A program made the translations under genes and the position numbers. Below are positions 1 through 60,000 of a DNA stretch of 60,000 nt, piece by piece; positions within the stretch are counted from its first letter, which is position 1, and each line of letters starts with the position of its first letter. This DNA comes from Lytechinus pictus (lineage: Eukaryota): NCBI RefSeq assembly GCF_037042905.1, contig NC_087245.1:12464001-12524000 (forward strand), read 5' to 3'. The notes under the pieces are model-generated. The model had not been told where the DNA came from, did not search any database, and saw only the letters and a program-made list of their open reading frames with translations.

Positions 1-329
1 CTCCCTCTCTCTGCAAACAAAACGGTCTTCCATAAGACTACTATTCATTGTTTATAACAGGAAGATCCCAATACTTTACACGTACGTATGTACGGTATGT
101 AACGGTATACGTACACACAAAAATACACACTGCTGTGCTCTAGCTCCGTAAAATTGCCAATTATTGTACAGTTACAGTCAATGAATGAATGGGTGTGGAG
201 AAGAATTCACAGAATTGACATTGTTCCCCCGATTGTCATTTTATAACAAAGCAAAGAAGAAAGAGGACTGTTACGGCGATAGACATTCTTTTTGGAAACC
301 TATTCCGTGATTTATCCATTGTTTTTGTG
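1..329 (+). other. Candidate non-coding first (5'UTR) exon of the CSRNP gene; TSS not determined
   Basis: Consensus donor TG|GTAAGT at 329/330, followed by a relatively CpG-rich stretch (about 360-770) typical of promoter-proximal DNA. The ATG-bearing exon at 23560 has an acceptor and needs an upstream exon. The pairing is inferred. Confidence 0.45.
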
Positions 330-872
330 GTAAGTCTTGTTATAATATTATAATTCTTTGTACTCGCCGAAGCGATAGCGTCGCTTTGCTTTGCCGTTTG
401 TGAGCCGTGTGGTCGTTGACGCTGGTTTACGTGGTGTATAGGCTGTAGGCCTAGCTGTTTTTCCATGCGAGATCGAGAGTTCCTCTGCACTGGTTGGCTC
501 CCGACTCTCATGACTCTCGACTTCGCTCAAGCTCACTCAGCTCTCTCAGCCCATTCACTGTCGACTGACTCAGCTCTGGTAGACTCTGCCTGTTTTTTTT
601 TTTTGTTCTGAGAATGACAGAAAGCAATGCAACCTGGCCTTGTTCATAGACAGCTGGCGGTGCGGCCGTCTGTTTCAAGGATTTTTTAAACATTTTTAAA
701 TTTTTTTAAATTTCTCCTCGTACACAGACCGTGACAGACGGCTCGCTATCCTGCAGCCACGCGCCACCATGGCATTATTTAGTCTTGAGGACTCCATGAT
801 GATGTTTTTAAAAATATTTTGACATATATTTCTTCATCATGGAGTCTTGAATCCCCGTCCATATATCTAGTA

Positions 873-1010
873 CAGGGGCCGCGGAACGGTTTTCAAAGTG
901 GGGGGCTGACCATGCAAAAAATCACAATCATATGGTAATTTTTACGTTTTTGTACACGGTTTTGGAAAAAAGTGGGGGGGCTGAAGCCCCCCCCGCTTCC
1001 GCAGCCCCTG
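873..1010. mobile_element. MITE (non-autonomous DNA transposon)
   Basis: TIRs CAGGGGCCGCGGAA / TTCCGCAGCCCCTG; TAGTA on both flanks (868-872, 1011-1015). Confidence 0.75.
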
Positions 1011-1259
1011 TAGTATAAGAGACACATGTACACAAAGATGGATTTCCCTAGGAAATCCATAGTTTGACACTTTGACTCTTTGAGGGTGAAATCGGTTTGT
1101 ATTGTCAAATTTTATTTATCTATGAACCTTCAGGCGCCTATTTTATAAAGCCAAGGGATAAAAATTATTTCACTATAAATGGTAAAAATGAAACGTTTCT
1201 TACCAGACCCGATCTCCCGTAGATCCCTCGATCCGTTTGTCAACAAAGTCAAAGCATTC

Positions 1260-1550
1260 CTTGATTCTTTTATTCATTCTTTTATTCTTTCCTTTTAAGT
1301 TTTTCTCTTATTCTTTGTTTCTTTCCTTCCTCTTTTTTCTTTTCTTTCTTTCCTTTCCCCTTTTCTTGTCTTTCGCCCATACTTTCCTTCATTCTTCTTT
1401 TCATTAATTTTTTAGTTTCTTTTCTTTTTTTCCCCCTTTTTTCTTTCCTACCTTCATTCATGAGTTTATTTTGTTCTTTCCTTTTTCTTCCCTCCATTCT
1501 TTCATTCCTCCTTTCTTTCTGTTATAATTTATTTCTTTCTCTCCTCTTTA
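1260..1550. repeat. CT-rich low-complexity tract
   Basis: Near-pure pyrimidine run; source of the spurious K/E/R-rich ORF 1282-1497. Confidence 0.9.
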
Positions 1551-1752
1551 TCTAATCTAATTTTTGGGGTTTGAATATACCGGTATTGAAGAATCCAATA
1601 CCGAAAAAGCTTTAGTACCCTTTCATATTTCTTTGGTTTTGCCTAGGTGCCCCTGTTGCCTTGGTGCCCTTAAATTTTTTTTGAGAAAGCCTCCCAAACC
1701 CAAAATTACCTGTCCCTAAAACTGGTGATATTTGAGGCCTGGTAAACCCATG

Positions 1753-2064
1753 GGCCCGTATTCTGAAGTCGGGTTTAACTTAAACTTGTGTTTAAAGTTG
1801 TGGTTTAAGTATGGATAGCCAAATGTTACATAAATCACTAACAGTAGAGATATCATATTTCAGCTCATTTGGCTCTCAAATCATTCATAATTGTCTAGGA
1901 AGTATACAAAGATGGTTGTCTTCACCATCAATGAATCAGGAAAGAGCACAGTAAACATAAGAAACATACAACTTAATAAAAAAAATTGACACTTTTGGCT
2001 TCCCATAATTTTAGCACAGAGTTAGACCATGGTCTAAGTTAAACCTGACTTCAGAATACGGGCC
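1753..2064. mobile_element. MITE, PIF/Harbinger-like termini
   Basis: About 30-bp TIRs GGCCCGTATTCTGAAGTCGGGTTTAACTTA / TAAGTTAAACCTGACTTCAGAATACGGGCC; TSD not clean. Confidence 0.75.
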
Positions 2065-3328
2065 ATTTGGTCTATCAATTGGTCCTACATGTACGTGTAC
2101 CATTACTTGGTCTAATTATTCACTTGGGCTAACTGTCTCTTGTACAAATGGTTCACAATGTTTGTTGACTTTGTTCACCTTATCTTTGTCCATTTTTGTA
2201 CTTTTTGGGGGGTTCATTAGCAGTCCATCTATTCACATGGATATTGGAAAGATGGGCTGACTGTCTTCAGACTTCGGACATTTTGAAAAATTGCTTGTAA
2301 TGTTTAGTTTCATGTACCCTGAAGTTATGTTTTACCACACCCCCCCCCATAAAACATAATGATAAAGAATAATAATTAATAATAAAATTGAATTAAATTA
2401 AATTCAATGAAATTAGCCACAAAAATGGATCCCCCTAAAAAAAGTTGTCAGACTTTTCTAATTGAGTCTATTTAGATTTATCTGTCCATAAGATTCGGAT
2501 TGCATCTTTCATCTGTATGTTATGTTTTACATTTTTTATTTTAAAAAAAATATAACTTTTTTTCTACATGCATGACATGTACAGTACAGGTATGTACATG
2601 TATTTGCTCTTCCAGTAAGAGCAGTTTACAATGTACAGTATTGTTGTGTAGTCTATAATGTTGATATATTACAGACCAATATTCACTTGTTTGTATCAAT
2701 TTTAATCTGCTTTTAATGGTCACCATTCTTTTGAATGCATTTGTTCATTATCCAAATTTCAAATAATGAATAGTGCAGGCCAGTTGGTGCAGGCCAGCCG
2801 GCACATGTAGCCCTATTATTGTACTAAACAGGTACATGTCATAGCTCCATGGTACAATACATGTAGTAGGGCTACCGGCTACCGTACTTATAATTATAAG
2901 CTCCACTCCAGAGAGACTGTCCACTAGTAGCATGGGTAAATTGGCCCTTCCTGAGAAATGAGACAGGGTCTATTTTAGGAAAATGGGGAATGGAGATGAA
3001 TGAAATTAGCTTGAAAAGAGGGCTTGTGTTTTACATGGATTGATGGATGTTGAGGAAGAGTTTTGACCTGATTGGGATAGCTGCATGAGTGTGTACGTGT
3101 ATTGGAATTCGGTAATTAGGGGTTTTTTTAAGCTGTTTTCTTGTTTCACATTCATGATGTACATCATGTACTACATTGTATAGTGCTTTATTGAAGGTCT
3201 ACAGATTATACTCTACAACAAGTAAAATTCAATCAAGAAACTATGTTTGGATAGTACCGTACTGACATCTTATGTTTAATAAGACCCTGCTCTTATCGAC
3301 TCTCTTGAACTGGTTTCTCTAAACCAGT

Positions 3329-3887
3329 TTAAAGGGATTCTCCAGGCGGGAGATATCTCAATTTGATAAATATCGGGTAACAAATAACGAAGTTATTGAA
3401 TTTTAAAGATTTGCATTATTCCGGTGAAACAGTTCTAGGCATGTCTTATGAATATTCATCAGGTAGGCTGATGTCATATCCCCACTTATTCTTTTGTATT
3501 TTATTACATGAAATTAGAATAATTCAATATTTTTCTACCAAGAACTAAAACAATTGGATTGACATTTGACAACTGATGAAGTGCATTATTTATTGCTAAA
3601 ATTTATTTTATAATAATGGAGACACATCATTTTATACACATGTATGGAAAAATGAAACATGATTTCATGTAGTAACATAAGAAAAGGGAAAGTGGGGATG
3701 TGACATCATTAGCTCACATAATGAATATTCATGACCATGCGCATATAACTGTTTTCACAAAATATTGATAAATTTAAAAATCAGTAACTTTGTTATTTGT
3801 TATCCGATTTTGATGAAATTTTCAGCATTTTCTCTGTGAATTTTATTTATTTTGATATAATATTTTCAGCCTGGACCATCCCTGTAA
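3329..3887. mobile_element. TTAA-flanked Kolobok-like non-autonomous element
   Basis: Starts TTAAAGGGA..CCAGGC and ends GCCTGGACCATCCCTGTAA. Shares the internal CCGATTTTGATGAAATTTTCAG motif with copies at 22382, 29478, 32848 and 35103. A partial copy lies at about 4015-4130. Confidence 0.65.
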
Positions 3888-4436
3888 GAAATCAGTTATA
3901 TAGAAAATTGCTTCATCACCTTATATAGGCCGATCCTGAATTGTTTCCAGAACCACTTCAAGTATACATGAAGTGGTCAGTTGCAATGGGAACACTCAGT
4001 GGAGTTACACATTTTAAAGGGGTACTCCTGGCTGAAAATATATATCTAAAATAAAATTCACAGAGCAAAATGCTGAAAATTTTGTCAAAATCTGATAACA
4101 AATGGCGAAGTTATTGAATTTTAAATTTTGCATACACTAGAGTCTCGTACTTTTGTGCAAAGCTTGGTTCCCGAAGAATAGTTGTGTCCTTCACCTACAT
4201 GTACGCTTAAACCAGTTTAATGAGGGAAGGGGTCTACAAGTAAGAACAAATAACATCGCTTCCAAGACCGCTTCAAGCATCCCCACTACATGTTAAACTG
4301 ATTGCCACTAGTTTCAGGAAGAAGATGAGAATGGGTCAAATAAAGACACCCTACTTATGCAGGCCCCAGTAATACCTCGGTTACATAATTTACTCTATGG
4401 CGGCCGTACGGCGAGTCAAAAACAGCCGTTTTAACA

Positions 4437-6654
4437 TTTTTGTCTCACCTTCATAGCAGAGTGAGACTATAGGCGCTGCTTTTCCGACAGCGGTGGCAGC
4501 GTCAACACCAAATCTTAACCTAAGGTTAAGTTTTGAAATGACAGCATAACTTAGAAAGTATTTGGACCTAGTTCATGAAACTTGGCCATAAGGTTAATCA
4601 AGTATTACTGAACATCCTGCCCGAGTTTCTTGTCACATGACCAAGGTCAAAGGTCATTTAGTGTCAATGAACTTAGACCATGTGGGGGGAATCAACATTA
4701 AAATCTTAACCTAAGGTTAAGTTTTTAAAATGTCATCATAACTTAAAAAATATATGGACCTATAGTTCATGAAACTTGGGCATAAGGTTTATCAAGTATT
4801 ATTATAGAATGGATGGGAAAATCCCTGCAATCTGATTGGTTGAGAGCAATGCAAGAATTTTTACTGGGCTGCATGAACGATATCCCGATAATCAAAACGA
4901 TATCCACTGTAAACAAGCTATCGTCCGAAAAGGTCATTGTGATGTCATCGCGCATGTACTGTTACGCTTGTTTACGTCAAAATTTTGAATTTTCGATCAA
5001 GGCAGAATGAATCAAATAAAGGATGCAAAATGATCTGTAAGTACAAATACGTTACCGTAATTGTCATAGGGATTAAAAATGCCTGCATACTCGTTAGTTG
5101 AGAAGTCCAGACATACGATCTAACGTTTATAGATCTACTGGCACTGCCCTGGGCTGGCTGTGCACAGCCAAATCTCCAGTGCGGGCCCAGGCAGCCGTAG
5201 GCACTGGCCACCGGAGCGGCCCGGGCATACACACACAGCTATGGCTGCCTCATAGATCTAGTCAATGCAAAGCTGTATCTGGCATCTTGGGTATAATGAT
5301 GCCTTTGTGCCAACATATTATCAAGTTAGGCATACATATTTATGTTTTCCAGGGTTATCAAAGGGTCTGCATTACATTTTGGAATTTTCATGCATCCGGT
5401 AAAAAATCATGCGTCCAGTAAAAAAAATCATGCGTCCAGTAAATATTTTCATGCGTCCAGTAAATTGAATTTACTGGACGCATGAAATTATCATGCATCC
5501 GGTAAATCATTAATTTTTGTGGTTTATTCAATAAAATTTTTCCATTCTATAAAACAGATGATGCATGGGTTTCTTTCGTGGGTCAGTGGAACTGTGTGCA
5601 CGCGGTAACTTTGGCATTATGGTCTAAACCCACTCGGCTGCGCCTCGTGGGTTAAACCATGCCAAAGTTACCTTGTGCACACAGTTCCTACTGACCCACT
5701 CTAACCCATGCATCATTTGTATACTGAACATCCTGCATTAGTTTCACGTTACATGACCAAGGTCAAAAGGTCATTTGGGGTCAATGAACTTTGGCCAAAT
5801 TGGGGGTATTTGTTGAATTATGATAACTTTGAAAGTATTTTTGTCTAGTTCATAAAACTTGGACTTACATGTATGAGTAATCAAGTATCACTGAACATCC
5901 TGTGCGCATTTCAGGTCACATGACCAAGGTCAAAGGTCAATAAACTTTGGCCATATAGGGTATCTGTTGAATTACCATCATAACTTTGAAAGTTTATGGA
6001 TCTGATTCATGAAACTTGGCCATAAGAGTAATCAAGTATCTTTGAACCTCCCTTCCGAGTTTCAGGTCACATGACCAAGGTCAAAGGTCATTTAAGGCCA
6101 ATGAACTTTGGCCATGTTGGGGGTATTTGTTGAATTACCATCATATCTCTGTAAGTGTATTGGTCTAGTTCATAAAACGTGGACATAAGAGTAACCAAGT
6201 ACCACTGAACATCTTGTGTGAGTTTCAGATCACATGACCAAGGTCTAAGGTCAATGGATTTTGGCCATGTTTGGGGGTATTTGTTGAGTTACCATCATAA
6301 CTCTGTTGTATATTGGTCTAGTTCATAAAACTTGGACATAAGAGTCATCAAGTATCACTGAACATCTCATTTGAGTTTCAGGTCACATGACCAAAGTCAA
6401 AGGTCATTTAAAGTCATTGAACTTTGGCCATTTTAGAGATAATTATTAGATTGCTGTCATAACTTTCAAAGTTTATAGATATAGTGTATAAAATGTGGAT
6501 ATAGGGTAATCAAGTATCACTGACAAGTTATAGGTCACATTATCAACGTCAAATGTCAATGAACGTAGTATTTTATCATCATATGAATGGTGTTTTTTGT
6601 GAATAATTATTTTATACTAGTTTTCAAAGTCAGCACTGCTGCTATATTATATCG
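4437..6654 (+). mobile_element. Helentron/DINE-like element with internal ~120-bp tandem repeats, 3' end lost
   Basis: Begins TTTTTGTCTCACC..GTGAGAC (short subterminal hairpin), then repeated units containing CACATGACCAAGGTCAAAGGTCA..GAACTTTGGCC. The superfamily call is inferred from architecture. Confidence 0.6.
4802..5723. mobile_element. Two-hairpin insertion element (Crypton-like, inferred)
   Basis: Interrupts host unit ATCAAGTATTA|CTGAACATCCTG. Inverted repeat TTATAGAATGGA/TCCATTCTATAA is followed by a ~170-bp terminal hairpin (5553-5723) with loop TCGGCTGCGCCTC. Confidence 0.6.
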
Positions 6655-7368
6655 CGGCTGTTTTCCGCCGTAGAGCAAATGTGACCGAAGTACATGTATA
6701 AGCAACCTGTTTTCAGGCCTTGGAAATTAGAAAACACCCAAAACAATTGGGCTTTATTGATGATTCTCGACTCTCAAGTCTGGGGTATATGATGGTGATG
6801 ATTGTTGATGATGATGTTTAAGATGATGATGATACATGTATACATGCACATTTATCATATATCAAGATACATGTAGTTTTCTGAACAGGTTGCAGGTGAG
6901 AGACTCTTCATATAATGTAGTTCTGTGCACTTGTAGAGCAAACAAGGCCATGCTTGTTACTCAATCCAGTGACTATTGTTGGATCCTTATTTTCAATTCC
7001 AATTCCCCTGGGGGCAGCAAGCCATGTCATCAGTTGCTATGGAAATCAAGATATCGTGTGATGGGTGACTGCATTTGTATCCTAGCAACCAAATTCCAAC
7101 CACTCAATCCGCCTTCCCCAAATGATCAGTTCAAGTCTGGCTTGCAAATAGATCTCCATCTCTCTCTTAATATTTTTCTTCAATCTTTCTTGCATTGGTT
7201 GCCTGTTGCCTCCATGCTCTTTACCATGCCCTTATTGATTACGTTACGCACTATTAACATTAGAAATCTGTACAGTATTGCATTTATGATAGCCTGTGGT
7301 AACATTCATGTTTTTGAGAGAAAAAAAACCCCAAATGTTTCTACCTGTATGGGAAGGGTCTGTGCTGG

Positions 7369-7506
7369 CTGCACAGAAACATTGTTAGCCTAACAGAGCG
7401 CTATTACAGTAAGCCCGGTCACATCTTTCGGATTGTATCGCTGGACATTACTGGTTGTAGCAGGGTGTCTATACCGCATTGTTAGCGCTAAGAACGTTTC
7501 TGTGCA
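7369..7506. mobile_element. Small MITE / inverted repeat
   Basis: TGCACAGAAACATTGTTAGC ... GCTAAGAACGTTTCTGTGCA. Confidence 0.55.
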
Positions 7507-7871
7507 TTCAGTACTGGTCAGTTATGTGAATTTTTCTCAAACTCTTCTAACATTCCAAATTTCCAATATTGTAAAAACTGTCAAGTGGTCATTGGATGTT
7601 CTTTAGCCGCTAGAAGTAGAATTCATATGTAAATAGCACCCTCATCAGGTAATGATTACATGTATATTTAAAAATAGCTATGTGATTACAAAAATGTACA
7701 TTGCCCATTTAAGTTACAAATTTAGTAATTGGATATTAGAAAACAAACCACAGACAATGAGACAAAGATTTCTTCTGTTAATGTTATTTCCGCCCACTCT
7801 GTATGCTTAAGATTAAGAAGAGGTTTTATTTTATGTCCTGCACATCATAACTGTTTTAGGCCATGCACATT

Positions 7872-8723
7872 AGGTGGTTTCAAACTGCCTCGATCACAAG
7901 AATCCCCGTTAAATTACGAGAACATTTACATGCTCAAAAATACCAGATAATTATTTTTGCATTCAGACCGCCCCGAAACACACTCTTTGGGGAAATTTCT
8001 CAAAGTTATGAGCATGCGCAGTACTGTCTGGTAGCAGACGAAGAAGCGCGCGCTTTTAGCGGTACGGCCGGGGAGGGAAATCCACCTGCGGCCGGCCTAG
8101 CTCTAGCACGTACAAACTACGCTTGATCGTATGCTCAAATCATTTGTTCCCTTGATCATTTGCAATTGCACTAGATTTCTCTCCACATTGAAATTAAGGC
8201 CTTGGTGGCCTCCTCACTCCAGTGCGATGTCATCTGGTATGAAAATTTAGAATACCGGTAAATATCACCCTTAATTCGTAAAACTATCTTTTTAAGAAGA
8301 AGAATCAACCGCCTAGTCAAAGTCGAACCCCGAGTCACGTCGCATGAAAAGTGTACGTATGTTTATCGCTGCATGCACGTACTGGCGCTTGCTTGCTCGC
8401 TCGGTAGGCCTCGCATCAGCTAGCCTCGCATATCGAACAGCGCGGGCTATGAACCGGAAATTCACTTATCGCGGTGATCGATGGGATACAAGTTCTCGTA
8501 GTTTGCTTTCAGATTGCCAAAATACCCACGACCTTGGAAAAATCCCCGCGAAAGTTCTCATAATTTCGCCAAGTACCTACTATTTAGCGGTATTTTCTTT
8601 CGGGGATATTACGCGTAGTTTGCTTTCACATTACCAAAATACCTGGTATTTTCTGATCGGGGTAAATTTCCCGATCAGAGAATACCTGGAACTGACGAAC
8701 TTCGAGGCGATCTGAAACCACCT
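7872..8723. mobile_element. Harbinger-like non-autonomous DNA transposon
   Basis: TIRs AGGTGGTTTCAAACTGCCTCGA / TCGAGGCGATCTGAAACCACCT; 3-bp TSD ATT (7869-7871, 8724-8726). Confidence 0.7.
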
Positions 8724-10831
8724 ATTTATTAATGAAATACACTGTAGAGTATTGTGCATTTTTGGTGGATTCACCAACATGAAAGTGGCTGATAATAAAA
8801 GTTTCATAACTACAATAATTGGAAGCACAAACTTAAATAAAAAGAGTTCTGACTCTGAGCTATAATTGAGTTCTTCTTCACATTCTCACTCATTCTTCTA
8901 CACGTACATGTACATGTATGTGTAGTTTGAGAGCCTCCATCAAACTGCGCCCCAGAGTTGTTCTAGATTGAAATTACACTAAAAATGAGATTGATCTCAG
9001 ATCTTATTTGTTTATATTACACAATTTAAGATCAATCTCAGTTTGAGTTTGTTTATTTCGACCAGCATATGATGCATAGCCATCATTCATTACCCCATCT
9101 CACAAAAAAACATAGTTGGCATTCCTCAAGAGAGGGGGGTCAGCAAATGATTGACCTCTATATTTTCACCCAAGGATTTGATTATTGTTGTAGAGAGCAT
9201 GTATTCAATTCATACATGTACATGTACGTAGGCCTGTAACAGTAATGGTAAACCTCTTTTGAACTTGAGGGAGACTTCTTTAATACCACATTTGAATAGT
9301 GGGCTGTATGTACATGTACATGAATATTTTGATACCTAATGATCTGCATGTCAGCCAACATGTAGATTGCCTTTTATGTCTTAAGTTTGTTTAATTATGA
9401 AAAGCATAAAAAGGAAAAGATAATTGATGCATTTGGTGTTCAGGGAATAATTGACCTGCTGTATAACTTTTCGAGTTGCATAATTAGTGCTTCATTGAAT
9501 GCCTTGATTTCGTGTGGCAGGTTTTAGGGCTGTATAGACGACCTACATTACAACCTTGTTGAAATCTTGTAAAAACCAAAACCAAACCTGCCTAATCAAA
9601 TTTGATCTAATTGAAATTATTCTTTGGCATATCGCACCCTCCCTGGGTATTTTCTTTATTTTTGTTTAAAAATTATACTTGAAGAACTTACTTTACAAAT
9701 TTTATTTTAAAATAAGCTACAGATAAAGATTATGTCCTGAAATTTTCAACCCATTCCATATTTTAGAAGGGGATATTTACAAACTTGACAAAAATAGGCA
9801 GATATTTGAACAGGCTCCAGATCAAAATACATCAATATTTTTTATAAAATCGCGCTAAATCAGTGATCTATCCAACAAATCATGTTCTTATCGTTACATC
9901 ATAAGCCTAATTGTTTTATAGAGCATACACATCATATTTGAATACAGGCCTATAATCTAGAAATAACTTGGAATAGTGACATGGTGTTTTTTTTTTTTGG
10001 GGGGGGGGATTAACCAATGCAAAAGATGCAGGTACATGTAGGATTTTAAAAAATCACAATGTACATGTATGCATTATGCAGCAGCTTCTTCATCCATTCA
10101 TACATTACATGAAGACATGCACATTGTTTTTATTCAGTGAGAATGGGGATTAACTCTGCACATTTACATGTAGGCCTACACGAATTGTTGATTATGGAAA
10201 GAAGGGAATTTTTGTTTACTACATGAACTCCCATTTTGAAGCCACATTCTCCAGCTTGAATTTGAAAAACTTTGATTCTTGCATGAAAAATGATCTTGAA
10301 TACAACTTTAGTCAGTGAATAGCGACTTAGCCAGATACCCAGCTAGAATGAACATCAGTGTGTGAGCTGAGAATTCTAAGCGTGGAACTAAAGAATTCTT
10401 CCAGCCTTTGGTGACGGAAATTGACACTCGCCCACAGTTTTGTAAAGGTCACAGAATAATCAGGAGCAGTGCTCATTCTAAATATCAAGTTCCCAACATA
10501 TCCCAAAGAATGTACATGTACACACTACCTGGACTGTACTTTTTAACCTTTTTTCAAACTTTAAATGTAGGCCCAATATAACTTTGGCATTTTTGAAAGC
10601 CTGTATACACAAGAAAGTACACAAACAATGCTTACAGAACATGGGCCTGTCTACAATGTACAGTTAACTGAGTTCCTTGTTATAAATCAAGGAGATTTCT
10701 TCTTTAGAAAGATGAAAATATTCATTTTGAGCATTTTAGATCCTTTTTTATGTTTTTTTTAAGGAAGAATGTTAGGATAAAATGCAGCATAATATAGTTA
10801 ATTTCTGATCCAAAACTACAGCATACATGTA

Positions 10832-12794
10832 CAGGGTGCTACATAACTTTTTTGAAGCACTTGCCCAGTTGGGCAAGTAAATTTTCAAATAATTGGAAAA
10901 TACTTGCCTGAATATAGATTTCACTTGCCCGAAAAAATCCTTCAAAACAAAGTTTTATTGCTTCAAAACAAATATAGCAAGCCTTACGGTTTTACATACC
11001 ATACCATTGACGGCTTTATTAATACATTTTTCAACATGACTACTGATGTACCTTGTAGTTTTACTTTTTTTTATTGATTTTTATCTTGAACATCATGACA
11101 AAATATATGGTCAATATGCTCTTTATTTCCTAATCTCATATATTTTCCATATATTTTGGAGGGGACTAGGACACACAATAAAAAAGGGGAAATCACTGAA
11201 AATAACCAGAGAAAAAAAATTAAGAGAGGGGGAGAGAATGAAAGAAAAAAATAAGAAAGACAGAAAGGAGGAAGAAACAATGAGAGAAAGGCTGCGGGGA
11301 AGAGAAAGAAAGAAAGAAAGAGAGAGATAGAGAAAGGCTGAGGGGAAGAGAAAGAAAGACAGAAGGGAAAGAAGGAAGGAAAGAAAAAAAAAACTGAGGG
11401 GAAGAGAAAAGAAGGAACAAAGAAAAAAAGAAAGAAAAAAGGTAAAAAGAAAGAAAGGAAGAAAGAAAAGAGAAAAAGAAAAGGTAAAGGATGGATGGAA
11501 GGAAGGAAAAGAAAAAAAACAAGAGAAAGGAAAGAAGGGAAGAAAGGAAGAAAAGGTATAAGGATAGATGGAAGGAAGGAAAAAAAGAAAGAAACGAAAG
11601 ACAGAAAGAAATGAAGGAAGGCAGAAAGAAAAAATATCGAAGAAAAGAAAGGATGGATGGAAAAAAGAAAGAACGAAAGACAGAAATAAAGAAAATCAGA
11701 AAGAAAGAAAGGAAGGAAGGAGAATGAAAGACAAATAGAAAGGAAGGAATGAAGGAAAGAAATAAAGAAAAGAAAAAATGAAAGGGATGAAGAAAGTAAG
11801 GAAGAAAAGGTTAAGAATGGATGGACGGAAGGAAAGGTTAAGAATGGATGGACGGAAGGAAGACATTAAGAAAGAATGAAAGTAAGGGGAAAAAGAAGGA
11901 AGGATTATTAAAGAAAGAGGTAAACAAAGGTTGGATGGAAGGAAGAAAGAAGAAAAGAATGACAAAAAGAAAGACAGCTATAGTAACAGAAAAAATGAAC
12001 AAAAGGAAGGAAATTTAAAGAAAAGAGAGATTCAAAAGAAGGAAAGATTGAAAAGAAAAGAAGGAAAGATAGGCAGAAAGAAGGGAAATAGAGAGGAAGA
12101 AAGCTCAAACTATCCAGTCATAAATAGAGAAGAAAATTTATCAATTTCCTTGGCTAAAAAAAATAGTTACGAAAGAAAACACGTTTATCAACATACACAC
12201 TGCATATGTTGGACTGTCAAACAATGTATTTCAGTGCGTGTGATACAGACGATCATTCGAAACCCGATCTTTTTTAAGCATAAAGAAGTGAAAATTTCTC
12301 CTTTTGCACTTACAAATGACAGAGCTACCCCAATTTTTAGGAAATATGGACATAACAAGAATTTTCAGTGGTAAGAAATGTGAATTTTGACAGTTCTGTG
12401 GGAGATTTCTTCCAGATCAAACTTTGTTCGTGCAGCACCGTACTCCATAGAAACTTCACTACATGCATCGGCTGCGTGGACGAGGCGCTACATGTAGGTA
12501 TGCTAGACTGCCATTGATTCTGTGTGTGTGTGTGTACGTCTCTGAGCTGTGTTTATTGCAGAAAATGGCGCAAATTTTGCAATTCGAATCATGACTTAAA
12601 GTTTTTTAAAGAAGAAATTAATGATATGGCTTTTTTTGTCTCTTTTTCTTTTCTATATTTTGATGCTGAAATATGGGGAATCTTTCTGAAATATATTACG
12701 AGAATTTTGCTTGCCCGATTCGGGCAATCAGTTTTTGTTTTTGCTTCAAAACACTTGCCCCGGGCAATCGGGCAAGCGCTTATGTCGCACCCTG
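10832..12794. mobile_element. hAT-like non-autonomous element carrying a ~900-bp GA-rich tract
   Basis: TIRs CAGGGTGCTACATAA / TTATGTCGCACCCTG, subterminal CTTGCCC/GGGCAA repeats; CATGTA on both flanks. Confidence 0.75.
11210..12105. repeat. GA-rich low-complexity tract (GAAA/GGAA)
   Basis: Almost pure purine sequence; source of several spurious ORFs. Confidence 0.9.
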
Positions 12795-14900
12795 CATGTA
12801 CATGTACTGTATTTTGTTATTAAATCATTGTTTCCCAATTGACTTGAGGCAATTTTCCCCCAACAGAATATCACCTACATTTTATTTTTAATGTCAAGAC
12901 ATGTAAGTGAACATGATAAAATTATATGTATACAGTTGTTGGCTTGAGGAATGATTTAAATGTTTTCCTGTTTTTCCCTTTTAAAACAAATTGCGATGTC
13001 AACAAGTGTAACGCTACGATCAATCCAGAAATGTACCGTTTAAATGTTTAATATAGAAAATCAGTTTGCTGTTCGTATGATGAAGAGTACTAGAAAGCAT
13101 GTATATGTAAAAAAAGTTTACTACTTGTATTACCAATGAATTCATAGTGAACGTACATAACAACTCCTAGATTCAAACATTAACATTTTTAATCTGCTAT
13201 AGACTATACAACATAGGGCCTACATGTTTAAAAATCGATCTTGTAATTTTGTATGAATTCAATTTAATAGATGAGTTGTAAATTTGCAGGCAATTGAAAA
13301 AATGAGCATATCAACAAGTATATTGCAGTTTTTGCACTAACTCAAAATATCTAAACAATTTTGTATGAGGAACATTGCCATATATCAGCATTGAAAACAA
13401 ACTTCAATAATAAACTACATGTACATGTACTCGTTCATTGTTGAGTCTCTTATTAGATTGTATCAGGGTCTGAGTATCAAGACTAAGCAGTGCCTGTCAG
13501 ACATCCAAATATTTTCATTTAGACTCATTCATGCTTGACCTACATTAGCAGGATCTAATTTAGAGCAGACATAATTAAGCCTCAGAGTAAATAGTTGTGT
13601 TGGCCCATACATTTCATGGACTTCTGATTCTCAGTTTTATGGTGCCCTGGATTGCTGCAGATAACCGCCAGGGTCAAAGATGTATTTTTATTGATCAATG
13701 ACCTCATTTTAATGGAATAAAATCTAGAATGTTAAAATGCTTGTCAATAATAGCCGTGGAGCCTTGTCTACATGTATGTCTGGAGGAAGAAATAATTTAA
13801 TTTCTACCTCCATGGTGTATGGATCTATGCAACATACATGTACATGTATGAATCCACCCCCCCCCCCTCCTTCAACTAAACAGGATGGGGATGGTGGGGA
13901 GGATTTGCAACAAGTAAAGGTCATAGGTTGAATGAAATATGACAAAATGAGTCATGCATACGCTGCAGGCCTACACTGTAAATGCCAACATGACTGAAAA
14001 AATAGTAGACTCGACAAGGGAGCAAAACAACTGGGGATAGAAGAGGGGCTTGCCCCCCCCCTCAGGTTGAGATCTTTACAAATTTGAAATTGATGTATGT
14101 TTTCTCATCTTTCATGTCTCAATTCAATGTGAGTATAATCTGAAAACAATAAGAAAACAACTAATTATTAGAAGCATTATCATAGAAATGTTGGTTTACC
14201 ATACATGTAGTTACTATTGAAATGAAAATTCAAAATCTATCAGGAGCAGTATTCCTAGGTATTCTCCATTATTCATATACCACCAAAAATTGGTAGAGTT
14301 AGCAACAACATGTAGGCCCTACATGTATATACTTATATTTATTGGGGTATGGTTTTTTTTTTTTTTTTGGGGGGGGGGATGGGCAGATTAACCTAGTTCC
14401 TGTTGATATATGCCCAGGTGGTTCACAAGACCAAAAATCTCCATTTCTTGTTTCCTCTGTTATGCTGTGTATTCTCTTTAAAGCCTATGAAATACAATGT
14501 AAGCCTTATTTTTCTTATAGAAAAAATAAAGGAGATATTAGGAAAACTTGAGTCTAATAGACCTTCATTACCTTAAACTTCACATATCGGTATTAGAATA
14601 AAAATACATTTATAAAGTACTGTATGTATGCTGGCAATGTACATGCACACACGATTTTATGATATTGCAGTCTTTTCACTTGCCATCTCGATTCTACACC
14701 TACATGTACATAATGTAGGCACTTCACAGCATGCGTACACCATACCATTGAGAGAAAGGCAGTGCATCTCACTGGCATTCATGCTAATGATATTACTGGC
14801 ATGATGCGTATTTCCAGGCGAGAATCCTCAAACAATTAACGGGTGCCCCATGAGGACGGGTCGTGAGCAGGAAGCTGAGATGCGCAGACACACCAGCATC

Positions 14901-16052
14901 AATCCCTTCATTGTGATGCATGCATGTTGGGGAGGGGTAGAGGGAGAGGGTGACAGCAATCCCCTCATTGTGATGCATGAATTTTTGGGATGGGTAGAGG
15001 AAGGGGTGACAGCAATCCCCTCATTGTGATGCATGCATGTTGGGGAGGGGTAGAGGGAGGAGGTGACAGCAATCCCCTCATTGTGATGCATGCATGTTGG
15101 GGTGGGGTAGAGGGAGGGGGTGACAGCAATGAATCCCCTCATTGTGATGCATGCATGTTGGGGAGGGGTAGAGGGAGGGGGTGACGGCAATCCCCTCACT
15201 GTGATGCATGCATGTTGGGGAGGGGTAGAGAGAGGGGGTGACGGCAATCCCCTCATTGTGATGCATGCATGTTGGGGAGGGGTAGAGGGAGGGGGTGACA
15301 GCAATCCCCTCATTGTGATGCATGCATGTTGGGGAGGGGTAGAGGGAGGGGGTGACAGCATTTCTTTCATTGTGATGCATGCAGGTTGGGGAGGGGTAGA
15401 GGGAGGTGGTGACAGCATTCCTTTCATTGTGATGCATGCATGTTGGGGAGGGGTAGAGGGAGGGGTGACATCAATCCCCTCATTGTGATGCATGCATGTT
15501 GGGGAGGGGTATAGGGAGGGGATGACAGCAATCCCCTCATTGTGTTCTATGCATGTTGGGGACGGGTAGAGTGGGGGGGGGGTGACAGCAATCCCTTCAT
15601 TGTGATGCATGCATGTTGGGGTGGGATAGAGGGAGGGGGTGACAGCAATCCCCACATTGTGATGTATGCATGTTGGGGTGGGATAGAGGGGTAGGGTGAC
15701 AGCAATCCCCTCATTGTGATGCATGCATGTTGGGGAGGGGTAGAGGGAGGGGGTGACAGCATTCCTTTCATTGTGATGCATGCATGTTGGGGAGGGATAG
15801 AGGGAGGGGGTGACAGCATTCCTTTCATTGTGATGCATGCATGTTGGGGAGGGGTAGAGGGAGGGGGTGACATCAATCCCCTCATTGTGATGCATGCATG
15901 TTGGGGAGGGGTATAGGGAGGGGATGACAGCAATCCCCTCATTGTGTTCTATGCATGTTGGGGACGGGTAGAGTGGGGGGGGGGGGGTGACAGCAATCCC
16001 CTCATTGTGTTGTATGCATGTTGGGGACGGGTAGAGGGGGGGGGGGGGACAG
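14901..16052. repeat. 57-bp G-rich minisatellite, about 20 units
   Basis: Unit AATCCCCTCATTGTGATGCATGCATGTTGGGGAGGGGTAGAGGGAGGGGGTGACAGC; explains the 19-aa periodic ORFs. Confidence 0.95.
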
Positions 16053-16162
16053 CATAGACAGGCATTGAAATAATCTTGTGAAAATAGATGATGGCATGAA
16101 AATTGACCAGTCCATAGTGCTCTGTGAGCACAATACAAGTACCGGTACATGTGTATTCCTGA

Positions 16163-19100
16163 TAGTCAGGGGCCTTAGGCCCATGATTTGAAGTTTTGGG
16201 GACAGAGTTGACAAAAGCACCAAACTTTCCCTATGTCACTATTAGGTCAAAAGCTTCATTTTTTCCCACAGAACATGGTGTTGAAAATCGCATCTTCATG
16301 CAAAAATATGCTAATTTATGCAAATTAGCAGTAATTTATGCATGAATCCATATGCCAATAGAAATCAATAGATAAAAGTTAATCAAAAAGATACCAAACT
16401 TTAGGAAGGTCTCTATCAGGTCAATAGCTTTCATTTTCCCCACAGATCATAGTGTTAGAAATGGCATTTTCATGCAGAAATATGCTAATTTATGCAAATT
16501 AGCAGTAATTTATGCATGAAGCCAAATGCCAATAGGAATTAATTAATAAAAGTAAATAAAGAGATACCAAACTTTAGGAAAGTCTCTTTCAGGTCAATAG
16601 CTTTAAATTTCCTTATTAAACATGATATCTAAAATTGTGTCTTCATGCAAAAATATGTTAATATATGCATGAATAGTAAAAATTAGTAAAAAGGAATAAA
16701 AAGAAACCAAACTTAAAGAAAATCTTTATCAGATTGATAGCTTTAATTTTCCCTATCAAACGTGCTATTGAAAATCCCGTCTTCATGCAAAATATGCTAA
16801 TTTATGTAAATTAGCAATTATTTTATACATGAATGTATAAATTAGTCCCATTCCAATGGGTATTAACAGTGGAAAAGGGGCCAAACATTTGAAGTACCTC
16901 TATCAGCTCAAAAGCTTCAATTTTTACCAGCAAAACATGCTATTGAAAATCCTGTTTCCATGCAAAAGTGTGTTATATTATGTAAATTAACAATAATTTA
17001 TGTATGAAGCTGTATTCCAATGACTATTAAAGCAAATACAGTGAAAAGAGGCCAAAATTTGGAAGAAAACCTGCATCTTTTCCACAAAATATGTATGCTA
17101 TTGAAAACAAAGTCATTTAAAACATATGCTATTTTGCTAATTATGATATGCTAATTATTTCTGCTAATGGAAATAATTCTGCATAAAAAATGTGCTGCTT
17201 ATTGAAGCAAATTTGATGCAAATTCATCTTACGGGAAACAGAACCCTCTTTGAACGGGTGTCCATTTCAAATCATGTCCCCCACTCTCACTCCCTACACA
17301 CTGGCGTAAATTCGGTCGGATTTTCAAAACTTCAAAACTTTGGAGACGCCCCACACCAAAGGCTTTGTATACGGAGGTATATAGCCATGAACTATCTGTC
17401 AGTTAAAGTCTGATTTTCTCAATAGCTATAAAGTACATATGGATCACAGTTAAGCAAATTTTCAGTCGTTGGGAATCAAAATAGTGTCCAAAAATCTCTC
17501 TCAAGTTGTGTAATAATCACATCATGGGCAATGTATACGTGGGCATATTCTATAAATCTGCACATTATTACTATCTCCTTTCGATTAGAGACCTATCCTA
17601 TATTGTAATTAATTTTGTTGGGATGTAAAGTAATGATTTTCAGTAAATATCAAAATCTGCAGCTCCACTGTGTGGAGGGATTGTAGACCAAGGTATAATT
17701 CAAGCAAGCAATGAGTCTGATCGAGACTATACTTCAACCAGGGTTACACAAGAACCAAATTCTTCCTCAAAAGTTTGGACTGATTCTTCCCGAATATGGC
17801 CTAATTGGGATGAATTCGGTGGATGTGCAACCTATTCGTCTCTGATTCAGCTCTGATCCGAGGTGCTGACTGCATTAGAGACGATAAGGTCTGGAATACG
17901 TCCCATATCAGAGTAGAATCCCTGAGAATTTACTCGAATCAAAATTGACTGTCCCGCATAGAGCCGTATGCCAACCCAAACAGTGGAAACAATCGAGCAA
18001 AAGGTGGCCAGAATCGAGCCAAATTTAGCCCGAATCCTCTTATTTTCGCGACCTGAATAACGACCCGAATTGGAACGATTATGCCAAATTCGCCAAGTAC
18101 GCCACTGATTTTCCCGAAAATACGCCACATTCTTTCGAAATGGGCTATAATTGACCTATTCGGATGCCATGTTTCTATTTTCTGGCCAATTCGTCTCACT
18201 TGTCCATATTCTTCTCTGTATTCGAGTAATGATTCGTAAGATATGGGGAGAGGCAAGAGTCGGACCTTTACTCTACAACTGATACGAATAGCTCTTAATC
18301 TGCCCAGAGTACCCCAAATGCCTCCCAAAATCCAACAGAATTCCATCGGAATACATCCCGAACGTGGCGCGAATGAAATTGGGGAGTATTTTGGAGGTAT
18401 TCGGCTGATTTTGAACATTTTCATAACGAGCCGAATTCCTCCAAGAATGTTCCCTAATCCCTCCTGAATTTTCCTGCATTCGGGAGGGGAGAACAGAGTG
18501 CTCCAGAATCCATTCTTATGTGTATTCGGATGGATTTGCAGCTTATTTGGTTTTGGTGTAACCCATGTTTTAAGTAGGCAATCCGTTTCTGGACTACAAA
18601 CCAGAATAAGGATGCAACTGTGGTAAACACCCTGCAAAACATTCAGAGGATAACCAATGTACAGTCGCAAGAATACATCACGTCAGTCCTGGTTTAATAA
18701 GCTAGATTCACACCAAAACCTAATTCTCCCGAATAAATTTGGACTGATTCTGCCCGATTATGGCCTGATTCAGATGGATTAGGGGAGTTCCCCCAAATAG
18801 AGAAGAATGGGTCCGGAATATGTCCCGATTCAGCACAGAATCGCCAAGAATTGACCAAATCAATTTTGGCCACCCCCCAAAAAGCAGAATGCCCACACGA
18901 ATAGTGGCAAGAATCGACCCAAGCATGTCCAGAATCCAGCCGACCCGATATCTCTGATTACAGTCGAACGATGGCCTGAATATGGACCCGAATCAGAACG
19001 AATGTGCCGAGCTCGGACGGTTCGGGACAGTTATGCCCAGAATGATAAAAATAGGTCCGAATCTGCCCAGAAAACTCCAAATGCCTCCCCTAATCCAACC

Positions 19101-20163
19101 GAATGTACCGAATACATCCCAAATGTTGCCCGAATGAAATTTGTTGTCACATTCGGGAGTATTCTGGAGGGTATTCGGCTGGTTTTGAACATTTTAAAAT
19201 GAGCTGAATTCCTCAGCGAATGTTCCCAATTTTTTTCGCATTTACGAAGGTAAAACAGAATATTCCTTAAACCACCCGAATACGTGTATATGTGAAAGGG
19301 GTATGCACAGGATTTATAATTTGCATAAATTTGCATTTTAAACATGATACCCTCCTCTTGTCGCATGGAAAGTCACCATAATGAATGAATTGTGTAACAG
19401 TGTCTCATATGCATAGTGTTGTGCTCGTGCCTCGGTTTAAAAATATGATAGTTAATGTGTTTTACACATATTTGCATAAATTTTGCATAAATTTGCATTA
19501 TTTAACATTGAAAATTGATTCTTATTCGGGAACTGTACAGAAATCAATCTAGATTTGATGCCCCATCAAAATAAATCCTAAATACCCCCCCCAAAAAAAA
19601 AAAGGTGTTTAGAAAAGTTTAGGTCTGTACTATACATACACAGTAATTTAGGGTGAATAGTGTGATTTTGTATAATTTTGCATAAATTAGCACTGTGAAA
19701 TAGGATTCCAGTAATTGATATCGAGGCATTCTATCAAGAATTAATGCTTTTGGTACCAGAGACACATGTGGAAAAATAATTGTGATTTTGACAATTCTAT
19801 ATGTCGAGATATGATAAAATATGTGTTTTTGCATATAATTTGCATAAAATTTGCATAAATTAACTTTAGGAATTGATTCATACTCACCAATTTAAAAAAA
19901 AAAATCGACCTGTAGTTGAATATTTTGCAAAAGAAGACCAAAATACACAAAAAGTTGGCATTTGAAAATTATTTTAGTGAAATATGGTGAATTAAGAGTT
20001 TTTTGCATAAAATTTGCATAAATTAGCATTTTAAAATAGGGTGCCCTTCACCGATTTCGGGGCACCCTATCTAGAATTAATGCTTTTGATACCAGGGACC
20101 CACATGCAAAAAATTGCGCTTTTGTAAATTCTGTCCCCAAAATTTTGCTAAGGCCCCTGACTA
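16163..20163. mobile_element. Academ-like non-autonomous DNA transposon (4.0 kb) with internal tandem repeats
   Basis: Perfect 16-bp TIRs TAGTCAGGGGCCTTAG / CTAAGGCCCCTGACTA plus subterminal TTTTGGGGACAGA / TCTGTCCCCAAAA; 3-bp TSD TGA. TAG..CTA ends with a 3-bp TSD fit Academ. About 180-bp ATGCAAA-rich units at 16220-17200 are mirrored by TTTGCAT units at 19310-20030. Confidence 0.75.
17790..19302. mobile_element. CCGAAT-motif-rich repeat nested in the Academ-like element (probable DNA transposon remnant)
   Basis: Dense CCGAAT/ATTCGG motifs; internal duplication (about 18300-18480 vs 19060-19240); TIR-like right end TGTGAAAGGGGTA; left end not found. Confidence 0.45.
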
Positions 20164-21124
20164 TGAGCCTTCCTGCTTTTTTAAAAGAATGTAATAAATA
20201 GATACATACTGTGTATTTAAAACCTGAGAACAAAAATTTAGTTTGCTGAATAAATAATGTTCAGTGCTTTTAAAGTGTTAGAATGGGTCAATAGCTATAG
20301 GCATACACATGTAATGTATTTTCATACATTGTAATTTCATTAAAAATATATAACCCAAAACAAAAACAAAAGTATATATTTGCCTACTATTTGTTTAGTG
20401 CTTTTAGAGTGTTACAAGAAGACAAATAAACATTATTATGGAAAAACATTTAGAATTTTTAAATGATATTATGAAACCCCGCAACAATACAATGTATATA
20501 GATGTTGTTTACTGCTCTGTGCTTTTTGAGTGGGTCAAAGGGTCCGATGCTGTTTATACTATATTACTTACCAAAATAATACCATTGACTTCAATATGTT
20601 TTCATTAAATGTCTTTGTTTACATGTGGAAATTAACACCATGTATCCAGACTGACAATGACATGGAGAAGACTTACTCCATCATCCCAACTCCACACACT
20701 ACCTACCCTATTACTATATAATCATGTTTGCATAATGCACCAATCGGTATAGTGAAGGGGGATCCTTCGCCTAACAAATCAGGTGGTCGCCATGGCAATG
20801 ACTACCGTCATAGCACATTCCATTATGTCAGCTGTCAAATGATATCTCGGTCAGAACAGGTACACACATGGGCTGTGTGGGCGGGCAGATAAATAATGTG
20901 ACCAGGTATCCTCCATTGGAATAGATCATGGATATTGTGATTTTCACTCCTACCAGTGAAGGCAATTTGAAATCATTGATGATCCAGTCTCGGCATAAAT
21001 CTGGCCATTTGTTGGACAAGCTGTACATGCAGAGGTGCAGATAAATTTTAAGTGTACAGTTACTACAGTACATGTTCATGCTGCAATTACATTTTTGCTA
21101 TTTTCTTTAACTGTAACATGTGTT

Positions 21125-21339
21125 TTCCTTCAGCAAGAAATTTATCCACACTGTGCTGCACTCAACCCAGGTGAGGTAAATGGGTACCAGCAGGAAATAA
21201 TTCCTCAGAAAGCTGTGTGCACCTGAATCGGTAGCCTAGCTTAGCCAGGTAATAATAATAGCAGGGCCCACTGGGAGAACTGTTTTCGGAAATGAAGTGG
21301 CTACCCTGGGTAAATATACCGTTGTTATTATTATTATTA
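21125..21339 (+). mobile_element. 5'-truncated SINE (shared core, (TTA)n tail)
   Basis: Core TTCCTTCAGCAAGAAA..TGCTGCACTCAACCCAGGTGAGGTAAATGGGTACC shared with 33427-33649; ends in (TTA)n. Confidence 0.75.
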
Positions 21340-22381
21340 TGTAGCCAAACATGAGGCACCATTGCTGACCATGAAAAAAAAACAGCATTGGTATTGAGTA
21401 AACTTCAATAGAGTATAGAAACTCAAAACAATGACATATAAAGAATAGTCTTAATAATAATGAGAACAAAATCTTGAAAATGCATTAGGGCTATTCCACG
21501 GTTACTCAAGTTACATTTGGAGACACCTTGACTCATACTGGGAGCTGTAACTCCATTATTATTGATAGGAACTAAACATCTCTTTATCACAACATAGTAC
21601 GCAGTCTGACTATCCTTTGTATAAAAACAAAACTTGGGAAATTTCATTATGCTCTTGGCAAATCTTTGAAATGTGTCGGTTACTCATGTTACATGATTTG
21701 GACATGCATAAAATGAAAAGTGGACATAAGTGAAAAGTGTCCTCATGCAAGGCTTTTATGAAAGTTGATTATATCCATTTCAAAGAAGTATATTAGGGAG
21801 ACAAATTTGTATATAATTAAAAAAATAAAGAACACATGGTTTTTACTAGGGGTGCAGATAAAGTGGTTACTCACGTTACGGTTCAGATGGGCTATATGTA
21901 CAAAGACACATAGAGCTCATGTCCATCAACCTATGGAATTGCCCATTACCTGTTGCAGTGAACATCAAAATATACGCGCTCACAGCTTTACCTGTAATAT
22001 TCATAACTAGTAGTCTAGCCTCGGATAGTATTAGTAGGCCTTAACACTTTTAAGAGCAGAAAAAATAGATTTTCATAGATAAATAAGGGTGCTACTAATT
22101 CTCTTAATTATTTTTAATACTGTACATACATGTATATTGAAGGAATATTTCATGTACATAAATCATGTTGCATTCACGTGGAATATGTAGGCAATTTACC
22201 GCTTAGAGGCAATTTTGCGATTTTGCGGTATATAAAATCGTTATTGTTATTATTATTATAATATTGAGTGAGCGTTTTTGACTGAATTTCGTCATTGGAT
22301 TGTGTCTTTTTTGTACAAGTGCAGTGTACATGAAGGCCTGAAATCACATGGGATCTGTGTCTGTGTGAAGCGTAAACATAC

Positions 22382-22945
22382 TTAAATGTCAAGTCCACCC
22401 CAGAAAAATGTTGATTTGAATAAATAGAGAAAAATCAAACTAGCATAGATGCTGAAAATTTCATCAAAATCGGATGTAAAATAAGAAAGTTCTGACATTT
22501 TCAAGTTTTGCTTATTTTTCACAAAACAGTGATGCACAACTCAGTGACATGCAAATGAGACAGTCGATGATGTCCCTCACTCACTATTTCTTTACTTTTT
22601 ATTGTTTGAATTATACAAAATTCATTTTTGTACAGATTTGACAATAAGGATCAACTTGACTGAACCATATAGCATTGATTGATGAATCGTTTTTTTCACT
22701 TGACAATGAGGAGAAATTAGAATATTTCATATAATAAAGTACAAAAGAAATATCGAGTGGATGACGTCATCAGTCTCATACCGACCAGAATGTGCATGTA
22801 ACTTTTTGTGAAATTAAGCGAAAATTTAAAATGTCATAACTTCCTTATTTTACATCCGATTTTGATGAAACTTTCAGTGTTTACCTTGTTGGATTTTTCT
22901 CTTTTTATTCAAATCAACTTTTTGCTGGGGTGGCTTGTCCTTTAA
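22382..22945. mobile_element. Kolobok-like non-autonomous element
   Basis: TTAA at both ends; TIR (A)TGTCAAGTCCACCCCAG / CTGGGGTGGCTTGTCCT with long imperfect inverted arms. Confidence 0.8.
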
Positions 22946-23722
22946 ATTCACCTGTTACATTTGAAGTATGGATCCATGTTTGAAATCAAGAGATTTTTGT
23001 ATTTTGTAAGTGTACGCAAGGCAGGCCCTATATGGATATAATGAGCATAGGGCCTACGTATAAAGCTATGCGAGATCTAGGCTTCTGTCTTTTATGGCAT
23101 TATGACGCAGCTGTTTTGACTTATCATGCAGACCAACGCTAACAATGTGACTGATGGCATGTGCCATAATCTCACAAGTATTACTTGTGAAGTTTTTTTT
23201 TTTAGTTCCAAGCATGAACATGAACCCTTATGTACATACATCATACATGTAGCATACAGCACAGGGAACACCATGGAGGCCTACATCTATTTGGAGTTTT
23301 ATTTGAAATGTTTCATCTTATTCTTAAGTAAAATCTTTTCATATCTTCTCTTGTAAAAAACATAATTCTTTTCTTGAAATTAATGAGAACTCTTTACTTT
23401 TTATCTCTTCGAGACATACAGCACACAATTTTTATAGGTCTATATACATGTAGGTACTAATTTTCAAACAGTAAATTAGATTGATTTCATACAAATTTCT
23501 TTTGAATGAGTCACATGCTAACAAACATTTTTAATCTTTTTGCTGATTGAATCCTGCAGATGCCATGATGTAGTCGTCAAAGGAACCAAATCCCAAGCAA
23601 CTCATTGAGACAACTCCCAACAACATTCCAGCAACAACTCAGCTGAGCAAGCCCTGGTCTTTGACCAGTCACTTGCTGTCACCACAACTCAAACTGACCA
23701 ATCACCATCCTCCAACCTCATC

Positions 23723-24050
23723 ATGAACCAATCAAAAGAACAGAATTCGGAGATTGCCTCATCATCATCATCATGTTCATCAACACCATCCTCGGGAACT
23801 TTGAGCTCCTCATCGGACAACATGGCATTGCCATTTGCTTCAATGTTGACCTCGACCGCAGCTTCGACTGCATCTTTGACATCGGCCTCAACATCAACTG
23901 CAGCATCAACGTTCATAGCTGTGAGGAAGGAACACCAGCAAGGGACCAAGAAGATTGTCTCAGCTTTGAAACGAAAACGGAATCCTTGCCACGAAACAAC
24001 CAAAGATGAAGATGAAGGGTCATCCTCAAAGAAATCAAGACTCGATCACG
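23723..24050 (+). CDS. CSRNP: CSRNP-family protein, coding exon 1 (Ser/Thr-rich N-terminus, LKRKR basic motif)
   Basis: Acceptor CTGCAG|A at 23559/23560; first in-frame ATG after an in-frame TGA; donor CACG|GTAATA at 24050 (phase 1) joins exon 29074 in frame. Confidence 0.8.
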
Positions 24051-24202
24051 GTAATAATTCTTTTGGTTCATTTGAAAGGTTAACAAAATCATGTAGACCT
24101 AATTGATTGTTGCCTATATACTGAACACTAAAAAGCATTTGAAAATGAATCCAAGAACATGCCCCTACGATCATTTGAAAATGAAATGCTTTACCCTTAA
24201 AT

Positions 24203-26511
24203 TAGTGCTGTAGGCGAACCGCCGAACTGAACGGAAGTTTGCCGAACTTGGCACTTCCAACTGAACCAAACACAAATGCTTGGTTCGCTGATCGGTATAA
24301 AATGCCAGGTGCTTATGTAAAATGCCATTGATTACAAATTCAATTCAATTGTGACTCCATATATTTAATTATAAAATAATAAACATTTTTAAATCTGATA
24401 CGAAAGCATTGGCCTCGTCTTTGAATTTATTCTGTTCAATTTCGAAATTTTTATAAAGATGAATTTAGTTGTTTTTTTCTACGTAAAATGGAAGGACATT
24501 TGAAGCTAAATTTGGTATAAAAGTGAATACGTATATGGCTGTAATCGATTGTAGTTGTAATCGGTCATAATTGCTTTTTATTTTATAAAAAATAGATAAA
24601 CAAGACAAATTCCTTCCTCATAACTAACAAAGTAATGGTAAAATTTATTTTTGACCTTATGAAACGTCCGAATTAAAGGAGAATGAAACTCTTGGAGCAA
24701 GTTAGCTTTTGTGAAAGCAGAAAAATCAAAAAATAAGATCAACAAAAGTTTGAGTAAAATAGGACTAGCAATAAAAGAGTTATTAGCATTTGAATGTCGA
24801 GATCACTAATGCTATGGAGATCCTCCCATTGGCAATGCGACCAAGATCTGTGATGTCACACACGTACAACTCTCCCATTTGGACACTGAAAATATACCCC
24901 AAAACATTTCTTTTTGCTCATTATAATCATATGACAAACGATTCATCAATGTTATAATGTTGTGAAACCTCTGTACTTGTCATCTCATAAAGAGAACACC
25001 TCACCTTGTGATAGACTCTATAAAAGTGAGAATATAAGTGAAATAAGTACTAAAGTAATGAGGGAGTTGTACGTGTGTGATATCACAGATCTTGGTCGCA
25101 TTGCCGATGGGAGGATCTACATGGCACTAGTGATCTCAATATTCAAATGCTTATAACTTTCTTATTATTCATTCAATCTTCCTCAAACTTTCAACAATGT
25201 GTTCCTTTGATTTTTCTCTTTGATATGGATTCAGCTGGTTTCAACTAAGGGTTTCATTCTCCTTTAATAAGAAGTGAGAGTAGAAATAGCATTTTAAATA
25301 ACAGGAAAGATCAAAAGTCAAAGCAAAGCAACGCCATGATCACATTCGGGAAATAGTTGATCTGGAAGTATACGTATGGCTGTAATCGTCGTAGTTGTAA
25401 TCAGTCATACTAGTACATGTAATTGTAAAAAGAAAATACAACTGTAGTCAAGACATAAATTCCTTCGTGATAACTGACAAAGTAATGGTAAAGTTTATTT
25501 TTCACCTTCTGAAATGTCCAAATAAATAAGAAATGATGGTAGAAATAGAATTCCAAATACAGAAAAGATTAAAAAAGTCAGAATTCAAAGCAAAGCAAAG
25601 ACGTCACGATCGTGTTTGGGAAATACTGTACTTGATCCAGAACGTTAAAAAAAAAAAAACAGCACTCAGCTGCTATTATACTGGTAAAATTCACTTCGAA
25701 TATGAAATGTTCTTTTGAAGTCAATATTTTCTAAAAAGTGGTTTACATGTAATCTTGTCAATTACTGAAAATAAAAAGATAAATTATCAGTTCTGTCTTG
25801 GTCCTGAATGATCGATGCCAGGTGATTTAACAACACTAAAATACGCAGTCCCATGTACTCATTTTCGTGTTGGAAATGTGTTTGAAGTCACTTAGCATCG
25901 ATTTTTTAGGGCCAAGAATGGACTGATAATTTATCTTTTTAGAGTAATTGACCATATTAAACCACTTTTAAGAAAATATGGACTTTGGAAAACATTTTGT
26001 ATTCTTTGGAATATGAATTTTACCAGAATGATAGCAGTTCAGTGGAGGTTGTCTGTTTCATGGTACAACATTCCCGTTCAACACTCTCCTCTCGGGGTAG
26101 GTGTGTTTGCTATGACATTGTAATCGATCACTCTTACATCTACACAAAGTAATCCTGAAAAATATTCTGATCATTGAAATTCTCTCATTTTCATTTATAA
26201 GTTTATTTAATTTGAAATGAAAGTAGAAACTTCTTTTACTATTTTTTTTAAAGAAAAGATAGAAAAGAAATTTATGCAGCAATTTTTATAACCATTTTTA
26301 AAAACAAAATTTGTTTCAAGTATGTGACAGATGTTGGTTACGACGAATGGTACATGGTTCAGGGCTAGCGGTCTTTTTAAAAATGTTTTTGTAATTTATT
26401 TATATTTAGTCATACATTGCTGAACCTCAACCGAATCAGAGTTTTGATAAAAATTCACGAACTCTGCCGAACCAAACCGAAACTGAAAATGAGGCCTGAC
26501 TTGCAGCACTA
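24203..26511. mobile_element. hAT-like non-autonomous element with nested Kolobok-like insertion
   Basis: TIRs TAGTGCTGTA / TGCAGCACTA; perfect 8-bp TSD CCTTAAAT (24195-24202, 26512-26519); CCGAAC subterminal repeats; internal direct duplication (about 24530-24670 vs 25370-25520). Confidence 0.85.
24673..25267. mobile_element. Kolobok-like non-autonomous element (second family)
   Basis: TTAA-AGGAGAATGAAAC ... GTTTCATTCTCCT-TTAA with long inverted arms (GCAATGCGACCAAGATCTGTGAT / ATCACAGATCTTGGTCGCATTGC). Confidence 0.85.
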
Positions 26512-29073
26512 CCTTAAATTGATTCATACAGTAAAAGGGAGATTATCAGTAATATTGATTGAAGTAAATAAAATCATGAAAATACAAGCCCATAGTTCCC
26601 TTACATGTACCTTGTACAAAATCATACACACAAGAAGTGACAAGATATATTATAATTCTCTACATGTTAAATTGATGAAATGTCTATTTGATCAAAGAAA
26701 CAGACTTTACTTTGTGCGTGTACATGTACATGTACGATAGACATACATGTACATGTAATACACATTTTTCTTTGGGGGGGGGGATACATGGAAGAGTTGG
26801 AAAAAGAGAGCATCACATACAGTTAAGAACTGCTCTTGATGAAATTCCTTTATTAATTTTTGCTATCCAATGTTGTAATGACACTGTCATACAGATGTGT
26901 CATGCAAATTGCAAAGCTCTCTGGTAGTTCTTTGGCATTGAAAAAAATCACTTATAGTTTTATTTATTCAAATCCCTTTACATTTTTACAAGTTCCTTTT
27001 GTTGCATAAATATAGATGTGGATGAAGGTTTTTTTTTTACAGACATGTATGTAGTTGAAAGGAAAAAGAATGCTTTTTTTCTTTTGTTGAATACGTCTAT
27101 CTTTGCGATCGAGTCTCCCTCCACACCCTTCCCCTTTCCTAAATGCAATTTCCTCGCTCCTTTCATCAGCAATTTTGATGATTGTCTAACTGACGGGATG
27201 GCTCCTATTACATACAAAAACATACAAGGATTGCCTATTACCTTGTATTATGTGTAGTCTGATTTTGCATTGAATTCTTCATGTAGTACAGTATCTCAAT
27301 CATATGATTATAAGGAAAAAAATAATTTTCATATACTTTAGTGCTTTGATTATTCATTATAAATATTGGAATATTACACAATACATGCCTGACTATATAG
27401 AATCCTTCCAGATAATTTTTGTAGAGAATGGGTATCCCCAAGTTATGATTGTCATCAATGGGCCAGTAAAAAAAAACAGTTAGCAAAAGTATGTATTGTA
27501 TTTTTTCCCCTACATGTACATGGTATCAACAAAGTATCATGAATTCATATTCTACTGTACATGTAGGCTACATCAGGGGATGAAGTATGTAGACATCCTT
27601 TTTATGCACATAATAATTGTTTTTGTAAACAGACGAGTTCATTCAGTCAGTGTAATGTAAGTGTACCCCCAATGAGGTACAGGTACCATTCAGTTTCAAA
27701 AGTAAACAATGATGACTCATACATGTATACATGTACATATGTAGGTCAATGAATGGGTATTTTCCCATCTGTGTGTACAGGTACACAGAATATTTTGATT
27801 TAATCAGCATAGAATTTGAATAATCAGCAAGGATTTCCTATGCTTACAAGTTATACATGTACATGTATGTGCATGTTGTGGACCTTTGTAGTTCATACTA
27901 TACAGTACATTACATACTGTATTTTAACAGAGTATGAAAAGGAATGTCTATAAATCTTGAATGTAATATTTATAAGCCAAGCCAAAGCTTGAGACTTACC
28001 CTGTGATAACAACAGAAGTCTCATACATGTACATGTATGATGTAGGCCCACATGTGTATATTTGTCAGGTACATGTACACACAACAATAGGCATTAATAA
28101 GAAAAGTACAGCATTTGTGTATATGTTAAAAAATAATAGTGATTATCTTTGATATTATTATTTCACTATGTAACTAGTATAGCACGCACAGGTGGAGAAC
28201 ATGCATTTACTGCACATGAACATGTACAGCACAAAACTAAAACTTGTTTTGGTTCATACATTGCAGAAGTGAAAATATGTATTCATTTGATTGTTCATAA
28301 AATCTAATGTGAATACAAACAAAGGCGTGACTGCATGGGACTACATGTACATGTATTTTTTCCTGGATGATTTCATACAACAGACACAAACCTGCCCATC
28401 TCCCCATCTTAAACTCATAGACAAATGTATTGTTTTAGTTTAGTTCATGGGATGTGGATGAATCATAAACCCACATGGTTAAGGATTTTACTAATATCCG
28501 GTTTGTGACACTCTCTCACACATTATTGAATCAAGCGGTACATGTAATTAAATGAATGTGCTTTCTTTATTCCTGTTTGCTCTTGAAATACTTGGAACAG
28601 ATGTTTTCGTTTTTCTCCTGGGATTTTGGGGGGTGCATATTGTCTCATTCTAATCGATGTTGTGTGAAAGTATTGTTGCAATGTATCCTGATATCTTTGT
28701 AATCTTTTGTGTATTTGTGATTTTTTAATCATTTGCTTTATATTTACCCTGCATTGCCAAAAATATACATTTGCTCTTAATTACATGTAATATCTTTGTT
28801 TGTCTGTTTCATTATTTCTTTTGTTATATTCATTAATTCCAATTATTTCACTCTTAGAGTATGAATATCATCTATTGTGTGGGGATGTAAGAGTTTCCAT
28901 AAAGTTTGTACATTTAATGATTCATGGCATCCAACCGCAAACTAAAAAAAAAAAATCTATTTTAGAGTTGAATAACAAAAATTATTATATTTCTCAGCTG
29001 GGAAATCTCACTAATAAATCAGTTGCCTTTGCAATGACAGTGAAATTGTTAATTTTTTTTTCTATTTTATTAG

Positions 29074-29217
29074 ACTCATCATCATCAGGAGAGGTCAGTT
29101 TTGCAGAGAAAGCAAAGAAAAAGAAGCGTAGAGTTGTATTTGATGGAGTTACTGTATTCTTCTTCAGAAGGACCCAAGGATTTACGTCAGTCCCAAGCCA
29201 GGGTGGATCTACTCTAG
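29074..29217 (+). CDS. CSRNP: CSRNP-family protein, coding exon 2
   Basis: Polypyrimidine tract and TAG| acceptor; donor G|GTAGGT; encodes [35 protein letters not shown], the hallmark CSRNP motif. Confidence 0.95.
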
Positions 29218-29477
29218 GTAGGTGCCTTTAAGAATTATTTCCTTAATCAGAATTTAAAAACACAAATATTGTACTTTGCATAGCAGATAGATAATGTGCA
29301 GTTAAATTACTTTACTTTTTTCAACAATTATTTCTTTCAATGAAAGAAAGAAGAAGAAAAAACTTCCTCACATTTATTTGTAGTCCTGATTCATGATTTT
29401 TTTTCCCAATGTCAGGCATGGTAGAAACTACCAGCAGCTTGATTAATACGTACATGTATAGCCTGCCATACATGCAG

Positions 29478-29974
29478 TGAAAGGACTAGTCCACCCCGAC
29501 AAATAGTTGGTTTGAATAAAAAGAGAAAAATACAACAAGCATGTCACTGAAAATTTCATCAAAATCGGTTGTAATATGAGAAAGTTAGCAAATTAGGGAA
29601 CTGATGACATCACTCACTATTTCTTTTGTATTTTATTATATGAAATATTCAAATTTTCTCCTCATTGCCCTGTGAAACAAAGTTTTATTTCTCCCGGAAC
29701 ATGTGGAATTACCATTGTTTAACATTTTATGGTTCAGTCAAGTTGGTCCTTTTTGTCAAATCTGTAAAAATTGAAATATTTGTGAGGGACATCATCGATT
29801 CTCTCATTTGCATGTGATTAAATTGTGCATAATTTGTGAAATATAAGCGAAACTTTAAAATGTCATAACATCCTTATTTTACATTCGATTTTGATGAAAT
29901 TTTCAACATTATGCTTGTCTGATTTTCTCTATTGATTCAAATCAACACTTTTATGAGGTGAACTTGACCTTTAA
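29478..29974. mobile_element. Kolobok-like non-autonomous element
   Basis: AAAGGACTAGTCCACCCC ... GGTGAACTTGACCTTTAA; same family as 22382. Confidence 0.75.
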
Positions 29975-32847
29975 CAACAATCTTCAGTTAACCCTAAATG
30001 TAGACTTTGTACCCACTCCCCATTTTAACAACATTAGAAGCATCTCATCATTTGTGGAGATGTTTTGGTGTTGTGGGTAAGTCCCTGAAGTGTGGAGCTC
30101 AAGGAACAGGTTTCAAATCTTTTTTATTGCACTACTAAGTTGTTCCCATCTATTTCACCATCTATACCACTGAGAGTTTTCACTTTTCAGTATATTTTTT
30201 ATGCATCTCTCCTTGTGATATTCATCAGCAACTTCCAATTCATAGTTACTTTGTTTATTATATCTACCAAAGTGAATATATGAAAGAAAGTTGTGAATTA
30301 TTAAAATTAATATTAGCAAAATCTCTTATAATTAGGGAGAGAAAAAACAGCACAAAGGCATTGATTATCAGCCTACTTCCAGGTGTTGAATACATGTAGA
30401 TGTACATAATCACTTTCTTAAAAAAATTAAAAAAAACATTTGATACATGTACCATTTTGAAGCCAGATTGACATTTTCAACCCATACAGGTTTATGCAAC
30501 ATTACCAAATCCCAGGTTTTAAATTGTATTTACATGTACATACATGTAGGACCTTTCAAATCACTTTAGATGTGTTATGTTTCATCAAGTAATATACATG
30601 ATTATAAATGTTACAATTTACAATAATATCATTACACCTGGATTTACTGTCATAATCTGAAGAGAGTTTCACTTTCATTCATGAAGTGACCTCCTATTTG
30701 TTTGCTTTTAGAAAGTCTTGTACATAGTTGTCATAAATATGCACACCATTGGCATTCTATACCTGAAGAGCTCTGTGAATCATGGTACCTTGAATTATCA
30801 AGAGGACCCTAGATGCCAGCTAAAAAGAGCTATTTTACTGTAGCCTGCATCCTGCCAAAACTTTAATCATCCCAATGCACTTTTCCCCAGTGCACCATCT
30901 CTAACCAGCCAGCCAGCTGAGTTGTTCCAGGGCCCAGTTTGAAAAAAAAATAAGACCAATTACTAATGCTAATGTTCTATCCCATCTTTGCCCTCAGCAA
31001 ATCAGATTGCACCATTTCAGTAGCTTAATAGAGAAACTTGTACTTGTCAAGGCTTGTGAAACAGGATCCAGACCCCATCTCTCTGTTTTTATCATCAGTC
31101 CACTTGCCTGCCTGTTGTGTCTATTTTTATCCCTCTCGCTTGTCATTCCACTTCCTCCTTGCCTTCCATGTTGTGTTTGTTGTCTTCACTTGTTGTCTTG
31201 GTAACGGATGTAGTTGACATACATGTGAGTAAACCTCCAAGCCAGCTCCAAGTTCGGGTTATATCTTTGATAATCCCTGGGGTGGGTGATGGGGTGTCTT
31301 TTTATCAGCGTGGACCTGGAGGGATTCTTCAATCTATGTATGCAAGCTTCATGTGTTTTCTGGGAAAGGAAGAGTTATGTTTTCTTTTGATGAGTCAGTT
31401 TTGCTTCTGTGTAGATGCACAGTATTACATTGATCTCCCTCTATTCACTACCTTTGACTCTCAAAAAATCTCAAATCATTTGTAAAAATTTCATGAACAC
31501 CATCTTATATGTCTTTCACCTGGTTTCGAAAGCTGTCATAGCGAGGTCTTGGTCACTTGACCAAAGATACATGAGGATGAAGGCTTGGTAGACTGATTTT
31601 CCCTGAGAATATTTTTGTTTCATTGAGAATCAAAGAGAGTGCAGTTTGGTAAAGGTCCACTTCAAGTACCGGTACATGGACAAAGCCAAAACCTTAAAGC
31701 AAAATAAGAAGACAAACTCCATTTGCATCGATACTCTTCTGGTAAGACAAGCATAACAGGGGCTTCGATCTTATGGACTTTCTGTAAACTGGGCATGAAC
31801 TTCAGCAATTCATTGTCTATTCTTTCCCTTTTTCCTTCGTTTTCATTCCGCTAATGTCCACTACAAAAATGTTCTTTCTAATATTGTACAATATTCTGAA
31901 GTAGTTTTGATATATTTGTACATGTCATATTCTGTCTTCCTTTGTATTGAAAAATGATATCACATCTCTGTATTGTTGTGTAAGCATGATTAGACTCCAT
32001 CTTCTTTAACAACCCTAAGTCTGTGCCAAACTCTGTGAGGCAGCCTTCGGAAGCCCTGACTTCCTGCCACTAATCGAGACCTCTCTAAATTTGGCTCCGA
32101 CCCCCAGGGGTCATGATGAGAGATGCTATCCCCTCTTACCTAACAAACATGCACAAGGAATTTTTTACAAGATAATTTACATCTGGTCTGAGAAAGAAGG
32201 TTGAAATGAACTCTATGAAAATAATAAAGAAACATGCATAAAGAATTTATAGTGTATGTATTGTTGTAATAGTTTGGAATCTCCGAAATGATTGAAAAAA
32301 AAAATTCTTTTGAGAGTCTGTAGCACTGCACATAATGAATGCAAGTGTGGAACTATGGATATATATTAGGCAAAAAAATGCTGTTTGGGTTTCTTTTTGT
32401 AGAATACTTATGAAGAGCAATCATGTGCAGGAGACTTTTTACTTTTATATTGTTCATTAAAGAATGCAATAGCTTGCGATGATTGCTTTCATCTTTCCCT
32501 TTTACATGTACAGTGTAGATGGAACCCTTTCTTTTTTATTTTTTTCATCTGTAATGTGTGTTTTTGAATGGTTGTAGGATCAGGAACTTTCTAGAAGTCG
32601 AGGAAGTGATTTCTAGAAATTAATGATAAAGGAAATATGTCACTTTAAAAAATACCATGTTATTATTTTACCTTCAATTTCATTTGCGTGAAAGAAAACT
32701 GATCCGAAATAAATTTGACTTGATCATAAAGGGAAAAATCAGAGAGGACTTATATTATGTAGAATTAGAAATATACATCAATGATTTTTTCATTCTTCAT
32801 TAATTGTGATGTTATATTTTAATGAGAAAGCCATGGATGTTTCATAC

Positions 32848-33687
32848 TTAAAGGACAAGTCCATTCCACCAAAAAGTTGATTTCAATAAAAAGAGAAAAA
32901 TCGAACAAGCATAACACTGAAAATATCATCAAAATCAGATGTAAAATAAGAAAGTTATTACATTTTGAGGTTTCACTTAATTTCACAAAACAGTTACATG
33001 TATATGCACATCCTGGCTGGTATGCAAATGAGGAGACTGATGATATCATCCACTTACTGTTTCTTTTGTATTTTTTATTTTATTATAAAAAATATGAAAT
33101 ATTCTTATTTTCTCCTCATTAATTCCTCCCTGAACATAATGGAATTCGCATTATGTAATACTGCAGTATATATTTCAGTAATGTTGGTCCTTATCGTCAA
33201 ATCTGTAAGAAATTAAATATTGTGTAATTCAAACAATAAAAAACAAAAGAAAGAGTGAGGGACATTGTCGTCTGTCTCATTTGCACGTTACTGAGTTGTG
33301 CATATCACTGTTTTGTAAGAAATAAGCGAAACTTTGAAATGTCATTACTCTCTTATTTTATATCATATTTTGATGAAATTTTCAGTGTTATGCTAGTTTG
33401 ATTTTTCTCTATAGATGTATTCATATGGGTTCGAATCCCAGCCATGGCGTAATTTCCTTCAGCAAGAAACTGATCCACAGTGTGCTGCACTCAACCCAGG
33501 TGAGGTAAATGGGTACCGGTAGGAAGTAATTCCTTAAAAAGCTGTGTGCGCTATGAACGCCTAGCTTAGCCGGGTAATATAGGAGCGCCTTGAGCACCTA
33601 ACAAGGTGGATATGTGCGCAATATAAATACCCTATATTATTATTATTATTCAAATCAACATTTTTCTGGGGTGGACTTGACCTTTAA
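32848..33687. mobile_element. Kolobok-like non-autonomous element interrupted by a SINE
   Basis: TTAAAGGACAAGTCCA ... GGGGTGGACTTGACCTTTAA. Confidence 0.8.
33427..33649 (+). mobile_element. tRNA-derived SINE (5'-truncated)
   Basis: Pol III B-box GGTTCGAATCC, shared SINE core, (TTA)n tail; inserted in the right arm of the Kolobok-like copy. Confidence 0.8.
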
Positions 33688-35102
33688 TAAGCTTCATTCT
33701 GCCCATGCTACAGCAATGTAGTCATTATGCAATTAAGCTCAAGTTTAAGATGCCTTATTCTAATTTGATGACAATGTGCTTTCACTTCACTTAACCTTTA
33801 ATGCTATAAATCATGTTATACTGTGCACATGTCAAAATGAAGCTCTCAAAAAAATGTTAAAAGAGTTGTCATGTGCTTTGAACAATATGAATTGGGCAAG
33901 AAGATGATAGTGCAGCATTGGTAGCATACATGTATATCCATCATACGTATGACACTATTCAGTCATATTTTGATGATAATCATTGATTTTGAAGCATTCA
34001 TATTCCTGGTTTTAATCCATCTATCTTGGGTGGGGTCTATTTCAATTCATAATGAAGTGTTACAACTACGGTACCTTTTCCATTTAATATGGCAAACTAC
34101 CATGGTAACAGGGCTCTGCAGTCAGCAGCCAATCACAATCAAGGTTTCCAAGGTAAAGTACATGGTAAAGGTACTGTACCATAGTTGTAACTCTTTGAAA
34201 AATAGGCCCCACCCAAAATAAAATTTAGATGAATAGTTATCAAACAAGCCCCTGGACATACTGTACATGTACTCCTAACACACCAATTTGAAAGGAAACT
34301 TATCCATTCAAGCTTCCATCAGTTACACGCTTTATTGAGAAGAAAATGTGTAATAGAGATTAATTGCCATGTATAAAGCTAAAAGTGGAGAAATTATTAT
34401 TCAAATCTGTATAGCTGTTTGATAACTGATGCATAATGTCCCAGTATAATATTTTTTTTTTAATCATCTCTTTACCCCAAAAGTTACATTATCACTATGT
34501 TTGAGTAAACCTGAAACTAAGCAGTAAAAAATGGTAATTGGATTGCCTCATGAATTATACCACTGTCATGCATCTGAGGAAAATTGGCAAATTCAGCGAC
34601 AGTGTTGCTTGTTCACTGCTGGTAATTAGATAAGGAAGGAAAAGGCAATTTAGTGAAAGTTCAGAATAATTTTAGTAGTAGATAACCAAACTTTGACGGA
34701 AGTAGTAACTGAAATGTCACTTCCATACATTCACATTTGACAGTATTCAAGCTGAAACATGTCTGGTATACCAATGATCAAATAGGAGTTCAAAAGAGTG
34801 AATTGATATCCTAGTTTCCCAAAATATGAAGGTGAAACTTTACATTGCAACTATTTGCACATGTACATGTACATTTGCATGTAATACTAATCCATGCCTA
34901 ACACAAAGTCTGATTTGTTGTAGGTCATTTTTTTAACAAAATGCAATACGACAATGAATTTGATTGCCTATTGCAAGTTTTGCATTTGATTCTTACTCTT
35001 GCATTAGTGAGCTCTGATTAAAATGAATAGGGGAATTAAGAAAGCTGTTATCCATTCAGAAAAACAAAAACATGTTATTGTTAGTAGTATTACCATTTGT
35101 AG

Positions 35103-35642
35103 TTAAAGGTCAAGTCCAACCCAGAAATCAGACGTCTGTAAAATTAGCAGTTTATGACATTTCAAAGTTTTGTTTATTTTTATGCACAGCTCAATTATAT
35201 GCAAATTAAAGAGTCGATAATTGCCCCTCATTCACAATTTCTTTTGTTTTTATTGTTTGAATTATACAATATTTCAATGTTTACAGATTTGACAATAAGG
35301 GTCCTCTTGTTTGAACCACAAAATATCAACACAGTGGTAATTCCACACGTTCAGCAAGAAACCAAACTTTGTTACACATGACAATGAGGAGAAAATTAAA
35401 ATATTTCATATTTAATGTAATGAAATACAAAAGAAATAGTAGGTGGATGATGTCATCAGTCTCCTCATTTGCATACTGACCAGGATGTGAATATAACTGT
35501 TTTGTGAAATGAAGCGAAACTTTAAAATGCCATAACTTTCTTATTTTACATCTGATTTTGTTGAAATTTTCAGTGTTATGCTTGTTTGATTTGTCTCTTT
35601 TTATTCAAAACAACTTTTTGTTGGGTTGGACTTGTCCTTAAA
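35103..35642. mobile_element. Kolobok-like non-autonomous element
   Basis: TTAAAGGTCAAGTCCAACCC ... GGGTTGGACTTGTCCTTAAA. Confidence 0.8.
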
Positions 35643-35771
35643 TGTCTCATTCAATGCTTTGTATCAGTTTATATATTTGTCTTCATTATAGTATCCAAGT
35701 TATTTTCTATGTTACATTTACAGCATATTTTAAATACATTGCCTATTTCCTCTTCGTTTTCTTTTGTTCAG

Positions 35772-38383
35772 GTATGGCCCCAAAACATGAAACCATTGGG
35801 AAGTTTACCCTCAAACAGTTTGAGCTATCCCAGGAGAAGTGTCATAGAGCCATCCTACGCAAGCAGCTGATGGACAGACGATGTCAGCAGCTAAGGGAAT
35901 CCTCCCCTTGCTCTACAATGACATTGAGAGAAGCAGAATCGGACTTAGATGAGGAACTGGACAACATCAACATTAATGACTATTACTTCTTACAACCGAT
36001 TCCAACCAAACAGAGGCGGTTGCTGCTGAAGCGTTCCGGTGTGAAAAAGATTGACAACACAGAGAAGATGGAGCTGAAGCGGATACGCCTGTCGAGGGAG
36101 TCCTGTGGTTGTGACTGCCAGGTGGTGTGTGACCCGGAAACATGTATGTGTAGTTTGGCCGGCATCAAATGCCAAGTGGACAGGCAGTCGTTTCCGTGTG
36201 GCTGTAGCAAAGATGGCTGCCATAACAAGTACGGGAGAATAGAGTTCAATCCTTCAAGGGTGAGGAATCATTTTATCCAGACTGTGGTTCGACTTGACAT
36301 GGAGCATCGGCAAGATGAGAGGATGAATCCTGGTGGAAGCCGCAGCCAGGAAGATTGCTTTGAGGGTCCTCCAGACATGAGCTCCTTGTCACACCCCCTT
36401 GAAGATTGGGGTCATCAAGCCTCAACCAGTTCCAGCCAAATGTATTCAGGAAGCCTTAATGGAAGGGACTTTTATGGAAATGTTGATATCCCTTTAGGAG
36501 ATGACAGGGCCAGTTGTAGCTCTTCCCTGTATTCCAAGTCATGTGATGCTTACGGAAGTGGAAATTCCTTGGAGGAGAACATTCCAGTTGAGGTACGCCC
36601 TCCAAGGCAACATGACTTGATTCCTCAAATGCTGCAGTTCAACGAGTCAGAGGATGAAAGTGCTATGACCCAACCCATCGCACCCTTATGTAATGTTCCC
36701 TTGCCCACAATGCCTTGCTATGACAGTTCAGAAGATAATTTTAGTTCAACTTCAGATTCAACTTCAAGCTCAGAAGCAAGCTCTAACTACGATCTCAATG
36801 AATGTAGTGCATCCTTTAACATGAAATCATCAGCCGATTACAACCTTGCCAGTAGTTTAGTGCAATCATCAGAGGTTAATAGTTTGTCTCATAGTCCTAC
36901 CGTAGAGGGCACCTTGCCACATTTGACGCCACTAGAGGTAGCCAATATCTTTTCTACCTCTAAACAAACTGCTGATAACACAAACAGTAAGACATATACT
37001 GAACTGAAGCAGCCAGACAGCTACACCAATAGTAGCTTTTCAACTGGTTTGTACAATCCTGATAATTCCGCCCATAGTAGTTACAGTGAGATTTTTATGC
37101 CGTATGATAATACTAAGGTAGCAGACAGCATACCTCTCACACTTCCCTCTCTAACAACTGCACCTTCTGCATACACCACTTGTAGTAGCCCTTCTTCATC
37201 CAGTACGTATACAGTCATGACATCTCTGAATGCTGTGGATTCCCTAGCTGAGATGCAAGAGACTGCACTCGCCACCAGCAAGCTGAGTTCTGTTACATTT
37301 GGGATGAAGGATGATCCTTCTTCTTCATTTACTCCACCTGAACCTCTCCTTTATAGCTCAACAACCATGGGCAGTGTTGGTGATATCTCCTCTAGCTTCT
37401 CTGTGACTCCTCGCTGCAATGAAAACCATGGAAATGAAGCCACAGCAACTGGTAGCAATGATAGTCCTGGTAGCCACCAGGGACATGGTGATGATGGCAA
37501 CGGGATCTCTCCCACCGTAGATAGTCCAGGTGATGCTGTTCTTGGTAATCTTGGCATGCCACTTGGACTTTGCTCATCCAGTGAGGAAAGACCAGTCTTC
37601 GACAGAATTGATGCATTACAGTCCCAAACTGACAGAGAATCCACCGATACATGCAGTGTGGAGAGTTGCCCAGGAGATCATCCTCTGCAGGAGTCTAACA
37701 TCCCTGGTATTCCCTGCTGCAGCACAACATCACAAGAAGGTGAAATCATCAGTTTGAGATGTAACCTGGAGGCCAGTGATGAGAACATTTCCAGCAATTC
37801 GAAAGAATTCATGAATAACACTGAAGGTATCTGCCAGTCTGAATCCAGCTCCTCCTCTCACCCTCAACCAATTACTCATGAGGATTCACAGATGAAAACT
37901 GAAGCAACAGGTTGTTCAATGCCAAATGATCTTGTAACTTGCAGTGGTAGAGTTGAGAGTGAAGAATCAAAGACCACTGATTCAAGAGGACAGGTCCATA
38001 GCACTGTATCCAGCAAACCACTACCAAGTATGGAAAAGCTTTGTGAGCATCCTCTGACGAATGGGACCATCCCGGTTCTTTCACATCTTCCTAGAGAAGT
38101 ACTGACCAAAGATTCAGCAGTAGAACTAGCCAAGAAGATCCAAGTCTTGAGAGGTAACAGCGAAGGTGAAGCTACTCCATCCATCTCACCAGACTCCTTG
38201 AGTCCTGATGGTGCTATGTCAGATGATCCCTTCAGACAAGCTGTTGATCCATCGGCCATTGATGAGTCATCCTTTAGCAGCTCAGACAGTGCTGTTGGTC
38301 ACATGTCTAGTGTTGGCTATTCTGAGCTTTCATCCGGAATACCAACTGGACCACCTCTTGTCCCAGCAGGAATCTCTGAATAA
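35772..38383 (+). CDS. CSRNP: CSRNP-family protein, last coding exon (Cys-rich domain plus long acidic/Ser-rich C-terminus)
   Basis: Acceptor TTTTGTTCAG|GT (phase 1); encodes YYFLQPIPTKQRRLLLKRSGV..IRLSRESCGCDCQVVCDPETCMCSLAGIKCQVDRQSFPCGCSKDGCHNKYGRIEFNPSRVRNHF, the conserved CSRNP Cys cluster; stop TAA at 38381-38383. Confidence 0.95.
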
Positions 38384-41300
38384 AATCACGAGGTAAATGA
38401 AACAATAGGCACTGAAAAAATTGGACAAACATGCTCCTTTAAAAGCGATCCAAGTGTGTCTGTCCTCCCTAAAAATCAGCTCAAAATCACCCATAACAAC
38501 CTTTGTTTAAGGCTTCAACATCTTTCCTTCAGTTGCATTGTCAGCTTAGGCTGTTACTACTAATTATCTCCTCTGTTACCTCTTGCCGTTTACTGTATAC
38601 AAACCTTTTCTACTGTAGCATTAACTGACCAGTCACAAGTCAAAGCCAGTTTGTTATTTCTTTCTTTTTTGGTCAAGTCCAACAGATTTCTATTGCTAAG
38701 TGAGATGTTATTTATCAGAGTTATCTGAGAAGCAGAATACTTATATTTTATTAACAATTCCTTTCTTAGAAATCATGAGAAAATATACCAAGTATCACAT
38801 TACATACCAAGTAAGTTTTGGCAATATACGTGTTAATCAGAGGCTGGACATGGAGCTAGGTGACTCAATGATTCATGCCAGGGCTGCTTGCCATATAAAA
38901 AAAAACAGATACACATACATGGTTTCCTGCATTCAATGTAGGCTCTTCAGGTTAACTGGGCAAGGTGTTTTCAGTCATAGGTTTTGGAGAGTTGAACACT
39001 GATACTGGTATGTATCTGATTCCTCTTTAGAAAGTGATAAAAAGATTCTATTGAGGTTTTTGCAGATTTCATCACAAAGATTTCTGTAGGGTGCAGATGT
39101 CAGTAACATTGGTGTTGGAATTATGTTTGGGTTCAGTCTGGAAAAAATGGGTGCTCAATATATATTATATGTTCTTTATGAATTTCAAGTATTTTTCATG
39201 GCATCTATGGCATTTCTCATGATTTTCAATAGAATATATATTCATGAGAATTTTTTTTTTTCATGAAGTTCTTTCATACTAAAACAATTATCTCAAAGAG
39301 ATATTTCTTTCAGATGTATGTAATGTAAAAAAGTTACACTATGTCTAGTATAGAACAACAGAATGTATCTGTATCAAAACAACTCAGTATCCAAGACAAT
39401 GCATATACTATTCAACTGTATTATACCCGTAGCGTCGTGGTGCTTCTAAATCCAGTGCAATGGTAGTGTATGATAATAGTTTTCAGTGTCACAGAAATAG
39501 TTTTTTAGCAGCCTAAAAAAGTGCATATTCCTTTTTTTATGAAACCAGTGACTACAGCATTTTTAAAAAAACTTTATTTATTCTGCATGTTGTTAAGAGT
39601 GTACATTATTCACAATGTAGTGGTATTTGAAAGGACAGAGTATGTCTTTGCTTTGTAGCAAAGTAACTAACATAAGATTTTTTATTGATGTAAATATATA
39701 TATAGATGTATAAGATTTTCAAACTTATACATATGAGGCAACACGTGTGTTTTGGCCTCATTTTTAAGAGGTCCTGATGTGAAACAAGAATATAGTAATA
39801 GTCTTTTATAGGAACAATATTAATCACTCAATTCTTAGATGAGAATGGTATATGATGATCTAAAGTTGTTTGATTCTGTTTTATTTTATTCTTATTATAT
39901 ATTTTTGAAAACATCATGAAGTGAACCATAAAAAAAGTACAATTTGTATGCTATTCTTTCATAATGTAACACACCTCTGAATCTAAGATTGGATTCGCGT
40001 TGAGTCATATGTCTTTTAAAAATTCATATATAAGCTAGGGGAAAATCGTAATATTCAAATCATGAACATTATAAAAAATAGTAATAAACAAATAATATTA
40101 CTTGAAACTAAATCTCAGATAAAATTTACTTCTAAAGTCATATTTTACAATTGCCAAACACAAACAATGGAAATAAATATATAACTTGTCATGGATATAA
40201 TTTAGCAAATAGAAGTATAAGCATGCAGTCATTGATACGATGAACAGAACAGTGTTTATTGAGATGTTTTTAAGAACTTAAGAAAACAGTAATATACAAC
40301 TCATTATTAACAAATCAATTAAAGCACTAATGAAAAAATTAATTAAAAACTAATGAAAGAAAAAAAATGTTTAAATTTAATGCTGAGCCCTCCGATTACA
40401 TTAAGTTATTTGTCTCTATGAATAGTGCATAAGGGAAAGGGTAATATCAAATGTTTTGGCCAACACTAGATGGGAATAGTAATATTCAATAAACATTACC
40501 AGATAATCATCAAATTTTTGAAATTCTTGTAGTGTCAGATGATAATGATATCTTGTGCAAGGTAGATTTTATAATGAATGTTAATACACATCTTTGACCA
40601 TCCATTTCTCATTTGAAATAAGTTTTTTTCCATCATATTTTCATTCTAGATTTATAATTTTGTTAAGTTTTCTGGTTATTCAACAATCCTAATTTATGAT
40701 TTTGTTCATTTTTCTTTTAATTCAACTACGTCTATTAGGAGCTAAACACAAATTGTAATTGTTATGTCAGGGAATATCTGTTTGAATAATGAAATGAATA
40801 CATGAAGTCATATATGTTAAGTACATTATGAATTTTCAGTGATAATGATATATCTGCACAATACAATCAGTTCTAGTGTAGGGATTTTGCAGTTTGAACG
40901 ATAACTCTCGACATCACAAAATGGAATGTTGACTTGGAGGAAAAAAAAGATTATAATGATGCTTTTCTCTTTTCATCATCCAAGGCTGTAAACTTTTTTG
41001 AAGCCCTTTTTGGGTTGACATTAGTTGGTGTTTTTTATTTAGTTTTTTTTTTACCTGTGTCATATTTGATGTTGAGTGTCTGACTTGGGTCGTTTAGATT
41101 ATTATTATGTACAAATAAAATAAATTTTATCAAGAATATGTGTACTAGATCAGACAGAGTAGAAACATTGCCATTAATAACCATATGTTTTTGTGTAATT
41201 TATGTTAGGTAGACTATTTTGACAAATGAAATTGTGTAATCTCATGAAAAAATTCTTGATAATCACTCTCTTTTTCTTGCTTTTGGGGGAGGGGCACCAA

Positions 41301-42840
41301 CATTTTACACACTAATACAATTGGACAATCAGCAAGACAGTTGATTCATTATTATAACCATGAACATTTTTAAATTTTTTTTTATCCTTCTTTGTTTCCT
41401 TCTTTTCCTCATCTTTCATCTCTTGTCTTCTCAAACTCATTCACTCTTCTCTTCTCCTTGTTCTCCTCCTTTTTCTTCTTCGTAATTTCCTTTTGAATAT
41501 ACTCTTTAGTAAGAGAAAGTAATGTGGAGATTGTAAGCCATCATTCACTATTTAAAAAACTCTATTCTATTCATGGTTAAAACCAGAGAAAATGAAATTT
41601 CCTGGTTAATAACATTCTCATTTTGGACTTGTTTCTTATAAATGATATGCTTACAAGATTTTGCAATACCAACCATTTGTCTCTTCTGCCTGTTCACACT
41701 TGGCAGTAATGGAAAAATATGTAATTAATGCCATTTCCTAAAAGGTGAGAAATTTGTATCATGTTAAGTTAACCACAGAGGTTGAATCCCTCTTCTGGTT
41801 CCATGTTTTGCTGGAAATCATTATTCAAATTTACATTGATAAATTTCAAGGTCTGTTTTTAATAATTTTGTGACTCCTCTAGTTTGAAATTCAAGCAAAG
41901 TCCATGATGCATATATTAATAAACTACCAGCTAGGAGTTGTATAAAAAGGTGTGCTTTTTAAAGGAAAATCACAGGTTCTGTCTCAGTTTTTCTGAGAAT
42001 TACATGTATTTCCTTTTTATAATAAAGCTTTTGTTGCTTAATGCAATGAAAAAGGACTGACTTCATCTTGCACTCAAAATACATTGTAATGTATATGTTT
42101 GAATAGGATTTTATGACAAATCTTGTTCAAATTAAATCTTACCACACTCGTCAGAAGCATTTGAAAGCAAAGTGTTATAAAATCGCATGACATTGTATAT
42201 TTTGTATGATACTATTACAGTTAACTCTATAATATATTGTATGAAATGTATGTATTACATGTAATATATAATGTTATATGTACATGTAGTATATATCAAT
42301 TACATTAAATATATATATCATATTTTACATATAAATTCAATACTCATAGGTGTGAGGTTTGAGTTTTGAATACTACATTCACAATTTTAATATATTTTAT
42401 TAAAGAGAAAGTCATGTTTTTTCTTATCAATCCTCAATTTGATAAAAATATTTTTAACTGGCTGCAGACATCTAAAAAAAATGATAAAAAATGCAAATAT
42501 ATACAGCTGGAAAAATGTTTTTCAGTTAAACAAAATGATTGTTTCCAGATTGATGCAAATCTTTCTCTTAAAACAAATAGGGTGAATGTAATGAAAAAGA
42601 AAATTATGATTTCATCTTATGTGGAACAGTATTATTTTAGTTTGTTTTCATCTAAATTCTCTTTCAAATATAATATATGATGTGTATAGTTAGATGTCTG
42701 GGACGCAAACATCTGTTTTAACTCAACATGTATGATATGTAAAATAAGAAAATGTGTGAAGCTAGTTTTAAAAAGCAGTAAAGCATTTACTTGTTTGTAC
42801 ATAAAAGCAAAAGTTGTAAAGTTAAAAACAAATAAATTTT
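38384..42840 (+). other. Probable long AU-rich 3'UTR of CSRNP
   Basis: About 4.5 kb AT-rich stretch with no transposon recognised; AATAAA near 41114, 42021 and 42831. True end unknown. Confidence 0.45.
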
Positions 42841-43211
42841 GTAGTTTACAATGCTGAGAGTAACATTACCTAGGTGTTAATATTTTTGGCAGAGCATATT
42901 TATGTTAGTTTTTTTCATGGATAATATATGAAGAAGTGATTGTGTTGCCCTGCTGTTGATTCAACTCAACCAAACATTGTATGAATATGTCTGTGTCATA
43001 TGGTTTTCTTATTTTATTTCAGTTCCAATAGGGTTGAACCAAGTATGATACTTTGTAAATAAGTTCCCTTTCCTTTTTTTTTTTCTCTCTCTTAAAATCA
43101 TTTCGTGGTCTATCTTATCTGTTCTGTTGTTGTTGACTCCCATTGCTCACATGCATTTAAATTGATAGTGTTTTTCATAAGTTCTTTGAGATTTAGGAGA
43201 CATGATCGCTA

Positions 43212-44420
43212 CCCGGGGGGGTCACTCTCCACATGGCCTGCTACGCACCCGCGTCCAGAAAAAGGGTCCTGTTTCAGGCACTCGGGCGGTGTCGATGTCT
43301 TTATCAAAAAGGGATGCATTTCACCACCATTCGCTTGTGAATTGCCTTTTAGGGTAGCCTTTTCTCTCTCACGCCATTTAGGGTTGCTAATTTGGTTTTG
43401 AAAATTACGCCATTTAGGGGTGCAAATTTTGGCAAATTTGAGGAGACCCGGGAGCAGACCTAAGCCATAAACACCATGAAGGGCGATTTTAAGGGATACA
43501 AAATAATCCTCACACATGCCGGCGCGGCCAGCGCAGCACTTATGAGAGTCAGATGAGAGTTGCCCCATACAGTCCTAGCTAGTCTCTTACACCTGGCTCT
43601 ATACTAGGCAGCACCGGGGGGGGGGGGGGGCATTTAACATTGACGAGTGGATACCATGCGCGACCAAAATAACACGTAAAAAGGATGTCTTTTTCAAGAT
43701 AGGGCACGTTACGTATGTAATGTAATAAGGGTGTCAAAAACACTAAAATAATGAAAAAAGGGTATCTATTTTGCGAGGAAAGCTACGTGTTTAGGGTCAA
43801 ATTAGCGAGGGTATGAAAAAAAATGTTTTGTAAAGGATGTACTTTTTGCCCCAACAGTCAACACTACGTGTTTAGAGTACGATTTGTGCGAGGTATGGCT
43901 GTACTAAACCCAATGATGTAGGTAAAGGTAAAACTGACGTCCGTGACATAACTATTGAAATACTTGTAATTGTTTAGGGGTTCAATTCAATAAATACTTG
44001 CTCAGAGCAGCGTTTTGTTTCCAATAAGGGTAGGGTTTCACACGCCATTACTTGTTAAGGGGTGCATTTTTTAGAATATGGAAAATACTTGTTTAGGGTG
44101 CTTTTCGAGACCCCATGGTCGCGCATGGTATCCACTCGTCAATGGAAGTGGCCCCCCCCCCTCCCGGGGGGCAGCACGCGTTACCCACACGCCCACAGGT
44201 ATCTCATATCAATCGATTTTGATGTTTACGCCACTTAGGGTATCAAATTAGGGGATTTCCCTGTTCACGCTACTTAGGGTGGCTTTTCTCATGGGTTACG
44301 CCATTTAGGGTTGCAAATTTACTTAATGTCATTACGCCATTTAGGGTGTATTTCTGAGGTTGTCGGACACGGGTGGGTAGCAGTCCATGTGGAGAGTGAC
44401 CCCCCCCCCCCCCCCCCGGG
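43212..44420. mobile_element. CCCGGG-ended TIR element with nested related element
   Basis: TIRs CCCGGGGGGGTCACTCTCCACATGG / CCATGTGGAGAGTGACCCC..CGGG; repeated ACGCCATTTAGGG motifs. Confidence 0.75.
43615..44169. mobile_element. Nested TIR element
   Basis: TIRs (G)n..CATTGACGAGTGGATACCATGCGCGACCA / TGGTCGCGCATGGTATCCACTCGTCAATG..(C)n; flanking direct repeat GGCAGCAC (43607-43614, 44170-44177). Confidence 0.8.
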
Positions 44421-46553
44421 ATTGCTATCAGTTTAAAAACATGGATGAAGCAAATCCATCTGATTTTCAGGTGCAAAAATGTGATTATTTTATTAAAAGA
44501 GGGATACTTCACACTTTTTCACATTATACAACTAATCTTACTTCATCTCCAATTTGTTTAGGATGATAGATTTCCTCAAAATGTTGACTGTGATTTGAAA
44601 TATGAATGACAGAAATTTTCCATAGACTTCAGCCTAAGTAACCAAAATATATCAAAGAACGAATTTCAGATCATTAAAGTTGTGATTATATCATCAGATA
44701 CATTATTTCATACTCTTAGGGGAAGTATTTTCATTTGAGGAACACTATAAAAAATGGTATTTGCATTTCATGATGTATGAGATAACTACTTGTATGTGAT
44801 GTCACTAACCCCCCAAACTTTTAAAATTCATGTTATTCCTTGATGGATTTTCATCAAGCTTTCAATTTTGCGATTCTCTCATTTATCTGCGAAAGTGAAG
44901 TCAAGGTAGACTTTCCCTTTGAGAAGTTGGAAGGAATTCCGTTTCTGTAAGAAAAGATGAAGGGGCTCTGTTACCTAAAAAAGATAAGTTGGCTATAAAG
45001 ATAGTGCTAATCAAACTTTGGCCCAATAACACAAAGCTTACCAATTAATTGTAAAGTTTGTACAATTGAATTTACATTGAAGTAATGATCAATTTCTTCA
45101 ATTGTAATTACAAGCCTTATGATTAATCACTCAGCCTCGGTGTAAGATACAATATTTTACAAACTTGAAAGTGAATATCCCTTTCACATATTTTAATATA
45201 AAAGTATTTAGTTTTCAAAATGATATTGATCAAGACTGAATTCTGTTATTTGCTGAGATCGTAATGAAAAATATGTTTAGCTCAGTTGATTTCTCATCAG
45301 TTTGAGGTCTCTGACACAAAATTTGATCTGATTGATCAATGTGCTCATTTATACAATTGATTGTATTGATCATCATGTGTAATCAATCGTACAGATCACC
45401 CATACAATCAGTTTACTTTATGGTACAGGGCCAATGGCACACTCTTCATTTTTAAGTGCTGCTCTCTCTATTTTGTATGATGTTGTACTATCTTGTATTC
45501 ATTCAATCGTTACATATTCTATTTGTGCTCTCTTTGCAAACCATGAGTAATTTTCCTATTGTATATGGTTATGCTTGTTTTCTTGTGAATGGTGCTGTAA
45601 TATTTCTTGTTTTGTCATACTTGCCAGTCATTTATCGAGTCTCTTTGCTACCTTTCATGCTTTTATCATGATGGTTCAGTTTTCATGAAAGTTTCTTCTT
45701 AGCCAGTAGATTTTCTTAAGGATATATTTTGCTCTTGAATTCCTGAAATGTACCTGTAGGTCAAAATCTTGAGAAACAAGGTCTGTTGCCTCCTTAATCA
45801 GATGATTAGAATGTAGGTTTTCATATTTCTTTATGGGGAAAAGACGATCAATATTGAATATTTGTATACTGACCACAATGTGTCAACGATTATTTGATCA
45901 TGTTTTCTGACAGATTTTCTCTTGTGCATGAATTTGTTTTTGGCATTGTGACTAGGTAGAGCAATAAAGAAGGACAATCTTTATAGACGTAGAAAAAAAA
46001 ATCAGTCTTACAGGAAAATAAGCCCTATATGTTTTCTTGCCATTTACATGACATATCAAACAGCACATATATTTGAAAAAATATATATTATTATTATTTT
46101 ATGTATTCTACTACAACTATTGCACAAGCTAACCCACAACTCACTACATAAGTTATTAGCTGATAATACATGTGTGTCTTAATATGGGAAGTAAATTTCC
46201 ATTCAGTTGAAACAAGATTGTTGAGAAAAATAAAAATGGATTCACTTTTCCCCAAGAAAAAGACCATTCCCTCCTGTAAACATCTTGTTAAATCAATATT
46301 TATAATTATATCATAGCACTATGGCAGGAATATTTTTTATGTCGAATGCTTTTGCCTGCAATGGCAGCAGGGTTAAAGTCATCCTAATAATGATAATTAG
46401 CGCCTTAAACTCCTTTAGAGTGGATATGAGTCTTCTAGAAATTCCATGATCATCATTATAACATATAGTGTACTAATGATCTGGGTGCAATGTCACAAAT
46501 GTTTTCAGCACGGACAGGTTATCATTAATTGACACTAACAATGAAAACCTTTG

Positions 46554-46706
46554 TACCTCGGTCACATTTGCTCTACGGCGGCCGTACGAAAACAGACTTT
46601 TTAACATTTTTTGTAATAGCTACATATAGGTGGTTTGAATAAAAATTGAATAAAACGGCTGTTTTTTACTTGCCGTATGGCCGCTTTAGAGCAAATGTGA
46701 CTGAGG
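46554..46706. mobile_element. Palindromic MITE (intact copy of the family split at 4373)
   Basis: CCTCGGTCACATTTGCTCTACGGCGGCCGTACG / CGTATGGCCGCTTTAGAGCAAATGTGACTGAGG. Confidence 0.75.
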
Positions 46707-48649
46707 AATTAGTTTTGATTGGTTGAGAAGCCCTAATCAATTACTGTTATTTATTGGTTAGGTTTTCGCAACTAATCTCTAGATGTTTCCCCAATAAGAG
46801 ATCATTTGAGTTTGGTCTTATTACTGATATTTTACAATAGATTGTATCAATCACCATGTATAAACAAGTGTTCTAATCAATATGACAAATTGCAAAGCTT
46901 TCAAGTGTTAATATATAAATTCCCTTGATTAGGTACACGCAACGGTTCTATAACAATCGAGCCATACTTCAGGTTTTCACTGTAACAATTAAAGCAACAA
47001 TCTTTACCAAGGTAACTTCTTGTTTCAGTTTGTGGCACTGATCTTGCCCCATCATCCTTTGATTGTTCAGCAGATTTGGAAATAAAAAAATCTTGATGAT
47101 TTGGCCAGTTTGCTGTCCATTTCAATACTCAAAAGATTTAAAGATTTGGGTTAAGTACTCTATGGTTTGTCGCAAGAAACTTGCAGTCAATTACATCTCA
47201 TTTTTACTTTCAAAAAGGAATTACACATCTTGCAATTTATTACAAGCTCACAGCTGTGGAAAGTACAAAATAGATTTGCTATTGATAAAATTGGTCCATT
47301 GAAAATTTGTTATTGAAAATTGTTCAATTGCAAAGAAGCTTTTTATTTTGCAACATTCCCAAAGATTCTTAGAAAAATAGCATTCATCTAAATTTTTTCT
47401 TTTGGTCCCCTTGTAGTATATTGCTATACATAAGACACAATGTTTGTCAAGTGTTGTACATCTTAATGCACATTGTGGTTAGTTATTTAATTCTTGAAGT
47501 CACAATCATGGTATCTCACAAAAGGTCTATTTCACCAATGAGAAGAAATTAGCTTTCATACAAAAATGCAGCAGTATTAATGTAGGTGCGAATAGAAATC
47601 TATTGCATGATTTATATGAAATCTATATTTCACTTTTAATTATTTTTCAAGTTTTGTTGACTAAATCTGCATTTTTATTGATCTACATGTGTAGTTTATA
47701 AGTGATTAGATGAATTAACTGAGCTGCAAAGTGGACAAATATAGGAAAGAAAATGTTCTCAAAGTGCTGTCATTTTGTCATTGAATGTTGCTTTTTGAAT
47801 TAAGAATGAAAAGAAAACCTTTACAGATGATGTATTGTATCATGTGCTTTTGCCAAGATGTAATCTTAAATGTAAGTTGAAGATGGAAAATAAAAAAGGT
47901 TGAAAAAATAAAGAATTTGCTGTCGGTAATGTGATGAATTAAATTTATAAGTTCATATAAGGTGAAAAGGAAGTGAAAAAAGAGGGAAAAAAGGGAGAAA
48001 ATAGGGAGGGTATGAGGGATGTGTGTGTATGAGAGACAAGGAGAAAGAGGAAGGGATGAGAGAGGAGAAACAAGAGGGGGAGAGAGAAAGATGAAGAGAA
48101 GGGGGGGGAGTAAATAGGGAGGGACAAGAAAGAAAGAGGGGGAGGATGAAGAGAGGATGGGGAGAGAACAAGAGACATTTTGATGAAGAAATAAAGACAA
48201 ATAGAAAGGACACAATGTTATGGATTACACAGAAGCTTGGGTTACCTGGAACTATCATAAATGAAAACATCCAGTAATGACATATTCTGACAAAAACAAG
48301 GTATGTTGTTGATACCTTTTATTCAATGTACATTATGGTACTTCACATTTAAGGCAAGCAAGTAAATAGTTATACAATCATTTAACAATGAACTGATATA
48401 AAATTTCTTTGTCGCAAGTACTGCTATTTGAGTAATAATTTCCAGTTTCATGTCGACAAAGATCATGTAGCACAAAGAAGACTCCTTCATGACAATTATG
48501 ATTTATATACTGAAAGAAAGCTCACAATACTGAAGGGTAATCATTCATAAATTACCATGTGTGGTAGTCCCGGTATTCTCTCTTGGAAAGATTTTTTTTT
48601 TCTATAAAAAAACCCATATTTTCATACAATAACTAAACATCTACTGAAT

Positions 48650-48948
48650 GGAAGAGCCTTTTAATCAGAGGGTTGTGTATTCAAATCCCACCGCAGCCTA
48701 GCGTCCTTTGGCATTGTCCACACTTTGCCACTCTCCACCAAGGTGCTGAATGGATACCTGGTAGGATGTGAAAGTCATTTTAGCTTGTCCCAAATCGTTA
48801 GCACCTTATATGGCGAATGGCCAGGGAGTGGAGGATGTGCTTACATTGTGTGCGAGAATGACTGATTGAATAAATCGCTATTAGCGCTTAGAAACGTATA
48901 ATGTATGTATTTTAATAACGCATTATTGATAAGATTATAATTATTATT
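48650..48948 (+). mobile_element. Degenerate tRNA-derived SINE
   Basis: B-box-like GTATTCAAATCCC, core CACTCTCCACCAAGGTGCTGAATGGATACC, (TTA)n-like tail. Confidence 0.55.
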
Positions 48949-49631
48949 ATACTTCAAGTGACCTGTTGTTCTAGAACAAAGCATTTGACATCCTCAGAAG
49001 TGTTCAGAATATAAAAAAATACTGAATGCCATAGAAATCATAATTGGACATAATATCTAATTCAAAATATACTCTTTACTTAGCAAGTTTCAGGAAGAAA
49101 AAAAATAATTGAAGTGGAATTCGAACATGATAACGAGGTCATATTTTGATATATAAGTATTTGATAAAGAAGGAACAAATTGTTAATACAAGTAATCACT
49201 AATTATGCGATAAATTGCACATCCGATTTCAGAATATAACCAGACATTCATCAGTATTATAAAAAACAAAATATATGATACACATTTCTTTAAATTTGAG
49301 CTGCGACAACATCTACCAAATCAATTTCCTTTTTTGAAAGCAATAGCTAGAGTAAAGGCATTATCATATACAAATTGATATACAAATATACACTAACTGA
49401 AAGCTCCAACAATAATACATTGTATGTTCAGGATGATGACGTATTTACCCCCCCCCCCCCCATGTATAACCATCCTTGATGAAAACAGGTGAATAAAATG
49501 TTCTAGCATTGTCATAAAGCAACATAATGGTTAAATCCTATGAGAAACTGTACAAGGAAATAGACAATGCAATCAATTTCAAATCATACTTGCCAATGGA
49601 AAGTGCAATTTTGATTTGCTTTAGAGGCATT

Positions 49632-50440
49632 TTACCATACAATGGCAGTTACCATACAATAGTAGTTACCATACATTGAAAGTTACCATACAATGTTAGA
49701 TATCATACATTGATAGTTACCATACAATGGTAGTTACCATACAATGGTAGTTACCATACAATGGTAGTTACCATACAATGGTAGTTACCATACAATGGTA
49801 GATATCATACAATGGTAGATATCATACATTGATAGTTACCATACAACGGTAGTTACCATACAATGGTAGTTCCCATGCATTTGTAGCTACCATACAATGG
49901 TAGTTATTATATCCTACGTAAATTAAATCATGTATGCTAATTGGTTTAAATAACATCATGTGACCAAACATATTCTCACTATTTTGCAATGACATTGAAA
50001 GTGAAACGCCCACTGAAGAAAAATTACTATTCGATGATGTCAATGATGGAATAGTGCACTATTCTATCATTGACACAGATCGCGCAATTTCTCGGGTGCA
50101 GGCACAAATACGCATTCCGCTGAGCACGTAGCTTCAGAAAAAGTAGGTCAGTCTGCACAGCGCGTTATCTATAAGATGAACTACGTGTACAAGAACTATA
50201 GATTATCAAGATTGGTTGCTGTAACTTATTGAATGTAGGATATAAAACAAATATACCAGGCCTTTATTTTGAAAGTATTGAGGGAATTATTCATCCTTGG
50301 TTGTACTAGCAAAATTACTGTTTTAATAGTAATGCCAGTCCAACCTTGGTTGAATAATTCCCGCTATACTTACTCAAAGCCTGGTATATTTGTATACTAT
50401 AGAATGGAAGTTACCATACATTGATAGTTACCAGAAAATG
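49632..50440. repeat. 17-bp minisatellite (TTACCATACAATGGTAG)n interrupted by an insertion
   Basis: About 16 units at 49632-49906, resuming at 50397. Confidence 0.9.
49907..50396. mobile_element. Two-hairpin insertion element (Crypton-like, inferred)
   Basis: TTATATCCTAC/GTAGGATATAA inverted repeat, then terminal hairpin ACAAATATACCAGGC..GCCTGGTATATTTGT; interrupts the 17-bp array at AGTTA|CTATA. Confidence 0.6.
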
Positions 50441-51215
50441 ATAATTTGTTTAGTAACCATTAATGGAACATTTATCATTTAAGATAAAGTTGAGTTTGAA
50501 TCCTGCGAATAACAAAGTAGTTAGGAAAGCTCCATGCCGTATAAAGCATGTGAGATTATTAAGTTTATTGACTTCCTATAAAAAAAAGTCATTACCCTGC
50601 ACAATAAACAGATATATGGGATCACACACAAATCTTGTATGAATGACTGACAGCCAAAATAAAATCATACATTTTATCACACATCAAATCTGAGGGCATT
50701 TAAATCTAAATATTTGTAGCATGAAGCAATAATATGTGTAAATCTCCCAAATCAAGGTAATTATTATCACACCATTATGGATAAAAGATCTACTGTCAAA
50801 AGTTCTGACATATTTATGTTAACCAAACATTGTAATAAAAAACAGAATATCAAACAGAGATGAGCACATGAAAGCACAAGTAATATTATTCCTTGGACAA
50901 AAAAAACCTGTCTACTCTCATAATGCCAAGCTTATTTATTTTAAAATTACTGAGCAATTACCATTTCATTTACCAGAATCATTAGACAGATTATTTTATA
51001 CAAACGAACACTTCGGTGGTCAATAGTTGGATTCTGTAAGACTTCACAATTGTGACCGGTATCATAGACGGAATTTAGGTTTAAATAGCAATATTTTGCA
51101 GTTGACATCTTAACACTGCCATTCTTCCTATATAACATGAGATGTGTGTGAGCTCAAAATTTATTTTCCCCTTTTTCTGCTCATGAAATGCTAAATCAAT
51201 GGAACCCTGGATATA

Positions 51216-51495
51216 AATTCCTTCAGCAAGAAATCTATCTACACTGTGCTACATCCAACACAGGTGAGGTAAATGGGGATCTGGACCCTGTTGCATAAAA
51301 GTATCTTTGCTATCCAATGGTAACTACCATGGTAATGATGATCAACAGCCAATAAAAATCAATGATTCCATGCAAGTTATCATTGGATGGCAAAGTTACC
51401 ATAATGGTAACTTTTATGCAATGGGCCCCTGGTAGGAATTTATTCCTTGAAACGCGGAGCGTACAGCAACAGCTCTGTTAAAGCAAGGGTAATCA
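51216..51495 (+). mobile_element. SINE core interrupted by a MITE (about 51283-51428)
   Basis: Core TTCCTTCAGCAAGAAA..CAGGTGAGGTAAATGGG resumes as CTGGTAGGAATT after an element with TIRs TTGCATAAAAGT / ACTTTTATGCAA. Confidence 0.65.
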
Positions 51496-51581
51496 TGCTC
51501 CATTTTTCTAGGGCAAATAGAAGTTTTTGATATAAGCAGTTATGATCATATATGTTTGATCACAGATGGTAGAGTTGGTTA

Positions 51582-51712
51582 TCATACTTTGTGCTCATCT
51601 TTCTGTGATGTTGATGACATAACCCCTTCCTTGTTTGGCTGGGTATCCCCTTGGTTTGGACGTCCATCTACTAAGAGAATACTGGCATGGAGAAGAAGTG
51701 ACCGCTCTGCAT
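51582..51712 (-). CDS. LETMD1: LETMD1-like, last coding exon
   Basis: Acceptor TACATAG|AT; encodes DAERSLLLHASILL..KV*, matching the SLLLH C-terminal motif of LETMD1. Confidence 0.85.
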
Positions 51713-51847
51713 CTATGTAGATTGGAGAATCAAATAACGAACGCAAGGATTCTATGAGATTTGAGGAATTAGCCAATCAAATACAAGGATTCTACAAGAA
51801 ATGAGCCATTAGCCAATCAAACGCAAGGTTTGTATGAAAAATCAATC

Positions 51848-52728
51848 TTAAGGACATTCCCTAGTTTATGTTTGTGCACATCATGATCTGCACATATTTT
51901 ACGTGACATCACAATGGATGAACAGGTGATTATCAGCTATAGGTATCAGCAGATCCAATGTTTTATTTTGTAAAACTAAGTACGGTAGATGAAAATGCTC
52001 CATGGACCAATGTTTCTTTTAATACCACTACAATTTCTGAATACTTTACTGTAAAGTGCTGCAAGGTGTGACAAATAGAGGTCAAGTTCGAATAAATGGT
52101 AGAGTGGTTTGATAGATGCAAAGCCTTTGGCGCATTTTGTTGTTTAAAATAGCATACTTGCTCCTACAAAAGTACTGATAGTTTGAAAAGAAGCACATGG
52201 GCCTATTTTAATGTTTACACCACTTGAGTACACCTTCCTTAACAAGCTTGCAAATTTTGGTGAAAATGTCATGGATTTAAATAAAGTGCAGCATTTATTG
52301 TACTTCTCATATTTGTTATAGAAATTTCAACTTTTTGAGATAATGTTTTTGTTTCCTTTCACACCATTTGAAAGAAAAGAAGGTGCTGCTAACCTTAAAA
52401 GGGCAAATGAATAGCAATATGAATGAATTCTCAATTTCAGCATACATTTCTGAACTATACTATAAAATTTGATGAAATTTTACATGAATTCTGACTTAGT
52501 AATAAGGGTTGACTGCAACATAGTGATCTCGTGGGGTCTGAAAATGCCAAATTCTTATGAATGCGCAAATCTCAATAACTTCCAATTTGGTGAACTTCAA
52601 ACCTCAATAAAAAAAAATCAAGCACATGAACCTAGGGTATTTTTTGCATACTAGTATTTGAAATATTCAAGTGTTTAAAATTGTGTGAAAATGACATGGA
52701 TTTCATTTAAACTGTGGAACGTCCTTAA
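51848..52728. mobile_element. Kolobok-like non-autonomous element (third family)
   Basis: TTAA-GGACATTCCCTAGTTT ... AAACTGTGGAACGTCC-TTAA. Confidence 0.7.
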
Positions 52729-53150
52729 GCCAATCAAATGGCACAATTTCTGCAGCTAGTAACTTCCTATTGATAACAATAGCAATATAGGTTCCTACAG
52801 AGTTCGGGATAAAGGTTGCCATTACAAAGGTATCTCTGCCTTAGTCAAATCTCTCAGGACCTCAAAAATTATTTGATCAAGAATAAATTTCACTTAGTAG
52901 ATGTTAATAACACACTTTGCATAATCAAGGGACCGTTTCATGAAAGTTATCAGCACTGGCAGGTTGTCATTACCAAACAGTTACCATAGTAACAGTCAGA
53001 AACCTATGCAACGTTGTTAGATTTTACAATTTGTCAGACGACAAATGTTATGTATATTTCTCTAGTCTGACTTTGACTTTTTACATATGGGGAGAGTTCT
53101 GCAAGATAAATGTAATCTATTTTACTTTATTGATAATAGTGTCTATTTAC

Positions 53151-53247
53151 CTGATATATTTGTTGATATATGAGTCCATTCTGTCAGCCATTCTGTTAGC
53201 ATCTGTCTGTCTAATCCTACAGGGTTTAATCCTCTCTGATAGCAAAG
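53151..53247 (-). CDS. LETMD1: LETMD1-like coding exon
   Basis: TTAG| LCYQRGLNPVGLDRQMLTEWLTEWTHISTNIS |GTAAAT; CY.RGLN..W..W motif of the LETM1 domain. Confidence 0.9.
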
Positions 53248-53311
53248 CTAAGATGCAAACCACACAAAATGATATGATGTACAATCAATATGGTGTACTG
53301 GGATAACAATT

Positions 53312-53472
53312 AGAAGAAAAAAACAGGGAAATAGATGGCTGGAAGGAATTACTAAAGAAACTGGAAAATCTTTGAGAACCTAGTACGCTTTCACAGGATA
53401 GAACAGCATGGAGAAAGTTTGTCCTTGGGGTCACCAGGAGTCACAAACGACTCAATGGCACTCAACATCAAC
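53312..53472 (+). mobile_element. 3' end of an RTE-clade LINE
   Basis: Frameshifted translation RWLEGITKETGKSL..QDRTAWRKFVLGVTRSHKRL is typical of RTE/BovB C-termini; GGGGTCACCAGGAGTC..ACGACT tail motif. Confidence 0.7.
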
Positions 53473-53611
53473 CAAATAGAAATTAGAAGACTTATGAAAT
53501 TATCTAGAATTTCCGCTATTGTACATTGAAGAAAAGGAAAAATCTCTGACCCTGTGGTATAAATAATTTAAAAATAACGCTCTATAGGACATCAAGTCAT
53601 TAATATCTCAC

Positions 53612-53767
53612 CTTCCTCAGATCATATTCATCAATACTATGTATACCAGCTTTGAGTATGGCCTGATCCATTGCTATCATAAGGCTTGCATGAGTTGAGA
53701 GTCGTTTCCTAAGGGAAGGGCTAGCTGCCAAGAACACCCACTGGGAATGAAGCTTGCATAGATTTTT
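53612..53767 (-). CDS. LETMD1: LETMD1-like coding exon
   Basis: TTTCAG| KNLCKLHSQWVFLAASPSLRKRLSTHASLMIAMDQAILKAGIHSIDEYDLRK |GTGAGA; 156 nt, phase 0-0. Confidence 0.9.
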
Positions 53768-53897
53768 CTGAAAAACAAGGAAAATACACCAAATTACAAT
53801 TTTACCACAACGTAAATTGACAGCTATGGGAAAGAAATGAATAAATGAATAAACAGAGCTTCTAAACTGGTAGACCAAAGATTTCTTTGGTTGGCCA

Positions 53898-53973
53898 TTT
53901 CCTAAGGGACGGGCTAGCTGCCAAGAACACCCATTGAGAATGAAGCTTGCATAGATATTTCTGAAACACAAGG
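53898..53973 (-). repeat. Tandem duplicate of the acceptor plus first 63 nt of exon 53612-53767
   Basis: Near-identical to 53705-53780. Confidence 0.9.
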
Positions 53974-54330
53974 CTGTGAGGTCAGTCAAACATATTATGG
54001 GAATGAAAAATTCTACAGGAGAAGAAATTATATATATCTAATATTTTATATGACTCATCATGGGATGGATTCAACCATTGAATATATCAAATAGGCACAA
54101 TCAATTTCACATCATTATCGATGCAATTTAATCAAATTAGAAATCAGAATATTCTTTTCTGAATTTGGGGTCAGAGTGAATGTTATTTTTAAATGAGTAC
54201 CTCATAATTTACTTCCTATTTACTTCCTTTTTTCTCATTAAGATTCTACAAGTTGAGCATCAGAAATAAATAGGAATAGCGCTTGTCCAAAAAAGGTAAA
54301 TGAAAACCAAAGTAGCCGTTTTGGTTAAAA

Positions 54331-55117
54331 TAGTGCTGTTATCGCTAGTCCTGTCGATAATCGCATGTTTTTGCCACTTAGCAATTATCGATAACCTTTC
54401 TCTTGTTGTCAATAATACTCGCTATTATGTAATACAGTAAAGTTCCTCCGCATTCGCACATATACATGGGGAAACCCCACCTCAAATGGCCAGTAATAAC
54501 GGTCTAATTGCTTCAGCTGTTAGCGATGTTGTTGCAATGAGGCTGTCTCGCACACCACAGAAGTTTCATACGTTGATGAACTCGACGGCAATGATTGGTT
54601 ATTCCAAGGAGTTACCAGCACTAACTTATTCATTGGGCTGCGCTGGATACAACCAATCAATGACAGCTCTGGATGTTCACGAGCGCGTGCACGAGGGCTG
54701 GCCTCTGCAACCCGGGTAGATTTGGGAATCATAAATATTAATTCATTACCACAACAAGAGATTTAGTAAACAACATGGTGACTTTACAGCCTCACAGATT
54801 AATTTCTTTCATTTAGTTTGTTTGGGTGTTATTCGTTTCGTCATGTTCGTAACTTCAGGAAAGTAAACAAGTTCGACTGACACTGACAATGCACAATCTG
54901 TGTCACCAGCTATGCTATGTTGGCGTCGCCCAAGCCTAGCCTAAAGCTATGGTACCAACGTGGACGGGATGCAGCCTTGCCCAAACTGCCATGGCGCATT
55001 CAATTTTACCTCGAACCGGCCTACTAATAAAATGTTCTTTTGTTGATAGTTGTAGATATCGGTAATATATTTTTACTGATATATCGACAGAGAATTTTCT
55101 TACCGATAACAGCACTA
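54331..55117. mobile_element. hAT-like non-autonomous element
   Basis: TIRs TAGTGCTGTTATCG / CGATAACAGCACTA; perfect 8-bp TSD GGTTAAAA. Confidence 0.85.
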
Positions 55118-55426
55118 GGTTAAAAAAAAGTTGGGCAGCCTGGTTTTTAAAGAAAGAATCTGACAAGGAGTGTCATAAATAATAATAATAATTGGCATTC
55201 ATATAGCGCCATCTATCTAGAAATATTCTATTCCGAGGCGCACAAGAATAGAAAGAATTAGAAAGTTTAGATGAGTGTCAAAGTGCCAATAACTAATACT
55301 GTTAAAAAAGATAAGACTTCAGTTTAGATTTGAAGGTCTCCAGTGATGGTATAATTCTTAAATAAGCTTTCTATTTCTTGAAATAGTCATTGATAATTCT
55401 TGACATGATCTTGGTTATATACTAAC

Positions 55427-55522
55427 CAAATAATTTCTTGAGAGTGACTTGAGAGATGTCTGTTGACTAAACAGAGGCTGAAAAGACAGAAGCTCAGATG
55501 CACTCAAAGGTTGCTTCTCCAT
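55427..55522 (-). CDS. LETMD1: LETMD1-like coding exon
   Basis: TTTTATAG| MEKQPLSASELLSFQPLFSQQTSLKSLSRNYL |GTTAGT; 96 nt, phase 0-0. Confidence 0.85.
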
Positions 55523-56059
55523 CTATAAAATAGAACGTTCAAGAGAAAAAAATAATTACAATTCTACAGGATTTATAAACAAGTTAATAGACTGATGATT
55601 TTTCCTTAATGAACAAAAAGATAAAGCTATATTACATCTACAGTAAAACCGAAAATAAAAATAATTCTTATTTTTGCAACAGTTTGATAGCTATTGTTTG
55701 ATGTGTATATATAGTGGATTCATCCACTAACATGAATTTGAAATATATTTTAATGAATGAGGATTGATGGCAAAGAAAACAATGTACTGATAGGTATATT
55801 ATAAAGTAAATCTAAATATATGTAAAGTATAATCATGTTGAGTTGATGAAAATTCTCCTCACTCAACCCAGTCAAAGTCAGCCATACGAGATTGTTGTAA
55901 GTAGTTGGAATTCAACAGCAACTTCAATCACATTATCCTGATCTGGCTAGATGGCAAAATTGAGCTCATAATATCAATAATGCACAAGAGGCCTTTCAAC
56001 ACAGAAAAAATGGGAAATTATATCAGCTGCTAAATTGTCAGTGATATAATACTGACTAC

Positions 56060-56252
56060 CTGATTTCCAGCTATTCTATGATGTAAAGATTCAGAAAGTT
56101 CAGATGTGGGTTTCTTCTTTAGTCTTTTATCAAGTCTCTTGAGTATTAATGGATAGAGTCGACGTCTCTTCTTGCTGTTTTCCTGGTGGTTGCTAGATAC
56201 ATCTTCTTGGGTTATAAAGTGGTCTGATAAAAAGATCCTCTGGAAATATAAT
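56060..56252 (-). CDS. LETMD1: LETMD1-like coding exon
   Basis: TGCAG| (V)LYFQRIFLSDHFITQED..RRRLYPLILKRLDK..AGNQ |GTAGTC; resembles the YLFPRQLL..HFWT region of LETMD1. Confidence 0.85.
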
Positions 56253-56874
56253 CTGCATTGGAAGAAGAAAGAAACGGCAATTCAAGAAAGCAAACATCAA
56301 TTAACCTATATACAGTATTGCAACTGTTACATTTTCAAGGGCATGTTAATACCAGAATTTAGTTTTGAGGTACAGTTGGAGTCAATTATTTACATTCACC
56401 AGGGAAACACCCCCTCCCTCATCATATAATCTAGTTAGGCCTAGGTCTTTCTGGTATTTTGTCTTCAGGTACCCGTAGTAATTTTCGGGTGGGTACCCGG
56501 GTACCCGAAAATCATGTCGCATGAAATATGACTGGTGGAAAAACCCCATAGGTGACGTCATCCAGCCACTGCGCCGCAAGCCAATTTATGAATGAAAATA
56601 AAGTAAGCAGTGCAAGCCTCCCGTGCATGCCCCACGCGCAGTATTCCATCGAAACAAGTCTGTATTTTTTTTTATACTCTGTCACCTCGTACCAAAATCG
56701 ACCTAGAATTCCACTTTCCTTTATTTAATATGAATTGTGAAAGGTATTCTCGGAGGATCTGTTTTCTCACCGATACCACACAGGTAAACAAATTTTGATT
56801 ACTTCTTGCTTTTGCAAATGTAAGGATCATAAGGTAACTTAAGAAAAGCATGATCCACATTTAGCCACAGGAAG

Positions 56875-56960
56875 CCCTATCACGGTGTAATAGTTCTGAC
56901 ATGCATCTCTTTAATCAGAGGACATGGGTTCAAAATCCTACTCCAGGCATTAATTTCATT
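56875..56960 (+). mobile_element. tRNA-like SINE head fragment
   Basis: A-box-like GGTGTAATAGTTCTG and B-box-like GGGTTCAAAATCC followed by GGCATTAATTTC, similar to the 33427 SINE head. Confidence 0.4.
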
Positions 56961-57135
56961 ATCTTTTACCTTTCAATTCTACAATTGCTGCACAGAAAAT
57001 ACGGGATGATAGAAGCCACTGTGAAATTCTGCAAGTAGCAGAGCAAAGGATACAATTATTGTCAAGGTATCCATTATGCAACACTTTAATAGTGTTATTC
57101 TAGATATTTTTGCTGCAGATTAAACTATTACTTAC

Positions 57136-57218
57136 ACAACTGGTAAAGTGACATAGTACACAAAGGGTATGTTGACTATAACCAGCACCGGGAGAACCTT
57201 AGCGACATCCTGTTTCAT
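57136..57218 (-). CDS. LETMD1: LETMD1-like coding exon (transmembrane segment)
   Basis: CTCAG| MKQDVAKVLPVLVIVNIPFVYYVTLPV |GTAAGT; LETM1-type D..K..P....IPF hydrophobic helix. Confidence 0.9.
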
Positions 57219-57604
57219 CTGAGGTATCAAAAAAAGATAGTGAAACAAATATAATCAATCAAATACATACAGAAAATAACATTTGTCTACAAAATAAGTC
57301 AGATAATTTTAACTATATTTAGGTATTTTAAGTTGATTATCCTCTATAAATATTATATTATTCCTGCTCTTTCAACCTCTCTCACTATCTCTGTATTTAT
57401 ATCATATCTATTGTTATCTTTGTCTCCCCCTCCTTCCTCCTCTCTCCCTTTCTCTTGCTGTCTCTCTATCCCTCTTGCTCTCTCTCTCTATCTCTCTGAT
57501 TTCCCCTTTTCTGTTTATGTACTATATAATCAATTTGTTATTTACAAGCTGTTTATTTACCATACAATTTCCCATTTGTAATATTTACTGATGGTAATAC
57601 TGAC

Positions 57605-57720
57605 CTGCATCTTCTTGTAGAGATCTTTCCATTCAAGGTCTTCCAGTTTCACTTCCTTATTCTTCAGTCTCTTGTTCAGGGAATACACAAAGCGGAAGTC
57701 TTGAACAAAATCTGTTGCAC
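57605..57720 (-). CDS. LETMD1: LETMD1-like coding exon
   Basis: GAAG| GATDFVQDFRFVYSLNKRLKNKEVKLEDLEWKDLYKKMQ |GTCAGT; phase 1-0. Confidence 0.85.
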
Positions 57721-58327
57721 CTTCAAAGCAAAGTTTTAATTCAATATTGAACAAAAAATAAGAATGAAAAAAAAATAGCATCCTATTTTATTCATCACTT
57801 CAAGGATTTGATATACAACTATTAAACACAAAGTTGCATGAGAGTTCACTTCCCAGACAATTCATGACTCTAGATAATTTCTGAAGACAAAACCTTCCGG
57901 ACTCGCACAATACATCATTACATAAACATTCTGCCTATATTTTCAGAGCAAGTAAATAAACACAAGATGGTAAATCTTCTTTTTTTAATTGGTACTTCTA
58001 GTAAAGGGATAGATCTTTATTTAAACAATCTAATGAATTTTAAATTCTAGATTTTAGAAATTAGATATGATCTCCGACTATACCAAATAATATTCAAAAT
58101 TATCAAATAAGATTTTCATTTAATTGAATCTAACTAAAGATTAGAAACTGAATCATTTCATGGGTGGGTAAAAATTCATTATGGCTGTGTTTCTTGAAAC
58201 CATCACAGGTCTTCCTGAACAATCAACAGATACAGTATTTCCAACATAAACTTGCATTTTAATTAACCTAATGATGGTCTCATGAAACATGTCTTCAGTA
58301 AAGATTGAGAAAAACTGAAGCACAAAC

Positions 58328-58542
58328 CATCTACAAATCGTTCATAGAAGACACGGGCCTTGGGAGAGACCTTGTTTAGAAACCAGATAGTGCCATGGTG
58401 CATCTTTAATGCTATGACTTTGATGATCCCTGCTTTTGGCTTCTCTTCATCTCCCTTGCCTTGTTGATCTCCATCTGATTTAAGGCTAGATGATGGAGTA
58501 CTGATAGTCCGGCATGAAGCAGTCAGTCGCCTGTACTTGATG
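58328..58542 (-). CDS. LETMD1: LETMD1-like coding exon (N-terminal region)
   Basis: CAATAG| IKYRRLTASCRTIST..WFLNKVSPKARVFYERFVD |GTTTGT; open 215 nt, in phase with the next exon; Arg/Ser/Thr-rich start resembles a mitochondrial presequence. Confidence 0.8.
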
Positions 58543-58819
58543 CTATTGATTGAATGAAAAAAAATGAAAATATTGCTTGTAAACTACTATATTCCACTCC
58601 TAGTACCAATGAGGTCCGAACATTACATGTATGGACCTCATAGGCAACATAAGTGATAAAACCGGTTAGACGTTGCCGTTTCTATTTGCACCCAAGGACT
58701 TTGGCAAATGCACGCCTTAATACAAATTGGATGGTAAACATTTTGGTATGAATTAGTTCTTAACATCATAAATAATCTTTTACAATGTTTAAAGGTAATG
58801 GATCGAGGTTAAACTTACA

Positions 58820-59209
58820 TTTTCAGTCTTTTTTCTTGAATTCTTGGTGAGCGTTCCAAACGCTGTGAGGACTGATCAACTCCGATGTGATTCACGTACT
58901 GGTCAGCTGATCGGTCAGGTGATCGGTTGGTTATCTTTTTGTCAGACGTTCATAATTTATATTATAATATATCACAGAACAAAGAATTGATAAATGTCCA
59001 TATAGACCCCCGAGATAAGATTTATAAACCACTTCAATGAATATAACATCTCTGTTATGCCCCTGCACAGACTCGTCTACATTGATTTCGATATTTAAGC
59101 GTCATTATAAAATTATAACAAAATGAACGCCTTGATTAAAGGCCATAAAGCCTAGAGACTCGCGAGCGTCATGTGACAACTCGCCCTGGATTTGCATGTA
59201 CAGGATCCT
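58820..59209. promoter_or_regulatory. Candidate bidirectional promoter region
   Basis: CpG-richer interval between a minus-strand donor (AAAT|GTAAGT at 58819/58818) and a plus-strand ATG exon at 59210. Confidence 0.4.
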
Positions 59210-59282
59210 ATGGCGACAACAGCCGCGCAAGAGTTGGCCAGAAGAGGCGATGAAATCACAAAATTTGGAAAGAAAAGAACCG
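59210..59282 (+). CDS. Probable first coding exon of an unidentified divergent gene (MATTAAQELARRGDEITKFGKKRT)
   Basis: ATGGCG start context, open frame, strong donor CG|GTGAGT; no downstream exon recognised in the window. Confidence 0.55.
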
Positions 59283-59619
59283 GTGAGTACCCATTTTACA
59301 TTATAATTAGGAAATTAATAAGATTATAATGAATAAGTTAGACCTAAATTTAGGCCGTAATTTATATGAATGGGCTGGAAATTCAAGGCCAAAACGTACC
59401 TGTCTGGCGTCGCCTTTTCCAACACGCATTGGAATAGCGGTGTCGCCCCAGAGTGCTATATTCCACTGTAAAGATGAGCTGATCACCAAGCTGTTTTAAA
59501 GTTATGCATGTTTTGAAGGACATGAATATTGAGAGTTTTCAACAGAGGTCTGGTCCAATACCAAGAAACAATGATTTTTAGAAAAATGATATTGAACAAA
59601 TTTAAACCAAGCAAATCAA

Positions 59620-59690
59620 TAACAGAAATGTAGATTCTAGATTCTAGACTATCTTAGATAGTCTAGAATCTAGAATCTACATTTCTGTTA
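59620..59690. repeat. Perfect palindrome, 35-bp arms with 1-nt spacer
   Basis: TAACAGAAATGTAGATTCTAGATTCTAGACTATCT-T-AGATAGTCTAGAATCTAGAATCTACATTTCTGTTA. Confidence 0.95.
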
Positions 59691-60000
59691 ATTGATACCT
59701 AGGCCTACTAGATAGTATCTAGTAGGTACCATATTGCTTAATAAAAGCAAATTTCATTCATTTAATACTATTCAATATCTGCATTAGATCGCATCAGATC
59801 GATCCACTCACACTAGTGAGAGGTTAATATTAGTATTTTTTAAAAGATCGACCAAGACAGTCTACACTCCCTACAGAGTAATTACACAGCACAAAATTCA
59901 AGGTATGGGACTGGATTACAAATCGGGTCTACTATAAAGAGTAATGATACATACTTAGACCAGTAAGACTGCCGTTTCAATGAAGATTCAATATGACAAA

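Follow-up and report, generated by a model that had tools for sequence, protein, structure and literature searches.

Recurrent TACATGTA octamers over a sea urchin CSRNP gene, compared with the excision footprints of Tc1/mariner-type transposons

Minos, a Tc1-family element, leaves a net gain of six bases at TA, with four bases from one end, as two non-palindromic words. In Caenorhabditis elegans, 73–78% of Tc1/Tc3 scars are of +4 and the scars are somatic, according to the available parts of PMC12632400, PMC13148408 and 10.1101/659086. The octamer TACATGTA is named as a rare Tc1 footprint, tracing to Eide and Anderson 1988, in the available text of PMC3520976. In the germ lines of worm and fly, excision breaks are repaired by homologous recombination, a route that produces no scar of this kind (PMC13148408, in part). 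For Sleeping Beauty, the eight footprints listed in the available portion of 10.1101/659086 include TACAGTA/TACTGTA and TACGTA, and TACATGTA is absent from that list. A Stowaway MITE in a Triticeae intron left heritable footprints, with a new element at the TA of an older one (PMC1925063, in part), and excisions in rice are heterogeneous, 8 of 94 being perfect and most giving deletions or filler DNA (PMC4423477, in part). In Phytophthora, TACATGTA is the most abundant promoter motif (Motif-1 / AM-20), for which a footprint origin was weighed and dismissed in the available text of PMC3520976, and PsMyb37 binds the word (PMC11134190, in part). General background is found in parts of PMC5521727, PMC7913693, PMC2170065 and PMC11361634. 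In a search that barely covered subscription journals and Repbase reports, we found no literature describing TACATGTA as abundant in sea urchins, nor any dealing with uniform footprints at genome scale.

Here, we analysed a stretch of 60,000 nucleotides of Lytechinus pictus DNA (the window), in which a preliminary description had noted palindromic 6-base insertions at TA.

Abundance and distribution of the octamer

The excess of TACATGTA is real. The window holds 66 copies in 57 clusters, against 1.6 expected under an order-1 and 4.1 under an order-2 Markov model, and the word ranks second among 8-mers, after A8. Forty-eight clusters are single units and nine are doublets, with zero triplets. 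CATG accounts for 66 of all 99 TA-XY-X'Y'-TA words, and all the words cited in the preliminary description were recovered at their positions. A count against background of the kind that it had proposed genome-wide, run here on the window (order-1/order-2), placed three of the 16 words above expectation, namely CATG, CCGG (TACCGGTA, 5 versus 0.2/0.3) and GGCC (TAGGCCTA, 4 versus 0.5/0.4), and gave no enrichment for TACTAGTA (2 versus 0.7/0.8). Between 2 and 35.6 kb, the +6 word TACATGTA occurs 62 times versus 0.8/2.0 expected, and the +4 words TACATA/TATGTA, the commonest type for Tc1/Tc3, 43 times versus 25/42, so that +4 is not the commonest type in this interval. In the same interval, TACGTA is found 8 times versus 2.2/3.0, and the Sleeping Beauty-type words TACAGTA/TACTGTA 18 times versus 3.6/6.6. 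The latter excess had been overlooked in the preliminary description. TACTCTA occurs 8 times versus 2.9/3.8, and no Minos-like pair of non-palindromic words is prominent among the 136 TA-NNNN-TA words. Copies of TACATGTA show an age trend. One-mismatch neighbours number 65 versus 20/34 expected, and the mean age corresponds to ~6–8% divergence.

As many as 53 of the 57 clusters precede the last exon of the Lytechinus pictus CSRNP gene. The field at 2086..34871 accounts for 62 octamers; they form 53 clusters, of which 44 are single units and 9 are doublets, with ~2.4 clusters for each kb outside repeats. The remaining four octamers start at 42001, 42256, 42281 and 58624 (42001..58631), and TACATGTA is not in excess in the 42.4–60 kb region. 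On the plus strand, the first coding exon lies at 23723..24050 (end approximate; tblastn of P0001), the second at 29073..29219 (tblastn and reading frames) and the last, carrying PF16019, at 35773..38383 (Pfam and tblastn); all other features are given without strand. These three coding exons hold no octamer at 125 TA. Occurrence "throughout the introns", as previously claimed, holds for the 25 clusters between coding exons; another 28 are located 5' of the first coding exon, in DNA presumed to be intronic, and four lie beyond 38.4 kb. CSRNP alone was above the Pfam cut-off, on 9 and on 97 frames, and the Rfam search gave 0 matches.

Clusters per TA were six-fold lower in recognisable repeats than outside them (0.46% versus 2.8%, p 1e-5). 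Tight clustering, examined at 60–150 bases, was not significant (8 of 52 gaps below 60 bases versus 5.0 expected, p 0.12). CpG is depleted across the window (observed/expected 0.45 inside the dense region versus 0.47 outside), and CpG depletion as the cause of the regional pattern was rejected (rho -0.12, p 0.36, in 60 bins; for the gene alone, -0.31, p 0.08).

Sibling copies, target flanks and nested words

Five cases had been presented as demonstrable insertions at TA relative to a sibling copy. Three of them are clean 6-base differences (5866, 25744 and 32995), with direction established at 5866 and 32995 only, and three of the four octamers inside alignable repeat copies appear as 6-base gaps. 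The first case (5866..5873), which affects a single unit within a tandem repeat of ~160 bases previously labelled as putatively Helentron-like, is an insertion because it carries six extra bases relative to 5/5 homologous sibling units. Its alignment requires two flanking substitutions whichever register is used. The fourth (32995..33002), which falls in a single copy of a TTAA-flanked miniature element present at very high copy number (putative Kolobok, by the earlier label), is likewise an insertion, because it is +6 relative to the aligned arms and the six bases are left out of 31, 28, 64 and 55 repeat-family contigs in 4/4 runs. The third (25744..25751) differs by six bases at TA from the opposite arm of its inverted-repeat element (25649–26058), a single inverted partner that gives no direction, and is not represented in the listed gap rows of the read comparison (12 of 255). 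At 59700..59707, the word TAGGCCTA makes one arm of a 13-base hairpin six bases longer, as claimed; given its sole partner and its position between CCTA repeats, loss of bases from the opposite arm by slippage would fit equally well. The second case, TACTAGTA joined to TACATGTA at 25408..25421, did not survive: its best alignment to the sibling shows no 12-base gap at 5/5 gap settings, the net difference is +10 and the right flank is unalignable over ~40 bases. A fifth copy of TACCGGTA (33514..33521), beyond the four previously listed, lies in a dispersed repeat and was rejected as a scar, as it arose by substitution relative to the sibling at 21124–21254.

Contigs from 4 of 14 listed runs were compared over 25300–33100. 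The octamers are not an assembly artefact, because this region contains 27 octamers, of which 25 are covered by pieces from run X11 and 24 by pieces from run X12, with at most 2 letters missing. No site appeared in all three states, empty, filled and scarred, in the gap rows listed (12 of 255), which are dominated by high-copy repeats. For gap arithmetic, 26 of 32 listed pieces were used, excluding 6 in repeats or likely paralogues.

Slippage or templated end-joining, in which short TA-CA/TG-rich duplications and fold-back copying multiply TACATG with no transposon, would account for some of these observations. The insert at 32995 can alternatively be read as an adjacent 6-mer tandemly duplicated with one transition, that at 59700 sits in a hairpin between CCTA repeats, the scar flanks are rich in CA/TG, and slippage could yield the doublets (9/57 clusters). 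However, the siblings of 5866 and 25744 contain neither CATG nor a similar 6-mer as template, and the 48 single clusters come with no three-unit array. Moreover, a templated process should give inserts that depend on their flanks, against the predominance of CATG. Copying of an adjacent unit is thus possible at 32995 and 59700, arrays of more than two units are absent, and we regard slippage as an unlikely general source.

The surroundings of the scarred TA were compared between the 57 collapsed clusters and 2348 other TA in the window. A palindromic target-site preference, a test of a Tc1/mariner footprint, is present: G is enriched at +2 (0.33 versus 0.16, p 1e-5), T at +3 (0.47 versus 0.33, p 0.001) and G at +4 (0.26 versus 0.17, p 0.01), and A is depleted at +1 (0.16 versus 0.32). 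The bias is symmetric, recurring on the left and right sides taken separately, and it persists without the 27 of 114 half-sites that resemble older scars (Tc1 half-site match, p 4e-4). The Tc1 target consensus is given as CAYATATRTG in the available part of PMC9635669; compared with it, the scar flanks lack T at +1 (0.34 versus 0.34) and have G instead of A at +2.

The re-use of old scars, as previously proposed, is supported by the doublets (9 versus 1.45 expected, a number never attained in 20000 simulations) and by GG/CC words nested on CATG. Of the 18 GG/CC/CT words, seven lie directly next to CATG (p 6e-6, with the word list picked after inspection of the data). Compound words are found at 10165..10178 (TACATGTA and TAGGCCTA sharing one TA) and at 14313..14327 (TAGGCCCTA flanked by CATG on both sides), and TACCGGTA is followed by CATG at 16140..16151 and 31667..31678.

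The excision-scar reading and its alternatives

The flank bias, the doublets, the lower density in repeats and the nesting argue for the Tc1/mariner footprints proposed in the preliminary description, and TACATGTA is here probably, for the most part, a heritable scar of IS630-Tc1-mariner-type cut-and-paste elements. This origin is inferred; neither a source element nor a transposase could be tied to the scars. An element would enter a TA, which would be duplicated; a transposase would later excise it by staggered cuts inside the element ends, and end-joining would retain two terminal bases per end between two TAs, giving a net +6. Outside exons the scars would be nearly neutral and would therefore accumulate with the age of the DNA, from before the divergence from the related organism A until some time beyond it. 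Every scar would supply two new TAs with an inner half-site similar to the preferred target, so that scars would be hit again, yielding doublets and compound words. The minor classes (TACAGTA/TACTGTA, TACCGGTA/TACCGTA, TAGGCCTA and kin) would probably stem from other families with CAG, CC or GG ends. The previous suggestion of several families is only partly supported: the putative GG and CC families have 4–5 words each, including one produced by substitution, and a CT family is unsupported.

No transposase was found in the 97 long reading frames of the window. Two candidate elements with inverted repeats have TA on both sides. One, of 142 bases with CAG...CTG ends (871..1012), may be a non-autonomous TA-targeting element; a 5-base duplication is an alternative reading of its flanks. 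The other, of 854 bases with GG...CC ends (7871..8724), is a candidate source type for GG words; its flanks can also be read as a 3-base ATT duplication. TA-flanked elements with CC, CT or CAT ends were not found in the window, where CAT-ended inverted-repeat elements are not in excess (5/2119 pairs versus 11/2123 control pairs), and a CATG-ended candidate (16146–20313) was within chance expectation. Scars outnumber candidate CA-ended elements in the window by ~60 to 1. With a 22-base repeat word, no viral locus was found, and the 6 metagenome loci matched the window over only 24–67 bases and therefore yielded no repeat-family alignment. The doublet word gave at least 120 viral loci; among the matches listed, 104 had one cluster, 14 two and 2 three, and none was window-like.

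The preliminary description had taken TA-CA-TG-TA as an expected Tc1 product. Since the Tc1/Tc3 norm is +4 and TACATGTA is rare among these products, a uniform +6 requires a separate explanation. A tentative and rather doubtful one is that precise end-joining repair operates in the urchin germ line, or in an early embryo that feeds it, and that one family with CAT or CATG ends would thereby leave a self-attracting mutational signature. Such ends would form self-pairing 3- or 4-base overhangs that admit one closure only, making TACATGTA uniform. As part of the same doubtful proposal, TACATGTA would be concentrated in transcribed genes and would be a leading source of small intron insertions. 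By this overhang rule, CCG ends would give TACCGTA and TACCGGTA, and CAG ends TACAGTA only, roughly as seen, post hoc. The TACTCTA excess is at odds with the rule.

Alternatively, a transposase or domesticated nuclease acting with a short passenger, or abortive integration, might leave a fixed 4-base end piece without a full cycle. This would account for 60 scars per candidate element, for the uniform product and for the absence of a source element from the window, and it is compatible with the target-like flanks. We consider it quite unlikely: no precedent was found in the literature searched, the minor word classes equal ordinary footprints, and a family that stayed active for long in a large population would likewise be expected to convert most insertions to scars.

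As the main explanation, it is very improbable that TACATGTA is a transcription-factor site which selection has maintained or favoured in the gene's regulatory DNA. The word is identical to the preferred site of Irx and to the top promoter motif of Phytophthora (PMC3520976, in part), and the octamers are concentrated over one gene. Against this, the word arrives as a ready-made 6-base insertion, even within single copies of dispersed repeats; 53 sites are spread over 33 kb with no tight clustering; the copies decay; and gap arithmetic suggests that some octamers are absent in organism A. A few sites may nevertheless have been co-opted as transcription-factor sites. If the gene body is methylated, deamination at the CpGs of TACGCGTA could reach TACATGTA in two steps, which would suit the CpG-depleted window and the 6 copies of TACACGTA/TACGTGTA (0.9 expected). 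This route is refuted as the main source, since the equally likely mirror product TATGCATA occurs once against 66 copies of TACATGTA, and it has virtually no probability left given zero copies of TATGCGTA/TACGCATA, the similar CpG ratios in and out of the dense region and its inability to add six bases.

DNA transposon excision has been difficult to quantify, on the view that it is either erased by homologous repair in germ lines or leaves irregular damage, and scar words could offer a legible record of earlier jumps, of a kind seldom available. If excision scars are indeed what these octamers are, with a scar on ~2.8% of non-repeat TA, past excision would become countable, datable and mappable, and end-joining would act heritably in the sea urchin. 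The word would also be a strong source of false motifs for regulatory-sequence searches in a model sea urchin, and the origin of the identical oomycete promoter word would be reopened. On the doubtful end-joining proposal above, abundant TACATGTA in other eukaryotes, including that promoter motif, could share this origin, with later co-option for protein binding.

Comparison with described footprints and motifs

The urchin octamer shares with Phytophthora Motif-1 / AM-20 and the Irx site an identical, genome-abundant word, but unlike the promoter motif it occurs across introns and repeats, where it enters as an insertion. In rice, as proposed for the urchin, excision yields small inherited changes, whereas the available part of PMC4423477 reports no uniform word. 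The Stowaway case, as far as its available text goes, concerns one locus with varied footprints, in contrast to the dozens of identical words per gene found here.

As with Tc1/Tc3, the TA is duplicated around putative element-end bases, TACATGTA is on record and the flanks resemble the Tc1 consensus; unlike the worm scars, the probable scars of the urchin are mostly +6, heritable and present at ~2 per kb. As with Sleeping Beauty (10.1101/659086 and PMC5224488, in part), TACAGTA/TACTGTA and TACGTA are in excess over the gene region, but here TACAGTA/TACTGTA are minor words and TACATGTA, not they, is the commonest. TACATGTA itself is a known, if rare, Tc1 footprint, and it is its dominance here that departs from both Tc1 and Sleeping Beauty.

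The octamer in the window and its gene setting

The octamer TACATGTA (TA-CA-TG-TA) occurs 66 times in 60000 bases, compared to 1.6 copies expected from an order-1 and 4.1 from an order-2 Markov model, and is the second commonest 8-mer of the window, exceeded only by A8. These copies group into 57 clusters, of which 9 are doublets and the other 48 hold a single copy. Tc1/mariner-type excision footprints probably account for this excess; the observation made in the preliminary description is partly confirmed, and its interpretation partly supported. Among the 16 TA-XY-X'Y'-TA forms, an excess is confined to CATG, CCGG (5 versus 0.2/0.3 expected, order-1/order-2) and GGCC (4 versus 0.5/0.4); CTAG (2 versus 0.7/0.8) shows none. 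Further words in excess at 2-35.6 kb had been overlooked: TACAGTA/TACTGTA (18 versus 3.6/6.6), TACGTA (8 versus 2.2/3.0), TACCGTA/TACGGTA (4 versus 1.0/1.3) and TAGGGCCTA/TAGGCCCTA (3 versus 0.1). An assembly artefact is ruled out by contig pieces from two sequencing runs: of the 27 octamers in 25300-33100, those of X11 cover 25 and those of X12 cover 24, lacking no more than 2 letters; since both runs come from one study and are nearly identical to the window, they demonstrate presence rather than fixation.

PF16019 is found in the long reading frame at 35.8-38.4 kb, whose product is 100% identical to a Lytechinus pictus CSRNP protein (LOC129257540, the source's name). Mapped onto the window, this protein places plus-strand coding exons at 23723-about 24050, 29073-29219 and 35773-38383. 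A CpG-rich stretch at 1-1000 suggests that 2-23.6 kb may be 5' intron of this gene. Near the presumed promoter, at 760-800, an ATG in strong vertebrate-type start context lies far 5' of the annotated CSRNP start and might belong to an upstream frame or to another first exon. A dense TACGTA/TACGGTA run just 5' of the CpG-rich stretch (60-120) may represent nested scars of a CG/CC class.

Overall, 53 of the 57 clusters are located ahead of 35.7 kb (tested against TA counts, p 1e-8, with the boundary picked post hoc), and none of the 125 exon TAs carries the octamer. The 42.4-60 kb region holds a single copy at an unchanged CpG level, with no excess of one-mismatch neighbours (15 versus 12/16). 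This concentration may reflect either preferential insertion into a transcribed gene or a younger age of the downstream DNA, where only 276 of 1522 TAs fall within repeats recognisable without a repeat library.

Six-base differences between repeat copies

When the window is compared with itself without five tandem arrays, the 159 resulting alignments span 28008 columns and include 4 of the 66 octamers, three of them as 6-base gaps; these three events account for four of the six well-flanked 6-base gap rows. Five sites had been described as insertions relative to a sibling copy. This stands at 5866, where the extra 6 bases are missing from all five sibling units at the cost of two flanking substitutions, and at 32995, where they are missing from the aligned arms and left out in family contigs of all four runs (31, 28, 64 and 55 contigs, 38-57% of depth); an alternative derivation of the latter is a tandem duplication plus one transition. 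At 25744, the 6-base difference is seen against one partner only, and the 12 gap rows listed, of 255 for contigs aligned at 25300-33100, do not include it. The difference at 59700 is likewise present against one arm; lying between CCTA repeats, it may be either a gain or a loss. The 12-base insertion claimed at 25408 was not recovered in any of five gap settings, and its right flank is unalignable. TACCGGTA at 33514 arose by substitution, showing that the minor words are a mixed set.

Slippage as the generator of the 6-base differences is compatible with the sites at 32995 and 59700, but incompatible with those at 5866 and 25744. That the octamer is a binding site has precedent by analogy with Phytophthora (passages of PMC3520976 and PMC11134190), but this would leave ready-made insertions within repeat copies unaccounted for. 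With one TATGCATA against 66 TACATGTA, CpG decay is ruled out as their principal origin.

Flanking bias, probable re-use and age of the proposed scars

For the flanks, clusters were collapsed to one TA, and 114 half-flanks were compared with 4696 background half-flanks. Scar half-flanks are richer in G at +2 (0.33 versus 0.16), T at +3 (0.47 versus 0.33) and G at +4 (0.26 versus 0.17), and poorer in A at +1 (0.16 versus 0.32). This bias, a possible sign of transposase activity, is present on the left and right sides taken separately and persists without 27 older-scar-like half-flanks (p 4e-4). The inner half of the scar (C, A, T, G) fits three of the four biased positions, which predicts re-use of scars. 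Doublets number 9 versus 1.45 expected (0 of 20000 simulations), and in 7 of 18 GG/CC/CT words one TA also belongs to a CATG word (p 6e-6; list picked post hoc); doublets could be obtained by slippage, whereas mixed compounds could not. As expected where scars build up over time, clusters per TA are fewer inside recognisable repeats (4/871) than outside (49/1733; p 1e-5).

In the 8 pieces of run X1 that were compared, the related organism A shows 5.9% substitutions relative to the window. The letters missing from each piece were calculated from its span in the window, its span in the record and its gap letters, not by site-by-site alignment. Exactly 6 letters are missing from the piece at 28357-28694, which has one octamer, 42 and 40 from pieces with 4 and 7 octamers, and 0-3 from four pieces without any listed scar word. 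Contrary to this simple picture, only 3 are missing from the piece covering 28782, 4 from pieces covering 25414, which may be paralogous, and 6 from a run X3 piece with three octamers, and 16 and 22 are missing where no octamer was counted, in two other X3 pieces, one including the 31667 TACCGGTA compound and the other terminating inside the 32503 octamer. Given these mixed counts, some scars look common to window and organism A and others do not, on span arithmetic. This agrees with the age of about 6-8% divergence obtained from one-mismatch neighbours of TACATGTA (65 versus 20/34 expected). At 25845, within the element at 25649-26058, most of its copies in organism A have 5 extra letters, indicating a small deletion in the window copy.

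Candidate source elements and proposed mechanism

No transposase was found in 97 reading frames of the window. TA-flanked inverted-repeat elements occur with CAG ends (871-1012) and GG ends (7871-8724), each with an alternative duplication reading, and none with CC, CT or CAT ends exceeds chance in the window. A 4-kb element at 16163-20163, presumably Academ-like, has TAG...CTA inverted ends, a 3-base TGA duplication and internal 174-base tandem units, with no TACATGTA inside and no Pfam match in its own frames. TTAA-flanked miniature elements lie at 22377-22947, 29477-29976, 32848-33412 and 35103-35643, and their family reaches about ten thousand times the depth of unique DNA in all four runs. 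Other repeats are a 57-base tandem array at 14900-16044, of about 20 copies matching at 89%, whose minus strand has a 445-codon frame free of stops, a 17-base array at 49632-49906 (16 copies, an orientation switch near its end) within a larger repeat, and, at 59615-59731, an 82-base nearly perfect hairpin followed directly by a 36-base one, both of TCTAGA/CTAG-like words. Three contigs of a viral collection (L110, L088, L080) contain short stretches with 2-3 closely spaced TACATGTA clusters, perhaps eukaryote-derived.

Tc1/mariner transposases are described as cutting 2 or 3 bases within the element (excerpts of 10.1101/659086 and PMC2170065). CA ends with 2-base overhangs, if fully filled in, would yield TACATGTA, a product given as rare for Tc1 in part of PMC3520976. 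We infer that a uniform +6 (a net gain of 6 bases at a TA) could arise from 3- or 4-base overhangs of CAT(G) ends pairing solely through their terminal bases. In a post hoc test, the +5 words agree with this rule, being overrepresented for CAG and for CCG ends but not for CAT ends; TACTCTA (8 versus 2.9/3.8) runs contrary to it. The large number of scars per element seen here would be expected where the activity of a family far outlasts the time to fixation of an insertion.

The footprint type is already known, as is insertion into an existing footprint, for Stowaway (excerpt of PMC1925063); a limited literature search found no account of one uniform footprint as a top 8-mer in animal non-coding DNA. 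The Tc1 target consensus CAYATATRTG, as quoted from PMC9635669, agrees with the TACATGTA flanks at +2 to +4 and not at +1. Sections of PMC12632400 give +4 as the usual Tc1 product in the worm, and those of PMC13148408 describe excision repair in worm and fly germ lines as mostly homologous recombination, whereas the urchin window carries the +6 TACATGTA as probable heritable scars; on these sources, the urchin differs in both product and heritability.
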